Below, piece by piece: positions 1-64,000 of a DNA stretch of 64,000 bases (positions are counted from its first letter, which is position 1; each line of letters starts with the position of its first letter). The stretch comes from an uncultured Alphaproteobacteria bacterium (GTDB taxonomy: Bacteria > Pseudomonadota > Alphaproteobacteria > HIMB59 > GCA-002718135). The notes under the pieces are model-generated. The model made no database searches. It was not told the origin of the DNA and saw only the letters and a list, made by a program, of their open reading frames with translations. The DNA is taken from positions 151,936-215,935 of the forward strand of contig CACMQB010000002.1 in the NCBI GenBank assembly GCA_902615745.1. Reading direction: 5' to 3'. The translations under genes and the position numbers were made by a program.

Positions 1-1
1 T

Positions 2-553
2 GCAATAGAAAAAATTCCAAGAGAAAAGTTTATTAGTGAAGCTTACAGAAATCAAGCTTATGAAAATATAGCTTTACCAATTGAAAATAATCAAACAATT
101 AGTCAGCCCTACGTTGTAGCTCGGATGACTGAACTGCTTGATGTTAAAAGTAACCACAAGGTGCTAGAAATAGGTACTGGTAGCGGATATCAGTGTGCAG
201 TATTATCAATCTTAGCACGGCGTGTATACACGATTGAAAGAATTAAAAATTTACATGAAGGTTCTAATTATATTTTTGAGAAATTAAAATTAACCAATAT
301 TGTTTCAAAATATGATGATGGAAATAATGGTTGGATTGAACAAATACCTTTTGATAGAATAATATTTACAGCAGCATCAAAAAAAATAAATAATGAAATC
401 TTTTCTCATATTGAAAATGAGGGAATTATTGTTTGTCCTATTGTTCAAAATAACAAGCAAATACTAGTAAAATATATAAAACAAAATAATAAAATTATTT
501 CTGAAGAATATGATGATGTTTTATTTGTTCCAAATCTTCAAGGTGTAGTATAA
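2..553 (+). CDS. pcm: protein-L-isoaspartate O-methyltransferase, 5' end cut by window edge
   Basis: The frame is open back to nt 2 (AIEKIPREKFISEAY...NQTISQPYVVARMTELL). SAM-binding motif VLEIGTGSGYQ is present. The ORF-track ATG at 125 is internal to the conserved domain. Confidence 0.85.
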   Translation, partial: AIEKIPREKFISEAYRNQAYENIALPIENNQTISQPYVVARMTELLDVKSNHKVLEIGTGSGYQCAVLSILARRVYTIERIKNLHEGSNYIFEKLKLTNIVSKYDDGNNGWIEQIPFDRIIFTAASKKINNEIFSHIENEGIIVCPIVQNNKQILVKYIKQNNKIISEEYDDVLFVPNLQGVV

Positions 554-1911
554 CTACTTTGAATATTTCTAATTTTATTTGAAGAATAAAAATAATATAA
601 GATACCAATTATCCAATGAACAATAGTTAAACCAATAAACATATAGATGTAGTTTTCTTCTATAAAATTATTTACAAATAATATTACAATTATAGGTACT
701 AATACAAACCTAAGTATAGCCATATACATTACTATTATTGCTTTTTTCAGTCCTTGGAATGATGCATTGGAAATAAAGAAAAATGGAAAAGCTGGAAAAC
801 CAAGTGCGTAAATTTTTAAGTATATTGATCCATAGTAAATTACTTCTTTATCATCAGTAAATAATCTCATGGAATCTTCTGCAGTTAAAAATAAAATCAA
901 TCCTGCTATAGTTAATATTATTACCCCAGTAATCATGGCTTTATTGTAAGTTTCTAAAATTCTTTCATAGTTTTTAGCACCAAAATTTTGACCCACAATG
1001 GCGGTTACTGCTGTACTTAATCCTAATAAAGGTAAGAAAAGCAGTTGTTCATATCTTCCAGCTGAGGAAAAACCTGCAATAGCATCATTACCAAAACGAC
1101 TTACAAAAAATAATAATATATATGATCCAAGAGCAATCATCATTAATCCTAATGCTGCTGGAATAGCCTGAAATGAAATTTCCTTAATTAAACTTAATTT
1201 AGGAATTAAATAATTATCTTTAAAGTTTTCAAAAATCTCTGTTTTATAAATTTTATATAGTAAATATAACAGACCAATTATTTGAGAGAGTATGGTAGCT
1301 ATTGCTATTCCAGTTATACCCATTGGTGCAAATAATTCAAAATTAATTATTTTTCCTGTAATCAATATTGGATTTAAAATTATATTAAGAAAAAAACTAA
1401 AAATTAAAATATTTCTATAACTTTTAGTATCTCCTTGAGCTGATAAACAAGAATTACATACCATGAGTAAAAGAATTATGATTGATCCTAAATAAATTAC
1501 GTTCATATATAATGATGAAAGATTAAGAGTTTCTGGATCATCATTTATAGATTCTAAAATTATGTTTCCAAAATAAAGTCCAAAAATTGTTATGCCTAAG
1601 CCTACTAAGATTGTTACGACAAAAGATTGTGAAAATGCATGACTTGCTTTTTTAATATTTTTTTCTCCTAAAGAATTAGCAACATTACTTGTTGTAGCTA
1701 TGCTTAGTCCTATTCCAAGTGCAATAATTATAAAATATACAGGAAATGTTTGACCAATAGCTGCTAAAGCTGTTGCAGATATCATTCTACCTGCAAAAAT
1801 AGTATCAACTAAAGAATAGAGATTATTAAATATAGTTCCAATTGAGGCTGGCAAAGCAATTTTTATAAATAACCTATAGATATCTTCATCAAGTAAATTA
1901 ATTTTTTTCAT
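538..1911 (-). CDS. MATE family efflux transporter
   Basis: 457 aa polytopic membrane protein, about 12 TM. The N-terminus LFIKIALPASIGTIFNNLYSLVDTIFAGR is typical of NorM/MATE. Confidence 0.8.
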   Translation of the reverse strand: MKKINLLDEDIYRLFIKIALPASIGTIFNNLYSLVDTIFAGRMISATALAAIGQTFPVYFIIIALGIGLSIATTSNVANSLGEKNIKKASHAFSQSFVVTILVGLGITIFGLYFGNIILESINDDPETLNLSSLYMNVIYLGSIIILLLMVCNSCLSAQGDTKSYRNILIFSFFLNIILNPILITGKIINFELFAPMGITGIAIATILSQIIGLLYLLYKIYKTEIFENFKDNYLIPKLSLIKEISFQAIPAALGLMMIALGSYILLFFVSRFGNDAIAGFSSAGRYEQLLFLPLLGLSTAVTAIVGQNFGAKNYERILETYNKAMITGVIILTIAGLILFLTAEDSMRLFTDDKEVIYYGSIYLKIYALGFPAFPFFFISNASFQGLKKAIIVMYMAILRFVLVPIIVILFVNNFIEENYIYMFIGLTIVHWIIGILYYFYSSNKIRNIQSSYTTP

Positions 1912-1913
1912 AT

Positions 1914-2744
1914 TTATAAATATCTTAATTTAAACCTAGTACTATTTTCCTCTTGTTTTAAAATATTTTGAATTTCGTGTATTACCTCTTTGAGGTTTTT
2001 CATTATAGATCTATTTGAAAAATTTATTAATAATAAGCCACTTCCTTGCATTCCAGCATTGTCTCCATATTTCATAATAGGAACTTCAACATTGATAATA
2101 TTACTTATACCTTTTTTTCTAATATTCTGAATAAAGGAGTCATTTTCCAAAATATTCAAAACTGGATACCATATTATGATTTTGGAATTTGAAAATAAAT
2201 TATCAATATTATTTAGTATCTCCTCTACTTTTTCAAAATCATCCTTTATTTCATATGATGGATCTATAAATACGAAATAATTCTTCTCTTTATTAACTTT
2301 ATTAAAAATAAAGTTAAATCCATCAGCATTTAAAATTTTAGCATTGGTATATTTGTTTAAGTTTTTTTTTAATAATTCATATTCATTATTGTGTAGTTCA
2401 CAAAAAAATAATTTATCTTTTTCATTAGCTATGGACGAAATAAATATAGGTGATCCAGGATAAAAATTATTTTTTCCAGTAATTTTAGAAATAGTTGAAA
2501 GATAATTTCTAATTAAAATATTATTACCTTTGTAATTTTGTATCTTTTTAATTCCTTCTTTATACTCTTTATTTTTATCCATATACTTTGATATATATTT
2601 ATAAATTCCATTACCAGAATGAGTATCAACATAACTTATTGAATTATTTACTTTTTTTTCAAGATTATATAAGTAAAGCATTATAATGTGTTTCATAACA
2701 TCTGCATGATTTCCAGCATGATATCCGTGTTTATAGCTAAGCAT
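1914..2744 (-). CDS. rlmJ: 23S rRNA (adenine2030-N6)-methyltransferase
   Basis: N-terminal signature MLSYKHGYHAGNHADVMKH and catalytic-type motif FIDPSYE. Length of about 280 aa fits RlmJ. Confidence 0.85.
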   Translation of the reverse strand: MLSYKHGYHAGNHADVMKHIIMLYLYNLEKKVNNSISYVDTHSGNGIYKYISKYMDKNKEYKEGIKKIQNYKGNNILIRNYLSTISKITGKNNFYPGSPIFISSIANEKDKLFFCELHNNEYELLKKNLNKYTNAKILNADGFNFIFNKVNKEKNYFVFIDPSYEIKDDFEKVEEILNNIDNLFSNSKIIIWYPVLNILENDSFIQNIRKKGISNIINVEVPIMKYGDNAGMQGSGLLLINFSNRSIMKNLKEVIHEIQNILKQEENSTRFKLRYL

Positions 2745-2870
2745 AAAAATAAAAAAAATTGTTGAAATTAATTTGTTATTAGTTATTTAAAGTATTTAAT
2801 TAATCAATATACAATATTTATATAAGTTAAATAAATTTAATCCCCCAATAATAAATAAGGAGAATACAAT

Positions 2871-3074
2871 ATGCCAAGTGGTAAAATTAAATGGTTTAAT
2901 CCGACCAAAGGTTATGGATTTATAGAAAATGATGATGGAGGAAAGGATGTTTTTCTTCATGTCTCAGCTTTAGAGGCTGCCGGTATTGATACTTTAGAAG
3001 AAGGTATGGCAGTTGAATTTGAAATCGGTGAAAACCGTGGAAAAGAAAACGCTATTAATATTAAGAAAAAATAA
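2871..3074 (+). CDS. cspA: cold-shock protein, CspA family
   Basis: 67 aa with [15 protein letters not shown] (RNP1) and VFLHVSAL (RNP2). Strong RBS aaggag upstream, preceded by a 126-nt AT-rich leader. Confidence 0.9.
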
Positions 3075-3081
3075 TATTTAA

Positions 3082-3309
3082 TTGAATTCAAACAAACTTT
3101 TAGAATGGATTGGCGTAACTACAGCCATCCTTTATTCCTTACTAGTTGCATTTAACATTGGATTAGAATTTATTGGCTTTTCATTATTATTGCTATCAGC
3201 AGTGTTAATTGGAATCTGGGCATATAAACTAAAACACAATGGAATATTGTTTTTACAATTTTTCTATGCAGGTGCAGGTATTATAGGAATGTACAGATGG
3301 TTTGGATAA
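3082..3309 (+). CDS. small 3-TM membrane protein, function unknown
   Basis: 75 aa with three hydrophobic helices and a TTG start. Its end overlaps the next gene start (3297). Confidence 0.45.
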   Translation: MNSNKLLEWIGVTTAILYSLLVAFNIGLEFIGFSLLLLSAVLIGIWAYKLKHNGILFLQFFYAGAGIIGMYRWFG

Positions 3310-3545
3310 AAATATTTTTTTTATTTTTACTTTTTTATTCTTCAATTGCACATTCTGCTAAGTTAAATGAAGAAGAAGAAATGTACTTTAATTTTGTAGA
3401 TTTAAATAATGATGGAGTTATTTCTTATGAAGAAATTAAACAATCATTAAATCTTCTCTTTCAAATTATAGATCTGAATCAAGATAATAAAATTTCTCAA
3501 AATGAGTTAAATGAATTAAAAGGTATAATTGAATCTTTAAGATGA
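3297..3545 (+). CDS. secreted EF-hand pair calcium-binding protein
   Basis: Signal-peptide-like N-terminus (IFFLFLLFYSSIAHSA). Two canonical EF loops: DLNNDGVISYEE and DLNQDNKISQNE. Confidence 0.7.
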   Translation: MVWIKIFFLFLLFYSSIAHSAKLNEEEEMYFNFVDLNNDGVISYEEIKQSLNLLFQIIDLNQDNKISQNELNELKGIIESLR

Positions 3546-4285
3546 GTATTTGGGGAAGAGTTATAGGCGGAGCAGCAGGATTTGCTTTAGGAGGACCTAT
3601 AGGGGCTATCTTAGGTGTAATGGCTGGCGGTGCTTTTGACAGAAGATCTAAATCAAAATCATCATTTAACTTCAATCGAATAAATAATAATCAAAAACAA
3701 CAAATTTTTACATTAAGTTTTATTATTCTAGCTGCAAAATTAGCTAAATCTGATGGCATTGTATCAGATGATGAAATCAGAGCATTTAAAGAAAAATTTA
3801 AAGTTCCAAAATCTGAAATTCCTAAAGTTGCAAAAATATTCAATGAGGCAAAAAAAGATACGTACGGCTATAAACAAATAGCAAATCAAGTAGGAGATTT
3901 ATTTTCAGCTAATAAAATTTTATTGGAAGAATTATTAAATAATTTATTTTATATTGCTGCATCTGATGGAAAGGTATCTATTAGTGAAATAGATTTTTTA
4001 AGATCAATTTCTAAATCGTTTAAATTTACTGAAAAAGATTTTCAAAGAATTTTTCAATCAAATTTAAAAAATAGTGAATCTGATCCTTACAAAATATTGG
4101 GTGTGAATAGATCAAGTACTGATAATGAGATAAGAAAAAAATGGATAAAATTAAATAAAGAACATCACCCAGATAATTTAATTGCTAAAGGTATGCCTAA
4201 GGAATTTATTAAACAATCTAATAAAGAATTAGCGGCTATTAATATTGCTTACGATAAAATTAAAGAAACTAGAGGAATTTCTTGA
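3542..4285 (+). CDS. djlA: DjlA-type co-chaperone (Gly-rich TM anchor, TerB-like middle region, C-terminal J domain)
   Basis: Gly-rich N-terminal TM segment. C-terminal J domain DPYKILGVNRSSTDNEIRKKWIKLNKEHHPDN contains the HPD motif. Confidence 0.8.
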   Translation: MSIWGRVIGGAAGFALGGPIGAILGVMAGGAFDRRSKSKSSFNFNRINNNQKQQIFTLSFIILAAKLAKSDGIVSDDEIRAFKEKFKVPKSEIPKVAKIFNEAKKDTYGYKQIANQVGDLFSANKILLEELLNNLFYIAASDGKVSISEIDFLRSISKSFKFTEKDFQRIFQSNLKNSESDPYKILGVNRSSTDNEIRKKWIKLNKEHHPDNLIAKGMPKEFIKQSNKELAAINIAYDKIKETRGIS

Positions 4286-5253
4286 TACCTAAAGATTTAT
4301 CTGTCGATAATATTAGTAAAATTTATAAAAAAATTAGACCATTTATTAATCAAACCCCTTTTTTAAAGTGTCCTAATGATATTGATAATTATTTTTCTAC
4401 TAATTTATTTTTTAAATGCGAATTTTTACAAAAATCTGGTTCATTTAAGGCAAGAGGTGCTATTAATAATATAATATCTCAAGATCACAATAAATTTAAT
4501 AAAGGAATTACAGCAGTTAGTGCTGGAAATCATGCGATAGCTGCTTCATTTGTGGCCAATCAATTTAAATTGAAAAATAAAATTTTCTTATACGAAAGTG
4601 CAAATAAATATAGAGTTCAAACTTGTAAAAATTATGGTGCTAACATTATCTTTACAAATCCAAAACAAGCTTTTCTTGATGCTGAAAATGCTAAAAATGA
4701 AGGTTACTATTTTATTCACCCTTTTGACGGCCCATTGACATTACAAGGTAGTGCTACCTTGGGATTAGAAATTGTAGAATATTTAAAGTTAATTAATACT
4801 AAAATTGACAATTTACTAATTTCAGTTGGAGGAGGGGGATTAATAAGTGGAGTTTCATCGTATATAAAACAATTTTATCCTAAGATTAAAATTATTGGTG
4901 TTGAACCTGAAAATGCTAATGGATTAAATCAAAGTTTAAGAGCTAACAAACCACTAAATAATGTTAATGTAAATAGTATTGCTGACAGTCTTTCAGCACC
5001 TTTACATATGCAATATTCTTTTGATGTAGCAAAAGAAGTAATTGATGAAATGGTAACTGTTTCTGATGATGAAATGAAAAAATTTATGGTTTTTTGTTAT
5101 AAAAAATTTAAGTTATTTCTTGAGCCCGCATGTGTTGCTGGACTTGCTGCTTTAAAATATAAAATCAGTAATAAGCTTATTGGCAAAAATACAATGGTGA
5201 TATTGTGTGGCTCAAATATTGATAAAAAAACATGGTCAGATTTAACTAATTAA
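4282..5253 (+). CDS. PLP-dependent threonine/serine dehydratase family enzyme (fold type II)
   Basis: Lys motif FLQKSGSFKARGA and glycine loop SVGGGGLISG. TTG start overlaps the djlA stop. Confidence 0.75.
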   Translation: MIPKDLSVDNISKIYKKIRPFINQTPFLKCPNDIDNYFSTNLFFKCEFLQKSGSFKARGAINNIISQDHNKFNKGITAVSAGNHAIAASFVANQFKLKNKIFLYESANKYRVQTCKNYGANIIFTNPKQAFLDAENAKNEGYYFIHPFDGPLTLQGSATLGLEIVEYLKLINTKIDNLLISVGGGGLISGVSSYIKQFYPKIKIIGVEPENANGLNQSLRANKPLNNVNVNSIADSLSAPLHMQYSFDVAKEVIDEMVTVSDDEMKKFMVFCYKKFKLFLEPACVAGLAALKYKISNKLIGKNTMVILCGSNIDKKTWSDLTN

Positions 5254-6356
5254 TCTGGAAAATATAAAATACCACCACTTAAATTTTTTTTCACACCTGT
5301 AGTATTTTTATTACTTATTTCTAAATTTTTAAATGATCTCATGCCAATATACGCAAACATTTGAGCTTCTACTAAATCACCATTTATTTTATATTTATCA
5401 ATAAGTTCAATTTTTTTATTCAGTTTATTCATTAATATTTCTTTGAGTAATTTATTTTTTCTTCCTCCTCCAGTAAGTAAGATTCTTTCAATCTTAAATT
5501 TTTTATTTTTTAATAATTCTTTAAATCCAATATAAGTCATGTAGTTAGCAGTCATTAGCGCATCATATTTGTTCAATTTAATTAGCTTATTAAAATAATT
5601 TCTAAAATAATTTCTATCTAATGATTTTGGGAACTTTTTCTTAAAGAATTTATCTTTTTTGAATTTTTCGATTAATTTATTATCAATCTTACCTTTTCTT
5701 GCATAATTTCCATCATTATCAAATTTTTTTTTAAAAAAATAATTGCAAAGATCATCACTTAAGCAATTTGCAGGCCCTATATCCGATGATAATAATGTTC
5801 TTGAAACTAAAGTTGAAAAATTTGCTATACCTCCAAGATTTACTATAATCGCTTTTTCCTTAAATTTTTGTATTAAAAACTTATGATAATATGATCCAAT
5901 TGGTGCTCCCTGACCACCATTTTTAATATCATTATCTCTTAAATTACTTATAGTTTTAACTTTAAGATTTTTTGCAATTTTTTTTCCATTTCCTAATTGT
6001 ATAGATATTTTATTCGATGGGTCGTGGTAAACAGTCTGTCCACTAATTGATATTAAATCGATATTTTTTTTATTAATTTTTTTTTGTTTCAGAAATAAAA
6101 TTATTTTTTTTTCTAAAATATCTGTAACGAAATCATCTTTTTTTAAAAAATATTCTTTAATTTTATTATTATTTTTTGGTTTATTTAATATTAGATCATT
6201 TATTATATTTTGATAATTTTTATCAAATTTATATGATTCTTCACATTTAATTTTTACAAAGTCAGTGCCATTTGTATTAATCAAACTGATATCAACGCCA
6301 TCCATTGATGTGCCTGTCATAACTCCTAAGACATTAAGATTTGAATTTTTACTCAT
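5250..6356 (-). CDS. anmK: anhydro-N-acetylmuramic acid kinase
   Basis: N-terminus GVMTGTSMDGVDISL, plus NLGGIAN and LTGGG motifs typical of AnmK. 368 aa. Confidence 0.85.
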   Translation of the reverse strand: MSKNSNLNVLGVMTGTSMDGVDISLINTNGTDFVKIKCEESYKFDKNYQNIINDLILNKPKNNNKIKEYFLKKDDFVTDILEKKIILFLKQKKINKKNIDLISISGQTVYHDPSNKISIQLGNGKKIAKNLKVKTISNLRDNDIKNGGQGAPIGSYYHKFLIQKFKEKAIIVNLGGIANFSTLVSRTLLSSDIGPANCLSDDLCNYFFKKKFDNDGNYARKGKIDNKLIEKFKKDKFFKKKFPKSLDRNYFRNYFNKLIKLNKYDALMTANYMTYIGFKELLKNKKFKIERILLTGGGRKNKLLKEILMNKLNKKIELIDKYKINGDLVEAQMFAYIGMRSFKNLEISNKNTTGVKKNLSGGILYFPD

Positions 6357-6477
6357 TTTTAATCAAATTTAATTTTGCACATTTTATTAACAAACATATC
6401 AACAAAAAAAGATTATTTACTTTTAAAAATACATTTTTTTATTGATTGATAAATAACAAATAGATAAATTATTTTTA

Positions 6478-6591
6478 ATTATTACACGCAAAGGTAATAA
6501 TCAATTTAATAAAAGGAAACGATTATTAAATTGTATCGGGAGGAAATGCACGATACACAAAAGGGACCTAGCTTGCTGGGTCCTTTTTTTT
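6478..6591 (+). promoter_or_regulatory. candidate structured leader RNA / attenuator upstream of the deaminase gene (class unassigned)
   Basis: A 279-nt gap in an otherwise gapless genome. It contains mutually exclusive AT-rich helices (6478-6485/6494-6501 versus 6496-6502/6521-6527), the hairpin GTATCG..CGATAC (6533-6556), and an intrinsic terminator 45 nt before the ATG at 6636. Confidence 0.3.
6560..6591 (+). terminator. rho-independent terminator
   Basis: aaagggacctag-CTTG-ctgggtccttt stem-loop followed by a T8 run, read directly from the sequence. Confidence 0.65.
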
Positions 6592-6635
6592 GTTTTATGG
6601 ACAAATCTAATAAATAAAGTATCAGACATTTCATA

Positions 6636-7208
6636 ATGATAACAAATTATGAAAGAATTTTAGATATTATTTTAGATGATCTAATCCCATTAACAAAAAT
6701 TTCAATTAATGAAGGAAATAAAATATTTGGCGGATTTATTGTTAAAAAATCTGACCTAAGCCTTATTTGTCTAGGTATAAACCAGGAAATCAAAAATCCT
6801 TTATTTCATGGAGAAATTTCAACTCTTTTTAATTTATTTGAAAAAAAACTATTTAATACAAAAGATTATTACTTCATAAGTACACATCAGCCTTGTTCTA
6901 TGTGTTTATCAGCTATAACTTGGGCTGGATTTGACAATTTTTACTATTTTTTTTCCTATACCGACACAAAGGAAGGTTTTCATATTCCGCACGATCTTAA
7001 AATTTTGATGGAGGTATTTAAAATCAAAGATGGTAAATACAATATTAATAACGATTATTGGGAGAGTTACTCAATTTTATCAGAAATTAAAAGATTAGGT
7101 ATAGAGAGCTCATTATCAGATAAAATTTATCAGATCAAAGAAGAGTACCAAAAAATGTCAGAAATTTATCAAAAATCAAAAATTGATAATAAAATTCCTC
7201 TAAATTAA
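6636..7208 (+). CDS. CDA-fold (CMP/dCMP-type) zinc deaminase family protein
   Basis: Zinc motifs HGE (FHGEIS) and PCSMC (HQPCSMCLSAITWAG). C-terminal helical extension; substrate unknown. Confidence 0.7.
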   Translation: MITNYERILDIILDDLIPLTKISINEGNKIFGGFIVKKSDLSLICLGINQEIKNPLFHGEISTLFNLFEKKLFNTKDYYFISTHQPCSMCLSAITWAGFDNFYYFFSYTDTKEGFHIPHDLKILMEVFKIKDGKYNINNDYWESYSILSEIKRLGIESSLSDKIYQIKEEYQKMSEIYQKSKIDNKIPLN

Positions 7209-7243
7209 TTGTTAAATTATAAAAATAAGTATACAAATAATTA

Positions 7244-7384
7244 GCGGGAGATACTGAAATTTCAGAGCCGAAGGAGCAACGACCCGGAAACTCTCAGGCA
7301 CAATGGACCGTTAAAAAAAAACTCTGGAAAAGAGCATCTAGCTCTACCGAAGGTGAAAAGCTCTCAGGTAAAAAGACAGAGGGG
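7244..7384 (+). promoter_or_regulatory. tandem glycine riboswitch (two aptamers)
   Basis: Aptamer 1: gcgggagat...gccgaaggagcaac...ctctcaggcacaatggaccgt. Aptamer 2: ctctggaaaagag...taccgaaggtgaaaa..ctctcaggtaaaaagacagag. It lies directly upstream of gcvT, with the RBS ggag at 7391. Confidence 0.9.
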
Positions 7385-7401
7385 TAGCTTGGAGAATTTA
7401 T

Positions 7402-8526
7402 TTGAACCAGTTACCATTAGACATTCCGCTGAAAAATTTTCATCAAAATAATGGTGCAAAGATATTGCCATTTGCAGGTTTTAATATGCCTATTAATTAT
7501 AAAACTGGGATAATTAATGAACACAAAAATGTCAGAAACCACTCTGGTATTTTTGATGTTAGTCATATGGGGCAAATTTTAATTGAAAATAATGAATCTT
7601 ATTTACATAAATTAGAAAAATATATTCCATTACAATTAAATAAATTAATAAAAAATAGATCGCATTATTCATTTTTGCTCAATAAAGATGGCGGTGTTAT
7701 TGATGATCTAATTGTTTCAAACATTGATATCAAAGATAAGTCATATTTATATATTGTTTATAATGCATCTCGAAAAAAAGAAGATGAAGAAATTTTTATT
7801 TCTTGCGCTCCTAATGCAGAAAAAATTTATAACAAAAATTGTTTATTTGCAATCCAGGGACCTGACTCTATTAATGTTTTAAAAAATATTATTGATATTC
7901 CAAATAATATGAATTTTTTTGATATTTTAATAAGTAAATACAATAACAATGAAATAATAGTAAGTAGATCGGGTTATACTGGTGAAGATGGTTTTGAACT
8001 TTCTATTCCAAATGAAAGTGCAGAAAATTTAATTACTCATTTACTTAAAAATGAAAATACAATGCTTTGTGGGTTAGGCTCTAGAGATTCATTAAGACTC
8101 GAGGCTGGATTGAGTTTATATGGTCATGAATTAAATGAAAATATTACACCAATTGAAGCTGGTTTATCATGGGCTTTAGATAAAGAAAGATTAGAAGATG
8201 AAAATTTAAATGGAAATAAAGTTTTATCTGATCAATTAAAAAATAAACTATCTAATAAAAAAATAGGTTTAATTTCTACCAGTAAATCAATGCTAAGAGA
8301 TGGAATGACATTATTTGATAATAATAATAATGAAATTGGCAAAATTACAAGTGGATGTTTTTCTCCTAATCTAAATAAATCTATTGCTATTGGGTATATT
8401 ATATCTGAATTCAATACTGATAATCCAATTTTTTGTGAAATTAGAAAAAAATTAGAATTAGTAAAAATTAATAATCTACCTTTTGTAAAAAAAAATTATA
8501 AAAAAAATGGGAGCATATATGAGTGA
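7402..8526 (+). CDS. gcvT: glycine cleavage system aminomethyltransferase (T protein)
   Basis: GAKILPFAGFNMPINY, GIFDVSHMG and SRSGYTGEDGFELS motifs. TTG start 8 nt after ggag. Confidence 0.9.
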   Translation: MNQLPLDIPLKNFHQNNGAKILPFAGFNMPINYKTGIINEHKNVRNHSGIFDVSHMGQILIENNESYLHKLEKYIPLQLNKLIKNRSHYSFLLNKDGGVIDDLIVSNIDIKDKSYLYIVYNASRKKEDEEIFISCAPNAEKIYNKNCLFAIQGPDSINVLKNIIDIPNNMNFFDILISKYNNNEIIVSRSGYTGEDGFELSIPNESAENLITHLLKNENTMLCGLGSRDSLRLEAGLSLYGHELNENITPIEAGLSWALDKERLEDENLNGNKVLSDQLKNKLSNKKIGLISTSKSMLRDGMTLFDNNNNEIGKITSGCFSPNLNKSIAIGYIISEFNTDNPIFCEIRKKLELVKINNLPFVKKNYKKNGSIYE

Positions 8527-8890
8527 AAAAAAATACACAAAAGATCATGAATGGGTTTCAATTGAAAATGAAATTGCTACGATTGGTATTAGCAATCATG
8601 CCCAAGATTCTCTTGGTGATATTGTATTTATTGAATTACCATCAGTTGGAAATTCGGTAAAAGCAAAAGATGAAATATGCGTCGTTGAATCTGTAAAAGC
8701 AGCTTCTGATATTTATGCTCCAATAGATGGTGAAATAATTGAAGTTAATAATAATCTAGAAAATGATGCTGCTATTATTAATCAAGATGCAGAAAACAAG
8801 GGATGGATTTTTAAAATGAAAATTTCTGATTCAAATCAATATTCTGAACTTATGTCAGAAGATGAGTATAAACAATTTTTGGAACAATAG
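8519..8890 (+). CDS. gcvH: glycine cleavage system H protein
   Basis: Lipoyl-lysine motif VVESVKAASD and N-terminus YTKDHEWV. I prefer the ATG at 8519, preceded by gggag, over the ORF-track start at 8507. Confidence 0.9.
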   Translation: MSEKKYTKDHEWVSIENEIATIGISNHAQDSLGDIVFIELPSVGNSVKAKDEICVVESVKAASDIYAPIDGEIIEVNNNLENDAAIINQDAENKGWIFKMKISDSNQYSELMSEDEYKQFLEQ

Positions 8891-11743
8891 ATGATTGAAA
8901 TAGATAAATTTGTTAGCAGACATATAGGGCCTAGAAATGAAGATATTGGAGAAATGCTCAAATTAATAAATTGCTCTTCATTGGATGAATTAATTGAAAA
9001 AACTGTACCTAATCATATTATTTTTAAAGACAAACTTAAATTTAGACCTGGTATGTCTGAGGAGTTTAATAAAATTAATACTCAACTTTTATCTTTAAAA
9101 AATAATTTCAAAAAAACTTATATTGGAATGGGTTATTATAATACTATTACACCTAGCGTTATTTTAAGAAATATTCTTGAAAATCCAGGATGGTATACTG
9201 CTTACACACCTTATCAACCAGAAGTAAGTCAGGGCAGGTTGGAAATGTTAATGAATTTTCAACAAATGATAATTGATTTGACGGGAATGGATATTGCAAA
9301 TGCATCTTTACTTGATGAAAGTACTGCGGCAGCTGAGGCTATGATGATGGCTTTTAAAATTAAAAAAAATGCAAAGTTTACTTTTTGTGTTCAAAATAAA
9401 TGCCATCCACAAACACTATCTGTCTTAAAAACTAGAGCTAAACCTCTAGGTATAAAAATTATTTTTGATAATCCAGATAATGATACATTTGGTTGTTTAA
9501 TTCAAAATCCAGACACTTACGGAGAAATTGCAAATCTCAACGATTTAATAAATATAAATAAATCTCACGAAGCGTTATCGATCATAGCAGCTGATATAAT
9601 GAGTTTGGTAGTTATGAAATCACCAAAAGATTTTGGAGCTGATATAGTTGTTGGGAGTACACAAAGGTTTGGTGTTCCAATGGGTCTAGGAGGTCCTCAT
9701 GCAGCATATTTTGCAACATTAGATGAATACAAAAGAATGATACCTGGAAGACTAATTGGTGTGTCAGTTGATCGTACTAATAAAAGATCTTACAGGATGG
9801 CTCTTCAAACGCGTGAGCAACATATTAGAAGGGAAAAAGCTACAAGTAATATATGTACTGCACAGGCCTTATTAGCAATTATATCTGCTTCATATGCTAT
9901 ATATCATGGTCCAACTAGATTAAAAAATATTGCTAATGACATTCACTATAAGTCTAGATATCTAAAAAAATCATTAGAGATATTAAATTTTGAAGTAAAA
10001 TCTAAAAATTATTTTGATACCTTATTAGTAAAAGACTCAAAATCTAAATACTGGGTAAATAAATCTATAGAAAATGGTATCAATTTTAGATTTGTAAATG
10101 ATGATCATTTTTCAATTTCCTTAGATGAAACTACATCACTACAAGATGTTGATAATTTAATTAAATTTTTTAATGAAAACAATAATGAAATATACGCAGA
10201 AGAAATTGAAAGTAAAATTGAAGACTCGATTTTCAAAAGTGATTTAGATAGAAAAGACAAAATATTAACTCATCCTGTATTTAATATCTATCATTCTGAA
10301 ACAGAAATGATGAGATATCTAAAAAAATTAGAAAATAAAGACGTTGCTTTAAATAGATCAATGATACCTCTTGGATCTTGTACTATGAAATTAAATGCAG
10401 CATCAGAAATGCTTCCAATTACTTTACCAGGTTTTTCAAACGCGCATCCATTCTTAGAGCCCCATCAACGTGAGGGATATAATGAAATGATGAGTGAATT
10501 AATATCGATGTTAAAAGATATTACTGGTTTTGATGCAGTTTCACTCCAACCTAATGCAGGAGCACAAGGTGAGTTTGCTGGTTTATTAGCTATACAAAAA
10601 TATCATGTGAAAAATTCAGATACTAAAAGAAATATTTGTATAATTCCTAAAAGTGCTCATGGAACTAATCCAGCCAGTGCACAGATGTGCGGTATGGATA
10701 TTTTAATTGTAAACTGTGATGACAAAGGTAATGTAGATTTAACTCACTTAGATAAAAAAATAGAAGAGGCAGGCGATAGACTGTCTGCTTTAATGATTAC
10801 TTATCCATCAACACATGGAGTATTCGAGGAAAGTATTGTTGAGATTTGTAAAAAAATTCATGATGCTGGTGGGCAAGTTTATCTAGATGGCGCAAATTAT
10901 AATGCAATGGTTGGTGTAGCTAAACCAGGTAAATTTGGACCGGATGTATGCCATATGAATCTCCATAAGACATTCTGTATACCTCATGGAGGAGGTGGGC
11001 CTGGAGTTGGGGCTATAGGATTAAAAAAACATTTAGCAGATTTTGCTCCCGGGCATCCTATATTTAAAAATGAAATAGGTTTAACCAATCAGGAGGCAGT
11101 TTCAGCAGCGCCTTGGGGCAGTGCATCTATTTTACCTATTTCATATTCTTATATTTCTATGATGGGTGACGATGGTTTAAAATTAGCAACTCAAGTAGCA
11201 ATATTAAATGCTAATTATATTAAAGAAAGATTAAAAAATTATTACCCTATTTTATATACTGGTAAAAATAATATGGTAGCACATGAATTTATTATTGATA
11301 TCAGGCCGTTTAAACAAGAATTAAATATTTCAGATGAAGATATTGCTAAAAGACTAATTGATTATGGATTTCACGCTCCTACAATGTCATTTCCGGTTCC
11401 AGGTACTCTAATGATTGAACCTACTGAAAGTGAATCAAAAGAGGAGCTAGATAGATTTTGTGAAGCAATGATTTCTATTCATAATGAAATTACTATGATT
11501 AGAGATGGTAAATTTGATAAAGTAGATAATCCTATTAAAAATGCCCCTCATACCATTGAAGAAGTATCTTCTGATAATTGGGATCATAAATATACTCGTA
11601 AAGAAGCTGCTTACCCTCATGCTTATTTAATAAATAATAAATACTGGAGTCCAGTAAGTAGAATTGATAATGTATATGGGGATAGAAATTTATTTTGTGT
11701 TTGTCCTCCAATTGATGAATACGAAGAGGCTAAAACTGGATAA
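8891..11743 (+). CDS. gcvP: glycine dehydrogenase (decarboxylating), single-chain P protein
   Basis: 950 aa with YTPYQPEVSQGRLE, REQHIRREKATSNICT and NLHKTFCIPHGGGGPG (PLP lysine region). Confidence 0.95.
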   Translation: MIEIDKFVSRHIGPRNEDIGEMLKLINCSSLDELIEKTVPNHIIFKDKLKFRPGMSEEFNKINTQLLSLKNNFKKTYIGMGYYNTITPSVILRNILENPGWYTAYTPYQPEVSQGRLEMLMNFQQMIIDLTGMDIANASLLDESTAAAEAMMMAFKIKKNAKFTFCVQNKCHPQTLSVLKTRAKPLGIKIIFDNPDNDTFGCLIQNPDTYGEIANLNDLININKSHEALSIIAADIMSLVVMKSPKDFGADIVVGSTQRFGVPMGLGGPHAAYFATLDEYKRMIPGRLIGVSVDRTNKRSYRMALQTREQHIRREKATSNICTAQALLAIISASYAIYHGPTRLKNIANDIHYKSRYLKKSLEILNFEVKSKNYFDTLLVKDSKSKYWVNKSIENGINFRFVNDDHFSISLDETTSLQDVDNLIKFFNENNNEIYAEEIESKIEDSIFKSDLDRKDKILTHPVFNIYHSETEMMRYLKKLENKDVALNRSMIPLGSCTMKLNAASEMLPITLPGFSNAHPFLEPHQREGYNEMMSELISMLKDITGFDAVSLQPNAGAQGEFAGLLAIQKYHVKNSDTKRNICIIPKSAHGTNPASAQMCGMDILIVNCDDKGNVDLTHLDKKIEEAGDRLSALMITYPSTHGVFEESIVEICKKIHDAGGQVYLDGANYNAMVGVAKPGKFGPDVCHMNLHKTFCIPHGGGGPGVGAIGLKKHLADFAPGHPIFKNEIGLTNQEAVSAAPWGSASILPISYSYISMMGDDGLKLATQVAILNANYIKERLKNYYPILYTGKNNMVAHEFIIDIRPFKQELNISDEDIAKRLIDYGFHAPTMSFPVPGTLMIEPTESESKEELDRFCEAMISIHNEITMIRDGKFDKVDNPIKNAPHTIEEVSSDNWDHKYTRKEAAYPHAYLINNKYWSPVSRIDNVYGDRNLFCVCPPIDEYEEAKTG

Positions 11744-11786
11744 ATACTATATATCAATAAATTAAAACACTAATTTAATAACAATT

Positions 11787-12815
11787 ATGATTTATATTAA
11801 TCTTATTTTAGTTTTTTTAGTCCTGGTCGCAATACATGAGTATGGTCATTATATAGTTGCGAGATTGTTTAAAGCTGAAGTTACTGATTTCTCAATTGGA
11901 TTTGGTAAGCCTCTTTTAAAATATACTGATAGAAATGGCACTACATGGAAATTATCACCAATTCCATTGGGTGGATATGTTAAAATCAAAGGTCTTGATA
12001 ATATATTTTCTCCAAACCCTAACGATGAACAAGGATCCTTTCAATCTCTTACACTTTTTCAAAAGATATTAGTACTTTTAGCAGGAAGTATTTTTAATAT
12101 TTTTAGTGCATGGTTTGCTCTATTCTGCATATTTTTCTTTTTTGGAATTGTTAGTTTAATGCCAATTATTGGATCAGTGAGTGAAAATTCATCTGCTTTT
12201 GAAAATGATCTTAGAGAAGGTGATAAAATACTTGAGATAAACAATATTAGTATTGAAGAGTTTTCTGATATCCCAAAAGCAATTGCAAATAACCAAAGTA
12301 TAAATATTTTAATAGAAAGAAATAATCAGATAATTGAAAAAAATTTTGATCTTAAGTTTAATGAAGAATTAAATAGGTACATTATCGGAATATCTTCACC
12401 TCAAAATCCTATTATTGATAAGTATAATTTAATTGATTCAATTAAAAACTCTTCTTTATTTATACCTACATATTATGCTGCTTCTTTTACATTTCTTCAA
12501 CAATCTTATAAAGAAAATACATTAGGAGATCAGTTAGCCGGACCTATAGGAATTGTAAAAAATGCAGATCAAATGATGCTTGATCAAGTAAGGGGAGTAC
12601 TTTTTTTATTTATAATAATTTCTTTATTTGTAGGGTTATTTAATTTGCTTCCTATTCCTCTTTTAGATGGTGGTCATATAATCTATTTTATTATTAGAAG
12701 AATTTTTTCGAACTCTCTTCCTGAGTTTATAACAAGAGTTTATTTAGCTGTGGGGATAACAATAATATCTTTTCTATTTATAGTTGTGACATACAACGAT
12801 ATTTTTTATAAATAA
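11787..12815 (+). CDS. rseP: RIP (site-2) zinc metalloprotease
   Basis: HEYGHYIVA (HExxH) in TM1, a central PDZ-like region, and C-terminal NLLPIPLLDGGH. Confidence 0.85.
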   Translation: MIYINLILVFLVLVAIHEYGHYIVARLFKAEVTDFSIGFGKPLLKYTDRNGTTWKLSPIPLGGYVKIKGLDNIFSPNPNDEQGSFQSLTLFQKILVLLAGSIFNIFSAWFALFCIFFFFGIVSLMPIIGSVSENSSAFENDLREGDKILEINNISIEEFSDIPKAIANNQSINILIERNNQIIEKNFDLKFNEELNRYIIGISSPQNPIIDKYNLIDSIKNSSLFIPTYYAASFTFLQQSYKENTLGDQLAGPIGIVKNADQMMLDQVRGVLFLFIIISLFVGLFNLLPIPLLDGGHIIYFIIRRIFSNSLPEFITRVYLAVGITIISFLFIVVTYNDIFYK

Positions 12816-12833
12816 ATATTATTGGGAGATAAA

Positions 12834-13202
12834 ATGACAAATTTTGAAAAAGTAAAAGAATTTATGACAACTTTTGGTCAAGAAGTAAAAACTACTGCTG
12901 AATTTCCAGAAAATAAAATTGTTGAATTAAGAAAAAAATTAATTGATGAAGAATTTAATGAATTAAAAGATGCAATTAATGATAATGATATAGTTGAAGT
13001 TGCTGATGCATTAACTGATATTTTAGTTGTAACATACGGTGCGGGAGCTGCTTTTGGTATAGATCTAGATAAATGTTTTAACGAAGTTCATCGTAGTAAT
13101 ATGAGTAAACTTTCAGAAGAAGGTAAGCCAATTTATAATGAATTTGGTAAAGTTATGAAAGGTCCTAATTATTCACCTCCAGATTTGAAAAAAATAATTT
13201 AA
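12834..13202 (+). CDS. MazG-like nucleotide pyrophosphohydrolase domain protein
   Basis: All-alpha protein with the pattern EEFNELKDA...EVADALTDILVV typical of the MazG/HisE-like fold. Start at ATG 12834, after gggag. Confidence 0.6.
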   Translation: MTNFEKVKEFMTTFGQEVKTTAEFPENKIVELRKKLIDEEFNELKDAINDNDIVEVADALTDILVVTYGAGAAFGIDLDKCFNEVHRSNMSKLSEEGKPIYNEFGKVMKGPNYSPPDLKKII

Positions 13203-14371
13203 ATATTTTTTAGAGCATCATCTAAAGACTTCTTTAAGTCTGAAATATCTTCAATGCCAATTGAAAGTCTGATTAGGGTATCAGAAATTCCTAATTCATC
13301 TCTAATTTTTTTATCTATTGATGCATGTGTCATTATAGCTGGATGCTCAATTAAACTTTCAACCCCGCCTAAACTTTCTGCTAGTGTAAATATTTCAATT
13401 GTTTCAAGAAATTTTTTTGCTGAATTAATATCACCCATTAATTCAATTGATAATATTCCGCCAAATCCAGTCATTTGTTTTTTTGCAATGTCATAGCTTG
13501 GGTTATTTTCTAATCCAGGATAAAAAACGTTATTAATTTTAGGATGTTTTAATAAATAATTAGCAATTTCTAAGGCATTATTATTGTGCCTTTCCATTCT
13601 AACCGCAAGTGTCTTGATTGAACGAATAAGTAAATAACAATCGAAAGGGCTGGGAACAGCACCAACTGCATTTTGAATATATTTAATTTTATCAGCTAAA
13701 ATTTTATTATCATTTATAATTAATGCACCTCCAATTATATCTGAATGACCTCCAAGATACTTGGTTGACGAATGTATAACAACATCAGCCCCATTATTTA
13801 TTGGTTGTTGATTGTAAGGTGATGCAAAAGTATTATCACAAACTATAATGATATTATCATCTTTTAAGCTTTCTCTAATTTTCTTTATATCTATAATTTT
13901 TAGTAATGGGTTAGAGGGTGTCTCTACCCAAATCATTTTTGTATTTTCTTTGAGATGACCTTGCCAATTATTTTCTTTACTAAGATCAGTATATGTTACT
14001 TCCACATCTTGATTTACTGTTTTAATTTTATCAAAAATTCTTCTTGTTCCACCATAAACATCATCGCTACAAATAATTGAATAATTTTTACCTAAAGCAT
14101 CTGATAATGCAGAAATTGCAGCCATACCTGAGCTGAAAGCATAAGCAAATTTACCATCTTCTAATTCAACTAATAACTTTTCTAATATATCTCTTGTTGG
14201 GTTTCCTGTTCTTGCATATTCATAAGTAAAATCCCCAGGTGAATTTTGCTTGAAAGTCGATGAAAGATGAATAGGGGGCATTACTGCACCTGTGGTTTCA
14301 TCAGCGCCATGACCTGAATGAATTACTTTAGAATTAAATTTTTTATCTTTAGTATTCATAATTACATCCAA
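13199..14371 (-). CDS. Cys/Met-metabolism PLP enzyme (cystathionine beta/gamma-lyase or gamma-synthase family)
   Basis: YARTGNPTR and PLP-lysine motif HSSTKYLGGHSD. Overlaps the upstream gene by 10 nt. Confidence 0.85.
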   Translation of the reverse strand: MDVIMNTKDKKFNSKVIHSGHGADETTGAVMPPIHLSSTFKQNSPGDFTYEYARTGNPTRDILEKLLVELEDGKFAYAFSSGMAAISALSDALGKNYSIICSDDVYGGTRRIFDKIKTVNQDVEVTYTDLSKENNWQGHLKENTKMIWVETPSNPLLKIIDIKKIRESLKDDNIIIVCDNTFASPYNQQPINNGADVVIHSSTKYLGGHSDIIGGALIINDNKILADKIKYIQNAVGAVPSPFDCYLLIRSIKTLAVRMERHNNNALEIANYLLKHPKINNVFYPGLENNPSYDIAKKQMTGFGGILSIELMGDINSAKKFLETIEIFTLAESLGGVESLIEHPAIMTHASIDKKIRDELGISDTLIRLSIGIEDISDLKKSLDDALKNI

Positions 14372-15363
14372 TCAGCATAAGGTAAATTTCTGGATAATAA
14401 GTATTCTTTATTAAACATTTTATCATAATATTTATTTGCATCATCACAAAGTATTGTTACTATTTTTTTACCCGTACCCATTGATTTTGCCAATTTTACT
14501 GCACCACATATATTTACCCCAGAACTTAATCCTAGAAATAATCCATCTGTTTTCATAATTTTAAATAGCATTTCCATACATTCTTGATCAGAAACAAAAA
14601 ATGATTGGTCTACAAGACAATTTTCTAAATTTTTTGTTATTCTGGCTTGTCCAATACCTTCTGTAATTGATTCCTCTCCTTTTTTTTCTGGTTTACCATT
14701 AGTAAAATAATTAAACATTGATGATCCTTGTGAGTCAGTACAAGCGATAATAATTTCTTTATTTTTTGATTTTAGCCCAACACTCACACCAGTTAAAGTT
14801 CCACCAGTTCCAATTGCACATGTGAAACCATCTATTTTACCATCTGTTTGTTTAAATATTTCTGTAGATGTTGTTTTTTCATGAAATTTGTAGTTTGCTA
14901 AATTTTCAAATTGACCAGCCCAAAAAGTTTTTTTACCTGTTTGTTTTTCAATATCTTTAGCTAATTGCTGCGAGACTTTTTGATAGTTACCAGGATCAGA
15001 ATATGGTTTTGCATCAACTAAATGAAGTTTTGCTCCCATATTTTTTAGTATATCTCTTTTAGATTGAACGGTTATGTTAGGCATTACAATTTCTAGGTTA
15101 TAATTTTTTGCATTACAAACTAATGCTAAGCCTATTCCTGTGTTCCCAAAAGTACCTTCAACGACTGTTCCACCTGGTTCCAATAATTTTTTTTCTTCTG
15201 CATCCTCGATAATACCAAGTGCTGTTCTATCTTTCACTGAACCAGCTGGATTCATAAATTCAGCTTTACCGTATATTTCACAACCTGAAATCTCTGAAGG
15301 GTATTTTAATTTTATTAGGGGGGTGTTACCAATTAATTGAGTAACATTATTTGTTATCATCAA
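14362..15363 (-). CDS. cysteine synthase / cystathionine beta-synthase family enzyme (no CBS-pair domain)
   Basis: [12 protein letters not shown] (PLP lysine), GNTGIGLA and GTGGTLTG loops. 333 aa. Confidence 0.8.
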
Positions 15364-15922
15364 TATCTCTTACACCATATGGATTAAATGAAGTATCCTT
15401 ATTAATATTAATATTTTTAACTGGGTTTCCTACCATTGTTGCATAAGGGGGAACATCTTTTAATACTACTGTATTAGCTCCAACTCTTGCACAACTCCCA
15501 ATATTAATTGGGCCAAGAATACTTGCTCCACATCCTATGATTACATTATCCTCTATTGTTGGATGTCTTTTTGTATCTCTTTGATCACTGGAATTTTCTG
15601 CTGGACTAATACCTCCAAGTGTAACACCATGATACAATGTAACATTATCTCCAATTATACTTGTTTCTCCAATTACAGTTCCCATACCATGATCAATAAA
15701 TAGGTTTTTACCTATTTTAGCTGCTGGATGAATTTCAATTCCTGTTAAAAAACGACTAAATTGGGAAACTATTCTTGCTAGAGTGTAAAGATTTAAATTC
15801 CATAGATTGTTTGCTATTCTATGAAAGAAAACAGACTTCACTCCTGGGTATGTAAGCACGATACTTAGCTTGCTTCTTGCAGCTGGATCTCTTTGAATTA
15901 TTGAGTCTAAATAATCAGTCAT
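15347..15922 (-). CDS. cysE: serine O-acetyltransferase (short form)
   Basis: DPAARS N-terminal motif, IHPAAKIG, and hexapeptide repeats ([20 protein letters not shown]). Confidence 0.85.
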
Positions 15923-16059
15923 TTCGTAATGCTATTTAGTGATTATTGCATTTTTTTCAACGTAACGAGGATTTCTCTTTAAAATTTATGATTTTAATTA
16001 TGTCAATTATTGATAGTTTATGTAGAAAAAAGATAATCAATATATGATTTACTAATTTG

Positions 16060-17181
16060 ATGATTAAAGTAAATAAAATCAAAATTCATTTATTTAAGTA
16101 TAAGAATAAAAATCCAGTTTTATCTTCATTTGGCAGAATGACTTTTAGATCATCGTTAATAGTTGAATTAATTGATCAAAATGACAACAGTGGTTTTGGG
16201 GAAATATGGTGTAATTTCCCAAATCATGCTGGTAGATATAGATTTGAAATTTTTAAAGATTATTTTGTAAATTTACTTAAAAATTTTAATTTTGAAAACC
16301 CGACTGATCCTTATGATTTTTTTTATGAAAAGTTTAATTCAATAAAAATTCAAAGTGGTGATTATGGAGCTTTTAGTAATATAATTTCCGGAATAGATTG
16401 TGCTTGTTGGGATTTATTTTCAAAAAATAAAAAAATACCATTAAACAAATTAATTAATAGTAATTCTTCAGATAAGATCCAAGTTTATGCTAGTGGAATT
16501 AATAGAGACGAACATCAAGAAAGAATTAGTGAATCAAGAAAATTAGGAATAAAAAAATTTAAAATAAAAATTGGTTATGATTTAAATGATGATATTTCAA
16601 GTTTAGCATCAATTGAGAAAATTTTAAGTGATTCTGAAGATTATATGATTGATGTAAATCAAGCTTGGAAAATAGATAAAGTTAACTCAAATATTAGAGC
16701 ATTAAATCAGTTCAGATATTATTGGTTAGAAGAGCCAATAAGCGCTGATAATTCTTTAAATGAAATTATTAATTTAATAAATAATCATAAAAATTTAGCC
16801 TTTGGTGAAAATATTACTCAGATAAATAACTTTGTTAAATTAAATGATGATTCTTCAATTAAATTTTTACAACCAGATATTGCTAGGTATGGAGGTATTT
16901 CTCAAATAATAAGTTTAAAAGATAAAATAGTTACTGATAAATTATATCTACATTATTTAGGTGGTGCTGTAGGTTTGGTTACTTCAGCACATTTAATGTC
17001 TGCAATTAATCAAAGTGGTTTTTTAGAATATGATATTAACGAAAATGCACTAAGAACGGATATTTTGAAACCTACCATAAAAATAAGAGATGGTTATCTT
17101 TTATTAAATTCATCAATAGGTATCGGTTTTAATCTTTCTGAAATATCAAAAAATTATCTAAATCAATATTATGAATTATAA
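16060..17181 (+). CDS. enolase-superfamily enzyme (mandelate racemase / muconate lactonizing family)
   Basis: KIKIG, MIDVNQAW, WLEEP and LQPDI metal-ligand-type motifs in the expected order. Confidence 0.75.
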   Translation: MIKVNKIKIHLFKYKNKNPVLSSFGRMTFRSSLIVELIDQNDNSGFGEIWCNFPNHAGRYRFEIFKDYFVNLLKNFNFENPTDPYDFFYEKFNSIKIQSGDYGAFSNIISGIDCACWDLFSKNKKIPLNKLINSNSSDKIQVYASGINRDEHQERISESRKLGIKKFKIKIGYDLNDDISSLASIEKILSDSEDYMIDVNQAWKIDKVNSNIRALNQFRYYWLEEPISADNSLNEIINLINNHKNLAFGENITQINNFVKLNDDSSIKFLQPDIARYGGISQIISLKDKIVTDKLYLHYLGGAVGLVTSAHLMSAINQSGFLEYDINENALRTDILKPTIKIRDGYLLLNSSIGIGFNLSEISKNYLNQYYEL

Positions 17182-17566
17182 AATTAAAGTTTACTATGAA
17201 GATACCGATGCATCAGGTAGAGTTTATCATTCAAATTATTTAAAATATTTAGAGAGGGGTAGGTCAGAATTCTTATATAAATTGGGTTATAATCATAAAA
17301 ACCTACTCCAATCACTTAATTTTTACTTTGTAGTTAAACATATCGATATTGATTTTAAATTACCTGCATATTTTGAAGATATCTTAGATGTTGAAACAAA
17401 AATTCATGAAATTTCAAAAGTAAAAATAATTTTTAACCAGTATATATATAGAGAAAAAAATTTATTAATTGATTCGAAGATTTTAATAACTCCTGTAAAT
17501 GATAAAGGTAAAATCGTAAAAATGCCTATTGAAATGCTTGATAAATTGCAATTATCAAAAATCTAA
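17171..17566 (+). CDS. ybgC: 4HBT/YbgC-type acyl-CoA thioesterase
   Basis: VYYEDTDASGRVYHSNYLKYLERGRSEFL hot-dog fold signature. 131 aa. Confidence 0.8.
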   Translation: MNYKIKVYYEDTDASGRVYHSNYLKYLERGRSEFLYKLGYNHKNLLQSLNFYFVVKHIDIDFKLPAYFEDILDVETKIHEISKVKIIFNQYIYREKNLLIDSKILITPVNDKGKIVKMPIEMLDKLQLSKI

Positions 17567-17612
17567 ATAAATTTATATTTTTTTATAAGCAAACAAATGT
17601 TAAATAAATTTT

Positions 17613-18449
17613 ATGGGAATTGTAACTGACGTAATACTGCCGCTTTCTCTAGCTTTCATTATGTTTTCATTGGGTTTAGGTTTAAGTCTCAGTGATTTTA
17701 CTAGAGTTTTCTTTAAACCAAGAGATTTTCTTATTGGATTATTTTTTCAAATTATTATTCTTCCAATAGTTGCATTATTAATTGTTATGTTTTGGCCTTT
17801 ATCTCCAGAGCTAGCTATTGGAGTGATGATTCTTGCAGCAGCACCTGGCGGTGTAACCAGTAATGTTTTAACATCATTTGCAAAAGGAAATATTGCTCTT
17901 TCAATATCTTTAACGGCAATAAACAGTATTTTATGTGTAATTACAGTTCCATTAATATTAATGATATCATTAAGTGTTCTCGACATGGGTAGTATTAATG
18001 AGGGGCAGTCGTTATTTAGTATTGCATCACAAATGTTTTTAATTGTTACAATACCAGTTATCGTTGGAGTTTTATTAAGTGGAGTGTTATCTTCATTTGA
18101 AAAAATAGCAAAAAATATATCAATAATTTTATTTGTTTTAGTTCTTATTGGAGCAATATTATCTCAAAGAGAAAATGTTATTACTTACTTTGCTCAAGCA
18201 GGTTTGGTTATGTTATTTCTAAATATAATAATGATGATTATTGTTTATTTATTATCTAATACTTTCAAATCCTCAAAAGAAACATTCAGATGTTGGTTGA
18301 TGGAAGTTGGGCTGCAAAATGGAACATTAGCAATTGTTGTAGCTAATACTTTCTTTGCAAGCACTGTTTATTTGATACCTGCTGCTATTTATAGCTTAAT
18401 AATGTATGCAACAGCTCTACCATTAATATATTTCTTAAGAAGAAATTAA
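17613..18449 (+). CDS. bile acid:sodium symporter (BASS) family transporter
   Basis: Polytopic protein with LSLAFIMFSLGLGLSLSDF and AAAPGGVTSNV motifs. Confidence 0.75.
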   Translation: MGIVTDVILPLSLAFIMFSLGLGLSLSDFTRVFFKPRDFLIGLFFQIIILPIVALLIVMFWPLSPELAIGVMILAAAPGGVTSNVLTSFAKGNIALSISLTAINSILCVITVPLILMISLSVLDMGSINEGQSLFSIASQMFLIVTIPVIVGVLLSGVLSSFEKIAKNISIILFVLVLIGAILSQRENVITYFAQAGLVMLFLNIIMMIIVYLLSNTFKSSKETFRCWLMEVGLQNGTLAIVVANTFFASTVYLIPAAIYSLIMYATALPLIYFLRRN

Positions 18450-19229
18450 GACTGGAAAAGTTACACTATCTAAAACTTCATTATTTTTTAGATTAATATT
18501 TGGAAATGGAGGAGACATTTCGCCTTTCCTCTTAATATATCTTGCGTCATCACCAGTAAATCTAACTGAAAAAGCTCTTCTTCTATTATTTGAATTATTA
18601 CCATATGCAGCATGAATTGTTGCATAGTTAAATGCTATGGCATCTCCTAGCTCACAATCATAGGATATAATTTCATAATCTTTTCTATTATTTTCAATAT
18701 CTGGAATTTTTTCAAATTCTTTATCTTTATGATCATAATCATAACCTTTAAATTTTGTAGGTAAAAATATTTTATTCCATTTATGTGAACCTAGTATGAA
18801 TTCCATTGATGAATTAATATCAATTTTATCAAGTGGTATCCAAATACTTACATTATCTCTTCCTTGTACACAGTAATACCCTTGATCTTGATGCCACGGT
18901 GTTCTTTTTTTAGATCCTTTTTCTTTTATTAAAACATGCTCATGAAATAAATTTACTTTTTTAGATTTCATTAATGAGCCAGCAATTTTCGCAATATTAG
19001 AATTAAAAATAAAATTTTTATACTCTTTTATTCTTTGCCAATTACAATAATCATCATAAAATACCTCTTGATTATTTACTTCTTCATAAACACATTTATA
19101 TTTACTTGGGTTTTGAAAATTATGCTCAACACCCTTTCTTAGTTCTTCAATCCATTTTTGATCAATAATTCTTTTTAGTAATACAACTCCATTATTCTGA
19201 AATTCATTACTAATATTTTTTTCAATCAT
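18435..19229 (-). CDS. phytanoyl-CoA dioxygenase (PhyH) family Fe(II)/2-oxoglutarate oxygenase
   Basis: WHQDQGYY (HxD), distal TIHAAYGN and RRAFSVRF. Confidence 0.7.
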   Translation of the reverse strand: MIEKNISNEFQNNGVVLLKRIIDQKWIEELRKGVEHNFQNPSKYKCVYEEVNNQEVFYDDYCNWQRIKEYKNFIFNSNIAKIAGSLMKSKKVNLFHEHVLIKEKGSKKRTPWHQDQGYYCVQGRDNVSIWIPLDKIDINSSMEFILGSHKWNKIFLPTKFKGYDYDHKDKEFEKIPDIENNRKDYEIISYDCELGDAIAFNYATIHAAYGNNSNNRRRAFSVRFTGDDARYIKRKGEMSPPFPNINLKNNEVLDSVTFPVLISS

Positions 19230-19991
19230 TTAATCTTTAATTCTATATCCTTTTGAAAATGTATATGTGATAAATATTATGCATCCAATTAAAATTGTTA
19301 GGATAGTTAATGTACTTGTAAGTAATGAAACATCAGAAACTTCATAAAAACTATATCTGAAACCACTTATTAAATATAAAACAGGATTAAGTAATGATAT
19401 TTTCTGCCAAAATTCTGGAAGCATATTAATAGAGTAAAAACTTCCTCCTAAAAAAACTAACGGTGTAATTATTAGAATTGGAATAATCTGTAGTCCTTCA
19501 AAACCCTCTGCATACATTCCAATTATAAAACCAAATAAAGCAAAAGTAATGGATGTTAGAATTAAAAAAAACATCATTAGAAGAGGGTGATCTATTCTTA
19601 CATCTACAAAAAAATTAGCAGTTAATATAATAACACATCCAATTATTAATGATTTTGATGCTGCCGCTCCTACAAAACCAAGCACTATCTCAAACGAAGA
19701 TAATGGTGCTGCAAGTATTTCATATATGGTATTTGTAAATCTTGGAAAATAAAAAGCAAAAGAAGCATTAGAAATTGATTGAGTTAAGATAGTTAACATA
19801 ATCATTCCCGGTACAATATAAGAGCCATAATTAATTCCATCTATCTCTGTAATTCTTGAACCAATTGCAGATCCAAAAACTACAAAGTAAAGAGAAGTTG
19901 TAATTATTGGCGAGGCAAGACTTTGAAATAAGGTTCTTCTAAACCTTTCCATTTCATGAATATATATTGCTTTAATTCCGTACCAATTCAT
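19230..19991 (-). CDS. ABC-2 type exporter permease
   Basis: 253 aa, 6 TM. Overlaps the upstream ATPase gene by 20 nt. Confidence 0.75.
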   Translation of the reverse strand: MNWYGIKAIYIHEMERFRRTLFQSLASPIITTSLYFVVFGSAIGSRITEIDGINYGSYIVPGMIMLTILTQSISNASFAFYFPRFTNTIYEILAAPLSSFEIVLGFVGAAASKSLIIGCVIILTANFFVDVRIDHPLLMMFFLILTSITFALFGFIIGMYAEGFEGLQIIPILIITPLVFLGGSFYSINMLPEFWQKISLLNPVLYLISGFRYSFYEVSDVSLLTSTLTILTILIGCIIFITYTFSKGYRIKD

Positions 19992-20916
19992 TATTATTTT
20001 CCTGTATAAGTTTAATAAAAATCTCTTCCAGTGAACTTTGCTCTGTATTAATGTCTTTTATTTTATAACCATCTTTTTTTACATCATTTAATAGCTCAGT
20101 AATATCAGTTGTGTTTGAGTTTAAATTATAGGTATGTGAGATAATTTTATTTGTTTGATCTAAAGTAAAATTATATTTTGATAAATTACCATTTATTTTT
20201 TTTACAGATTCAAATAATTCAATTTTAATTGTTTTTTCTCCAAGTTTTTTAATTAATTTATCTTTTTCATCCACTAAAATAATTTTACCATCGTTTATAA
20301 CTGCTACTCTATCACTTAACTCTTCCGCTTCTTCAATATAATGTGTTGTTAAAATAATTGTTACTCCATCTTTATTTAATTTTTTAACAACATCCCACAT
20401 GTCTTTGCGTAATTCCACATCCACACTAGCTGTTGGTTCATCTAAAAATAATAATTTAGGTTGGTGAGATAAAGCTTTAGCTATCAGAACCCTTCTTTTC
20501 ATTCCACCCGATAGTTCTTTAATTTTATTATCTTTTTTATCCCATAAGGATAGTTGTTTTAAAAGCTTTTCTATATAATTGTGATCAGGCTTCTTACCAA
20601 AAAGACCTCTAGAATAATTAACATTGTTCCAGACAGTTTCAAAAGATTCAAGATTTAATTCTTGAGGAACAATACCTGTTATTTTTCTAGTAGTTCGATA
20701 ATTTTTTACAATATCCATATTATTAATTTTTATTGTTCCTGTATTGAAATTTACTATTCCACAAATTGAGTTTATCAGTGTTGATTTTCCTGCACCATTT
20801 GGTCCAAGTAGAGCAAATATTTCTCCTTCTTTAATGTTGAGATTTACATTTTCTAATGCTTTAACTGAATTTTTATAAAATTTAGTTACATTATTTATCT
20901 CAAGTATATTCTTCAT
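19972..20916 (-). CDS. ABC exporter ATP-binding protein
   Basis: Walker A GPNGAGKST, signature LSGGMKRR and Walker B LLFLDEPT. Confidence 0.9.
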   Translation of the reverse strand: MKNILEINNVTKFYKNSVKALENVNLNIKEGEIFALLGPNGAGKSTLINSICGIVNFNTGTIKINNMDIVKNYRTTRKITGIVPQELNLESFETVWNNVNYSRGLFGKKPDHNYIEKLLKQLSLWDKKDNKIKELSGGMKRRVLIAKALSHQPKLLFLDEPTASVDVELRKDMWDVVKKLNKDGVTIILTTHYIEEAEELSDRVAVINDGKIILVDEKDKLIKKLGEKTIKIELFESVKKINGNLSKYNFTLDQTNKIISHTYNLNSNTTDITELLNDVKKDGYKIKDINTEQSSLEEIFIKLIQENNNELVRN

Positions 20917-20919
20917 AAT

Positions 20920-22098
20920 TTAAATTTTTGTTATCAGATTTGGAATATTTTGTTTAAATTTGAAATAACCTTTTTTTGAAAAAATCCAACTATTAACATC
21001 ATATTTTCTATTAAAAATTATAAAATTAACTGATGGATATTTTGAAATTATTTTTTTATAAATTTTTTTCCAATTTCCTTTAGTAACATAGGGTAAATAT
21101 ATTTTTTGTATTTGAAATTTTTTTATCCATTTATCTAAATCTTCATAATAATTTTCAAATTCAATATCAATTTTAATATTTTTATAAAAATCATCATCAT
21201 TAAAACATGAAATACAAATACCTCTTATATGTTTGATTATTTTTTCAGAGAAATTATGATCATTATAATCTTCTAGTGGTAAACCTGTAAAAACATTTAC
21301 TTTTTTATGATTTAAATCTTTTAGAATATTTAATTCATCAGTTGGTATTAAAATATATTTTATTTCCTCTAAATTATAATCAGAATTTAAGTGTAGTTCA
21401 TTTACATTATAAATTTTTTCTTCAATTAAAGGATATGCATTTTCATTTAAAATTTCATTACTTGATATTTTAATATTACTATATTTTTCTATATTACTTT
21501 TTCTTGCCAAATAATTTTTACCTTTAGTCTGTATACCGGCAACCCATCTCCAAGATAATGTATTAGAAGCTGGATCGCCATCCAATAAATGCTGCATAAA
21601 AAAATCTGCACCAAGTTGCCAAGGTAAATTAAGAGTAAAAATCCAAATTGAGGCAAACCACATTCTTACATGATTATGCAAGTATCCATTTTCTTTTAGA
21701 TTATTTATCCAATTATTAAAAAATGAGAGATTTGTATTTCCAGAAATTGCATTTAAATAAAATTTTTTATTAGAAAATTGTTCAATCAATTTATTTCTAT
21801 CTTCTAAATAATCAGAATAGACCGATGGTCTATGTTCAAGCCAACCTTTCCAATAAGTTCTCCAATAAATTTCTTGGATAAATTTTTCACATTCTCTAAG
21901 TTCATATTTCTTTAATACTTTTTCCAGAACTTGTTCTTCAGAAATTAGCCTGTATCTTATAAAGGGAGATAATAGAGACGTAGTGTTATTATTTGAACTG
22001 TCTTCACTGTAATTTCTATTTGCTTCATAATATTTTCCTGTTTTATGCAAATAAGACAGGAATTGCTCTTCAGCAAAGCTGATATTTGATTTAAACAT
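20920..22098 (-). CDS. photolyase/cryptochrome-related FAD-binding-domain protein with atypical architecture
   Basis: The N-terminal half carries RMWFASIW...ADFFMQHLLDGDPASNTLSWRWVAG (photolyase FAD-binding domain). The C-terminal ~180 aa are alpha/beta-like. Confidence 0.7.
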   Translation of the reverse strand: MFKSNISFAEEQFLSYLHKTGKYYEANRNYSEDSSNNNTTSLLSPFIRYRLISEEQVLEKVLKKYELRECEKFIQEIYWRTYWKGWLEHRPSVYSDYLEDRNKLIEQFSNKKFYLNAISGNTNLSFFNNWINNLKENGYLHNHVRMWFASIWIFTLNLPWQLGADFFMQHLLDGDPASNTLSWRWVAGIQTKGKNYLARKSNIEKYSNIKISSNEILNENAYPLIEEKIYNVNELHLNSDYNLEEIKYILIPTDELNILKDLNHKKVNVFTGLPLEDYNDHNFSEKIIKHIRGICISCFNDDDFYKNIKIDIEFENYYEDLDKWIKKFQIQKIYLPYVTKGNWKKIYKKIISKYPSVNFIIFNRKYDVNSWIFSKKGYFKFKQNIPNLITKI

Positions 22099-22109
22099 TT
22101 TAGTATTAA

Positions 22110-22496
22110 TTAATCGTCAGGTAATTTTTTAGAGCGCCTATTAAGTATTTCCATGTGACGAACTCTTAATACCACAATTGCGATTGCTAATATTAATATT
22201 GCTACAGACTCATACACATAAGCGGATGGATCCACATCTTTTCTTTGCATAATTATCATTCTAGCTAGAGCTGTCATTGCAATGAAAAGCGGATAACTCA
22301 TTCTTATCATTTTAGAGACCCAGTATTCTTTAATCATTCCAATAATTTCAATGTAAATAAACAGCAAAAGAATGTCTGCAAGTGTTACTTTATAAACTGC
22401 AATCATACCTTGCACTTCCATTCCAATCGCAATGATTGTACAAACAATAAGTAAAGACAGTACTATTTTTTCTAATAACTCAAAATAATTATTCAT
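22110..22496 (-). CDS. PsiE-like (phosphate-starvation-inducible E family) membrane protein
   Basis: 128 aa, 4 TM. The pattern LLFIYIEIIGMIKEYW...IAMTALARMII resembles PsiE. Confidence 0.5.
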   Translation of the reverse strand: MNNYFELLEKIVLSLLIVCTIIAIGMEVQGMIAVYKVTLADILLLFIYIEIIGMIKEYWVSKMIRMSYPLFIAMTALARMIIMQRKDVDPSAYVYESVAILILAIAIVVLRVRHMEILNRRSKKLPDD

Positions 22497-22859
22497 TTAA
22501 ATTCTTTCTATTTTATTTAGTTGATTCTTGTTTTTGTAAAATAGAATTAAGGCAAAAACTTCATATAAAAACCAAGAAACTTGATAAATCACAGGTTTTC
22601 TTATTATTTTAGCCAAAAAACAATATCTTGGTATTTCAGACCACATTTCAATAAATGCATCAACTCCACTATAAACCTTGTTATTTTTTACAGTGTGTAA
22701 ACGTCTTAATAATTCTTCAGCATTTTTGGCGGTATCTTTTTTTGATTTTTTCTCAGTACTTATATCTATCCATTCAAGATTATTTTCTAGTTTTTTGTAA
22801 TGATTTATTTCAAATCTACAAATGCTGCATGAATTATTAAAATAAACTTTAGTAGCCAT
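22497..22859 (-). CDS. DCC-family thiol-disulfide oxidoreductase (DUF393)
   Basis: N-terminal VYFNNSCSICRFE (CxxC), about 120 aa, hydrophobic C-terminal helix. Confidence 0.6.
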   Translation of the reverse strand: MATKVYFNNSCSICRFEINHYKKLENNLEWIDISTEKKSKKDTAKNAEELLRRLHTVKNNKVYSGVDAFIEMWSEIPRYCFLAKIIRKPVIYQVSWFLYEVFALILFYKNKNQLNKIERI

Positions 22860-22873
22860 AAAAGAAAAATAAT

Positions 22874-23668
22874 TTAAATAAATTGAAATTCAATATCCTC
22901 TAATTGCTCAAATTGAGCTTTTATATGATTACCAGAGTAAATTTTTGATGGTTTTGTACATGAACCAGAAGAAATAAATTGACCTTTAAGTAATGTCTCA
23001 CCTTTTTTTGCCATATTATTAATTAACCATAAAGCAGCATTTAAAGGATTATTTAAAACATTTTTAGTATTTCCTGAGTCCATTATTTTGTTATCTATGT
23101 ATAAAGTAACTTCAAGATCATTGAGATTGACATCATTAATATTATATATTTTTTTATTACGTAACCAAAATTCAGATGCTCCATTTGTCGAGATAACATT
23201 TCTTGCGCCAATTTCCGGTAAAGGTTTTGCAAATCTAAAATCGTTAATTTCAATTGAGCATACTAATCCATCTAATAATAAATCTATATCGTCTATAGAG
23301 TAGGGTGCCTTTGAGATATCTATATCTTCTTTAATTCTAAAACTTATCTCTGGTTCAGCATATGGTTCAAAAAAATTTTTAGCATGTAACTTTTTTGCAT
23401 TAATTAAACTGTATCTACTGTATAAATTTCCATAAAAAGGTTCGTTCATATTTAAAACCTCTTGTGCAGTTAGAGATGTAGCGCCAATTTTTTTTCCAAT
23501 ACAAGTATTATCTTTCAGTTCTAAGTATCTAAGTTTTAAATTATCTTGAATTGCATAAGCCTCATCAATTGTTTTAGGTTCTAGATTTTTTAAAGAACTT
23601 AAGCCAGTTTTATTTAATCTATGTTCAAATAAAATTTTTGAAGCTTCTTGAATATCTTCTTTATTCAT
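22874..23668 (-). CDS. 2-keto-4-pentenoate hydratase / FAH-family hydratase-decarboxylase
   Basis: 264 aa with N-terminal AYAIQD, GKKIG and EPEISF motifs typical of the MhpD/HpcG family. Confidence 0.65.
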   Translation of the reverse strand: MNKEDIQEASKILFEHRLNKTGLSSLKNLEPKTIDEAYAIQDNLKLRYLELKDNTCIGKKIGATSLTAQEVLNMNEPFYGNLYSRYSLINAKKLHAKNFFEPYAEPEISFRIKEDIDISKAPYSIDDIDLLLDGLVCSIEINDFRFAKPLPEIGARNVISTNGASEFWLRNKKIYNINDVNLNDLEVTLYIDNKIMDSGNTKNVLNNPLNAALWLINNMAKKGETLLKGQFISSGSCTKPSKIYSGNHIKAQFEQLEDIEFQFI

Positions 23669-24378
23669 ACTTTAATTGCGTACTTATTAATTTCTTCATA
23701 TATGTCTAAACATTCTTTATAAATATTTTCATAAGTTTTAGGTACAATATATTCTTTAGTATTTTTGGTGTTAAAAGTAGTAGAGGAAATTACATCTTGA
23801 TACCAAACTTTAGACCAAATACCATCGGTATCTCTATAACCTTTTGGCCAACTAAGCATGTTTTGGTCAAAGTTTAAATTTATTTTTTGACACAAAATTT
23901 TTAAATACTTTTCAGGATTTTCTAATAAATAATCAGAGTTTATTATTATAGGATCTTTTGAATTTAATTTTTTAAAAATTTCATAAAGTTTTTTAAAACC
24001 TACATCTTGAATTGATTGTAAAGTATTTTTTTTTAAATATGACACAATTACTTTAGCAGGATCACGGATCAAAAAGCAATTTATACCTTTATCGATCCAA
24101 TCTAAACGTGTTTCATCTAAAATATGATGAGTCATATGTTTTTGGTAAAATATTTGATAATTATCATCATCTTTAGTAATTAATTTAATTACCTCATCTT
24201 CATTGGTGTGATAGTGATTTATAATTTCATCTTTCATTGGATGATTTAAGTTAGTTCTTTTTAAATAATATGCATAAAAAGGTTCATCGTAAACTTTAGT
24301 ATCTTTTCTATTTTCAAAGGATCGCATCAATGCAGTACTAATATTTCTAGGTCCAGACCAAACAAATAAATTAATCAT
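23665..24378 (-). CDS. sulfotransferase-like P-loop protein
   Basis: N-terminal VWSGPRNISTA resembles the PAPS-binding loop of sulfotransferases. 4-nt overlap with the downstream gene. Confidence 0.45.
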   Translation of the reverse strand: MINLFVWSGPRNISTALMRSFENRKDTKVYDEPFYAYYLKRTNLNHPMKDEIINHYHTNEDEVIKLITKDDDNYQIFYQKHMTHHILDETRLDWIDKGINCFLIRDPAKVIVSYLKKNTLQSIQDVGFKKLYEIFKKLNSKDPIIINSDYLLENPEKYLKILCQKINLNFDQNMLSWPKGYRDTDGIWSKVWYQDVISSTTFNTKNTKEYIVPKTYENIYKECLDIYEEINKYAIKV

Positions 24379-25269
24379 TTAAAATAAGTTATTATAGTAA
24401 TTAGTTAATTCTTTAGTAATAGGATTTTTCTTTAATGAGTATTTTTTCTTATTTATCTGATTTACCGGAACAATTCCTGCAAAAGATCCAGTACAAAATG
24501 CTTCATCTGCATTTAAAACTTCTTTTAATTTAAAATTCTTTTCTTTTACTTTTATTTTATTTTTTTTACATAGATCTATAATTTTCTGTCTTGTAATTCC
24601 TGTAACACAATATTTCCCTGTTGAGGTAAAAACAGTATTATTTTTTACAAAGAAGAAATGCGTACTATTATTTGTAGCGACATTTCCGTTAATATCAAAC
24701 ATTAGTGCTTCATCAGCATTCTTTTTATTAGCTTCAATACATGCAAGTATACAATTTAATTTACTAAGAGAATTTATTTGTGGATTTTGAACATTAATTG
24801 GCCCCCTAATAGTTTTTACTGTAACCAATTTTAATCCTTTCTTATATGCTTTAATATCTGGTTTTTTATATTCAGGGATTATGATTATGGTTGGTTTGGA
24901 TATTGTAACTTTAGGTGATTGATAGGGTGTTGATTTAATACCTCTAGAAACAATTATTCTTAAATGAACATCTGTTTTCATTTTATTTATTTTGATAGTC
25001 TTTATTAGTGCTTCTGAAAGTTTTTTACGGGTTAAATGTATTTTTAAGTCAATAAGCTTTGCATCTTTGTATAGCCTATCTAGATGTTCTTTTAGAAAAA
25101 TGAAATTATCATTATGGTATCTTAAAGAATCCCAGATACCATCCCCAAGCATTGTAGAGGAATCAAAAACTGATATTTTGGCATCTTTTCTTTTATAAAA
25201 TTTTCCGTTTATATAAATTTTAATATTTTTATTTCTTTTATCATCTACAAAATCATGACTTGAAACCAT
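24379..25269 (-). CDS. class IV aminotransferase (branched-chain / D-amino-acid type)
   Basis: SVFDSSTMLGDGIWDSLR near the N-terminus, and EALMFD...VATNNSTHFF. 296 aa. Confidence 0.75.
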   Translation of the reverse strand: MVSSHDFVDDKRNKNIKIYINGKFYKRKDAKISVFDSSTMLGDGIWDSLRYHNDNFIFLKEHLDRLYKDAKLIDLKIHLTRKKLSEALIKTIKINKMKTDVHLRIIVSRGIKSTPYQSPKVTISKPTIIIIPEYKKPDIKAYKKGLKLVTVKTIRGPINVQNPQINSLSKLNCILACIEANKKNADEALMFDINGNVATNNSTHFFFVKNNTVFTSTGKYCVTGITRQKIIDLCKKNKIKVKEKNFKLKEVLNADEAFCTGSFAGIVPVNQINKKKYSLKKNPITKELTNYYNNLF

Positions 25270-25387
25270 AATTATTTTTATCTTAATAGCAAATATTGTC
25301 TACTTAATAATTTTATTAACTTTTATTGTAAATCAAAGAGTGACATGTGATCAAATTAATATAACCAATTAGAAATTATCTTTTGTA

Positions 25388-26548
25388 ATGTTTAATAAAA
25401 ATTTTATTGTTATTTGTATATCTTCTACAATTGCAGCTTTTCCACCTATGGCTGTAGTTTTATTAGGTGGAATAATTACATCCCAGATAATGATGAAAGA
25501 TTCATTAGCAACAGTACCAATGACTTTAATGATTATAGGTATAGCAATAAGTGCGCCTATTGCATCTAGGTTTATGAGCATCTGGGGGAGGCAGAAAGGA
25601 TTTTTATTTTCATCTCTTTTAAGTTGCTTAGCTCTAATTATTTGTTCAATTGCAATTTATTTGGAAAATTTTTTTATTTTTGCATTAGGTAATTTTTTAA
25701 TTGGTAGCTCACAAGCCTTTATTCATCAGTATCGATTTGCTGCATCTGAATCAGTCAAAAAAGAATTTATTCCAAGATCTATCTCAATTATATTATTATT
25801 AGGTATAGTTTCTGCACTACTTTCATCTAATTTTGCAGAATATTTTAAAGATTTTTTTCCAAGTTATTTATTTCTTGGTAGTTATATTTTCTTATCTTTT
25901 ACAGCAATCATTCCTTTCTTTGTTCTTCTTTTTTATGAGGAAACAAAAACTTCTAATAATCAAAGTAAATTTGAAATTGAAACTATTTTCAAACTTTTAA
26001 AAAATATTAAAATTATACAATCAATCGTAAGCGCTGGTCTTGGTTATTTTACAATGGCTATAATTATGACTGCTACCCCTTTACATATGCATCTTGTTAA
26101 TAAATTTACTTTATTTGAAACTAGTATCGTAATTCAACTTCACGTCATTGGTATGTTTTTACCTTCACTGTTTTCTGGAGATTTAATTAAAAGATTTGGT
26201 AATACAAATATTATATATGCAGGAGTAGTTATTTTGTTTTTAAGTATATTAACTAATACATTCTTTGATTTTTATTATTCTTATATGCTTGGTTTAACAT
26301 TACTTGGTATAGGCTGGAATTTTTTATTTGTTTCTGGTTCAAGTTTGCTGGTTGTTTCTTACGAAGAAAAGGATAAATTTACAGCACAAGGTCTAAATGA
26401 TTTTATTGTTTTTTCAACTCAAGGTATAGGATCGCTATCTGCTGGTTTTCTTTTATATTTTTCAAATTGGACTATTATAAATCTTTTATGTGTTCCACTT
26501 TTAATTATTGTTTTAGTAGTTTCTTTGTTTGCATCTAGGCATAATTAA
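25388..26548 (+). CDS. MFS transporter
   Basis: 386 aa, about 12 TM, with an RFMSIWGRQKG-type loop 2-3 motif. Confidence 0.75.
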   Translation: MFNKNFIVICISSTIAAFPPMAVVLLGGIITSQIMMKDSLATVPMTLMIIGIAISAPIASRFMSIWGRQKGFLFSSLLSCLALIICSIAIYLENFFIFALGNFLIGSSQAFIHQYRFAASESVKKEFIPRSISIILLLGIVSALLSSNFAEYFKDFFPSYLFLGSYIFLSFTAIIPFFVLLFYEETKTSNNQSKFEIETIFKLLKNIKIIQSIVSAGLGYFTMAIIMTATPLHMHLVNKFTLFETSIVIQLHVIGMFLPSLFSGDLIKRFGNTNIIYAGVVILFLSILTNTFFDFYYSYMLGLTLLGIGWNFLFVSGSSLLVVSYEEKDKFTAQGLNDFIVFSTQGIGSLSAGFLLYFSNWTIINLLCVPLLIIVLVVSLFASRHN

Positions 26549-26597
26549 GTTTGAAAATTCACTTTTAAATAATAATTTTTTCACTATAGTTATTTCT

Positions 26598-27461
26598 ATG
26601 AGCAATGTTGGATTTATAGGGGTAGGCTACATGGGTTATGGTATGGCAAAAAATTTATTAAAAAAGCATAATGTATTTATATTTGCTCATAAAAATAGAA
26701 AACCAATAAACAAATTAAAAAAGATTGGGGCTAAAGAATTAAAATCATATAATGAAATAAAAAAACAAAAACTTGATTGTTTAATGATATGTGTAACAAA
26801 TACACCTGTAGCATTAAATGTTGCAAAAAAAATTAAACAAGAACTTGATAGTAAAACACTTGTAATAGATTTAACAACGCATAACAAAAATGGTGCTTTA
26901 AAAATGGATAAAATTTTTAAATCAAAGAAAATAAGTTATAATTTTTGTGGAGTAATGGGAGGCCCAGTTCAAAGTGAGCAGGGTATATTAGGTGGTATTT
27001 ATGGTGGTAAAAAAAGTAATTTTTTAAAATGTAAAAAATTTCTCAATTCTTTTTGTAAGTCTGTTTTTAATTTTGGTGATGTATCAAAAGCATCATCTGC
27101 AAAATTATTATCTAACTTTTTATCATTAATGACAACTACTAGTGTCATAGAGTTTTTTAAATCTGCAAAAAAACTAAAAATCGATATTAAACTGTTATGT
27201 GATGTTGCTAGATTAGGTTCAGGAAATTCAGGCGCTTTAGATAGAATTGCTGATAAAGCTATAAAAGGTAATTATAAAGGATATGTTTTTTCAGTAGATA
27301 ATACATATAAAGATTTAAATTATATTAATGATCTTGTCTCTGATTTACCTAATGCTAATAAACTCTCAAAAATGGCTAAGTCATTTTATAAACAAGCGTC
27401 AATAAAAGGATTTGGTAATTTACTTGTTAGTGAATTAATTGATAAGGAAAAATACAAATAA
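26598..27461 (+). CDS. NAD(P)-dependent 3-hydroxyisobutyrate/6-phosphogluconate dehydrogenase-like oxidoreductase
   Basis: Rossmann motif VGFIGVGYMGYGMA immediately after the ATG at 26598. The ORF-track start at 26529 overlaps the MFS gene and adds non-conserved residues. Confidence 0.7.
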   Translation: MSNVGFIGVGYMGYGMAKNLLKKHNVFIFAHKNRKPINKLKKIGAKELKSYNEIKKQKLDCLMICVTNTPVALNVAKKIKQELDSKTLVIDLTTHNKNGALKMDKIFKSKKISYNFCGVMGGPVQSEQGILGGIYGGKKSNFLKCKKFLNSFCKSVFNFGDVSKASSAKLLSNFLSLMTTTSVIEFFKSAKKLKIDIKLLCDVARLGSGNSGALDRIADKAIKGNYKGYVFSVDNTYKDLNYINDLVSDLPNANKLSKMAKSFYKQASIKGFGNLLVSELIDKEKYK

Positions 27462-27632
27462 ATGGATAAGCTAGTTCCAATTATTTATATGATTGGGGTG
27501 CTATTATTGGTCTTACCTTCTTTCTTAAGCTCTAATAGTAATTTTAAAACCTTTTTTACTAACTTATCGATTTGGGTAGCTATTGTATTAGTCGTTTTAT
27601 CTTTTTACTTTGCCTATAATTATTTTATGTAA
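27462..27632 (+). CDS. possible 56-aa two-TM membrane peptide (below ORF-track cutoff)
   Basis: The ATG directly abuts the preceding TAA. It translates to MDKLVPIIYMIGVLLLVLPSF...IWVAIVLVVLSFYFAYNYFM and fills an otherwise unexplained 239-nt gap. Confidence 0.35.
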   Translation: MDKLVPIIYMIGVLLLVLPSFLSSNSNFKTFFTNLSIWVAIVLVVLSFYFAYNYFM

Positions 27633-27700
27633 AACGGTTACATATATTTAATTTAATTATATGTAGACTAACTTAATACAAATATTTATACGAGCTTTTA

Positions 27701-28810
27701 ATGCCCAATCAATATGTTGCTAAATCAAGAAGGTTAAGGAGTACTATTTATTCTTCTCGAATTGAAAATCAGGGTGTTACTTCTTATACCATCTATAATC
27801 ATATGCTACTTCCTGCTGGTTTTGAGGGAAGTCTAGAAGAAACATATAACCATTTAAAAAATCATGTTCAGATATGGGATGTAGCAGCAGAGAGACAAAT
27901 AGAGATCAAAGGGAAGGATGCGTATCAATTAGTTCAATTAATGACATGTAGAGATTTAAGTAAAACCAAAGAAGGTAAATGTTATTATTGCCCAATTATT
28001 GATGAAAATGGAGGAATGATCAATGATCCTGTTGTACTTAAATTTAATAATGAAAAGTGGTGGATTTCAATTGCTGATTCAGATGTAATGTTATTTGCGA
28101 AAGGTCTTGCAATAGGAAAAAACTTAGAAGTTTCTATTTCTGAACCAGATGTAAATATTATGGCCGTACAGGGTCCCAAAGCATTTAATTTACTAGAAAA
28201 AATTTTTGGTAAAGAAATTTTAGATTTAAAATTTTATAATTTTAAATACTTTAATTTTAAAAATTCTAAACACTTAATTGCTAGATCAGGTTGGTCAAAG
28301 CAGGGCGGAGTAGAAATTTATGTTGAGGATGCAAAATCTGGTCTTGAGTTATATGATTTGTTATTTGAAGAAGGTAAAGAGTTTAATGTAAAACCAGGAT
28401 GTCCCCATCTTATAGAAAGAATTGAAAGTGCATTGTTATCTTATGGAAATGATATGGATATAAATGATAATCCTCTAGAATGTGGTTTAGATAAGTTTGT
28501 TCATCTAGATAATAATATAGAGTTTCTAGGAAAAGATAAGCTAATTAAAATTAAAGAGAATGGAATAGAAAAAAAATTAATGGGTGTAAAGATAGACATA
28601 GATAATATTAATTTAAGATCTTCTATAAATTTAACTATTAATAATTCTGTAATTGGTGAAATAAGATCTGCAGTATACTCACCAACATTTAATAAAGTAA
28701 TTGGCATTGCAATGATAAATAAACCATATTTTTTATCTAAAGATAAATTTGATATAATTATTGATTCAAAAAAATATACAGGAGAAATTTGCGATATTCC
28801 ATTCGTATAG
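27701..28810 (+). CDS. dmdA: GcvT-family aminomethyltransferase, DMSP demethylase-like
   Basis: 369 aa. The N-terminal [30 protein letters not shown]...[16 protein letters not shown] matches my recollection of the DmdA subfamily rather than GcvT, and a true gcvT is already present at 7402. Confidence 0.65.
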
Positions 28811-28813
28811 ATT

Positions 28814-29701
28814 ATGAGTAGTAATGTTAAAGCTATAATTTTAGCTTTGGTTGCTTCTGTAGCTGGAGTAACAATGAATGTGCTTATAAAGTTTTCTTTA
28901 CAAGATATTAATGTTTTTACTGCTGGTTTTTTAAGATTTTTATTTGGTTTTATTCTTATTCTTCCATTTATTTTTTATTCTAAATTTCAAAATTTCAAAA
29001 CACCTAATCTTAAAATACATTTAACCAGAGGTGTTTTAAATATTCCTATGATGTTACTTGGTTTTTCAGCGCTGCAATTCATACCTTTAGAACAAATTAA
29101 GGCTATTTCATTTATTACTCCTATAATTGTTGTCGTGTTGAGCGTAATTTTTTTAAAAGAAAAAATTTATTTAATACGAATTGGAGCTTTGTTAATCGGT
29201 TTAATTGGAGTTTTTGTAATTTTAAGGCCAGGCATTGTTCCAATAAATATAGGTGCGTATTTAGTTTTGTGTTCATGTTCAATTTGGTCAGTAGTTGTTA
29301 TAATTACTAAATTTGCCGCTAGAGTTGATAGTGCTTTTACCATTTTATCTTATCAATATACTCTGGTTACTTTCTTATCTTTCCCTATTGCTTTATATTT
29401 TTGGCAATCTCCATCTTCAGTCACATTAATTTATTTAATTTTTGCAGGTATAGCAGGAACGATTGTTCATCTTTGTATTAATACCGCATATAAACTAACT
29501 GATCTATCAGTATTACAACCTGTGAATTTCTCGAGACTATTAATAGCATCATTTTTTGGGTTTATCATCTTTGATGAAATACCTGATGTATGGACTATTA
29601 TTGGAGGCTTAATTATTTTTTCATCAATTTTAATAATCACTTACAGAGAAAGCTATCTTAAAAAAGATATAGCAAAGCAATCAATACCAGTTAAACTTTA
29701 A
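28814..29701 (+). CDS. EamA/DMT family transporter
   Basis: 10 TM, two EamA repeats. Paralogue of the next gene. Confidence 0.8.
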   Translation: MSSNVKAIILALVASVAGVTMNVLIKFSLQDINVFTAGFLRFLFGFILILPFIFYSKFQNFKTPNLKIHLTRGVLNIPMMLLGFSALQFIPLEQIKAISFITPIIVVVLSVIFLKEKIYLIRIGALLIGLIGVFVILRPGIVPINIGAYLVLCSCSIWSVVVIITKFAARVDSAFTILSYQYTLVTFLSFPIALYFWQSPSSVTLIYLIFAGIAGTIVHLCINTAYKLTDLSVLQPVNFSRLLIASFFGFIIFDEIPDVWTIIGGLIIFSSILIITYRESYLKKDIAKQSIPVKL

Positions 29702-29708
29702 TTTTTTA

Positions 29709-30587
29709 ATGAATAATAATATTCGAGCAATCTTATTAACTGTGTCCGGATCATTTTTTGCAGTTTTAATGGAGGCACTTATTCGTGCAGCTCAATATGA
29801 TTCAAATGTGTACACAATAGGTTTTTTAAGATTTTTTTTTGGATTTGTAATTATTTTCCCATTTTTAATAAAAAATAAATTCACCACATATAAAACAAAA
29901 AATTTTAAATTTTATTTAATTCGAGGTCTTTTAAATTTACCCATGATGATACTGGGTTTTGGTGCATTAATTTATATTCCATTTGAGCAATTCAAAGCTC
30001 TAAATTTTTTGAGTCCTATAATTGTAGTTTTATTAAGTTTCATAATTTTTAGAGAAAAAATTTATATGTTTCGTGTTCTAACATTAGTAATTGGTTTTAT
30101 TGGTATGTTAATAATTATAAGACCTGGATATGTTGATTTTAATATTGGGACAATTATGGTTTTGACTGCTCTAATTTTTTGGTCATTTATAATTATTTTA
30201 TCTAAGTTTGTTTCAAAAGATGATTCACCTATCACGATGGTAACTTATCAGTATACATTAATGACTATTTTTGCATTACCTCTTGCGATATATTTTTGGC
30301 AAATGCCTTCTCTAACTTCATTTATATACGTTTTTGTGGCAGCAATTTCTGGAACAATTTTACATTTGGCTCTAGCATTATCTTATAAATATGCAGATCT
30401 TTCTGTTACTCAACCTGTTTGGTTTACTGGTTTAATTTTTGGATCTGCATTTGGTTATTTTGCATTTAATGAATATCCTGATTTTTGGACATGGATTGGC
30501 GGTATTGTAGTATTTTCTTCGGTTTTATTGATTACTTATAGAGAAAAAGACTCAAAAAAAATGCGAGAAAACAGCAATATTACATAA
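29709..30587 (+). CDS. EamA/DMT family transporter
   Basis: 10 TM. Shares blocks with the previous ORF (GFLRF.FGF, LTRG/LIRG.LN.PMM.LGF, ITYRE). Confidence 0.8.
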   Translation: MNNNIRAILLTVSGSFFAVLMEALIRAAQYDSNVYTIGFLRFFFGFVIIFPFLIKNKFTTYKTKNFKFYLIRGLLNLPMMILGFGALIYIPFEQFKALNFLSPIIVVLLSFIIFREKIYMFRVLTLVIGFIGMLIIIRPGYVDFNIGTIMVLTALIFWSFIIILSKFVSKDDSPITMVTYQYTLMTIFALPLAIYFWQMPSLTSFIYVFVAAISGTILHLALALSYKYADLSVTQPVWFTGLIFGSAFGYFAFNEYPDFWTWIGGIVVFSSVLLITYREKDSKKMRENSNIT

Positions 30588-30668
30588 TTTCATCATAAAT
30601 TTAATTTTCAGAAACTATTGAAATACAATCATTATTTTTGTAGAATTTTTTAATTATTGGGAGGTAAT

Positions 30669-31877
30669 ATGAAATTACTAGTAAAATTATTTTTAATTTC
30701 TTTAACTATTCTTCCATTCGCTAAAACTACTTCTGCAGAAGAATTAATCATTTGGAGTAGAGGTGGATGGTCAGACTGGATGGTTGAAGGGTTTAATAAA
30801 AAAATGGCTGACGAAGGAAAAGATATCGTTGCTATTAACAACCTTATTGGTCATGCTGACTTTCAGGTTAAATTTACAGCTGCACTTGCTGCTGGTGAAA
30901 GAGTTGATGTTGCAAACATCGACTTAATTAACGTACCTTATTATGCTGCAATAGGTGCATTAGAAGATATGACTGACTTTTTAAAGTCACAACCATATTA
31001 TGATCAATTAAATGGTCCAATGCTTGCTTTAGGATCTTATGATGGAACACACTTTGCTGCACCAAATGCTGCTGATGTGTCTGGTTATGTTTATAATAAA
31101 AAACTTATGCCAAACCCACCAAAAGATTGGGCTGAGATGACAAGTATGTGTGAAGACTTTGCTGCTAGAGGACAACTAATGATGGCTTGGCCTTCAAAAA
31201 GTTATGGCGGTATGATCTTTACAGGTATGCCAGTTGCTTGGGCAAATGGCGGTTCATGGGTAAGTAAAGATGGTAAAACAGCTGAGTTAAATCATCCAAA
31301 AACAGTTGAATGGTTTAAGCATTACCAAAATTTAATTAATATTGGTTGTGTGCCAGAAAACGTAGATGTTTGGGATTGGCCAGATAAACAAGATGGTTTC
31401 CTAGCAGGTGATATCGCAATGATTGGTACAGGTAACTTCATGATTAATGTTGTTAAAGATCACACAGAAAAAGTAGATGCTGGATTTACAGCATTTATGG
31501 GTAGTGATGGTTCAAGAAATTCAGCATTTATCGGAGGTGACTTAATCGCAATCCCAGTTACAACTGGCGCTAAAGAAGCAGCTCTTGAATATATTGAATA
31601 TGTATTATCTGAAGCTGGTCAAATCGAAGTATATACTAAAAACGGTGGTATACCAATTCGAGCAGATCTATTTGAAGGTAATCCATACCTAACTGATGAT
31701 CACATGGTATTTGCAAATGCATCTACTGTTGGAGATGTTCCTTATACAACTGTTTATCAGGAGTTAATGGATCCATGGCAAGTAGCAAATCAACGAATTT
31801 TTGCTGGTGAAGATGTGCAGACGGTTCTTGATGAACAAAATGCAATCATGCAAAAAATCATTGATGCTGGTCATTAA
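30669..31877 (+). CDS. ABC sugar transporter substrate-binding protein (family 1 SBP)
   Basis: Signal peptide MKLLVKLFLISLTILPFAKTTSA after the RBS gggagg. Trp/Gly-rich SBP fold. Heads an SBP-permease-permease-ATPase operon. Confidence 0.8.
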   Translation: MKLLVKLFLISLTILPFAKTTSAEELIIWSRGGWSDWMVEGFNKKMADEGKDIVAINNLIGHADFQVKFTAALAAGERVDVANIDLINVPYYAAIGALEDMTDFLKSQPYYDQLNGPMLALGSYDGTHFAAPNAADVSGYVYNKKLMPNPPKDWAEMTSMCEDFAARGQLMMAWPSKSYGGMIFTGMPVAWANGGSWVSKDGKTAELNHPKTVEWFKHYQNLINIGCVPENVDVWDWPDKQDGFLAGDIAMIGTGNFMINVVKDHTEKVDAGFTAFMGSDGSRNSAFIGGDLIAIPVTTGAKEAALEYIEYVLSEAGQIEVYTKNGGIPIRADLFEGNPYLTDDHMVFANASTVGDVPYTTVYQELMDPWQVANQRIFAGEDVQTVLDEQNAIMQKIIDAGH

Positions 31878-31903
31878 TAGATAAAACATTGTAGGCGAAA
31901 CTT

Positions 31904-32782
31904 ATGAGTAGATTACGAAAAGAACAACTCGTTGGTCTTTTAATGGTTTCGCCTGCACTAATTTTACTTGCAGTTTTCTTTCTTTATCCTCTTGTAAATT
32001 CTTTTTACATGTCATTTCACAAATGGCCACTTTTTGGAAAACCTAAGTGGGTAGGTCTGGATAACTATATTTTTATGTTCCAGGATGAACGCTTCTGGGA
32101 GTCTTTGAAATTTACTTTTGTTTATACTTTAACTGTTACACCAATGTTGTTTGTTGTCGCTATTGGAACTGCACTATTATGTAACGCAAAAGCTTGGGGA
32201 ACAACTTTTTTTAGAAGTATCTATTTTTTACCTGTAGTTATGTCTTTTGCCACAGCTAGCTATGTATGGTTATGGCTCTACAGTGAAATGTATGGAGTTA
32301 TCGTTTATGCATTAGAATTTTTCGGTTTTGGTGGAGAAAATAAAAATCTTAATGTGTGGAAAACAGGAACATCTTCAATGTGGGCCGTTAATGCTATGGT
32401 TACGTGGAAGTTTTCTGGTATCCAAATGATTATTTTGATAGCCGGATTACAAGCTATTAGAGATGATTATTACGAAGCATCTAAATTAATGGGAGCCTCA
32501 CGATGGCAAACAATTTGGAATGTAACACTTCCTCTACTTCGACCTTCAATTGCCCTTGCTTTAATTTTATCGATAGCAGGTTCAATTCAAGCATATGAAC
32601 AATTTGTAATCATGACAAGAGGTGGTCCTTCAAACTCTACTAAAACACTTGTTATGCATACTGTTGATATGGGATTTGATTATTTCAAATTAGGTCCAGC
32701 TGCATCTCTTGGTGTAATTATAATGATAATACTTTTTGTACTTACTGTAATTCAATTACGTTTATTTAGAAAGAATTACTAA
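31904..32782 (+). CDS. ABC sugar transporter permease, MalF/UgpA type
   Basis: 6 TM with EAA loop YYEASKLMGASRWQTIWNVTLPLLRP. Confidence 0.85.
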   Translation: MSRLRKEQLVGLLMVSPALILLAVFFLYPLVNSFYMSFHKWPLFGKPKWVGLDNYIFMFQDERFWESLKFTFVYTLTVTPMLFVVAIGTALLCNAKAWGTTFFRSIYFLPVVMSFATASYVWLWLYSEMYGVIVYALEFFGFGGENKNLNVWKTGTSSMWAVNAMVTWKFSGIQMIILIAGLQAIRDDYYEASKLMGASRWQTIWNVTLPLLRPSIALALILSIAGSIQAYEQFVIMTRGGPSNSTKTLVMHTVDMGFDYFKLGPAASLGVIIMIILFVLTVIQLRLFRKNY

Positions 32783-33709
32783 GTGAGACGTTACTCATCG
32801 GATTGGTACTGGTATTATGCAATTAATTATACTTTAGTTATAATAATTATTTTTCCAATTTATTGGACACTTATTTCTTCATTTAAAAAACCTAGTGAGC
32901 TAATTACTAGTGAGCCTACTTTTTATCCTCATGATTTAACTTTGCAGTATTATGATCAAATTTGGAATTTTGATAGACTTAAAAGACTTCAAGATACTGA
33001 GTCTGAAGATTCAGAATCATCTGGTGTTGAAATTGAGAGCAAATTTCGACTTGATGGTGAAGGAGTCAAAAGACCTTTTATGAATAGTGCAATAGTTTCA
33101 GCTGGAACAATTATATTAACTATTATTGTTTGTACCTTAGGCGGATATGCACTGACTGTTTTAAATACTCCTTTAAAAAATTTTTTTTTCTTATTAGTAA
33201 TATTACCAATTTTAATACCAGGTATTTCTCTAATAATTCCTCTCTATAAATTATTAAAAGACCTTGGCCTTACTAATACTCATTTAGGTTTAATCTTAAT
33301 TCATACTTGTGGCATGTTGCCTTTAGGAATCTTTATGATGAGAAATGCGTTTAATAGTATTCCTTCCTCATTAAGAGAAGTAGCAATGCTTGAAGGATCA
33401 AGTGAATTAAAAATTATTACTTCTGTTATGCTGCCGTTAGCAATTCCCGGTCTTTTAACAGTTATGGTTTTTGCAATGTATGTTTCCTGGAATGATTACA
33501 TTTATGCTTTTATATTTATAAATTCACCAGAAAATACAATGTTAAATATTTCATTAATGAAAATTGCATTAGGTGGATCTCAATTTGAAATGAAATGGGG
33601 AAGTCTAACAGCGGGCTCAATTGTTAGTTTTCTTCCAATAATAATTTTTTATACTTTTCTTCAGCAATATTTTGTTAGAGGAGTTACAGGAAGCGCAGTT
33701 AAAGAATAG
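32783..33709 (+). CDS. ABC sugar transporter permease, MalG/UgpE type (copy 1)
   Basis: GTG start abuts the upstream TAA. EAA loop LREVAMLEGSSELKIITSVMLPLAIPG. Acidic Ser/Glu-rich insert after TM1. Confidence 0.85.
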   Translation: MRRYSSDWYWYYAINYTLVIIIIFPIYWTLISSFKKPSELITSEPTFYPHDLTLQYYDQIWNFDRLKRLQDTESEDSESSGVEIESKFRLDGEGVKRPFMNSAIVSAGTIILTIIVCTLGGYALTVLNTPLKNFFFLLVILPILIPGISLIIPLYKLLKDLGLTNTHLGLILIHTCGMLPLGIFMMRNAFNSIPSSLREVAMLEGSSELKIITSVMLPLAIPGLLTVMVFAMYVSWNDYIYAFIFINSPENTMLNISLMKIALGGSQFEMKWGSLTAGSIVSFLPIIIFYTFLQQYFVRGVTGSAVKE

Positions 33710-33717
33710 GGGGTTAT

Positions 33718-34773
33718 ATGTATTCTGTAGATTTAAAAAATGTAACAAAAAAATGGGGAGATGTTACTGCTGTCGATCAAGTAAATCTCCATATTAATGA
33801 AGGTGAATTCGTTGTACTTTTAGGTCCCTCAGGATGTGGTAAAACAACTACGATGCGTCTTGTTGCTGGATTAGAAGATATAACTGATGGTGAGATAAAA
33901 ATTGGTGACGAAATTGTAAATGATGTTGACCCAAGAAAAAGAGATGTATCAATGGTATTTCAAAATTATAGTCTTTTCCCCCACATGACTGTTAGAAATA
34001 ATATTGCTTATCCTCTAAAAATGAAAAAAATTCCTAATTCAGAACATGATAAACTTATTAAAGAAGTTTCTTCACTTGTTGAATTGCAAGATTTATTACA
34101 CCGTAAACCAGCCGAACTATCAGGTGGTCAAAGACAACGTGTTGCTCTAGCAAGAGCAATAGTTCGTCAACCACGTGTTTTTTTAATGGATGAGCCTCTT
34201 TCAAATCTTGATGCTATATTGAGAGTTACGACGAGAGCAGAATTAAAAAATCTACATCACCGACTTGGTGTAACAACAATATATGTAACACATGATCAAG
34301 TAGAGGCAATGACACTTGCAAATAGAATTGCTGTTATGAATCACGGTAAACTTTTGCAGTTTGATAAACCACAGGTAATATTTGATGATCCTTCTTCTAA
34401 ATTTGTTGCTGGTTTTATTGGTTCACCTGCAATGAATTTGATTGATGGCCGTGTAGAAAACAAAAAATTTATTTCTGATAGTCTTACCACATCTTTTGAT
34501 ATTGATTATGAAGGTGATATTACACTTGGAGTAAGACCTGATAAAATTCAAATAGTTAATGATACTGATACAAATAATGGATCTGCAAAAGTTTATTCTG
34601 TCGAATTAACCGGTGAAGCAAATCTAGTAACATTTAAATCAAATAATCAAAATCTAATTGTCAAAACAGATAAAAATACACATTATGATATTGATTCCGT
34701 TTTAAAATTAAATTTCAATAAAGAAGATTGTTACTTTTTTGATATAAATAGTGAGGAGAGATTGAGAATATGA
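33718..34773 (+). CDS. ABC sugar transporter ATP-binding protein (MalK/UgpC type)
   Basis: Walker A GPSGCGKTT, LSGGQRQRVALARA, Walker B FLMDEPLS, and a C-terminal regulatory/TOBE-like domain. Confidence 0.9.
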   Translation: MYSVDLKNVTKKWGDVTAVDQVNLHINEGEFVVLLGPSGCGKTTTMRLVAGLEDITDGEIKIGDEIVNDVDPRKRDVSMVFQNYSLFPHMTVRNNIAYPLKMKKIPNSEHDKLIKEVSSLVELQDLLHRKPAELSGGQRQRVALARAIVRQPRVFLMDEPLSNLDAILRVTTRAELKNLHHRLGVTTIYVTHDQVEAMTLANRIAVMNHGKLLQFDKPQVIFDDPSSKFVAGFIGSPAMNLIDGRVENKKFISDSLTTSFDIDYEGDITLGVRPDKIQIVNDTDTNNGSAKVYSVELTGEANLVTFKSNNQNLIVKTDKNTHYDIDSVLKLNFNKEDCYFFDINSEERLRI

Positions 34774-36716
34774 ACATTACAGATACAAAAATAAATAACG
34801 GTTTTTGGAAAGAGAGAAAAGAATTAAACAAAAGCGTTTCTTTATATGCAGTTTTAAAATCATTTGAAGATACTGGAAGAATTAGAGCGCTGACTGGTGA
34901 CAATGATCCTGTGAAAGAAAGGCCACATATTTTTTGGGAGTCAGATCTAGCAAAATTAATGGAAGGTGCCTTCTTTTCTATGCAGCAAGAAAAGGATGAA
35001 AAATTAGAACAAATATGTGATTCAATTATTGATAAAATTATCGCTAACCAAGAGGAAGATGGTTATTTAAATTATTTTTTCTCAAAACATGAACCAGATA
35101 ATAAATTTACGAATTTAAGAGATAGACATGAATTATATTGTGCAGGACATTTACTGGAATCTGCAGTTGAACATCATAAAGCGACAGGAAATTCAAAATT
35201 TTTCGATGCTATGGAAAGATATGTTGATCATATTATTTCTAAATTTGGAAAAGAAGAAGGGAAGATGAGAGGCTATCCTGGTCATCAAGAAATTGAATTA
35301 GCACTTGTAAAAGCTTATGAGCATACAAATAAGAAAAAATTTCTTGATCTTGCAACTTACTTTATAGACGAACGTGGAACCCACGATAAACCCGAAGATC
35401 ATTATTATGTAAAAGAAAAAAAGAAATTAATGGAAAAAGAAGGTGAAATTGATTTTTCATTATTGCCGTCAGCAATGAGAGATTTTGCAGCTTTCGATCA
35501 AGATTTCATGGGTAAAACATTTAGAGATTTGCATTATTGGCAGGCTCATGAGAGGCCAGTTGATCAAAAGACAGCTGAAGGACATTCTGTAAGAGCTCTG
35601 TACATGTTTACTGCCATGGCGGACTTAGCAAGATTAAATAATGATGAGCAAATGTTAAAGGCTTGTAAAACTTTATGGAGAAATATTGTTGATAAAAGAA
35701 TGTATGTACACAGTGGTGTTGGAAGTGCTCATATAGGTGAGAGATTTACTTTTGATTATGATTTACCTAATGACATGGCTTATGCTGAGACATGTGCAAC
35801 AATAGCGCTAATTTATTTTGCTAATAGAATGTCAAAGATAGAATTAAATAGTGAGTATGGTGATATTGTTGAAAATAGTTTGTATAATTTATTACTAGCT
35901 AGCACTTCACTTGATGGAAAAGGATTTTTCTATGACAATTATTTAGAATGTAATCCTGGTTATTTACATTCGCAACAAAGAAGACATGGGGTAAGAGATG
36001 AATATCATAAGTGTTCTTGTTGTCCTCCAAATATCACACGTCTATTTGCAAGTATGGATATGTACATTTACAATGAATTTGAAGATTCATTAGTAATTGA
36101 TCAGTATATTTCATCAGAAACTAATTTTATGAATAAGCCTCAGGGTATAAAACTAAATCAAACCAGTGAATTCCCTCATAAAGGATATTCAAAAATTGAA
36201 ATAACTGACTCAGCTAATAAAGAAACTGCCATTTATTTCAGAATTCCTTCATGGGATAAGAACATGCAAATTAATCTTAATGGATCTAAAGTCGATTATG
36301 AAGTTGTTAATGGGTATGCAAAAATAAATAAAATTTGGAAAAAAAATGATGTTATTGAATTACATTTTGATTTTTCACCAAGGTATGTTCGAACTAATCC
36401 CAATGTAAGATACAATGTAGGAAGAGCATGTTTATTTAGAGGCCCTGTTCTTTATTGTCTAGAAGAACATGATAATGGTAATTACTTAAATAAATTAGTT
36501 TTAAATACAAATAATAATCTTGATGAAAAAAATGAAAAAATAAATTCTGAAGATATTATTTCTTTAACAACTAAAGGTTTTAAATTTAAAGATACTGATA
36601 ATTTATATATTCAAGATAAACCTGATATGATGGAAACATCACTCAAGTTTATTCCATATTATTGCTGGTCTAACAGAGGCGAAAATGAAATGTTAGTATG
36701 GGTTAATGAAAATTAA
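34770..36716 (+). CDS. GH127 beta-L-arabinofuranosidase family protein (DUF1680)
   Basis: 648 aa. Cys-rich catalytic/zinc signature HKCSCCPPNITR and ELYCAGHLLE. The ATGA overlap with the ATPase stop suggests translational coupling. Confidence 0.8.
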   Translation: MNITDTKINNGFWKERKELNKSVSLYAVLKSFEDTGRIRALTGDNDPVKERPHIFWESDLAKLMEGAFFSMQQEKDEKLEQICDSIIDKIIANQEEDGYLNYFFSKHEPDNKFTNLRDRHELYCAGHLLESAVEHHKATGNSKFFDAMERYVDHIISKFGKEEGKMRGYPGHQEIELALVKAYEHTNKKKFLDLATYFIDERGTHDKPEDHYYVKEKKKLMEKEGEIDFSLLPSAMRDFAAFDQDFMGKTFRDLHYWQAHERPVDQKTAEGHSVRALYMFTAMADLARLNNDEQMLKACKTLWRNIVDKRMYVHSGVGSAHIGERFTFDYDLPNDMAYAETCATIALIYFANRMSKIELNSEYGDIVENSLYNLLLASTSLDGKGFFYDNYLECNPGYLHSQQRRHGVRDEYHKCSCCPPNITRLFASMDMYIYNEFEDSLVIDQYISSETNFMNKPQGIKLNQTSEFPHKGYSKIEITDSANKETAIYFRIPSWDKNMQINLNGSKVDYEVVNGYAKINKIWKKNDVIELHFDFSPRYVRTNPNVRYNVGRACLFRGPVLYCLEEHDNGNYLNKLVLNTNNNLDEKNEKINSEDIISLTTKGFKFKDTDNLYIQDKPDMMETSLKFIPYYCWSNRGENEMLVWVNEN

Positions 36717-36731
36717 TTTTAATTAGTTTAA

Positions 36732-37592
36732 TTGATGCAAAAATATAAAACAGATTGGTATTTATATTATCTTATAAATGTCACTTTGATTATTCTTGTT
36801 TCATTTCCTATTTATTGGGCTTTTGTTTCATCTATAAAACCACCTGATGAATTAATAACAAATACCCCAACACTCTTTCCTATAAATCCAACATTTGAAA
36901 GTTATGAAAAAATTTGGAACTTAGAGCCCACTAGCTCTAGAGGTAATGTAAGATCTGCATTTACAAATAGTGCAATTGTTTCAATTGGAACTGTAGTGGT
37001 TTCAGCAGTTATTTCTACTTTAGCTGCATATGCTCTTACTATTTTAAGAACACCATTTAGACATTTTATTTTTTTACTTATAATTATGCCAATTTTAATA
37101 CCTGGAATATCACTCCTAATTCCTCTTTATAAATTAGTAAAAGAGCTTGGATTGATGAACTCATATTTAGGCTTAATCTTAATTCACTCCACAGGCATGC
37201 TAACTTTAGGTGTTTTTTTAATGAGAAATGCTTTTATGAGTATACCAACATCTTTACGTGAGGTAGCTTTGTTAGAGGGTTCTAGTGAGTTACGAATTAT
37301 GTTTACTGTGATGTTGCCATTAGCCATACCAGGTCTTTTAACACTCATGGTTTTTGCTCTTTATGGTTCATGGAATGATTTTATTTTAGCTTTTCTCTTT
37401 GTAAATACGATTGATATGGAAATGTTAAATGTTTTCCTAATGAAATTAACATTTGCAGGATCTCAATTTGATACTTTTTGGGGGCTTTTAAATGCCGGAG
37501 CAATAATAAGTTTTGTACCAATTATAATTTTCTATATTTTTCTTCAACAATACTTTGTTAGGGGAGTGACTGGAAGTGCCGTAAAAGAGTAA
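36732..37592 (+). CDS. ABC sugar transporter permease, MalG/UgpE type (copy 2)
   Basis: EAA loop LREVALLEGSSELRIMFTVMLPLAIPG and tail QQYFVRGVTGSAVKE identical to copy 1. TTG at 36732 or ATG at 36735. Confidence 0.85.
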   Translation: MMQKYKTDWYLYYLINVTLIILVSFPIYWAFVSSIKPPDELITNTPTLFPINPTFESYEKIWNLEPTSSRGNVRSAFTNSAIVSIGTVVVSAVISTLAAYALTILRTPFRHFIFLLIIMPILIPGISLLIPLYKLVKELGLMNSYLGLILIHSTGMLTLGVFLMRNAFMSIPTSLREVALLEGSSELRIMFTVMLPLAIPGLLTLMVFALYGSWNDFILAFLFVNTIDMEMLNVFLMKLTFAGSQFDTFWGLLNAGAIISFVPIIIFYIFLQQYFVRGVTGSAVKE

Positions 37593-37593
37593 C

Positions 37594-38490
37594 ATGAAAA
37601 GGTATTCATCTGATTGGTATTGGTATTATGTTATAAACTATGCTTTAGTAGTTATAATATTATTCCCTATTTACTGGACTTTTATTTCTTCTGTTAAAGT
37701 TCCAGATGAATTAATTACAAGTAACCCAACTTTCTATCCTCATAATTGGACATGGGAGTACTATGACACAACATGGAACTTCGATGATGAAATGAGAACT
37801 AAACTGCAAAAAAAAATATCTGGAAGTACAACCATAACAGCAGGTATTGAAAGAGCTTTTTTTAATAGTAGTATAGTCACATTAGGAACTATTGTTCTAT
37901 CTTTAATCGTTTCAACACTAGCTGGTTATTCTTTAACTTTTTTTAGGATACCATTTAAAGAAGCAATTTTTATAGCATTAATTTTACCGATATTAATTCC
38001 TGCAGTTTCATTGATTATACCAATCTATAAATTACTTAAATCTCTTGGCTTAACAGATACTCATATTGGATTAATATTTTTACATGCAACAGGTATGCTG
38101 CCTATTGGTGTTTTTATGATGAGAAATGCATTTAGTAGTATTCCTTCATCATTGAGAGAGGTAGCTTTGTTAGAGGGAACTTCAGAATTAAGAATTATGA
38201 CTACAATAATGATACCTCTGGCAGTGCCAGGATTATTAACAGTAATGGTTTTTGCCTTATATATTTCATGGAATGATTACATCTTGGCTTTCATATATAT
38301 AAATAGTCCAGAAAATATTATGCTTAATACTACACTTGCCAAAATAGCACTCGGAGGTGCTAAATTTGAAATGAAATGGGGTAATTTAACAGCAGGTTCA
38401 ATTATAAGTTTTATACCAATTATTATTATTTATTCAATTTTACAAAGATACTTTATTAGAGGTATTACAGGAAGTGCCGTTAAAGAATAA
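37594..38490 (+). CDS. ABC sugar transporter permease, MalG/UgpE type (copy 3)
   Basis: N-terminus MKRYSSDWYWYYVINY matches copy 1 (MRRYSSDWYWYYAINY). EAA loop conserved. 1-nt gap from copy 2. Confidence 0.85.
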   Translation: MKRYSSDWYWYYVINYALVVIILFPIYWTFISSVKVPDELITSNPTFYPHNWTWEYYDTTWNFDDEMRTKLQKKISGSTTITAGIERAFFNSSIVTLGTIVLSLIVSTLAGYSLTFFRIPFKEAIFIALILPILIPAVSLIIPIYKLLKSLGLTDTHIGLIFLHATGMLPIGVFMMRNAFSSIPSSLREVALLEGTSELRIMTTIMIPLAVPGLLTVMVFALYISWNDYILAFIYINSPENIMLNTTLAKIALGGAKFEMKWGNLTAGSIISFIPIIIIYSILQRYFIRGITGSAVKE

Positions 38491-38495
38491 AAGCT

Positions 38496-39314
38496 ATGTC
38501 TTTTATTTTTAAGGACAAGTTTTGGTACTATACGATTAATACTGTTTTATCTATTTTAATATTATTTCCTGTTCTAATAATATTAATTCTTTCTCTTAAA
38601 ACTACAACTGAAATTAGGTTTGATAATTTTTTAAGTAAATTTACTTTGAATAATTTTTTTACTATTTGGGATTTAGAAATAAGAACAAATAAAAATACTT
38701 TCAAACAATCTTTTTTTAATAGTTTAGTTGTAACAAGCGGAACTGTCATATTATCATTAGTTATTAATGTATTAGCAGGCTATGCCATTTCATTACTAAA
38801 AATACCCTATAAAAAATTTATATTTATTTTATTAATTTTACCTTTTTTAATTCCAGTTTATTCAATAATTATTCCTTTATATATTTTGCTCTATAAAATT
38901 AATTTAAATGATAGTTATTTAGGTTTAATTTTCATTTATACTATTTATGTTCTTCCAATTGGATTTTTTTTAATGTTCAATTCTTTTAATAGTATTCCTA
39001 AATCTTTAAGAGAAGTAGCAATTTTAAATGATAGTTCAGAATTAAAAATACTTTTTTCAATTATGCTTCCATTAGCTATCCCTGGTTTAATTACTTTAAT
39101 TATATTTGCTATCTATATTTCTTGGACAGATTATTTGCTCGCATTTATTATTATGAACTCGGCTGATATGCAAATGTTAAATGTTACTCTTTCTAAAATT
39201 GGGTTTAGGTCAATTTATCCATATGCTGGATATGTAATTTCTTACCTACCTTTCATGATTATTTTCATTTTGCTTCAAAAATTCTATTTTAAGAGTATAA
39301 TTTCATCATCTTGA
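38496..39314 (+). CDS. ABC sugar transporter permease, MalG/UgpE type (copy 4, divergent and AT-richer)
   Basis: EAA loop LREVAILNDSSELKILFSIMLPLAIPG is retained, but the C-terminal tail is different and shorter. Confidence 0.75.
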   Translation: MSFIFKDKFWYYTINTVLSILILFPVLIILILSLKTTTEIRFDNFLSKFTLNNFFTIWDLEIRTNKNTFKQSFFNSLVVTSGTVILSLVINVLAGYAISLLKIPYKKFIFILLILPFLIPVYSIIIPLYILLYKINLNDSYLGLIFIYTIYVLPIGFFLMFNSFNSIPKSLREVAILNDSSELKILFSIMLPLAIPGLITLIIFAIYISWTDYLLAFIIMNSADMQMLNVTLSKIGFRSIYPYAGYVISYLPFMIIFILLQKFYFKSIISSS

Positions 39315-39317
39315 AAT

Positions 39318-40352
39318 ATGAAAAATGAATTTATGAATGTGCCAATCTTTTCAGGAGATGGTAAAGTACATTTTGAAGAAAGAAAAATTCCAACGCCTGG
39401 AGATAATCAACTCTTAATTCAAGCAAAAGCAAATTTATTGTGTGGTTCTGACAGAAATCAATTTTACAATGGAAGTCCTCAATGCATTCCAGGCCATGAA
39501 GGAGCAGGAGTTATTGTGGAAAAAGGTAAAAATGCTAAATTTGATATTGGCATGAAAGGCGCTGTGTACTTGTATGATTATTGCCATAAATGTCGAAGTT
39601 GCCAATTAGGTTTAACTAATCAATGTTTACATAAAAACTGTGATTATGGTTTTAACGTTGATGGTGCTTTTTGTGAATATTACCTTGTAAATGATTATGT
39701 TTTTTTTCCAGTTGATGAAAGTGTAGATGTAATCAATGCGACATTGCTTTTAGATGTAATGGGTACTGGTGGTCATGCTACAAAAAGAGCTCAACTAATT
39801 CATAAAGATATCCAATCTGTACTAATAAATGGAGCAGGGCCTATAGGTCTTGGACTTTTAGCGATGAGTAAATTAACTTTTGCAAAAGATTTACCTGTTC
39901 TGATTAATGATGTTAAATCATCTAGATTGCCATTAGCGGAAAAGATGGGCGGCTTACCTATAGACTTATCAAAACAATCTTTAGAAGAGGGAATGGAACA
40001 ACACGGAATTAAAAACCCAGATGTTGCTATTGATGCCACAGGCAAAGCAATAGCCAGAAAAAATGCTCTTCAAGCTTTAGCTAAAAGAGGTGTGCTAGTT
40101 ATGGTTGGTAATGGTGAAGGTTTGGAATTTGAACAATATCCAGATATGGGAGGTCCTGAAAGAAGCATTCTTGGTAGCGAATATTTTTCTTACAATGAGA
40201 TGGAAGCAAATCATGAATTACTTAAAAATAACCAAGAATATTTATCTCAAATAATTACACATCAATATAATATTGAAGATGTTCAAAAATCTTACGAACA
40301 TTTTTTCTCTCCTGAATCTGATGCAGGTAAAATAGCTGTTGTTCATAAATAA
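39318..40352 (+). CDS. zinc-dependent medium-chain dehydrogenase (sorbitol/threonine dehydrogenase-like)
   Basis: Catalytic zinc residues CGSD...GHEGAG, structural zinc CHKCRSCQLGLTNQC, and NGAGPIGLG. Confidence 0.8.
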   Translation: MKNEFMNVPIFSGDGKVHFEERKIPTPGDNQLLIQAKANLLCGSDRNQFYNGSPQCIPGHEGAGVIVEKGKNAKFDIGMKGAVYLYDYCHKCRSCQLGLTNQCLHKNCDYGFNVDGAFCEYYLVNDYVFFPVDESVDVINATLLLDVMGTGGHATKRAQLIHKDIQSVLINGAGPIGLGLLAMSKLTFAKDLPVLINDVKSSRLPLAEKMGGLPIDLSKQSLEEGMEQHGIKNPDVAIDATGKAIARKNALQALAKRGVLVMVGNGEGLEFEQYPDMGGPERSILGSEYFSYNEMEANHELLKNNQEYLSQIITHQYNIEDVQKSYEHFFSPESDAGKIAVVHK

Positions 40353-40355
40353 TTT

Positions 40356-41336
40356 ATGAAAAAGATAAAAGTTGCACTTATTGGAACTGGTAATTGGTCT
40401 TTACAACATTGCCGTATTCTTTCACAAAGCCCTCAAGTGGAGTTCTGTGGCATTTTAGGAAGAAATAAAGAAAGAACTAAAAACAGAGCCAAACTTTATG
40501 ATGTTCCATATTATACTGATTTCAAAGAACTAATAAAAAATCAAAAACCTGATTTAATAAATATAAGTCTTCCAAATGAGCATCATTACGACATGACAAT
40601 GAAAGTGATTAAATCTAATACTCCTTTATTTGTTGAGAAACCTCTTGTTTTTAAAATGAGTGAAGCAAATAAACTTTTAACTGAAGCTAAAAAAAGAAAT
40701 CTCTTTTTTGGAATTAATTTTAATTGGCATTATTCTACTCCAGTAAAAAAAGCGATTAAAGCTATTAAAAATAATCAGTTAGGAGAAATTAATTTTATTA
40801 CATGGAGATTTGGTGGTGGAGGAGGTGGAAAAAATTTAGATCCTAACGGGAACTTAATTGAAACTCAATGCCATGGATTTGATATGCTTGAATATTTAAA
40901 TGGACCAATAAAATCAGTTCATTCGTTTATGACAGATAAAACAAAAAAAGGTTTTAGTACGATGGTTGTATCAATGAATTTCAAAAACAAATCAATTGGA
41001 AGCTTGCTTGGATCATATGATACATCTTATCAATATCCTAATTCTCATTATGTAGAAATAAATGGTTCAAAGGGAAGAATTTTAATAGAGGATCAGGTAC
41101 AAAAATATACATTTAATAAGAAAGATAGTGAAACCGCTGAAGTGTGGAAAGCAGGATTTTTTAATGATTACGAAAGAGAGTTTTTACGAACATTTGATGA
41201 GCATTATAAAGAAGTAATTAATAATTTTATTAAAGGCAAAAAACCGCCAATACATGCTGAAGCTGGAAAACGAGCTTTAGAACTTGCACTTGCATCAATT
41301 AAATCTTTTAAATTAAAAAAAGTTATAAATATTTAG
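40356..41336 (+). CDS. Gfo/Idh/MocA family oxidoreductase
   Basis: N-terminal KVALIGTGNW Rossmann motif and the LFVEKPL motif. Confidence 0.8.
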   Translation: MKKIKVALIGTGNWSLQHCRILSQSPQVEFCGILGRNKERTKNRAKLYDVPYYTDFKELIKNQKPDLINISLPNEHHYDMTMKVIKSNTPLFVEKPLVFKMSEANKLLTEAKKRNLFFGINFNWHYSTPVKKAIKAIKNNQLGEINFITWRFGGGGGGKNLDPNGNLIETQCHGFDMLEYLNGPIKSVHSFMTDKTKKGFSTMVVSMNFKNKSIGSLLGSYDTSYQYPNSHYVEINGSKGRILIEDQVQKYTFNKKDSETAEVWKAGFFNDYEREFLRTFDEHYKEVINNFIKGKKPPIHAEAGKRALELALASIKSFKLKKVINI

Positions 41337-42133
41337 CGCTGATAAACAATTTTGTTCATCGGATGATCGGCTATTTCTCCAGCTTTTTTTCCACCAAGAA
41401 ATAATTCAGCATCTCCTTTTCTATCTTTTGTATCAAGTTTGCCTACACGAGATCCATCTGCATAGTATGTTACAACCATTGCTTCACGTATTTTGTCTGA
41501 TTTATTTAATCCAGCTCCATGAATAGTCCATCCAAAATGAAAAGTACAATCACCAGCATCTATTGAGTCCAATTCAACAACTTCCAAATTTTTTTCTTCA
41601 ATTATTTTATCATAATGATCTTCTGATTTTTTATTTATTGATATACCCATTAAATCACCCATTGTATGAGAATTTTTTACAAATCGCATAATACCCATAT
41701 CTTTTGTACAATCGATCAAAGGCATCCACATTCCAATATGTAAATTAGTATCTAAGGGCCAAAAAAATTGGTCTTGGTGCCAATATGATTTTGTATCTCC
41801 TGGATGTTTAAAAATTGCTTGTTCATGAAAAATTCGAACAGCATTAACCTTCATTAAATCAGCAGCAATTTTCCCTAAACGTTTTGATAAACAAAATTTT
41901 TCAACACCTTTTGAATCATAGCGAATATTAAGTGCTTGATAAAAAGCACCACCAAATTCTTTATCTTTATTTTTATTTCTTTCTTCTGCTACTTTTTTTA
42001 TTTCATCTCTATATTTAGAAACTTCATTCTTTGATAAAACATTTTTTAAAACTACAAACCCATTTTGCCAAAAAAAATCAATTTTTTCTTTTTCTAAGTT
42101 ATAATAATTGTCGATATCTGGTAATTTTGTCAT
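41333..42133 (-). CDS. phytanoyl-CoA dioxygenase (PhyH) family oxygenase
   Basis: WHQDQFFWPLD (HxD) and distal TIHGAGLN. The convergent 4-nt overlap with the preceding gene involves the two stop ends. Confidence 0.7.
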   Translation of the reverse strand: MTKLPDIDNYYNLEKEKIDFFWQNGFVVLKNVLSKNEVSKYRDEIKKVAEERNKNKDKEFGGAFYQALNIRYDSKGVEKFCLSKRLGKIAADLMKVNAVRIFHEQAIFKHPGDTKSYWHQDQFFWPLDTNLHIGMWMPLIDCTKDMGIMRFVKNSHTMGDLMGISINKKSEDHYDKIIEEKNLEVVELDSIDAGDCTFHFGWTIHGAGLNKSDKIREAMVVTYYADGSRVGKLDTKDRKGDAELFLGGKKAGEIADHPMNKIVYQR

Positions 42134-42279
42134 ATTTTATAAACATTATAATAAAAATTGTTATTAAATAACAATTCAATTAACTTACTGAAAAATAATA
42201 TATTTTTCAATCCGATTACACTTGAAAAAGAATATTAAATGGTATTAAATTTAAATATTAAATAATTTTGGGAGGAATT

Positions 42280-43542
42280 ATGAAAAATAAAATTATTTCT
42301 TTCTTCGCTGGAATAGTAATTTCCATTTACTCATTTGGTGCATCTGCAGTTACTGAAGTTGTTTGGTGGGATTTTCTAGGTGGTGGAGATGGTGTTAGAA
42401 TGAAGCAAATGATTGATAATTTCAATGAAGCTCATCCTGATATCCAAATTAATGCTACAACTTTAGAATGGGGTGTTCCATTTTATACTAAAGTTCAAAC
42501 ATCTGCAGCTGTTGGAGAGCAACCTGATATTATGACTTATCATTTATCAAGATTCCCTCTAGCAGTACCTACTGGAGTGTTAAGACCAATAAGTGCTGAA
42601 GAACTAGCAAGTGTTGGAATTACAGCTGATAGATTTTTTCCTGCTAACTGGGAAGCAGCTAACTTTGGAGGTGCAACGCATGGTGTTCCACTAGATATTC
42701 ATGCTAACGTTATGTATTTTAATGCAGAAGTGTTAGGTGAAGCTGGTTTACTTGATGAAAATGGTCATCCAACATTATTAGATGGTGTAGATAATTTTAT
42801 GAATGGTCTAGCTAAACTAGATGAAATGATGGAATTTCCAATTGGTTTCGCTTCTGATAACGGAGGTATGATTTGGAGATGGTGGTATTCGATCCTTAAC
42901 ATGATGGAAGGAGATTTTGTAGACGGAAGTAGTATTTGTCCTGGAGATAAATGTGAAAAATCTTTACAAATTTTAATCGATCTTGTTGAAAAAGGATATA
43001 TGCCAAGTAACGTCGATTACCAATCTGCAAAAGGTATGTTTATAAGTGGTGAGTCGGCAATTCACATCAACGGCGTATGGGAAGTTCCTACTATGGTTGA
43101 TTTAATGCGAAATAATGAATTAGGTTTCAAATTTGGTGTTGTAGATATGCCTCAAGTTGGTCCTAAAATGGCTACGTGGTCTGATTCGCATGCATTTGCT
43201 ATTCCTCACAGTGATAAAAATCCAATATCCGATGAGAAACTGGAAGCAGTTTTAAAAGTTATGGGTTGGATGAGTGATAATAGTCTCTTCTGGGGAACAG
43301 CTGGTCATATACCTGCAAATACAGAAGTTGTAGATAGTGTATTCTATAAAAATATGCAGCCAAATAGCACTTATGCTAATATTGGTGAAAATATGGTTGT
43401 AGATCCATTCTTACCTATCGCAGGTGTTGCTTCACCAACTTATGATGCTTTTAGTAACTATATTGCTCCGGCAGTTAATGGTGAATTAAGTGCTGAAGAA
43501 GCAATTCAAATGATGAGAGATGATCTTGAAGCTCTAATGTAG
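42280..43542 (+). CDS. ABC sugar transporter substrate-binding protein (second system)
   Basis: RBS gggagg, then MKNKIISFFAGIVISIYSFGASA signal peptide. Family-1 SBP-like sequence. Confidence 0.8.
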   Translation: MKNKIISFFAGIVISIYSFGASAVTEVVWWDFLGGGDGVRMKQMIDNFNEAHPDIQINATTLEWGVPFYTKVQTSAAVGEQPDIMTYHLSRFPLAVPTGVLRPISAEELASVGITADRFFPANWEAANFGGATHGVPLDIHANVMYFNAEVLGEAGLLDENGHPTLLDGVDNFMNGLAKLDEMMEFPIGFASDNGGMIWRWWYSILNMMEGDFVDGSSICPGDKCEKSLQILIDLVEKGYMPSNVDYQSAKGMFISGESAIHINGVWEVPTMVDLMRNNELGFKFGVVDMPQVGPKMATWSDSHAFAIPHSDKNPISDEKLEAVLKVMGWMSDNSLFWGTAGHIPANTEVVDSVFYKNMQPNSTYANIGENMVVDPFLPIAGVASPTYDAFSNYIAPAVNGELSAEEAIQMMRDDLEALM

Positions 43543-43565
43543 AGTTAAGATCTTTTTATAAAACT

Positions 43566-43590
43566 AAGCTGCAGTACTTTACTGCAGCTT
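43566..43590 (+). other. perfect 11-bp stem / 3-nt loop intercistronic hairpin after the SBP gene
   Basis: aagctgcagta-ctt-tactgcagctt, 24 nt after the stop codon. No downstream T-tract, so it may be an RNA-stability or partial-termination element rather than a full terminator. Confidence 0.55.
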
Positions 43591-43601
43591 AAATTTAAAA
43601 T

Positions 43602-44483
43602 ATGAAAAAATATAGTAATTCAAATTTTTGGGGCCTCTTGCTTGCTTTCCCTTTTATATTTTTTTATGTTCTATTTTTACTTTATCCTACAATTTATACT
43701 TTATTATTCAGTTTCACTGACTCTCCTTTAATTGGATGGGGTAAATGGGTAGGTTTAGAAAATTATTTTAAGCTTCTTAATGATAAACTTTTTCTTAAAT
43801 CATTAAAAAATACATTTGTTTTTGTTTTTTGGACAGTTGTGCCAAATACTTTAATTGGTCTGATGTGTGCAATGATGATCAATAGACTTAAAAATCCTTA
43901 TATTGCAGCATTTCTTTTAGCTTGTTTCTTTATACCACACATTTTACCTGTTACGGTAGTAACTCAAGTTTGGTCTTGGATGTTATCTAAACAATACGGA
44001 ATTATTCAAGAATTCTTAGAATTTTTGGGTTATGCAAAAATTGCTTTTTTCAAGAAAAAACAATTTGCAATGCCAGCTGTAGCAATTGTAACAATTTGGT
44101 GGACCGTAGGTTTCAATATTTTATTATTTATTGCTGGTCTAAAATCAATTAATCCAGAAATTTACGAAGCATCTGATTTGGATGGAGCAAATTCTTGGGC
44201 TAAGTTCAGATATATAACTTGGCCTTTAATTTGGCCTATCACAGCTCTTGTTTTAACATTGCAATTAATTTTTCAACTTAAAATTTTTGATCAAATGTAT
44301 TTATTAACTGCAGGCGGTCCGTTTAATTCAACATTAGTTGTTTTACAATTAGTTTACAAACAAGGTTTTCAAATGAATAGAGGAGGTTATGCTTCCGCTA
44401 TAGCTATGGTACTTTTCTTAATAATTATAGTTGTGTCTATAATGCAATATTATGTTTTGAGAGATAAGGAAAAAGATAAATAA
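43602..44483 (+). CDS. ABC sugar transporter permease, MalF/UgpA type (second system)
   Basis: EAA loop YEASDLDGANSWAKFRYITWPLIWP. Confidence 0.85.
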   Translation: MKKYSNSNFWGLLLAFPFIFFYVLFLLYPTIYTLLFSFTDSPLIGWGKWVGLENYFKLLNDKLFLKSLKNTFVFVFWTVVPNTLIGLMCAMMINRLKNPYIAAFLLACFFIPHILPVTVVTQVWSWMLSKQYGIIQEFLEFLGYAKIAFFKKKQFAMPAVAIVTIWWTVGFNILLFIAGLKSINPEIYEASDLDGANSWAKFRYITWPLIWPITALVLTLQLIFQLKIFDQMYLLTAGGPFNSTLVVLQLVYKQGFQMNRGGYASAIAMVLFLIIIVVSIMQYYVLRDKEKDK

Positions 44484-45313
44484 TGACAAAAAAAATTACA
44501 ATATCTTGGACAGTCTTAACAATTCTTTCTTTGATAGTCGCATTAATTTTTATGTTTCCATTATATTGGGCTGCAGTTACTTCACTAAAACAAGAAACTG
44601 AAGTTATAGATCCAAACTGGTCTATTTTTCCAAGAATTTTATCATTAGCAGCATATCTAGATGTATTAACAAAATCTGCAATTGGTACTTGGTATATAAA
44701 TTCAATTGCCACTTCAATTGGCATTACGCTTTTAGTTATTTTGATTAGTATGCCATGTGGTTATGCTTTATCTCAAATTGATTTTGTCGGAAGAAAAATT
44801 ATTCTTTTAGCAGTAGTAGTAAGCATAATGGTTCCTGGAACAGCATTAGTTATTGCTCTATTTGTTCTCATTTCAGATTTTAATATGATCAATACTTGGT
44901 CTGGAGTTATATTACCTCAAGTTCTCTCACCAGTTTGTGTCATAGTTTATAAACAATTTTTTGATCAAGTTCCTAAAGAATTAAGAGAGGCAAGTATCAT
45001 TGATGGAGCAACTGAATTTCAAATTTTAATAAAAGTGTATATGCCCTTAAACTGGGGCATCACAACTGCTTTAGCCTTAGTTACATTTATTGGAGCATGG
45101 AATAATTTCTTTTGGCCTTTTATAATGACAACTAAAGCTGAAATGTTCACTGTTCCTGTAGCAATAACATCTGTTAGTGATGCTTATGGAATATTCTTAG
45201 CGAGAGACATGGCAGTTGCCATTCTTGCCGCTTTACCTGTTACAGCATTTTTCTTAATTTTCCAAAAACGCGTTACTCAAGCAATAATGTTAACTTCTGG
45301 AATTAAAGGTTAG
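44483..45313 (+). CDS. ABC sugar transporter permease, MalG/UgpE type (second system)
   Basis: EAA loop LREASIIDGATEFQILIKVYMPLNWG. 1-nt overlap with the upstream gene. Confidence 0.85.
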   Translation: MTKKITISWTVLTILSLIVALIFMFPLYWAAVTSLKQETEVIDPNWSIFPRILSLAAYLDVLTKSAIGTWYINSIATSIGITLLVILISMPCGYALSQIDFVGRKIILLAVVVSIMVPGTALVIALFVLISDFNMINTWSGVILPQVLSPVCVIVYKQFFDQVPKELREASIIDGATEFQILIKVYMPLNWGITTALALVTFIGAWNNFFWPFIMTTKAEMFTVPVAITSVSDAYGIFLARDMAVAILAALPVTAFFLIFQKRVTQAIMLTSGIKG

Positions 45314-46836
45314 TGATGAAAGCAAATATTACAGCTGTAAAAGATTTTACTATTTCTACTATAGATAAAAGAATTTATGGTTCCTTCTTGGAGCATTTAG
45401 GAAGAGCAATATACGAAGGTATTTATGAACCTGATCATCCAGAAGCTGATGAAAATGGTTTTAGAAAAGATGTAATGAAATTAATCACAGATTTAAATAT
45501 GCCAACGGTAAGATATCCTGGTGGAAATTATATATCATCATTTAACTGGGAAGATTCAATTGGTCCAATAGAAGAGAGACCTACAAGACTTGATCTTGCG
45601 TGGAAGACAAGAGAAACAAATGAGTTTGGGTTAAATGAATTTATTACTTGGTGTAAAAAAACAAATATTGAACCAATGTATGCTATCAATCTTGGAACAC
45701 GCGGTATAGATGCTGCTAGGAACATATTAGAATATTGTAATCATCCAAGTGGTTCTTATTGGAGTGATTTAAGAATTAAGCATGGATATAAGGAGCCACA
45801 TGATATTAAAATGTGGTGTTTAGGAAATGAAATGGATGGTGAGTGGCAAGTTGGTCACAAAACTGCTACTGAATATGGCAGATTGGTCCATGAAGTTGCT
45901 AAATCTATGAGAAAATTTGATTCTTCTTTAGAGTTAATTATTGCTGGGAGTTCAAATGAGGCAATGCCTACTTACCCGGACTGGGAAAGAGAAATATTAG
46001 AACATAGTTATGATTCAATTGATTATATAGCGCTTCATAAATATTGGACTAATTATGAAAAAAATACTAATTCATATTTATCAAGTAGTGTTCCTTTACA
46101 AGAATATATATCAACTGTTGAAGGTACAATTAATTACGTAAAAGCAAAAAAAAGGTCGAAAAAACAAATTAACATAAGTTTTGATGAGTGGAATCCTTGG
46201 TATCACACTAGAGACATGCAAACTCAAAATTATTTAGATAAAAACTTATCTGATTGGCCTAAGGCACCACCTTTGTATGAAGATATGTATAATATATTAG
46301 ATACATTGTTAGTTGGAACAGTTTTAAATACATTCATTAATAATTCTCACATAGTAAAAATTGGTTGTATGGCTCAATTAGTCAACGTAATACCTGCTAT
46401 TTCAACTGTAAAACAAGGTATTAGCTGGCCCCAAAGTATTTATTATCCATTATATTTTGCATCATTGTATGGAAGAGGAGATTCTTTACAACTCAAAGTA
46501 GATTGCCCTAAATATTCTTCAGAAATAGCAGATGATGTTAAGTATATTGATGCTTCTGCTGTTTTGAATAAAGAAAAAAATGAAGTATCTTTTTTTATCG
46601 TTAATAGATCAGAAAATGATAATTGTAACATTGATTTTGATTTAAAAGATTTCAATGTGGATAGTATTATTGATCAACAGATAATTAATAATGAAGATAT
46701 GTATGCAGCTAACACTAAGGACAATCCTCATGTAATTAAACCTAAAGAGACATCTATAGTTAAACTTAAAGATAATAAGTTATCAACTGATATACCTAAA
46801 TTATCATATTTGTTTATTAGATTAAAACTTAATTAA
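45313..46836 (+). CDS. abfA: GH51 alpha-L-arabinofuranosidase
   Basis: IYGSFLEHLGRAIYEGIY, VRYPGGNY and WCLGNEMDG (acid/base Glu), about 500 aa. GTG at 45313 or ATG at 45316. Confidence 0.85.
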   Translation: MMKANITAVKDFTISTIDKRIYGSFLEHLGRAIYEGIYEPDHPEADENGFRKDVMKLITDLNMPTVRYPGGNYISSFNWEDSIGPIEERPTRLDLAWKTRETNEFGLNEFITWCKKTNIEPMYAINLGTRGIDAARNILEYCNHPSGSYWSDLRIKHGYKEPHDIKMWCLGNEMDGEWQVGHKTATEYGRLVHEVAKSMRKFDSSLELIIAGSSNEAMPTYPDWEREILEHSYDSIDYIALHKYWTNYEKNTNSYLSSSVPLQEYISTVEGTINYVKAKKRSKKQINISFDEWNPWYHTRDMQTQNYLDKNLSDWPKAPPLYEDMYNILDTLLVGTVLNTFINNSHIVKIGCMAQLVNVIPAISTVKQGISWPQSIYYPLYFASLYGRGDSLQLKVDCPKYSSEIADDVKYIDASAVLNKEKNEVSFFIVNRSENDNCNIDFDLKDFNVDSIIDQQIINNEDMYAANTKDNPHVIKPKETSIVKLKDNKLSTDIPKLSYLFIRLKLN

Positions 46837-46840
46837 TTTT

Positions 46841-48670
46841 ATGCGAAAAGAACACCCAAGACCTATATTCTACCGTAAAGACTGGTTGAATTTAAATGGT
46901 AAGTGGTCTTGTGAATTTTCAAAAGATATTAAAGGTTTCTCAAAAAAAAAATTAAATAAAAAACAATTTTCAAAAAAAATTAATGTACCTTTTTGTCCTG
47001 AAAGTAAATTATCAGGAATTGGGCATACTGATTTTATTCAAGAGATGTATTATCAAAAATCTTTTGTTATTCCTAAATCATGGAAAAATAAAAAAATACT
47101 TCTACATTTTGGCGGAGTCGACTATCAGACTTCAGTTTTTGTTAATAAAAAGAAAGTTGGGTCAAATATAGGCGGTTCTACACCGTTTAGTTTTGATATT
47201 ACTAATGCAATTGTGGAAAATAAATCTAATGATTTAAAATTACATGTTATAGATAAAAGATGTCAAGGTAGCTTAGGACCTACACCATGGTATTTTGGTG
47301 ACGGTACTTTTGATAATGCTAAATTAATTAAAAAGTGGGTTCTTAATAAAAAAAGAATACAACCAAGAGGGAAGCAGTCACCTCATCAACATTCTTGGGG
47401 ATGTTATTATACCAGAACTACAGGAATATGGCAGACCGTTTGGTTGGAAGCTGTAAATAAAGACAATATTAAGAATATAACAATTCAGTCAAATTTTAAA
47501 TCATCAAGTTTTATTTTTATTCCGGAATACTCAAGAAATTTATCTTGTAATTTAAAAATTGATGTTACTTTTAATAATAAAAAAATAATTTCAACAATTC
47601 AACCAACTTCTAGTAAAAAATTTTCTATCAAAATTTCTAAACCTAAGTTGTGGTCTATTGGTAAACCAAATCTTTATAATTTCACATTTACATTATTAAA
47701 TAAAGATAAAAAAATTCTTGATGTCGTTGAAAGTTATGGAGGGATGCGATCTATAGAAATAAAAAGAAATAAAATTTATCTAAATGGAAAACCTCTTTAT
47801 CAAAGACTTGTTTTAGATCAAGGCTTCTATCCAAAGGGTATCTGGACTGCACCATCAGATAAAGATTTAAAAAATGATATTGTATTATCAATGAAAGCTG
47901 GATTTAATGGTGCCAGATTACATGAAAAAGTATTTGAAGATCGTTTTCATTATTGGGCTGATAAACTTGGTTATTTAACATGGGCGGAGTTTCCTAACTG
48001 GGGATTAAATGAAAATGCTAAAGGTTCAGAGATATCTTTTATGAAAGAGTGGCCTCGTATAGTAAATTATTTAAAAAATCATCCTTCAATTATTACTTGG
48101 ACACCTTTTAATGAAACAAATACACTAGAATGTAATTCTCAACATAAAAGTTTAATGAGAAAGGCTTATAGTATAACAAAAAAACTAGACCCAACAAGGC
48201 CTGTAAATGAAACCAGTGGTTATCAACATCAAAAAACAGATATCTGGACAGTTCATCACTATGAACCAGTTCCTGAAATTTTAAATAAAGCTCTTAATCC
48301 AAAAAAAGGTGTGTACAGAAATTTTCCACAATTTGAAACAAGTTATAAAAATGAGCCTTATATTGTTGATGAATATGGAGGTGTTTGGTGGTTACCAATA
48401 AATTTAAGAAAAAAAATTAAATCTTGGGGACATGGTGACAAAGTAAGGCCCAAAACTATTCAAGAAGTTTACGAAAGAATGGAAAAACTTACCGAGGTAG
48501 TTTTAAAAACAAAACACATACAAGGTTTCTGTTACACTCAACTAACTGATGTTGAACAAGAAACAAATGGTGTTTATCTATATGATAGAACTAATAAATT
48601 TAATGTTAAAAAACTAAGCAATATTTTTAAAGATATGTCTTTAAAACTTAAAAAAGGTTATATTCAATAA
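46841..48670 (+). CDS. GH2-family glycoside hydrolase (specificity unknown)
   Basis: N-terminal sugar-binding pattern (WLNLNGKWSCEF, FGGVDYQTSVFVNKKKVG). TIM-barrel region has GFNGARLHEK and WTPFNET. Confidence 0.65.
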   Translation: MRKEHPRPIFYRKDWLNLNGKWSCEFSKDIKGFSKKKLNKKQFSKKINVPFCPESKLSGIGHTDFIQEMYYQKSFVIPKSWKNKKILLHFGGVDYQTSVFVNKKKVGSNIGGSTPFSFDITNAIVENKSNDLKLHVIDKRCQGSLGPTPWYFGDGTFDNAKLIKKWVLNKKRIQPRGKQSPHQHSWGCYYTRTTGIWQTVWLEAVNKDNIKNITIQSNFKSSSFIFIPEYSRNLSCNLKIDVTFNNKKIISTIQPTSSKKFSIKISKPKLWSIGKPNLYNFTFTLLNKDKKILDVVESYGGMRSIEIKRNKIYLNGKPLYQRLVLDQGFYPKGIWTAPSDKDLKNDIVLSMKAGFNGARLHEKVFEDRFHYWADKLGYLTWAEFPNWGLNENAKGSEISFMKEWPRIVNYLKNHPSIITWTPFNETNTLECNSQHKSLMRKAYSITKKLDPTRPVNETSGYQHQKTDIWTVHHYEPVPEILNKALNPKKGVYRNFPQFETSYKNEPYIVDEYGGVWWLPINLRKKIKSWGHGDKVRPKTIQEVYERMEKLTEVVLKTKHIQGFCYTQLTDVEQETNGVYLYDRTNKFNVKKLSNIFKDMSLKLKKGYIQ

Positions 48671-48713
48671 AATAAGACTTTAATTAACTATAATTTTTTT
48701 CTAAAATATAAAT

Positions 48714-49637
48714 ATGAATAACAAAAAATATAAATTTTATGGAATGTGGCCAGTGGCTCCAACGCCATTTCATGAAAATGGTGAAGTTGATTACGAGGGT
48801 ATGGAAAGAGTATTGGATTGTATGGTGGATCAAAAAGTTCAAGGAATATGCATTCTTGCAAATTATTCTGAACAATTTTTACTTTCTGATGATGAAAGAG
48901 AAAAATTAACAAAACTCTGTATGAAAAAAATTGATGGAAGAGTTAAAACAATAGTTACAGTTAGTCATTTTGCTACTGATATTGTACGACCTAGAGCAGA
49001 ATTAGCAAAATCACTTGATGTAGATATTATTATGATGATGCCTCCTTATCATGGTGCATTGTTAAAGGGTAATCCAGATCAAATATTTGAGCAATTTAAT
49101 GAAATTTCAAAAGTTGGTATACCAATTATGATTCAAGATGCACCTTTATCGGGTATTGAACTTTCAGTTTCCTTACTGACAAAGATGATAAATGAGATTG
49201 AGAATTTAACCTGCTTTAAAATTGAAAGTGCTAACGCTGCTTCAAAAATAAGAGCGCTTATTAAAAATTGTAGTGAAAGACTAGATGCACCTTTTGATGG
49301 GGAAGAAAGTATCACTTTGTATGCAGATTTAGAAGCTGGAATTTCTGGTAGTATGAGTTCAGCCTTGCTTCCCGAAAAAATTGCTCCAGTAATTGATCAT
49401 TTTTGGAATAATGAAAAAGATAAAGCTGAAGAAATATATAATAATATTCTACCTTTAATAAATTTTGAAAATAGACAATGTGGTTTCAGAGCTACTAAAA
49501 CAGTAATGAAAGAGGGTGGTGTAATAAAATCAGATTTTTGTAGAGATCCTATTCAGCCGTTAGATTTAGATACAAAAAATTTATTACTCAATTTTGCAAA
49601 AAGATATGATTTACTTACTTACAATTGGGGTAAATAA
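48714..49637 (+). CDS. DHDPS/NAL-family (class I aldolase-like) enzyme
   Basis: PTPFHENGEVDYEGMERV N-terminus and Schiff-base lysine context CFKIES. 307 aa. Confidence 0.7.
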   Translation: MNNKKYKFYGMWPVAPTPFHENGEVDYEGMERVLDCMVDQKVQGICILANYSEQFLLSDDEREKLTKLCMKKIDGRVKTIVTVSHFATDIVRPRAELAKSLDVDIIMMMPPYHGALLKGNPDQIFEQFNEISKVGIPIMIQDAPLSGIELSVSLLTKMINEIENLTCFKIESANAASKIRALIKNCSERLDAPFDGEESITLYADLEAGISGSMSSALLPEKIAPVIDHFWNNEKDKAEEIYNNILPLINFENRQCGFRATKTVMKEGGVIKSDFCRDPIQPLDLDTKNLLLNFAKRYDLLTYNWGK

Positions 49638-49681
49638 TAAAATTTAATTGACAAATATTATTTAAAAATTACTTATAAGTT

Positions 49682-50200
49682 ATGCGTAGAGTTTTTGAAG
49701 GATTACTTGAAAGAGCCATGTTTTCTAGTAGATGGGCATTAGCTCCTGTTTACGTTGCTCTATGTCTTACTCTACTAGTTATTACATACAAAGTTATTGC
49801 ATTATTCATTTATGAAATCACACACTTAAATGAATTAACGTTAAATGAACTCCTTGTATTTGTATTACACATTGTTGACTTAGCTCTTGTAGGAAATTTA
49901 GTTTTAATGGTGATATTTGCAGGATATGAAAATTTTGTTTCAAAAATTGATATCGCAAATCAGTCTGAAGATAAACCAGAGTGGATGGGTAAACTAGATT
50001 TTTCAGGTTTAAAATTAAAACTTATTGCCTCAATTGTTGCTATCTCAAGTATCGGTTTGCTAGAAGCTTTTATTGATGTTGGATCAAAAACATCAGAAGA
50101 AATATACTTAATGATATTTATTCATGCTGTATTTATTTTATCAGGATTAGTTATAGCAATAATGGATTATATTAGCGGAATTACTAAACATCACCCATAA
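49682..50200 (+). CDS. UPF0114 (YqhA) family membrane protein
   Basis: MRRVFEGLLERAMFSSRWALAPVYVAL is the typical YqhA N-terminus. 172 aa. Confidence 0.7.
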   Translation: MRRVFEGLLERAMFSSRWALAPVYVALCLTLLVITYKVIALFIYEITHLNELTLNELLVFVLHIVDLALVGNLVLMVIFAGYENFVSKIDIANQSEDKPEWMGKLDFSGLKLKLIASIVAISSIGLLEAFIDVGSKTSEEIYLMIFIHAVFILSGLVIAIMDYISGITKHHP

Positions 50201-50211
50201 TTAAATAAAAA

Positions 50212-51498
50212 ATGAAACTTGATAAGTTTTTTGATGAAAAAACTGTCATAGATTTAAGTTTTTTTAATTTCTCTAATGCTGTCACAGCAGCTTATTTTGC
50301 CAACCGTAACTTAGAAGTTTTGCGAGTAAATAAAAATTTTAAAAAATTTTTTCCAATCCTTAAAACTGTCAATAATATTCCCTTTACCAGTATTTTAGAA
50401 CAGCTTGGAGTTGGTGATGAATATATTAAAAATTTTAAACAAAATTTAGAAAAAAATGGTTTTGTTATTATTCCTAAAATAGAAATCAAAATTGGTGATG
50501 AAATTAAAGTATATTCTTTACTTTCTGCTTATACTGAAAATAAAGATTTCCCTTTTTTAAATGGTATTCAAGGACAATTTGTTGATCGAACAGATGAATA
50601 TAATCTTCGAAGGGAGAAGGAAGAATTACTTGATCAAAAATTAAAAGATAGAGAATTGATTGAAGAAAAAACGAAAAGATTAGAAAATATTGCTAATAGG
50701 TTATCAAAATATCTTTCACCTCAAGTATATAAGTCTATTTTTGATGAAGAAGAGTCAGGGAAAAAAACAAAAGAAAGCTACGTAAGAAAAAATTTAACAA
50801 TTTTTTTCTCTGATATTGTAAATTTTACTGATTTATCTGATGCCTTAGAAGCAGAAAAACTTGCTCTAATCTTAAATAATTATCTAAGTGAAATGAGTTT
50901 AATTGCAATAAATTCAAATGCTACAATTGATAAATTTATTGGAGATGCAATTCTTTCCTTTCATGGAGCTCCTGAAACACTAGGAGATGAGAATGATGCT
51001 ATTAATTGTATAAGCATGGCTTTAGAAATGAAAGAACGAGTTAAAGAGCTGCAATCTTTCTGGATCAGACAGGGTGTTAAAGGTGGATTAAAGGTAAGAT
51101 ATGGAATTTCTTCAGGTTTTGCAAATGTTGGAGATTTTGGATCTAGCGTAATGAGTGATTATACAGCAATAGGTTCTTCTGTAAATTTAGCTTCTAGATT
51201 ACAATCCATTGCTCTTGAAAATGAAATTATTATTTCTGATACAACATATAATTTAGTTAAAAATCAAATAAACTGCGAAGAGTATGAAGAAATAACTCCT
51301 AAAGGTTTTGTAAGACCTGTTAAAACTTACAAGGTAATTGATTTTAAAAATAAGAAAAATAGCAAAACAAAAAAATCATATTCGAAAAAAGGTAACCACG
51401 TGGATATTCAAATATTTGATAGTTCTGATATGAAAGCTGCAATAAAAGAATTGAAAAAATTACAAGAAGATTTTAGTAAAGAAATTGACGAAGAGTAG
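50212..51498 (+). CDS. class III adenylate/guanylate cyclase with N-terminal PAS-like sensor and coiled coil
   Basis: Cyclase homology domain LTIFFSDIVNFTDLS...KFIGDAILSFHGAPE...GISSGFANVGDFGS. The N-terminal ~130 aa ends in a PAS-like GIQGQFVDRTDE. Confidence 0.85.
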   Translation: MKLDKFFDEKTVIDLSFFNFSNAVTAAYFANRNLEVLRVNKNFKKFFPILKTVNNIPFTSILEQLGVGDEYIKNFKQNLEKNGFVIIPKIEIKIGDEIKVYSLLSAYTENKDFPFLNGIQGQFVDRTDEYNLRREKEELLDQKLKDRELIEEKTKRLENIANRLSKYLSPQVYKSIFDEEESGKKTKESYVRKNLTIFFSDIVNFTDLSDALEAEKLALILNNYLSEMSLIAINSNATIDKFIGDAILSFHGAPETLGDENDAINCISMALEMKERVKELQSFWIRQGVKGGLKVRYGISSGFANVGDFGSSVMSDYTAIGSSVNLASRLQSIALENEIIISDTTYNLVKNQINCEEYEEITPKGFVRPVKTYKVIDFKNKKNSKTKKSYSKKGNHVDIQIFDSSDMKAAIKELKKLQEDFSKEIDEE

Positions 51499-51508
51499 GG
51501 GATTTATT

Positions 51509-53179
51509 CTATTTTAAAAAATTTATTATTGCATTCTTAATATCATTAACAAGATTTTTATTTTCATCTTTGGTTAATTGACTTTCATTTTTTTTCTTAT
51601 CAAGTTTTAATTTTCTTTGTGCTAAAATATTTGCAACATAATCATACACATTAGGGTTTTTAGAAAATATATCTTTTATTATATCCTTGCTTACTTTTAT
51701 AACTATGCAAGGAGTTTCAGCTATAACATTAGCAGATCTTGGTTCACCAGTTAGAAGACTTCCTTCACCAACAAAGTCCCCAACACCAAGTTTAGCTAAA
51801 AATACTTTATCTTTATTTTCATTATCTAAATAAACAGATACTACCCCGTCATTTATAACGTATAGAGAATCACCAGAATCATTTTGTTTAATAATGTAAT
51901 CGTCTTTTTCAAAATGGAGTCTTTCTGCATTTTCAGCAATCTCATCTAAATCTTCAGAATTTAATGACATAAAAATAGGAATTTTTTGGAGTAGGACCCT
52001 ATTTTTTACTGACTCATTATAAGGATTAAATTCACTAACCTGTCTTTTTTCAAAATCCTCTCGACTTCTGTGCGTGTCAAGAGCATGTAGCCCTGTATCT
52101 TCTTCAAGTTTTCCATAAAGTTTTCCAGCAGACATTTGAACACCTGCATGTCTTAAAGTTTTATGTATTTCCATCATCACACTATCTTGCATCGAATTTT
52201 TTAAAATCCTTTTTGTGCAATCAAAAGCAACTACAAATTCTAATCCAAACTCATTAGCACCTATAAAACGAACCCACTGTAAATTTAATTGCTCTCTACC
52301 ATCAACCGGTTTCGCTTTTTTAAGAGCATTATAGAGTAACTTAGAGATATTTTCTGGGTCATGAGATGGATGAAAATATAATTTATTAAAAATATGAAAT
52401 CCTTCACTCATTTTTTCTTTATCTTGTTTGCTCCAATTAGTTAAAATTGAATCTGCAACGATTTCATTTGGAATGATTACTTCGGTATTTTGAAATGTCC
52501 TTATTCTTGTACTTCTCCAGGTAATGTTTTCTACATAACCTGTTTTATCATCAACCGTAATCCAGTCATTTATTGCAAATGGTCTTTCAATATTTACAAA
52601 AATTCCTTTAATTAAATCTGATAAACTTGACTGCAGGGAAAGAGCAATGGCAGCAAAAACTATACCACCTGCAGCAAGAATACTTGTAAGTTCTAAATTA
52701 AAAACAAAGGATAAAACTAAAAATGCAGGTATCGCAAATAATAAAAACTGAAAAAGAAATGTTATTATCTCAGGTATTGTTGTTCCTGATTTATCATTTA
52801 GTGATAATACTTCGTATTTATAAAACATCATTATGAATATTGATGGAATAAAATATAAAGTTATCAGTAAGATTTTATCTGTAACGTTACTTATAGTTTC
52901 ATTAATAAACAAAAATTCTTTTTGAATAACTATATCATAGGAAAAATTTACCATTAGATATGATAAAATGGGAAGTATAATGATAGTAAATAGTACTCGT
53001 GTAAATTTCTTTAATTTGTTAAGCTGTATTACGGAGCCAATAATAAATACAGAAATGAGTATATATAAAGAATTTAAAGTAACCGCATTATTATAAATTA
53101 ATAGAATAGATAAAATACATAACAAGCTTATTAAAATTATACTAATCTTAGACAGTAGGTAAAAAATGTTAATTTTCAT
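51509..53179 (-). CDS. MscS-family mechanosensitive-type channel with C-terminal cyclic-nucleotide-binding domain
   Basis: MscS beta-domain INDWITVDDKTGYVENITWRSTRIRTFQN. C-terminal cNMP domain GDFVGEGSLLTGEPRSANVIA. Confidence 0.85.
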   Translation of the reverse strand: MKINIFYLLSKISIILISLLCILSILLIYNNAVTLNSLYILISVFIIGSVIQLNKLKKFTRVLFTIIILPILSYLMVNFSYDIVIQKEFLFINETISNVTDKILLITLYFIPSIFIMMFYKYEVLSLNDKSGTTIPEIITFLFQFLLFAIPAFLVLSFVFNLELTSILAAGGIVFAAIALSLQSSLSDLIKGIFVNIERPFAINDWITVDDKTGYVENITWRSTRIRTFQNTEVIIPNEIVADSILTNWSKQDKEKMSEGFHIFNKLYFHPSHDPENISKLLYNALKKAKPVDGREQLNLQWVRFIGANEFGLEFVVAFDCTKRILKNSMQDSVMMEIHKTLRHAGVQMSAGKLYGKLEEDTGLHALDTHRSREDFEKRQVSEFNPYNESVKNRVLLQKIPIFMSLNSEDLDEIAENAERLHFEKDDYIIKQNDSGDSLYVINDGVVSVYLDNENKDKVFLAKLGVGDFVGEGSLLTGEPRSANVIAETPCIVIKVSKDIIKDIFSKNPNVYDYVANILAQRKLKLDKKKNESQLTKDENKNLVNDIKNAIINFLK

Positions 53180-53213
53180 TTTGTAATTTTTGCTATAAAG
53201 AATTTATATAAAA

Positions 53214-53954
53214 ATGAATTCATTTTCAAAGTATTTATTCGAACACTTACATTTTGGTTTAGAAGAGAAGGATTTTACATTAATTGAAAAAATTATATTC
53301 TTTCTTATTGTATTGAACTGTGTTTTTGTTGTTATTGAGTCAGAAAAATTGATTTATGAGCAATATTATCAACTCTTTGACTCAGCAAAACTTTTTTTTG
53401 GTATAGTATTTCTAATTGAGTATATTTGTAGATTAATTGCAGTAGATCAAATTGACAAATTTAAAGGTTTTAAAGGTAAGTTTAAGTATATTTTTACATT
53501 ACCTGCTCTAATTGATGCAATTGCACTTATCCCATTATTTTTAATAGGTATAAATGAAGGTTTTTTAGTAAGATTATTAAGAGCTATAAGAATATTTAGT
53601 ATTTTAAGATTTGGACGTTTTAGTGAGTCAGTAGATTTTATACTTCATGCAATATATGACAGGAGACACGAATTAATTTTTTCATTACTACTTACTCTAA
53701 GTTTGATGTTATTGTCTGCTACTTTACTTTATGTTGTAGAGGGAGATTTGCAACCTGAAGCTTTTGGATCAATCCCAAGAGCTTTATGGGTAAGTTCTGC
53801 AGCCTTACTATCAACAGGTTATGGTGATTATACACCTATTACATTTTTAGGTAGATTTGCAGCAGTATGCACTGCATTGTTTGGAATTGGAGCAGTTGCT
53901 TTACCAGCTGGTATATTAGCAAGTGCTTTTACAGATAGAAAAAATAAAGATTAA
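53214..53954 (+). CDS. minimal 6-TM voltage-gated-type potassium channel
   Basis: S4-like LVRLLRAIRIFSILRFGRF and selectivity filter STGYGD. 246 aa with no cytoplasmic domain. Confidence 0.85.
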   Translation: MNSFSKYLFEHLHFGLEEKDFTLIEKIIFFLIVLNCVFVVIESEKLIYEQYYQLFDSAKLFFGIVFLIEYICRLIAVDQIDKFKGFKGKFKYIFTLPALIDAIALIPLFLIGINEGFLVRLLRAIRIFSILRFGRFSESVDFILHAIYDRRHELIFSLLLTLSLMLLSATLLYVVEGDLQPEAFGSIPRALWVSSAALLSTGYGDYTPITFLGRFAAVCTALFGIGAVALPAGILASAFTDRKNKD

Positions 53955-55765
53955 TTAATAACCTGATTTGTAAAATTTTCTAAATTTTTATTCATTTCTT
54001 CATCTGGTAGATGAAAACTTTTAATTGTCTCTTTCCAATCTAGTTTTGAATAGTCATCATATTTGTTAACAAAATATTCATTTTCTTTTAAATTAATTTC
54101 ATTATCTTTTTCTTTCAATGAAAATAAGAGAAATACCCAAGATCGTGGTTCCAACTCTTTAATTTTTTGAGCTTGAGTTATACAAACATCATAATCCTTT
54201 TTACAAAAATAACCTAAGACAAGATCTCTATATCTGTTATCTGATGTTTTTTGACCGGCAGGTATAGGATCTAATTCAAGTGCTTTATGAAGTAATTCTA
54301 ATCCTTGATCAATTTTTTTATTTCTTACTAATATTTCACCGTAAACTGCAAGTACTCTTGGATCATTTGGATTCATAGAGTAGGCAATCTTTCCGTGTTC
54401 TTCTGATTCCTCATATTTTTTTTGCATTAAGGAAATAGCTGAGCTAATTCTTCTTACTTCATAATCGTTCTCATCATGCTCTAAACTTTTCTCAATATGA
54501 TGAAAAATCATTTTCATCATTTTATCATTATCTTCATAATATTGTTTACCTAGGCCACCACCAATTGTACAAGCTTTAAGGGAGTGTGCTCTTGCATTTG
54601 TTTCATCTTGTTCGATAGCTTTATCAAAGTGAAATAAAGCCTTATCATTATGTTCTTTTGCTGATGATTGTCTAAGCCAATGATATCTTCCAATAACTAA
54701 ATTTTCATATGAATTTAAATTATCAGTAGGTTTTCTTTTTATATTTTGTAAATTTGTAAGTTCTATATTACCTAATAATTCTTTTGATATCTTTTGTACA
54801 ATTTCATCTTGAATATCAAAAATGTCTTCAAGAACTCTATCATATCGATCTCCCCATATAATGGAACCATCTTTTGCATTAGTTAAATCTACTGCTACTC
54901 TTAATCTATTACCAGCTGATCTAATATTTCCACCAACTAAAAAGTCTATTTTATGTTTTTTTGCAAATGTAAGTGCGTCTTCATTACTTTTATCATGATC
55001 GTCACATGTTTTTTTTGATACAACATCAAATTCTTTCATTCTGGAAAACTCTATAATTAAATCACCTGTAATAGCCTCTACCAAAAATTCACTATCATCA
55101 TTTTTACTCACATTCTTAAATGTAAGTATGGCTATTTTTGGTTGTGAAGAATTTCGTGAAATAGTTACATTATCATCTTTTTTATTATTTTCATCTTCAT
55201 TCTTTTCCTCATTTACTTCTTCAGAGAAAAAATCATCTTCATCAATTTTTAAACCTTTTACTTTGAAAACTTCGAACTCATCGCTTATATTTTTTAGTTT
55301 TCTTGTACCATCAGCTTCTATTGAATAATCAATTCTTTTATCAACTTGATCTTTGACAATTTTTGAAACAAGAATTTTACCTGGCTCACTTTGACTTTCT
55401 AGTCTTGCAGCAATATTGACTCCTGAGCCCATAATATTATTATTTTCTACAATCACATCATCAACATGAATACCAACTCTCCAGTTTAATTGTAACTTAG
55501 TTAAAGAATGTTCATTTCTTTCATATAATTTATCCTGGAATTCAATAGCAGCTTTTACGCACTGTACAGGACTTGGGAATTCAGCAACAACAGAGTCACC
55601 AGCAGTTGAAAAAATTTTACCACCAAATTTAGCTATAACTTCATCAATTATTTTTCTGCATTCGTTAAGGTTGGTGAGTGTAAGCTCTTCGCTCTCCTCC
55701 ATGTGTTTACTAAAATTTACACAGTCGGTAGCAAGAATGGTTGCTAATTTTCTTTCAGAATTCAT
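53951..55765 (-). CDS. class III adenylate/guanylate cyclase fused to TolB-N-like and TPR domains
   Basis: N-terminal LATILATDCVNFSKHME...STAGDSVVAEFPS...GSGVNIAARLES, then an acidic linker, then TPR-like repeats. Confidence 0.85.
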   Translation of the reverse strand: MNSERKLATILATDCVNFSKHMEESEELTLTNLNECRKIIDEVIAKFGGKIFSTAGDSVVAEFPSPVQCVKAAIEFQDKLYERNEHSLTKLQLNWRVGIHVDDVIVENNNIMGSGVNIAARLESQSEPGKILVSKIVKDQVDKRIDYSIEADGTRKLKNISDEFEVFKVKGLKIDEDDFFSEEVNEEKNEDENNKKDDNVTISRNSSQPKIAILTFKNVSKNDDSEFLVEAITGDLIIEFSRMKEFDVVSKKTCDDHDKSNEDALTFAKKHKIDFLVGGNIRSAGNRLRVAVDLTNAKDGSIIWGDRYDRVLEDIFDIQDEIVQKISKELLGNIELTNLQNIKRKPTDNLNSYENLVIGRYHWLRQSSAKEHNDKALFHFDKAIEQDETNARAHSLKACTIGGGLGKQYYEDNDKMMKMIFHHIEKSLEHDENDYEVRRISSAISLMQKKYEESEEHGKIAYSMNPNDPRVLAVYGEILVRNKKIDQGLELLHKALELDPIPAGQKTSDNRYRDLVLGYFCKKDYDVCITQAQKIKELEPRSWVFLLFSLKEKDNEINLKENEYFVNKYDDYSKLDWKETIKSFHLPDEEMNKNLENFTNQVIN

Positions 55766-55879
55766 ATGTTTTTTTTAACTAAATTTTTTTTAAAATACCA
55801 GCCAAATTTGGTAACTATTGTCACAGAATCTTAAAAAACAAATATATATATATTTAAACAATTTTTATAGGAGGCTTTT

Positions 55880-56296
55880 ATGGTTGAGAGTTTTAATGGA
55901 ATTTTTTATTTGATTTTATACATAATTAACATTGCGTTAGCTGGTTATTACTCATTTACATTTTTATTTAATAAAGAAAAAGAATTTGCAAAATATAACA
56001 CTGACTCAAGTGCTGCACCTGCAGCGAATTTTGGAATTTTTTGGGTTACTGCTTTTTTCTTTGTTGGTCTTTATATTTTATTTACTGGACCTGAAGGTAC
56101 TTGGCCTTTCTTTATAATTAACGTTATTGTCTTTGCAATGGCAACTGTCTACAATTTTTGTTTTCATTTTAAAATAGCTTTCCTATTCGGAAGAGATAAG
56201 GTTAATTCGACAATAGAACAGCCAATTGTATCAGCAGTAGTTCTAGTATTAAACTTAATTATAATTTATGGTTTATCTGATAAAATTTATCTATAA
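55880..56296 (+). CDS. 4-TM membrane protein, unknown function (paralogue A)
   Basis: RBS aggagg. MVESFNG... ends in YGLSDKIYL. Confidence 0.6.
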   Translation: MVESFNGIFYLILYIINIALAGYYSFTFLFNKEKEFAKYNTDSSAAPAANFGIFWVTAFFFVGLYILFTGPEGTWPFFIINVIVFAMATVYNFCFHFKIAFLFGRDKVNSTIEQPIVSAVVLVLNLIIIYGLSDKIYL

Positions 56297-56316
56297 TAAT
56301 TTTAAAAGGAGTAATT

Positions 56317-56727
56317 ATGGTTGAAAATTTTGGAGGTACTTTAAATCTAGTTTTATTTTTACTTAATTTATTAGGTATATCTTACTATGGTTTCCTAACT
56401 GTATTTTCACCAAATTCACTTGTTACAAGATATGATTTAGGAGAAAAAGCTTTGCCAATTGTAAGAATCATAGGGACATTTATTGTGCCAATAGTAATAA
56501 TTGGAATTTGGATATTATTTAGAGAAAATGGACCTCAATCTTGCTGGATATTTTTTGTAAACGGATTTTTACTTTCTTTTGCTCAAGTGATTTTAAGTTG
56601 GGCCCAAAGATTAAAATTTATAGACCCGGATGCAAAAAGTGATGTCGCTGATGAAGTAATAGGGCATGTATTTTTATTTGTATCAATATATCTTATTTAT
56701 AATATGTCAGATATAATTTATATGTAA
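56317..56727 (+). CDS. 4-TM membrane protein, unknown function (paralogue B)
   Basis: RBS aaggag. MVENFGG... ends in YNMSDIIYM. Same length and topology as paralogue A. Confidence 0.6.
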   Translation: MVENFGGTLNLVLFLLNLLGISYYGFLTVFSPNSLVTRYDLGEKALPIVRIIGTFIVPIVIIGIWILFRENGPQSCWIFFVNGFLLSFAQVILSWAQRLKFIDPDAKSDVADEVIGHVFLFVSIYLIYNMSDIIYM

Positions 56728-56729
56728 CT

Positions 56730-56757
56730 AAAAGCTGGGATTCAATTCCCAGCTTTT
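56730..56757. terminator. bidirectional intrinsic terminator between convergent genes
   Basis: aaaagctggga-ttcaat-tcccagctttt: perfect 11-bp stem with A/T runs on both sides. Confidence 0.7.
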
Positions 56758-56758
56758 A

Positions 56759-57298
56759 TCAATTTAAAGAAAATTCTTTTACTTTATTAAATGCAAAATG
56801 ATCCGCAGCATGTTTTTTTGCATATAAAACTTCTTCCACAATACCTTCTTCATTAATCATTATATCTGTTACTGCAGTATTAAAATATCCTCCAAGAGGA
56901 ATGGGCATGAAACCTCTTATTAAGGCCGGAAAGATAGAGAATGTTTTATAAATTCCTGCCAAAAATAACTTAAACCAACTTCGCTCTATTGAATATTTTT
57001 GAAAATATTTAAATTCTTCATCTGCTAAAACTGTAAATGGAATGGGGCCGTGCTTCTTCATATTGGATTTCAAAAGATTAACATTTGAATGAAAAATTCC
57101 TACGTGGGTGAAATTTGGACCAAATTCATTAAATCTTTTATTAAACTCAAGTAGTCTTAAATTACAAAAAGTGCATCCAGCAACTCTATAAAAAGTCAAT
57201 AAAACTTTTTTGCCTTTAGTATCTGATAAATTAAATTGATTACCATCATGTCGGGGTAGGGTAATTTCTTCTAATTTATCTCCTTTTTTTATTTTCAT
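56759..57298 (-). CDS. peroxiredoxin-like / AhpC-TSA (redoxin) family protein
   Basis: Thioredoxin-fold pattern KKVLLTFYRVAGCTFCNLRL (CxxC). 179 aa. Confidence 0.65.
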   Translation of the reverse strand: MKIKKGDKLEEITLPRHDGNQFNLSDTKGKKVLLTFYRVAGCTFCNLRLLEFNKRFNEFGPNFTHVGIFHSNVNLLKSNMKKHGPIPFTVLADEEFKYFQKYSIERSWFKLFLAGIYKTFSIFPALIRGFMPIPLGGYFNTAVTDIMINEEGIVEEVLYAKKHAADHFAFNKVKEFSLN

Positions 57299-57344
57299 AC
57301 ATAATCATAATACTATAAAAATAGTAAGTTAATATTAAATTTTA

Positions 57345-57770
57345 ATGACAATAATAATTATACTAAAGTTCATACATTATCTTGCAATAGTTTTTTCAGG
57401 CGGTGTTTTGGTTGGCGGTGGCGTAATACAGTCTGTTTATGCTAAAGCAAATCAAATTCCTGATTTAAATACAGCAAAGATATTAAAATTACTTGGTTAC
57501 ATAGGTTTGATATCTCTTATTATCTTATGGATATCAGGAATTATTCTTTCAATTAATTTATATGGAGGCTTTATTATTAATAGTGCATTTACAATCAAAT
57601 TAATTGCTGCAGGTTTTCTTTTAGGCCTATCTGCTTATGTAAATTTTCACGTTTTTAATTGCTCTAAAAATAATTTACCACCTAACAAATCTATAATGAA
57701 AATAGCTACAATGAGTGGAAGAGGGCTGTTAGTAATAGTTTTAATTGCAGCAGCAATTGCATTTTATTAA
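57345..57770 (+). CDS. 4-TM membrane protein, unknown function
   Basis: 141 aa and hydrophobic throughout. No motif recognised. Confidence 0.5.
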   Translation: MTIIIILKFIHYLAIVFSGGVLVGGGVIQSVYAKANQIPDLNTAKILKLLGYIGLISLIILWISGIILSINLYGGFIINSAFTIKLIAAGFLLGLSAYVNFHVFNCSKNNLPPNKSIMKIATMSGRGLLVIVLIAAAIAFY

Positions 57771-57771
57771 T

Positions 57772-58830
57772 TTATAATTTTTTTGCTGCACTAGTTTCTT
57801 TTATATTTGTTAGCTTCGTATATCTATCTATCATTTGCGTTGTCTTATGACCGCTTTGAGCCATAATTTCATGAGTAGGTACTCCATTCATTCTAGCTTG
57901 AGTAATCGAACCTATTCTTAAGCTGTGACCAGAAATTTTATCACAATTTTCTATACCTGCGTCCTCAGCTCTTTTCTTTAAAATTAAAACAAAACTTGTG
58001 TCAGTCAAACTTACTTTTTGATTCTTATTATTAAGAATATATTTTTCTATATTATTAGCTTTGTTAATTTTATAAAAGAGTGGACCTGAATCAATTAGCG
58101 CTACCTCTAACCAATTCTTTAACGCAGATACGGGGCAATAAGGTGAATTATTTTTAGGTAAATAGATCATTCTTCCTTCACCTTTTTGATCAGTCTTAGA
58201 AAAAGGTATTAATACTTGAACACCATCTTCTTCAAAATTTAGATGTTCGTATTTCATGCCTAAAAGCTCAGATCTTCTACAAAAACTATAAAAACCAATT
58301 AAAATAAGAGCTCTATCTCTTATATTTCTAAAATCATCGTTATCATTTGGAATTTTATCAATAATTTTTTCAATATCTGCTTTTAACAACTCTCTTGCTT
58401 GACCAGATTTATTATTTTTTTCATCTCTTACAATTGCACTAATTGTTTCGGAAATATTAGGATTTTTTCTATCAAATTGAAATCCGTTAACTCTATATTT
58501 ATATGTAATAGATGCTAAGATTCTTTGTATAGTGGAAGCTTTATAGGCAGTAGAGGAGTAGGGGTTGTTATTTACATTTTCTCTACCTGGTATGTTGCTC
58601 GATCCTTTGAGTATTTTCGCTTCTGGATCTTCATGTAGCCAGTCCATATAATTGGCTGTTAATGCGTAAGCACTATCTAGATCATCAACATCTAAAGGAC
58701 TGCAATTGTATTTATTTTCGCAATAATCTATAAACTTTAACCAATCTCCTTGATATTTATCCTGAGTATTTTTAGCTTTGGATTTTTCCTTTAGCTTACT
58801 TACGTTTTCATTTAGTGATATTTTAACCAT
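57772..58830 (-). CDS. tyrosine-type site-specific recombinase/integrase
   Basis: Catalytic residues in order: FCRRSEL (R), GHSLRIG (HxxR), SGHKTTQMIDRYT (H...Y). Confidence 0.85.
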   Translation of the reverse strand: MVKISLNENVSKLKEKSKAKNTQDKYQGDWLKFIDYCENKYNCSPLDVDDLDSAYALTANYMDWLHEDPEAKILKGSSNIPGRENVNNNPYSSTAYKASTIQRILASITYKYRVNGFQFDRKNPNISETISAIVRDEKNNKSGQARELLKADIEKIIDKIPNDNDDFRNIRDRALILIGFYSFCRRSELLGMKYEHLNFEEDGVQVLIPFSKTDQKGEGRMIYLPKNNSPYCPVSALKNWLEVALIDSGPLFYKINKANNIEKYILNNKNQKVSLTDTSFVLILKKRAEDAGIENCDKISGHSLRIGSITQARMNGVPTHEIMAQSGHKTTQMIDRYTKLTNIKETSAAKKL

Positions 58831-58991
58831 ATTATATATTACGATAATTACAGTTATCGTAAATAATAGTCAAGTGATAAATATAATCATTACAAATCAA
58901 TTATTTATATATATTATCTAACTCTATTTATAATATTATAAACTAGATATAGATTTTCACGTGTAATAAAATACTGTATATAGTGTATTAA

Positions 58992-59717
58992 ATGGAACAA
59001 TTACCGCAGATTTCAGCTGATTCCCAGATCTTTGTATTAACCGGTGCTGGTATAAGTAAAGAGTCTGGGATTGAAACATTCAGAGACTCTAATGGACTAT
59101 GGAATAATCATAGGATTGAGGATGTTGCGAGTCCAGAAGGATTCTATAGAAACCCTACTCTTGTCTATGATTTTTATAATAAACGTCGTAAAGAACTAAA
59201 TTCAGGAATTAAGCCAAATAAGGCCCATATACTTCTTCATGAATTAGAAAAAACATATAAAATTCATATAGTTACACAAAATATCGATAATTTGCATGAG
59301 ATCGGAGGATCATCATCAATAATTCATATGCACGGTGAGCTAAATAAAGCGAGATGTATAATGAATGATAATCATGTATTTGAGTGGCTAGAAGACCTAA
59401 ATGAGACTCATAAATGCCCTAAATGCGGATCTCAAATGAGACCTCACATTGTATGGTTTGGTGAAATGCCGATGCAAATGGATGAAATTCATGATTTAGT
59501 CGAACAATCTAGTCTATTTGTTTCTATTGGTACTTCAGGGCAAGTCTACCCTGCTGCTGGATTCGTTTCGATGTTTAAAGATATGCGCAAACCAACAATT
59601 GAGTTAAATCTGGAGCCATCAAGTAATCAAGATCAATTTGATTTTGCAATTCATAAACCAGCTACAGCTGCTGTTGAAGAATTTAAAAACTTACTTTTAA
59701 GTAATAATAATAACTAA
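58992..59717 (+). CDS. cobB: NAD-dependent protein deacylase (sirtuin, CobB type)
   Basis: GAGISKESGIETFRD, TQNIDNLH, HGEL and CPKCG...RPHIVWFGE. 241 aa. Confidence 0.85.
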   Translation: MEQLPQISADSQIFVLTGAGISKESGIETFRDSNGLWNNHRIEDVASPEGFYRNPTLVYDFYNKRRKELNSGIKPNKAHILLHELEKTYKIHIVTQNIDNLHEIGGSSSIIHMHGELNKARCIMNDNHVFEWLEDLNETHKCPKCGSQMRPHIVWFGEMPMQMDEIHDLVEQSSLFVSIGTSGQVYPAAGFVSMFKDMRKPTIELNLEPSSNQDQFDFAIHKPATAAVEEFKNLLLSNNNN

Positions 59718-59811
59718 TTTATTCACGTCATTAAGTTTATTTAAATTTAATCTAGTTTTTTCATTTAAAATTATTAATTTATTTAAAAAAATTATTACTT
59801 TTGGAGGATAA

Positions 59812-60135
59812 ATGAAAAAAGGATATTGGGTAGGACAAGTAAAAGAAATTAAAAATGAAGAAAAATGGGGACAATATTTAGAGAAATTTATGAATATTGT
59901 TTCAGAGGAAGCAGAAAAGAAATCAGGAAATTTTGTATTTACTGCTGGTAGTGAACCAAAGCACTATGTTCAAAAGAATTTTGATTTATTATTTTCTGCA
60001 GTTGTTGAATTTAATAGCGTGCAGGACGCAATAGATGGTTACAATGATCCTCGATACCAAGAAGCTTTAGCACTTTTAGGTGAAAATAAAGAGGATGTTG
60101 TTGTAAGAAATTTAGTAATTATAGAAGCACCTTAA
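59812..60135 (+). CDS. DUF1330-like dimeric alpha/beta-barrel protein
   Basis: 107 aa with a YWVGQV start and FNSVQDAIDGYNDPRYQEA pattern. RBS ggagga. Confidence 0.55.
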   Translation: MKKGYWVGQVKEIKNEEKWGQYLEKFMNIVSEEAEKKSGNFVFTAGSEPKHYVQKNFDLLFSAVVEFNSVQDAIDGYNDPRYQEALALLGENKEDVVVRNLVIIEAP

Positions 60136-60197
60136 ATAGTTAAATATAAATAAATGCATCTATATTCAAATAAAAGAAATATAATAAAGGACGTATT

Positions 60198-60467
60198 ATG
60201 AAAATAATCATGAATGTTAAATTAAAAGAAGGTTATGAAAAATGGAAAAATCTTTTTCTCAGTGTTGATACTCATAGAGAAAAATATGGAATAAAAGTTT
60301 TAGCATATGGCCATCCGAAAGATGATGAAACTAAAATTTATCAGGTTTTAGAGATTGAATCGATGGAAAAAATGCAACAGGCTATGCAAGATCCAGAATT
60401 AGCAAAACTTAGAACTGATGCTGGTGTTGATTTAGATAGCCAGGAATTAGTTTTTTTAGTTGAGTAG
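60198..60467 (+). CDS. hypothetical 89-aa soluble protein
   Basis: RBS aaggac, open frame, non-biased composition. No motif recognised. Confidence 0.45.
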   Translation: MKIIMNVKLKEGYEKWKNLFLSVDTHREKYGIKVLAYGHPKDDETKIYQVLEIESMEKMQQAMQDPELAKLRTDAGVDLDSQELVFLVE

Positions 60468-60492
60468 AGATTTTATTGATGGAAAGATAAAA

Positions 60493-61488
60493 TTAAATTA
60501 GATGTTTTAAATTACAATGATCCATTAGATGTTTTTTATTTGGTTTAAAAGCATCATTTACTGGAACATTAATTTTTTTTCCATGAAATACTCTATAACT
60601 TTCTGAATTTAATGCTTCGGCATCAAGTATAATATTGTAATTGTCATCTATACCTAATTTACCAGAATGCCAAAGACGATGTAGATCTGCTCTTAAGGGA
60701 ATACCATTCTTAATATCATTTCCTTTATCACCGCTATTTACATATGGATCTATATGATTTGCTTCAATAGCCTCTGGTAAATCACAACCACTAATACAAC
60801 ATTTAAATTTATATGCTGATAAAACTTTAATTCTAAATTCATTTTGTTTTTTTCTATAATTTTTATTTTGTATTTTATCTTCTCTATTTTTTAAATCTCC
60901 TTTATCAAAAGTTTCATCATTTTCTGAAAAAATTAGATCAGATTTTGTTTTTCTTAATTTGTTGAAGATTATTTCAAAATCATCTTCTTTAGGTAAAATT
61001 AATTTAGAATTAATTTCTTTATTTTTATTTCTTATTACTAATTTTTCACTAAGATTATTCATAAAAAAATCATAAAAAATATGATTAGATGATATTAAAT
61101 ACGCATTTAAATTATTTGAATTTTTAATATTAAATAATATTAACAAAGGTGTTTTTTCACCACGCATATTTAATTTATAATAATATACAATAGTGTCCCT
61201 TAATGACGGTAACTCGTGTTCATATCCACTTCTAAACTTAGGGCTTCTTGCACCTCTTTCTGGATCAATAATTGGGTCATTAAACAATATTGTATCAATT
61301 TTTGTTGAGTTATTTCTAGAATAAAAAATTTGTAAACTTGTAGGTATTTTTTGAGGAATTTTCCATTTATCAATAAAATTTTCTGATAAACCAATGTGAG
61401 TTTGATGGCTATTAGTTAATCCAAGTTCTGCTTGACTAACAGTTTTATATGTTATGCGATCTACTACTAATTTCATTTCAAAAACCAA
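60493..61488 (-). CDS. HNH-motif nuclease, probable restriction endonuclease
   Basis: C-terminal CCISGCDLPEAIEANHIDPY...NGIPLRADLHRLWH (HNH). Its start overlaps the stop of the upstream methyltransferase gene. Confidence 0.7.
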   Translation of the reverse strand: MVFEMKLVVDRITYKTVSQAELGLTNSHQTHIGLSENFIDKWKIPQKIPTSLQIFYSRNNSTKIDTILFNDPIIDPERGARSPKFRSGYEHELPSLRDTIVYYYKLNMRGEKTPLLILFNIKNSNNLNAYLISSNHIFYDFFMNNLSEKLVIRNKNKEINSKLILPKEDDFEIIFNKLRKTKSDLIFSENDETFDKGDLKNREDKIQNKNYRKKQNEFRIKVLSAYKFKCCISGCDLPEAIEANHIDPYVNSGDKGNDIKNGIPLRADLHRLWHSGKLGIDDNYNIILDAEALNSESYRVFHGKKINVPVNDAFKPNKKHLMDHCNLKHLI

Positions 61489-62516
61489 TTATTATCTAAT
61501 AATAGAATTAATATAGATTCAACTACTTTAACAGTTACAGCATTGCCAGCTTGCATATATAATTGAGTATCAGATACGCCTGCGTTATAGGCTTTTTTTA
61601 CAAAATTATCTTTGAAACCTTGTAATCTGAAAGCTTCTAAAGGTGTAAGGCGTCTTATCCATTTTTGTTTTTTGTCTCCCAAAATAAATTTATTAGAGTA
61701 ATAATTATCTTGATGAGCTCTATGCATCTTAACCATCGTTTTGGTTAATGGCCTTGCTATTTCAAGATCTATTTCTGATTTTTGATAGTATCCACCCGTT
61801 CCATGACTAAGTATTGTTTTAAGTATTTGTTTAGAGAGAATATATTTAGGATTTACTTCTTTTAACAAAATATTTTTTGTTGTTTTTGTACTTTTAATTA
61901 TTTTAGGATTAGGTAATCCTATTTTAATGTCTAACTCTTTTTTGCATCCATAAATAAAAACACGACGTCTTGTTTGTGGAACACCATAATCTTTGCTATC
62001 CAATTTAAATAAATCAGTTTTATAACCAAGTTTTTCTAAAGTATTCATTATTGTCATAATAGTTTTTTTATTATCAATTGTTAAAATTCTATTTACATTT
62101 TCTAAAATAAAATATTTTGGTTTAATGGAATGTAAAATTGCAGCAATATCAAAAAACAATGCTCCCCTATCATCATTTAGGGAGTTTTGATTGCCCATCT
62201 TGCTAAATGATTGACAGGGAAACCCTGCGAATAATAAATCAAATTTAGGAATATGTTTTTTGATATGTGTAGATCTATTTTTATTAGTAAAATTATTAAT
62301 ATTGCAATCTACTTTTTTATAGGAGGTTATTTTTTTTATATCATCTATAAAAAATTCATTATTCGTATTAAAGTTAGCTTTATAAGTTAATTGGCAATAT
62401 TTATCTATTTCACTCCAACCAGTAAACTCAAAATCTAATTTATTTTTTTTAAAGACTTTTTCTGCTCCGACTCTAAACCCTCCTACTCCAGCAAACAAAT
62501 CAAATACTTTAATCAT
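61473..62516 (-). CDS. DNA (cytosine-5)-methyltransferase (M2)
   Basis: Motif I DLFAGVGGF, IV GFPCQSFS, VI ENV, VIII QTRRRVF, X GNAV. Confidence 0.9.
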   Translation of the reverse strand: MIKVFDLFAGVGGFRVGAEKVFKKNKLDFEFTGWSEIDKYCQLTYKANFNTNNEFFIDDIKKITSYKKVDCNINNFTNKNRSTHIKKHIPKFDLLFAGFPCQSFSKMGNQNSLNDDRGALFFDIAAILHSIKPKYFILENVNRILTIDNKKTIMTIMNTLEKLGYKTDLFKLDSKDYGVPQTRRRVFIYGCKKELDIKIGLPNPKIIKSTKTTKNILLKEVNPKYILSKQILKTILSHGTGGYYQKSEIDLEIARPLTKTMVKMHRAHQDNYYSNKFILGDKKQKWIRRLTPLEAFRLQGFKDNFVKKAYNAGVSDTQLYMQAGNAVTVKVVESILILLLDNNWFLK

Positions 62517-63663
62517 TATTTAAACTCTCTACAGCTTCGCAAAGAGCTTTAGCCATTAAAGGTGGGACTGCATTACCTATCTGCATATAGGTTTTTGATA
62601 AAGGGCCGCAAAAGAAGAATGTATCGGGAAAACTTTGAATTCGAGCAGCCTCTCTTGGTGTTAAGCCACGTGCTTGTGTTGGATGAATATACATATTACA
62701 ATCAAATTTCATATGAGAAGTAATAGTTTTACTAATTTTATCTTCTACTAATTTGTAATACTTATCTTTAAAAATATGATTTCTTGAAGTGTAAGGCATT
62801 ATATCAGATATAGATTTATGAGTAGAATCAGCACCTTGTGGTAATCTTTTAAAAATTTCAATATCTCTTTCGTTATTAAAGCGAGCTTTATGATTAAAAA
62901 TTGATTTTGGTACTTGTCCATAATTAATTAAATCTAAATATTTATTAGATTTAAATTCTTTAATATCTTCAACAAAATAACCAGATATCCCAATCTCATT
63001 TTTAGTATCATTTTTTTTAGGATGAGGTTTTAGCGGTCTTAAACCAAATAATGCATCTTTAAGAAAATATTTTTTATTCTCTTTCTCTTTATCGTCAATT
63101 AACTTAAAAAATTTCTCAACTTTTGATATTAATTTTTTTTTTACTGCAAAAAAAATAACCCTTCTTCTATTTTGAGGTATACCAAAACTACTTGCCTGCA
63201 AAACTCTGTAATCTGCAGAATATCCTATATCATCTAATTCAGAAATGATGTCATTAGCCTTATTTTTAATGCCAACGACATTTTCAATTATTACGAATTT
63301 AGGATTAGTATTAGAGATAAATTTCAAAAAATATTTATATAATTCATTTCTTGGGTCGTTAATAATATTTTGTCTATTGGCCGTGCTAAAACCTTGACAA
63401 GGAGGTCCGCCCATAACTAAATCAAATTTATTATCATAAACTAAATTAGATTTAATTTTAAATAAACTCTTAATATTTTCATTTAAGATATTTGCAGTTT
63501 TACTTTTATGATTATGTTTAAAAGTTTCTATTGAATATTTGTCTATATCTATTGCAAAGTCGATACTATGACCTCTTTTATAAAAAGGCAGGGATAATCC
63601 GCCTGCTCCACAAAATAAATCAGCAATTCTCAATGATTTTGACATTTTGATTTTTTCTATCAT
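62509..63663 (-). CDS. DNA (cytosine-5)-methyltransferase (M1)
   Basis: Motif I DLFCGAGGL, IV GGPPCQGFS, VI ENVVG, VIII QNRRRV, X GNAVPP. Confidence 0.9.
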   Translation of the reverse strand: MIEKIKMSKSLRIADLFCGAGGLSLPFYKRGHSIDFAIDIDKYSIETFKHNHKSKTANILNENIKSLFKIKSNLVYDNKFDLVMGGPPCQGFSTANRQNIINDPRNELYKYFLKFISNTNPKFVIIENVVGIKNKANDIISELDDIGYSADYRVLQASSFGIPQNRRRVIFFAVKKKLISKVEKFFKLIDDKEKENKKYFLKDALFGLRPLKPHPKKNDTKNEIGISGYFVEDIKEFKSNKYLDLINYGQVPKSIFNHKARFNNERDIEIFKRLPQGADSTHKSISDIMPYTSRNHIFKDKYYKLVEDKISKTITSHMKFDCNMYIHPTQARGLTPREAARIQSFPDTFFFCGPLSKTYMQIGNAVPPLMAKALCEAVESLNND

Positions 63664-63863
63664 ATATTATTAATTTTTGAATATTTTAAATTGAAATTAG
63701 AGATTCAATTCCTTGCTTTGTCTGTTCTAATTGTGAAATAACAGATAATGAATCTGATGAAGATACATGTGTGTTACCCTATTAGGTTGAAATTATGATT
63801 TGTTCTTAATATTACCTTAATCATTTCTCATTTTTATCAAAATTTATTTTTATAGAAGTTTTA

Positions 63864-64000
63864 GTGGCACCAGTTATCAAAAGAGTTATAATTTTTCTAT
63901 TATCCCTCCTTATTATTGTTCTCCTTCTAGCTGGTGCTGCTAAAGGTGATCAGTTATTAAGTTCTAAAGAATTTATTAAAAAAGAACTTCCTCTTGACCA
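63864..64000 (+). CDS. possible 5' end of a membrane-anchored/secreted protein, truncated by window edge
   Basis: A GTG start opens VAPVIKRVIIFLLSLLIIVLLLAGAAKGDQ..., which runs to the window end. Only 45 codons are visible. Confidence 0.3.
   Translation, partial: MAPVIKRVIIFLLSLLIIVLLLAGAAKGDQLLSSKEFIKKELPLD

Follow-up and report, generated by a model that had tools for sequence, protein, structure and literature searches.

In the arabinan system of Geobacillus stearothermophilus, arabino-oligosaccharides are taken up by ABC import and are then processed inside the cell by the GH51 enzyme AbfA and by GH127. The Bifidobacterium set for hydroxyproline-rich glycoproteins (HRGP) consists of GH127, GH121, GH43 and an ABC importer, and in B. 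longum the ABC importer of BLLJ_0208-0211 supplies the intracellular GH127 HypBA1 with beta-Ara2 (bioRxiv 10.1101/2020.03.26.009860). Flexible genomic islands for LPS, phosphate and phosphonate, together with one of undetermined function, are among those reported from the order HIMB59 (PMC10734472, Molina-Pardines et al. 2023).

Here, we analysed a 64,000 nt-long stretch of DNA (the window) from an uncultured alphaproteobacterium, whose host we assigned to the genus AG-337-I02 (family GCA-002718135, order HIMB59 or AEGEAN-169); SAR11 proper was considered as the host and ruled out. AEGEAN-169/HIMB59 is an abundant ocean bacterium with a small genome. The initial annotation had described the flanking DNA as a SAR11-type core, of which the glycine riboswitch (7235-7320) and a GcvT-like gene were indeed present, whereas the host type was not correct. 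Its remark that glycoside hydrolases are unusual in such genomes runs against publications that describe the lineage as rich in sugar genes and its genomospecies as enriched in glycoside hydrolases (PMC10734472, PMC10308909). We consider it probable that a flexible island occupies a fixed site between EamA2 and an L-2-keto-3-deoxyarabonate (L-KDA) dehydratase-like gene, and that positions 30657-48670 hold one of its versions. The island would serve arabinofuranoside import and cytoplasmic hydrolysis, would feed an oxidative route of the core genome and would be swapped between lineages.

Gene content and extent of the island

The island is an arabinofuranoside-oriented accessory block of 18 kb (30657-48670). 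The features in and beside it are as follows:

28814-30587, plus strand: EamA/DMT tandem pair, left core flank (Pfam EamA)
29709-30587, plus strand: EamA2, last conserved gene before the variable site
30657-31877 (probable start 30669), plus strand: SBP1, periplasmic (Pfam SBP_bac_8)
31904-32782, plus strand: MalF-type permease of importer 1 (Pfam BPD_transp_1)
32783-33709, plus strand: MalG-type permease of importer 1 (Pfam BPD_transp_1)
33718-34773, plus strand: MalK/UgpC-type ATPase (Pfam ABC_tran and TOBE_2; NCBIfam UgpC subfamily, 439 bits)
34770-36716, plus strand: GH127 beta-L-arabinofuranosidase, predicted cytoplasmic (PF07944, 294 bits; PF20736; PF20737)
36732-37592, 37594-38490 and 38496-39314, plus strand: three MalG-type permease paralogues (Pfam BPD_transp_1)
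39318-40352, plus strand: Zn-dependent MDR dehydrogenase, Zn-ADH (Pfam)
40356-41336, plus strand: Gfo/Idh/MocA oxidoreductase (Pfam)
41333-42133, minus strand: PhyH-family Fe(II)/2-oxoglutarate dioxygenase (Pfam)
42134-42267: divergent intergenic region between PhyH and SBP2
42268-43542 (probable start 42280), plus strand: SBP2, periplasmic (Pfam)
43602-44483, plus strand: MalF-type permease of importer 2 (Pfam, type by BLASTP)
44483-45313, plus strand: MalG-type permease of importer 2 (Pfam, type by BLASTP)
45313-46836, plus strand: GH51 alpha-L-arabinofuranosidase of the ArfA/AbfA type, predicted cytoplasmic (NCBIfam ArfA equivalog)
46841-48670, plus strand: GH2 of the furanosidase group (GH2_19-like), predicted cytoplasmic, last island gene
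48714-49637, plus strand: DHDPS-family gene, right core flank (PDB matches)

The two sugar ABC importers, GH127, GH51, GH2 and the three oxidoreductases or oxygenases named in the initial annotation were recovered at their positions, and the hydrolase families assigned there hold, with intact catalytic motifs in all three enzymes. The right end, previously set at 49637, had to be moved to the GH2 stop codon at 48670, as the DHDPS-family gene is a conserved flank.

Signal-peptide-like N-termini were seen only in SBP1 and SBP2 among the island proteins, and the SBP1 start at ATG 30669 is preceded by a GGGAGG ribosome-binding site. The ATPase of importer 1 (33718-34773) is the only one in the island and its stop codon overlaps the GH127 start codon region (34773 and 34770, respectively); importer 2 (42268-45313) has no ATPase of its own, and both importers appear to be powered by the single MalK/UgpC-type protein. 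The extra MalG-type permeases (36732-39314) come without a dedicated SBP, MalF-type partner or ATPase. In pairwise BLASTP they share 41-66% identity with each other and with the permease at 32783 and give no full-length alignment with the MalF-type permeases (best ≤29 bits). Every long version of the site retains them intact, with 89-100% conservation. The Zn-ADH/Gfo/PhyH trio is likewise retained as one block in every long version; it yielded only weak equivalog matches in the NCBIfam search and generic best PDB matches (5kia, 3ezy and SnoK/MysH). In a distant MAG, a GH127 of 57% identity is likewise flanked by PhyH genes.

No HTH domain was detected in the ORFs of 22.8-55.8 kb (the island plus about eight genes per side), in line with the earlier statement that no regulator lies in or beside the island, nor in a sample of ten larger ORFs from the far left of the window (0.5-22 kb). 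LacI-family genes do occur inside sister versions of the site, and the absence of a regulator is specific to the present version. Palindromes between PhyH and SBP2 were assessed by a genome-wide palindrome count and a sister-genome alignment: a perfect 9-3-9 palindrome at 42156-42176 is not conserved, and a second one, TGAAAAATA-N-TATTTTTCA (~42188-42208), is kept in the three genomes with the present version.

Hydrolases, substrates and the fate of L-arabinose

GH127 scored 499 bits against the GH127 beta-L-arabinofuranosidase 4qjy and 366 bits against HypBA1 (3wkw), and the GERFTFD, AETCA and CSCCPPN motifs align in the PDB alignments. GH51 reached 772.6 bits with the NCBIfam ArfA equivalog (cut-off 625) and 624 bits with 1pz3, an intracellular exo-alpha-(1->5)-L-arabinofuranosidase, keeping the GNEMDG and SFDEWN motifs. 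According to PDB header or alignment, the closest solved structures of both enzymes bear Geobacillus names. The best PDB matches of GH2 were 7xyr (GH2_19, 516 bits), 7sf2 and the beta-D-galactofuranosidase 9j6n (207 bits), the latter being a Streptomyces Galf-ase. A true glucuronidase was rejected, since such structures score ≤97 bits compared with the 516 bits of 7xyr. DEYGG of GH2 aligns with GEFGG of 7XYR and is read as the putative nucleophile position, and an N-E pair (PFNET) stands at the T-V of 7XYR. GH2_18/19 form a furanosidase group, and ~90% of the GH2_19 members have no secretion signals (PMC12243196). The island GH2 is predicted to be an alpha-L-arabinofuranosidase and/or a beta-D-galactofuranosidase. 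None of the examined N-termini of GH127, GH51 and GH2 showed an evident signal peptide and GH2 falls in GH2_18/19, so that all three are predicted cytoplasmic furanosidases; no secreted hydrolase is encoded in the island.

Is arabinofuranose the main target? Aceric acid and 3,6-anhydro-D-galactosides are other reported GH127 substrates, the only NCBIfam match of the island GH127 is an aceric-acid hydrolase model (349 bits, far below the cut-off of 950), and specific beta-D-galactofuranosidases occur within GH2_18/19. Nevertheless, we regard it as quite improbable that the hydrolases act mainly on non-arabinose substrates such as beta-D-galactofuranosides of fungal, protist or bacterial glycans or aceric acid, because GH127 is far closer to the two proven beta-L-arabinofuranosidases than to other GH127 structures, GH51 exceeds the ArfA cut-off and an L-KDA dehydratase-like gene adjoins the island.

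A narrower possibility is that the island works like the Bifidobacterium system and targets beta-L-arabino-oligosaccharides bound to hydroxyproline in algal or plant HRGP. GH127 plus GH51 had been taken for the corresponding Bifidobacterium pair, but that set comprises GH127, GH121, GH43 and the ABC importer (bioRxiv 10.1101/2020.03.26.009860), and the island lacks both of its defining extracellular enzymes, the GH121 beta-L-arabinobiosidase and the GH43 HypAA, and encodes zero secreted hydrolases. The order SBP, permease, permease, (ATPase), GH127 does resemble BLLJ_0208-0211, and GH127 retains the catalytic motifs next to its 366 bits with HypBA1. Similarity to solved SBPs is remote in the PDB search (SBP1 ≤60 bits, SBP2 ≤50 bits); the beta-arabinobiose binder of B. 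longum, 6LCE, is among the better non-MalE matches of SBP1, but its 52 bits are an ordinary score for CUT1 binding proteins. As GH51 and the GH2_19-like enzyme additionally indicate alpha-L-Araf or beta-D-Galf substrates, we find this explanation doubtful; fragments of HRGP or arabinan are possible substrates.

For the favoured route of arabinofuranoside import and cytoplasmic hydrolysis, SBP1 and SBP2 would capture small arabinofuranose-containing oligosaccharides or glycosides in the periplasm, and two CUT1-type ABC permease sets, driven by the one ATPase, would import them. In the cytoplasm, GH127 (beta-L-Araf), GH51 (alpha-L-Araf) and the GH2_19-like enzyme (alpha-L-Araf and/or beta-D-Galf) would free L-arabinose and perhaps D-galactofuranose. 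The L-arabinose would then probably enter a non-phosphorylative, Weimberg-type route of the core genome, running via a dehydrogenase, a lactonase, L-arabinonate dehydratase (contig C9), L-KDA dehydratase and an aldehyde dehydrogenase to 2-oxoglutarate.

The DHDPS-family flank gene matches the L-KDA dehydratase structures 3fkk and 7c0c with 264-265 bits, compared with 83 bits for the next DHDPS-family match, and most likely encodes this enzyme. It occupies the same position whether the site is empty, holds GH127 alone or is long, and is core; its identity is 92-96% across most of the genus, falling to 64-88% in ~10 divergent genomes, and an L-KDA dehydratase gene was found in none of 71 sister-family genomes. 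AraA was found in 0 of 12 genomes by a search that matched the control genomes. A second IlvD/EDD protein scored 836.7 bits with the L-arabinonate dehydratase model, just under the equivalog cut-off of 882, and its gene adjoins an SMP-30 lactonase gene on contig C9; the genome has ~8 full-length aldehyde dehydrogenase genes. In the PDB comparison, the island Gfo protein did not specifically resemble any solved L-arabinose 1-dehydrogenase. The absence of AraA, the L-KDA dehydratase-like flank gene and the lactonase/arabinonate-dehydratase-like pair suggest a core oxidative L-arabinose route that may be fed by a swappable front end, and the DHDPS-family gene lies outside the island yet would be functionally linked to it.

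Variability of the site among sister genomes

We surveyed the synteny between EamA2 and the DHDPS-family gene in ~46 sister genomes. These are single-cell or metagenome assemblies of 55-96% completeness, which weakens any gene absence noted outside the site, but the site states (empty, GH127 alone, long) were read from contigs spanning the site. EamA2 borders the variable site in every sister genome of the survey; its identity is only 79-90%, compared with 94-99% for its neighbours, and it may therefore sit in a recombination boundary zone. The site is empty in 20 genomes, with ~20 bp from EamA2 to the DHDPS-family gene, and holds GH127 alone in 14, GH127 plus a module of two permeases, an SBP and GH2 in 2, and this module without GH127 in 1-2. 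Long forms occur in 8 genomes in at least four sub-versions, with one more version on a metagenome contig, and in some versions the importer 2 module is swapped for a ~30%-identical inverted module. The site holds at least seven interchangeable versions, of which this island is one. Synteny across the whole clade, named beforehand as the finding that speaks against an accessory island, was contradicted by the 20 empty sister genomes and the different cargo of others.

GH127 identity drops to 86-88% even where the genes next to it share 98-100%, and its alleles form three deep clades in the GH127 tree (support of the long-form clade 97/98). At least seven state changes among 28 genomes are needed on the flank-gene tree, a local tree that recombination may have affected as well, and there the long genome G000 is sister to G096, which has GH127 alone (support 100/99). 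Within the order (9 genera, 186 genomes), GH51 is confined to AG-337-I02, and in the sister family GH127 was detected in 0 of 24 genomes.

Several observations would also fit an old carbohydrate cluster that the genus inherited vertically and that streamlining has worn down to differing extents, rather than an island that is gained and exchanged. The site has no tRNA, the annotated ORFs include no integrase, flanking repeats do not exceed 9 nt, the composition is near that of the genome (GC3 0.175 versus 0.160), the nearest named GH51 relatives are other Alphaproteobacteria (Devosia, Rhizobium and Pelagibacterium, 55-57% identity), and a related metagenome lineage has GH127 beside an EamA gene, ~7 kb upstream of the DHDPS-family gene, the gap being filled by a transporter/LacI/GH2 module. 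However, empty sites lie on the basal branches of the flank-gene tree and the occupied ones form a nested clade, GH127 alleles ~30% apart occupy the same site between flanks that are >90% identical, and the second-half modules are non-homologous replacements, ~30% identical and inverted, which combine independently with the GH127 allele classes. This allele divergence and the independent combinations require replacement or recombination, for which loss alone is insufficient, and we judge the vertical scenario unlikely.

Base composition, by which the initial annotation had called the island a mosaic, does not distinguish it. The spot counts reproduce exactly (0.433, 0.417, 0.35, 0.20, 0.133 and 0.10) but carry no signal above background: across the window, GC per 60-nt line has an SD of 0.075 and a range of 0.07-0.50, and the scatter inside the island (SD 0.071) equals that outside (0.074) and is indistinguishable from noise. 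A recent acquisition from higher-GC donors would be compatible with a GC of 30.6% in the island and 27.1% in the rest of the window and with SBP1, SBP2 and the first permease, the only island genes in the top 10% of the genome (top 2-10%) for GC or GC3; yet the island is <2 points from the genome mean of 28.8%, the SBP excess lies mostly in GC1 (0.52), that is, in amino-acid composition, and GC3 is ordinary for most island genes. We therefore hold this origin to be very improbable, and as GC3 is only slightly raised (Mann-Whitney p = 0.018), a recent foreign origin is without compositional evidence. The real mosaicism is one of gene content and allele identity. In keeping with an exchanged island, lineages may swap the site via homologous recombination in the conserved flanks, which would explain why co-occurring relatives carry nothing, GH127 alone or different importer/hydrolase/regulator cassettes.

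Comparison with known systems

The HRGP cluster of B. longum (BLLJ_0208-0213) shares with the island an operon-like block of an SBP, two permeases and an intracellular GH127, whereas the island has no GH121 and GH43, a weak SBP likeness (52 bits to 6LCE) and an extra GH51 and GH2. The G. stearothermophilus arabinan system follows the same logic of import first and cytoplasmic hydrolysis, and the closest solved structures, 1pz3 for GH51 and 4qjy for GH127, are from Geobacillus. In contrast to that system, the host has no AraA/B/D isomerase pathway, the GH2_19-like enzyme, the redox trio and the extra permeases are additional, and the island has no extracellular arabinanase (GH43), so the cell must rely on oligosaccharides already in seawater. 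With regard to catabolism, the flank gene matches the L-KDA dehydratase structure of the non-phosphorylative (Weimberg-type) L-arabinose pathway of Azospirillum brasilense (264 bits), and the genome also has a lactonase and an IlvD/EDD dehydratase near the L-arabinonate dehydratase model, with AraA absent. The candidates cover the lactonase and both dehydratases, but not the dehydrogenase or 2-oxoglutarate-semialdehyde dehydrogenase steps, and the genes are scattered, with the flank gene next to the island and others on contig C9.

The EamA2/DHDPS-family site is not among the islands to which PMC10734472 gives a named function (LPS, phosphate, phosphonate). The phosphate and phosphonate islands described there belong to the same order and family, have a fixed place between core genes and likewise exist in several versions of related function without integrase or tRNA; their cargo serves phosphorus acquisition, whereas the cargo here is devoted to carbohydrate uptake and hydrolysis.

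The island, its flanks and its host lineage

The ORF listing and the Pfam/NCBIfam scans agree with the genes that the initial annotation had read from the sequence, namely two importers with substrate-binding proteins (SBP1 and SBP2), three glycoside hydrolases, three oxidoreductases or oxygenases and a DHDPS-family enzyme.

Gene layout of the island and of its right flank gene
30657-34773, plus strand, importer 1: SBP1, MalF-type permease, MalG-type permease and MalK/UgpC-type ATPase (Pfam/NCBIfam)
34770-36716, plus strand, GH127, its start overlapping the ATPase stop codon
36732-39314, plus strand, three further permeases
39318-42133, Zn-dependent MDR dehydrogenase (Zn-ADH), Gfo/Idh/MocA oxidoreductase and convergent PhyH-family dioxygenase
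42268-45313, plus strand, importer 2: SBP2 and two permeases
45313-46836, plus strand, GH51
46841-48670, plus strand, GH2
48714-49637, plus strand, DHDPS-family gene

The real starts of SBP1 and SBP2 most likely lie 12 nt downstream of the ORF starts, at an ATG following GGGAGG. Further to the left, an Rfam scan of the window placed the glycine riboswitch at 7235-7320, followed by an ORF at 7402-8526, and an IMES-4 RNA at 6478-6557 (101.7 bits), ~680 nt upstream of the riboswitch.

We took the site from ~46 genomes of the genus AG-337-I02, all of them incomplete SAGs or MAGs, through contigs on which GH127 or the DHDPS-family gene lies, and the proteins of the window were then mapped to these stretches. 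The flanks are collinear and mostly 85-100% identical (flank genes within the main clade, mostly 80-100%), with a sulfotransferase, an aminotransferase, an MFS transporter, a dehydrogenase, a GcvT-like gene and EamA1/2 on the left and the DHDPS-family gene, UPF0114, a cyclase and channel genes on the right. Across the ~46 genomes the variation is delimited by the EamA genes on one side and the DHDPS-family gene on the other, and in most of them both junctions lie on one contig. The site takes at least seven configurations, every occupied one of which has furanosidase or sugar-importer genes.

States of the site in the genus
Empty, ~20 bp between EamA2 and the DHDPS-family gene: 20 genomes
GH127 alone, allele 68-73% identical to that of the window: 14 genomes
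GH127 plus an inverted [permease, permease, SBP, GH2] module: 2 genomes
Inverted [permease, permease, SBP, GH2] module alone: 1-2 genomes
Long forms: 8 genomes
Long sub-version like that of the window: G073, G068
Long sub-version with the second half replaced (68%-identical GH51, ~30%-identical inverted importer, 74%-identical GH2): G007, G014, G086
Long sub-version lacking the second importer: G091
Long sub-version with a different first importer and extra genes, no GH127 in the stretch fetched (contig cut on the left): G087

A long-read metagenome contig shows one more long-form combination, and the extra genes of other versions encode LacI, an AP_endonuc_2 TIM-barrel protein, a SASA-type esterase, a fatty-acid-hydroxylase-family protein and a second PhyH. 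The synteny thus upholds the earlier proposal of an accessory island, the site being empty or differently filled in sister genomes. Its right end has to be moved: the DHDPS-family gene, previously counted as part of the island, occurs in all states of the site, so that the island ends at 48670. The locus is an accessory, modular carbohydrate island with the features of an fGI in the sense of Rodriguez-Valera and Lopez-Perez, since it holds a fixed position between core genes and differs in content between close relatives while its overall function is equivalent. Across the order (9 genera, 186 genomes) GH51 is restricted to AG-337-I02, and GH127 was found in none of 24 genomes of the sister family.

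The flanks show variation of their own. Genomes differ in how many EamA genes they have at the left boundary (28814-30587); many have both copies and some only an EamA1-like or only an EamA2-like one (G005, G004, G022, G074, G103), EamA2 being the least conserved of the flank genes. On the right, the cyclase-TPR gene (53951-55765, minus strand) is 96-99% identical in most sister genomes and 59% identical in G007 and G021, a difference that suggests a second spot of allele replacement ~5 kb from the island. Some 24 genomes of the genus, but not that of the window, carry a second Alpha-L-AF_C-domain protein of ~647 aa (for example G071:C1:81880-82437, G108:C1:114449-115006 and G100:C2:94235-94792), which lies ~29-30 kb to the left of the site where both share one contig and may mark another variable glycoside hydrolase locus.

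AEGEAN-169/HIMB59 ranks among the abundant heterotroph groups of the surface ocean, and we know of no cultured member of AG-337-I02. The GH127 protein is 100% identical in the GORG-Tropics single-cell genome AG-920-E11. In Table S1 of Molina-Pardines et al. 2023 (PMC10734472), the GORG-Tropics SAGs with loci related to that of the window are assigned to o__HIMB59; f__GCA-002718135; g__AG-337-I02, genomospecies GCA002718135-1.A. AEGEAN-169, once "SAR11 subclade V", is now treated as an order of its own and is described as using more kinds of sugar than SAR11 does (PMC10308909). According to the Molina-Pardines paper, the genomospecies has the most glycoside hydrolases per Mb among the marine reference genomes compared and is enriched in the utilisation of L-arabinose and other monosaccharides, and the CAZy table in its supplement includes GH2 and GH51 (PMC10734472). 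Since this richness is already published, glycoside hydrolases cannot be called unusual in the AG-337-I02 lineage, contrary to the earlier assumption for genomes of this type. Among the islands that the paper describes for the order are those for LPS, phosphate and phosphonate and one whose function is left undetermined there (PMC10734472). Our literature search returned no paper combining "arabinofuranosidase" with "HIMB59".

Predicted furanosidases and sugar importers

The GH127 protein has the complete architecture of catalytic, middle and C-terminal domains, all above the cut-offs (PF07944, 294 bits; PF20736, 72.8; PF20737, 79.7), and matches the solved beta-L-arabinofuranosidase 4qjy with 499 bits and Bifidobacterium longum HypBA1 with 366 bits. 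In the alignment to 4qjy its motifs are kept (GERFTFD for GESFTFD, AETCA for AETCA, CSCCPPN for CACCPPN); we take the roles of these residues, namely the Cys nucleophile, the Zn-binding Glu/Cys cluster and the acid/base Glu, to be those of HypBA1. GH51 exceeds the cut-off of the curated ArfA equivalog model (NCBIfam NF051901, 772.6 bits against 625), and both of its catalytic Glu motifs, GNEMDG and SFDEWN, align to 1pz3 (624 bits), the header of which names an intracellular exo-alpha-(1->5)-L-arabinofuranosidase.

The best solved relatives of the GH2 protein are 7XYR (516 bits), 7SF2 (260 bits) and the Streptomyces beta-D-galactofuranosidase 9J6N (207 bits), followed by the beta-galacturonidase 7vqm with 97 bits, true glucuronidases reaching at most 87 bits. 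By these scores the protein is predicted to belong to the GH2_18/19 furanosidase group (group III) and is neither a glucuronidase nor a galactosidase. In the 2025 subdivision of GH2, 7XYR belongs to GH2_19 and the Galf-ase 9J6M/9J6N to GH2_18; ~90% of GH2_19 members have no secretion signal, and an NE motif is reported in all four characterised ones (PMC12243196). In our alignment 7XYR has lost the NE acid/base motif (LTVP), which the island protein retains at that place as PFNET, and we read DEYGG as the probable nucleophile position.

Both SBPs have a signal-peptide-like N-terminus and GH127, GH51 and GH2 have none, which points to three predicted cytoplasmic furanosidases behind two SBP-dependent importers. 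Together with the GH2 assignment, these predictions make the arabinofuranoside picture more coherent than the initial annotation, which had proposed fragments of hydroxyproline-rich glycoproteins or arabinans as substrates, could see. The most likely function, judged from the sequences, is the scavenging of small arabinofuranosides, perhaps also of galactofuranosides, for which fragments of algal HRGP, AGP or arabinan are candidate sources.

The uptake genes are components of CUT1 ABC transporters only, and the island has no SusC/SusD pair of the Bacteroidota PUL type. Pairwise BLASTP identified the permeases at 31904 and 43602 as MalF-type (31% identical to each other), that at 44483 as MalG-type and those at 32783, 36732, 37594 and 38496 as MalG-type paralogues with 41-66% mutual identity; on visual comparison the first periplasmic loop is where these paralogues diverge most. 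Three of the four stand 3' of GH127 and lack an SBP or ATPase of their own; each long version keeps them intact, with 89-100% conservation, and hence they are not decaying copies. As the island has one ATPase, this subunit must also serve importer 2, unless an ATPase encoded elsewhere does so. Similarity of the SBPs was uninformative about substrates, the best PDB matches scoring just 50-60 bits.

A wider reading of these genes, which we regard as improbable, is that one MalF and one ATPase would be shared by four alternative MalG subunits, with the ATPase serving the second importer as well, as a minimal set for several classes of Araf and Galf compounds. Cassette swapping would then partition phytoplankton furanoside glycans among co-occurring AEGEAN-169 clones, and the Zn-ADH, Gfo and PhyH proteins would perform an undescribed oxidative step on a modified arabinoside.

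Probable route of arabinose catabolism, and regulation

The DHDPS-family flank gene matches the structures of L-2-keto-3-deoxyarabonate (L-KDA) dehydratases 3fkk and 7c0c over its full length with 264-265 bits, against at most 83 for other structures of the family, and is predicted to be an L-KDA dehydratase of the DHDPS/NAL family. Of 104 genomes of the genus, all incomplete, 56 have a homologue, irrespective of the state of the site; none of 71 genomes of the sister family has one. The isomerase route was rejected, as AraA was absent from all 12 genomes of the genus that were searched and was matched in the control genomes. Most of these 12 genomes, including that of the window (G000), encode two IlvD/EDD proteins, the rest, from incomplete assemblies, encoding one. 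In G000 the copy on contig C2 is a true IlvD; the other (C9:3193-4926), adjoined by an SMP-30/SGL lactonase, scores 836.7 bits with the L-arabinonate dehydratase model NF009559, the cut-off of which is 882. The neighbourhood on C9 (181-11938) is one of sugar-acid catabolism: besides the SMP-30 lactonase and the L-arabinonate-dehydratase-like IlvD/EDD it holds an Amidohydro_2 lactonase, an enolase-superfamily dehydratase (best match rhamnonate dehydratase), a PdxA-like dehydrogenase, a Gfo oxidoreductase and a CuyA-like PLP enzyme. G000 further has about eight full-length aldehyde dehydrogenase genes and several Gfo and MDR dehydrogenases, none of them assignable to the L-arabinose 1-dehydrogenase or 2-oxoglutarate semialdehyde dehydrogenase step. 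We read these genes as a probable lineage-specific core oxidative (Weimberg-type) L-arabinose route, of which the variable island would be the substrate-acquisition front end.

The Gfo protein of the island was considered as the L-arabinose 1-dehydrogenase and set aside, its similarity being generic to the family, as is that of the Zn-ADH. The Zn-ADH, Gfo and PhyH genes stay together in every long version. A distant MAG (GCA_045564595.1, JBJLGZ010000005.1, 1301-9181) has the order PhyH, GH127 (57% identical), PhyH, SBP, permease, permease, SDR, so that GH127 is found paired with a PhyH dioxygenase beyond the HIMB59 order as well. These arrangements hint at a functional link. An AP_endonuc_2 (xylose-isomerase-like TIM-barrel) gene lies near Gfo in G086 (contig C4, 10322-11128) and G087 (contig C7, 14858-15661), a pairing that presumably recalls oxidative glycoside cleavage, for example by DgpA/DgpBC and 3-keto-glycoside lyases.

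The lack of a regulator noted from the sequence was confirmed, no HTH protein being encoded among the ORFs between 22.8 and 55.8 kb or among ten larger ORFs sampled further left. This absence is specific to the version of the island in G000, and sister versions carry LacI: a LacI-family gene separates the inverted permeases from the SBP in G086, G014, G013 and a metagenome contig, and a second one, 46% identical to the first, lies between Gfo and PhyH in G007. Two LacI genes elsewhere in G000 (contigs C4 and C1) were rejected as cognate regulators, as they share only 24-35% identity with the LacIs encoded in the G086 and G007 islands; the assembly is 88.5% complete, and a regulator gene could be missed. 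A perfect 9-3-9 palindrome at 42156-42176, which occurs once in the genome (perfect palindromes with 9-nt arms overall, 0.19 per kb), was dismissed as a LacI-type operator because it is conserved in neither genome of the same version (G073, G068); it is missing even from G073, the island of which is 94-100% identical to that of G000 except for GH127 and one permease. A second palindrome upstream of SBP2, TGAAAAATA-N-TATTTTTCA (spacer ATA, ~42188-42208), is conserved in all three genomes of this version and is a candidate control site.

Proposed exchange at the site and comparison with known systems

In the GH127 tree the alleles of this one site fall into three deep clades, two of the "solo" and one of the "long" type (support of the long clade 97/98), and within the long clade the GH127 sub-alleles do not follow the second-half version. 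G000 has the GH127 allele of G086 and G007 together with the second half of G073 and G068. For 28 genomes a tree was built from six flank proteins; this tree, which is local and may itself carry effects of recombination, implies at least seven changes of state, with empty sites basal and G000 (long) sister to G096 (solo; support 100/99). A classical integrative element was rejected: we found no tRNA in the window, no integrase domain in the island or its flanks and no flanking direct repeat, the longest word common to both junctions being 9 nt. The cassettes would be replaced through homologous recombination in the conserved flanks, as already proposed for fGIs of the HIMB59 order (PMC10734472).

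Composition had been taken as a further sign of mosaicism, from six GC spot values that we reproduced exactly. The standard deviation of GC over 60-nt lines is 0.075 in the whole window, 0.071 inside and 0.074 outside the island; with the scatter the same on both sides we dropped the GC mosaic as a signal, and the mosaic is real only in gene content and alleles. The GC content is 30.6% for the island, 27.1% for the rest of the window and 28.8% for the genome, and GC3 at the gene level is 0.175 in the island versus 0.160 in the genome (p = 0.018). High GC is limited to SBP1, SBP2 and the first permease, and the excess of the SBPs sits in GC1. Composition gives no usable evidence of foreign origin. 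Attempts to name a donor were likewise abandoned: the named relatives of GH51 are from Hyphomicrobiales (55-57% identity) and stand beside a different (SBP_bac_5) transporter, and those of GH127 are a large set of marine metagenome proteins without names.

The locus offers a testable picture of phytoplankton-glycan use by a 1.5-Mb genome, in which small furanosides would be scavenged without enzyme secretion and would feed the lineage-specific core oxidative arabinose route, with clones varying the front end by cassette exchange. If true, this picture would extend the published fGI concept for the order from phosphorus to carbon substrates and would name candidate enzymes and binding proteins for the poorly known marine turnover of beta-L-arabinofuranosides.

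In B. longum the glycoprotein system comprises extracellular GH43 and GH121, an ABC importer for beta-Ara2 and an intracellular GH127 (bioRxiv 10.1101/2020.03.26.009860). The order of importer and then GH127 is also that of the first half of the island; in contrast, the island genes include neither GH121 nor the GH43 HypAA, none of its hydrolases has a signal peptide, and the beta-arabinobiose binder 6LCE matches SBP1 with just 52 bits. The Rhizobiales relatives of GH51 (55-57% identical) lie beside another class of transporter than that of the island. The closest solved structures for GH51 and GH127 are Geobacillus enzymes, and the Geobacillus arabinan cluster, organised as an importer with intracellular hydrolases, likewise imports first and hydrolyses after, whereas the island encodes no secreted arabinanase. 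The locus is not a system of a new kind, as the component families, the import-then-hydrolyse logic and the type of island are all known: it is a CUT1 importer/hydrolase cluster and an fGI.

Follow-up and report, generated by a model that had tools for sequence, protein, structure and literature searches.

One MalF-type and up to four MalG-type permease genes in a SAR11 sugar-uptake operon

Type I ABC importers are two-permease machines, and the binding protein and a membrane site in the MalF-type subunit are usually credited with their specificity. The nearest known counterparts of the operon analysed here are CUT1-family importers of solved structure, namely MalFGK2-MBP of E. coli, LpqY-SugABC of mycobacteria and AlgM1M2SS-AlgQ2, whose every part belongs to the same protein families as the corresponding part here; the likeness extends to the six-TM topology, the EAA coupling loop and the P3 scoop loop, as well as to a SugB-like tail in three of the proteins (G1-G3). 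In each of these systems a single F-type gene is matched by a single G-type gene, whereas the SAR11 operon has one F-type and up to four G-type genes, one of which, G4, encodes a protein that lacks both the tip of the scoop and the tail. Cases in which one component serves several partners, as the ATPase gene of this island appears to do, are MsmK (streptococci), MsiK (Streptomyces), HisJ/ArgT-HisQMP2 and LivJ/LivK: MsmK and MsiK are shared ATPases, and in the HisQMP2 and LivJ/LivK cases the whole translocator is shared. In all of them the variation concerns, to our knowledge, either a full F and G pair or else the binding protein, and in none a single membrane subunit. A common module combined with alternative specificity-setting membrane subunits, as proposed below, would be analogous to the group II ECF transporters (EcfAA'T with exchangeable S components), but these belong to unrelated families and work differently, with no binding protein and with an S component that topples; the Pfam hits of the locus include no ECF family. 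Our search of the literature found no published description of a one-MalF/many-MalG arrangement.

Composition of the locus

The window, by which we mean the whole 64,000-nt stretch of DNA analysed, has a GC content of about 28% and derives from a member of the Pelagibacteraceae (SAR11). It carries a ten-gene operon in the order SBP1, F1, G1, K, GH127, G2, G3, G4, ADH, GFO (Table 1), tightly packed, neighbouring genes being separated by 0-26 nt or overlapping by 4 nt. We looked for plus-strand terminator-like sites inside it and found none; a promoter-like site precedes SBP1 at 30618-30646, which alone is not significant. Open reading frames were confirmed at the positions given for F1 and the four G genes in the preliminary description, and its gaps of 1 nt (G2/G3) and 5 nt (G3/G4) can be read directly from the sequence; the gap from G4 to ADH is 3 nt. 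Translation of G2 probably starts not at TTG 36732 but at ATG 36735, which gives the length of 285 aa seen in its orthologues. The GFO/IDH/MocA protein is a candidate sugar 1-dehydrogenase; its gene accompanies the locus in most variants, and in other lineages is followed by a LacI-type regulator gene that is absent from the window.

Table 1. Features of the SAR11 locus, in window coordinates
Feature	Position	Strand	Description	Evidence
SBP1	30657-31877	+	family-1 extracellular solute-binding protein, first system	Pfam SBP_bac_8 and SBP_bac_1; MalE-like PDB matches
F1	31904-32782	+	sole MalF/SugA-type permease gene of first system; proposed hub subunit	BPD_transp_1; PDB SugA, AlgM1, MalF
G1	32783-33709	+	MalG/SugB-type permease, canonical position, long acidic P1 insert	Pfam; AF2; Foldseek
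K	33718-34773	+	MalK-type ATPase, only such gene of the island	ABC_tran, OB_MalK, TOBE_2
GH127	34770-36716	+	beta-L-arabinofuranosidase-like glycosidase	three GH127 Pfam domains; PDB 4qjy match
G2	36732-37592	+	extra MalG-type permease, short P1 loop (NLEPTSSRG)	Pfam BPD_transp_1; 63% identity to G1
G3	37594-38490	+	extra MalG-type permease, most constrained copy	Pfam BPD_transp_1; PDB sequence matches
G4	38496-39314	+	extra MalG-type permease without scoop-loop tip and C-terminal tail	Pfam BPD_transp_1; PDB sequence matches
ADH	39318-40352	+	Zn-dependent alcohol/sugar dehydrogenase, same operon	ADH_N, Glu_dehyd_C, ADH_zinc_N
GFO	40356-41336	+	GFO/IDH/MocA oxidoreductase, last gene of operon	Pfam
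Second system	42268-48670	+	ordinary 1:1 ratio, no ATPase gene	
SBP2	42268-43542	+	second system	
F2	43602-44483	+	second system	F-type by HMM
Gx	44483-45313	+	second system	only 24% identical to G1
GH51-like	45313-46836	+	alpha-L-arabinofuranosidase, second system	
GH2	46841-48670	+	second system	

G1-G4 are all MalG/SugB-type permeases of CUT1 type I ABC importers. Pfam places BPD_transp_1 above threshold in F1 and in all four G proteins; G3 and G4 match SugB, AlgM2 and MalG chains (phmmer against PDB sequences), while the best PDB sequence matches of F1 are SugA, AlgM1 and MalF. The AF2 model of G1 (pLDDT 75) has its best Foldseek matches in SugB and MalG chains, and G2 is assigned to the MalG type solely from its 63% identity to G1. 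Six TM helices are present in the G1 model, with P1 at residues 34-95 and a disordered insert at 73-89; they are kept in the G4 model (pLDDT 73), where P1 lies between TM1 and TM2. The initial assignment of this variable segment to the periplasm is supported, both models predicting it between TM1 and TM2.

An HMM of F-type relatives found only two F-type ORFs over the 64 kb, at 31904 and 43602. The ratio of one MalF to four MalG genes first described therefore holds for the first system but not for the whole locus, which has two F-type and five G-type genes once the second, 1:1 system (43602-45313) is counted. No ATPase gene adjoins this second system (42268-45313), and a related island, L048, combines a single K with three SBP-F-G sets; in such an island one ATPase gene accompanies two to three permease sets without one. 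From this gene content the ATPase would appear to be common to the systems that lack their own, which would imply assembly across operons within the island.

Divergence, age and distribution of the G copies

Identity to G1 is 68% for G3 and 46% for G4. By segment, consensus identity between paralogues is lowest in P1 (0.25) and highest in the EAA loop (0.75) and TM5 (0.74), with TM helices, EAA loop and P3 loop at 0.48-0.75 and the short N-terminal and C1 segments at 0.44-0.45; within orthologous groups P1 is nevertheless conserved at 0.92, and the length of P1 in G1 differs from lineage to lineage. The original proposal that divergence is focused on P1 thus describes its lowest-identity segment correctly but is incomplete, for the G4 clade is also deleted in P3 and G4 of the window's lineage has lost the tail. 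The P3 scoop loop (TM5-TM6) is of full length in G1-G3, where it aligns to SugB residues ~216-240; its tip carries a deletion of 6-7 residues in all G4-clade members, seven in the window's G4. The tail RG(V/I)TGSAVKE is, as reported initially, common to G1-G3, and it aligns with the SugB tail that inserts in the SugC dimer; the window's G4 ends KSIISSS, the ATPase-inserting tail having been lost in its lineage, though it persists in deep-branching G4-like proteins. Each of the four copies retains an undamaged EAA region, but G3 deviates at three positions (TSEL, MIPLAVPG) from the single pattern originally given for them. In LpqY-SugABC it is the P1 and P3 loops of SugB that contact the binding protein (PMC7608808).

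The G copies are old. Synonymous differences between paralogues are saturated (pS 0.60-0.67), and at the DNA level the copies are only 60-74% identical and share no long identical tracts, so recent duplication, gene conversion and assembly artefact are excluded. Between lineages, dN/dS is 0.02-0.15 over all four copies (G1 0.03-0.09; G2 0.03-0.075; G3 0.02-0.04; G4 0.13-0.15), with similar values for F1 and K, and the copies fall into four orthologous groups with 86-100% bootstrap support, 100% for each of the G2 and G3 groups. Saturation, low dN/dS and well-supported groups bear out the initial view of old paralogues under purifying selection, and on these sequence measures G1-G4 are shown to be four functional, anciently diverged MalG/SugB-type subunits. 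Some contigs do look fragmented or rearranged (L008, L052, L087, L009), but the same intact genes recur in many single-cell and metagenome assemblies, and with the identities and dN/dS values just given the notion of an assembly duplication or of recently duplicated pseudogenes is refuted.

The one-F/many-G arrangement was sought in related genomes and found across SAR11 lineages, in more than 40 independent SAG or metagenome contigs with 1-3 extra G genes after GH127. Downstream of GH127 the order is G2>G3>G4 in 24 loci, G3>G4 in 13 and G(320 aa)>G4-like in 5; in L049 a G fragment is followed by a G4-like gene. Loci with one (L091), two (L001, L061) and three (the window) extra G genes all exist, G2 is missing from the G3>G4 type, and G3 or a G3-related copy occurs in every locus type with extra copies. 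As the number of extra copies varies by locus, G copies behave as independent units.

Outside SAR11 the same link of a CUT1 importer with GH127 is seen in the SBP-F-G-K-GH127 cassettes of other bacteria, where the closest F protein is 65% identical. We compared cassettes from marine Proteobacteria MAGs (L130-L132), from soil and other metagenomes (L101-L128) and from Dorea and Faecalicatena (L042/L043). All 27 of 27 non-SAR11 loci with the cassette have one G in it, with a short P1, a full scoop loop and the tail, and SAR11 adds its 1-3 G genes to this plan after GH127; among the nearest marine relatives L130 and L131 have one G, and L132 has one cassette G plus a downstream 138-aa fragment of an unrelated G-type gene. 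This comparison of gene content shows the multiple-G state to be derived from an ancestral cassette with one F and one G, SAR11 having duplicated the G gene repeatedly while F, ATPase and the operon's binding-protein genes stayed single.

Possible roles of the extra G subunits

As the likeliest explanation, though with a little less than even confidence, we tentatively propose that each G is an alternative partner of the single F1 and the K2 ATPase dimer. The cell would then assemble several isoforms of one importer, with a common ATPase-coupling surface and a periplasmic face that differs in P1 and, where G4 is the partner, also in the scoop loop. This is the face expected to dock the binding protein and push the ligand out of it, and the isoforms might therefore differ in the ligand-loaded binding protein, or in the size or linkage of oligosaccharide, that they handle. 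In its fuller form, to which we commit ourselves slightly less, the proposal is of a modular type I importer with a constant core of F and ATPase and up to four MalG-type specificity adaptors, one of them scoop-less, at the binding-protein interface. No heterotroph of the surface ocean is more abundant than SAR11, in which every gene is under loss pressure; alternative G subunits could be a cheap means of widening the substrate range of a streamlined genome. If the proposal is true, the second permease can itself be the variable specificity module, the operon would be among type I importers what shared-module systems are among ECF transporters, and it would reveal a new route to substrate range in such genomes, in a group whose transport properties influence how dissolved organic carbon turns over.

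The rate of evolution of F1 is consistent, as an indirect signature, with the role of a hub. Its dN/dS is 0.017-0.036, and its dN is the lowest in the operon against L007 and L001. In the few lineage pairs available F1 is 95-96% identical where G1 is 72-82% identical, and still only ~86% outside P1, G1 thus evolving faster than F1 by a factor of 3-5; the F and G of 1:1 relatives have diverged to the same degree (F/G identity 80/83, 93/94, 70/74 and 97/96%). Some observations count against exchangeable G subunits. G2-G4 form a translationally packed block at a distance from F1, so F1 would have to be made in excess if every G needs it. There are not as many binding proteins as G copies, and where extra ones occur nearby they are accompanied by an F and a G of their own (L048). 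This makes a separate binding protein for each G less likely and suggests that docking of a new binding protein normally needs both subunits.

The extra copies might instead form translocators that have no MalF-type subunit, pairing with one another (for instance G3/G4 or G2/G4) or as homodimers on the shared ATPase, with G4 evolved into a MalF-like, scoop-less partner. Homodimeric type I importers exist (ModB2, MetI2), every G4-type gene immediately follows a G1/G3-type gene or the remnant of one, and a G/G4 pair keeps exactly one scoop and, in the window's lineage, one tail, as F/G pairs do; the absence of these two MalG-specific elements from G4 fits a MalF-like role in such a pair as well as it fits the isoform role. 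SugA and SugB, moreover, share one common fold with pseudo-twofold symmetry (PMC7608808). We nonetheless judge this reading unlikely, at roughly one chance in four. Extra copies persist without G4, as in L061, where G2 and G3 are followed by ADH at a clean 1-nt junction, and in L091, with its single 320-aa copy; the window's extras are three, an odd number; deep-branching G4-like proteins still have the tail; and the faster evolution of G1 relative to F1 is left unexplained. We know of no CUT1 system that works without a MalF-type subunit. In MalFGK2 and SugABC most of the sugar-binding site in the membrane comes from this subunit (PMC7608808).

That G2-G4 are parts of split operons, partnered by F2 or by a MalF-type gene outside the window, is improbable, even if the apparent sharing of the ATPase suggests that assembly across operons does occur in the island. 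F2 has an adjacent Gx of its own, and the system downstream varies among lineages that keep the same G2-G4 set: a reversed F2-like gene of 33-35% identity in L017/L018, another binding protein in L007, something different again in L001. The window has only its two F-type ORFs, no orphan MalF-type gene is present in ~60 SAR11-type loci or in those classes of F1 relatives for which we inspected the surrounding genes, and extra G copies never adjoin a MalF-type gene in the loci examined. Pairing of copies 2-4 with MalF-type genes elsewhere, raised at the outset as the finding that would undo a combinatorial importer, is thus not what the relatives display: every F1 relative examined in context adjoins its own G. 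Somewhat less probable still is that the extras form no translocators, acting instead in regulation or as decoys, by titrating the binding protein, F1 or K, or being simple dosage copies of G1. G4 does lack elements for ligand release and ATPase coupling, and the window does lack the LacI-type regulator, but purifying selection is strong over the full length, TM helices and EAA loop included, the P1 loops are group-specific yet conserved, as would be expected of distinct specific interactions and not of dosage, and 46-68% identity is too low for dosage copies. No precedent for regulatory or decoy permease subunits of such a kind is known to us.

The GH127 enzyme and the likely substrate

The GH127 protein matches PDB 4qjy with E 1.7e-148, the AYAETCA and CCPPN motifs being aligned (ETC and CCPPN conserved); the conserved Cys and Glu residues are presumably the catalytic and zinc-binding ones, as in HypBA1. 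It is probably cytoplasmic, because no obvious N-terminal signal sequence was noticed. The beta-arabinooligosaccharide system of Bifidobacterium longum, to which the GH127 enzyme HypBA1 belongs, likewise combines a CUT1 importer with GH127. These features point to a SAR11 uptake operon with beta-L-arabinofuranoside-type sugars as putative substrate, and to arabinofuranoside uptake as a niche trait that resides in a flexible genomic island. The locus would serve uptake of both beta- and alpha-L-arabinofuranosides, for which algal cell-wall glycoproteins are a plausible source.

Gene layout, age and distribution of the permease copies

The first operon of the window (30657-41336) comprises ten plus-strand genes with gaps of 0-26 nt or a 4-nt overlap, among them one MalF-type permease gene (F1), one MalK-type ATPase gene (K) and four MalG/SugB-type permease genes (G1-G4). 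A terminator scan found no terminator-like site on the plus strand inside it, and promoter and terminator scans of the locus gave no result above chance.

Features of the window, with positions in nt
Feature	Position	Strand
SBP1 (binding protein)	30657-31877	+
F1, MalF-type permease	31904-32782	+
G1	32783-33709	+
K, MalK-type ATPase	33718-34773	+
GH127	34770-36716	+
G2	36732-37592 (probable start ATG 36735)	+
G3	37594-38490	+
G4	38496-39314	+
Zn-dehydrogenase (ADH)	39318-40352	+
GFO/IDH/MocA oxidoreductase	40356-41336	+
PhyH-family dioxygenase	41333-42133	-
Second system: SBP2, F2, Gx, GH51-like arabinofuranosidase, GH2	42268-48670	
IMES-4 RNA motif	6478-6557	+
Glycine riboswitch aptamer	7235-7320	+

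By sequence search, G3 and G4 match PDB chains of SugB, AlgM2 and MalG, and F1 matches those of SugA, AlgM1 and MalF; SugB and MalG chains are also the most similar to an AF2 model of G1 (pLDDT 75). G2, G3 and G4 are respectively 63%, 68% and 46% identical to G1. Synonymous sites are saturated with differences among the copies (pS 0.60-0.67), their DNA is 60-74% identical without any long tract of identity, and the arrangement recurs in many independent assemblies; on these grounds we reject an assembly artefact, gene conversion or a recent duplication as their origin. Trees resolve four orthologous groups (bootstrap 93% for G1, 100% for G2 and G3, 86-100% for G4); G4 branches basally in them, which may reflect long-branch attraction. 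Between lineages at dS of about 0.2-1.9, dN/dS is 0.03-0.09 for G1, 0.03-0.075 for G2, 0.02-0.04 for G3, 0.13-0.15 for G4, 0.02-0.04 for F1 and 0.02-0.06 for K. The saturated pS, low dN/dS and supported groups bear out the view, put forward in the preliminary description, of old paralogues under purifying selection: the G copies are real, old and selected.

Related genomes, proposed there as the place to look, do contain the multi-G layout. An exact-sequence look-up of G2 returned no match, and G3 homologues were taken in its place. Among low-GC loci with visible DNA after GH127, where many contigs come from the same populations and the counts are of non-independent events, G2, G3 and G4 follow GH127 in that order in 24 and G3 and G4 in 13; in five, from a more distant lineage, ADH precedes a G gene (320 aa) and a G4-like gene (278 aa). 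A single extra G is seen in L091 and, degraded, in L076 and L092, while L061, a contig without GH127 itself, has G2 and G3 with clean loss of G4. The canonical (308 aa) and extra (320 aa) G proteins of the distant lineage both fall inside a G3-related clade, so copies have been duplicated, or have replaced one another, on more than one occasion.

Each of 27 higher-GC loci from other bacteria carries a cassette SBP-F-G-GH127(-K) with one G. The nearest relatives through F1 (L130, L131 and L132; 65-66% identity, GC 43-60%) likewise have one G, which combines a short P1 (the periplasmic loop after TM1), a full scoop loop (P3, between TM5 and TM6) and the tail RGVTG(S/G)(A/S)VKE; the long inserts in P1 of G1 and G3 are therefore derived, as are the deletions in G4. 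Judging from these comparisons, possession of several G genes is a derived condition restricted to SAR11. A 138-aa BPD_transp_1 gene after GH127 in L132, a Hyphomicrobiales MAG, was considered as an ancestral extra G and rejected, since with only about 30% identity it represents part of an unrelated G-type gene. The multi-G layout is firmly established and widespread in an organism of global importance; its mechanism we infer.

Two contigs show further rearrangement. In the metagenome contig L087 (1-11469) the block K-GH127-ADH-G(320 aa) occurs twice in tandem before a G4-like gene; this reflects a genuine duplication of some 5 kb or else an assembly loop formed via the 308-aa and 320-aa G genes, which resemble each other. 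In L049 (5651-6669) a LacI remnant is followed by a 62-aa fragment similar to the N-terminus of G1-type proteins and then by an intact G4-like gene (277 aa), whose product is 64% identical to G4 and has a C-terminal tail intermediate between full and lost.

Divergence among the G proteins

Segment borders were taken from the G1 AF2 topology (TM1 8-33, P1 34-95, TM2 96-125, TM3 132-160, TM4 167-191, EAA 195-219, TM5 221-245, P3 246-267, TM6 from 268). Between the consensus sequences of the four groups, identity is 0.25 in P1, against 0.48-0.74 in the TM helices and 0.75 in the ATPase-coupling EAA loop. The segment after TM1 had already been called unalignable between copies, correctly, and the alignment likewise upholds the shared tail of G1-G3 (group-consensus identity 0.89 among them, 0.11 between G4 and them). 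The EAA loop is, as claimed, intact in all four, although the pattern quoted for it deviates slightly in G3.

Within each group P1 is conserved at 0.92, for example as NLEPTSSRG in G2, NF(D/N)DEMRTKLQK..SGSTTITAGIERAF in G3 and DLEIRTNKNTFKQS in G4; that of G1 contains an acidic stretch of lineage-dependent length. Divergence between groups with conservation within them points to group-specific function rather than drift. P1 of G1/G3-type proteins (P0010-P0025, P0151-P0167) is length-polymorphic across lineages, the aligned segment spanning 44-66 residues, with inserts that are acidic or Ser/Thr/Asn-rich (G1 residues about 62-95 in the window); for the G1 insert the AF2 model predicts disorder.

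In LpqY-SugABC the binding protein is contacted by the P1 and P3 loops of SugB, P3 being the scoop loop, which reaches into the cleft where sugar is bound, and the C-terminal tail of SugB is inserted into the ATPase dimer (PMC7608808). The G3 tail aligns with this SugB tail. Throughout the G4 clade, 6-7 residues are missing from the tip of the scoop; in the window's lineage G4 has also lost the C-terminal tail, which deep-branching G4-like proteins retain. Six TM helices are still present in the G4 AF2 model.

Partners of the G subunits

We tentatively favour a model in which the G copies would be alternative subunits sharing one F1 and one ATPase dimer (K2), on three indirect arguments: no alternative F-type partner is visible, loci with one, two or three extras all occur, and F1 and G1 evolve at unequal rates. 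An HMM built from F-type relatives found only F1 and F2, the MalF-type permease of the second system, in the 64 kb. Among F1 relatives whose neighbourhoods were examined, every class adjoins its own G (F1/G1; a 74-75% class with a 313-aa G; a 61-63% class; outgroups), and no orphan F-type gene was seen. In relatives with a 1:1 ratio F and G have diverged to the same degree (80/83, 93/94, 70/74 and 97/96% identity), whereas in SAR11 F1 stays 95-96% identical and G1 drops to 72-82%, about 86% even outside P1. In comparisons with the related contigs L007 and L001, F1 also shows a lower dN than any other gene of the operon. A subunit obliged to fit several partners would be expected to tolerate the least change, and partners that are partly redundant to tolerate more.

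The main rival, which we consider unlikely, is that the extras form pairs of two G proteins without MalF, G4 taking the MalF-like role. G4 constantly lies directly after another G and has lost MalG-specific elements, which fits such pairs, but the window's extras are odd in number. L061 and L091 retain extras without G4, so that G4 fails as an obligatory partner and the rival stands in a weaker form. Pairing of G2-G4 with an F-type gene outside our view seems improbable, and roles other than translocation still more so. F2 was rejected as their general partner, since the downstream system differs among lineages with the same G set.

We do not favour the suggestion that every G has its own binding protein, because the operon has a single SBP and the extra SBPs of related islands carry their own F and G; an equally open reading is that the G subunits handle different ligand sizes or linkages released by the same binding protein. 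All parts are typical of CUT1 importers; the departure from that family lies in gene stoichiometry. Translocators common to several binding proteins (HisJ/ArgT) and ATPases common to several systems (MsmK, MsiK) are known, and we know of no case in which just one of the two membrane subunits is exchanged. Functionally, the nearest analogue is the shared-module ECF transporter, with which there is no sequence relationship. The preliminary description was aware of no such architecture, and we too found no account of a one-F/multi-G arrangement in open-access papers and preprints (SAR11 sugar ABC, extra permease, MalG paralogue, interchangeable TMD).

Island setting and sugar

The window has a GC content of 25-33%, close homologues are labelled Pelagibacteraceae in their source records, and single-cell genome contigs such as AG-920-E11 and a marine metagenome contig are near-identical to it (L015, L051). 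At the same chromosomal site, bordered by a pair of EamA genes on one side and a DHDPS-family gene on the other, 18 other SAR11 single-cell genomes have only a GH127 gene (68-73% identical) and no ABC transporter (compare L021-L036, L039, L040). The ABC genes, oxidoreductases and second system thus make up a flexible arabinoside island of about 18 kb (30.6-48.7 kb).

GH127 is closely related to solved beta-L-arabinofuranosidases (4qjy, E 1.7e-148) and keeps the ETC and CCPPN motifs. By analogy with the known non-phosphorylative L-arabinose pathway, the GFO/IDH/MocA enzyme may oxidise the released arabinose, and the DHDPS-family gene may encode the keto-deoxy-arabinonate enzyme. The permease genes of the second system stand in the usual 1:1 ratio and no ATPase gene accompanies them; in a related island, L048, there are three SBP-F-G sets to one ATPase gene. 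This implies that one MalK-type ATPase would serve several translocators.

No regulator gene was identified within 30657-48670. The spot of the minus-strand PhyH-family gene is occupied in L007, L012 and L044 by a LacI-type regulator after GFO. In L001-L006, L011 and L048, one or two Pantoate_transf (PanB-like) genes and fatty-acid desaturase genes lie between sugar transporter sets, downstream of the G genes. Elsewhere in the window, two RNA motifs score above their Rfam gathering scores: IMES-4 (101.7 bits), upstream of an ORF at 6636, and a glycine riboswitch aptamer (60.4 bits), upstream of an ORF at 7402.
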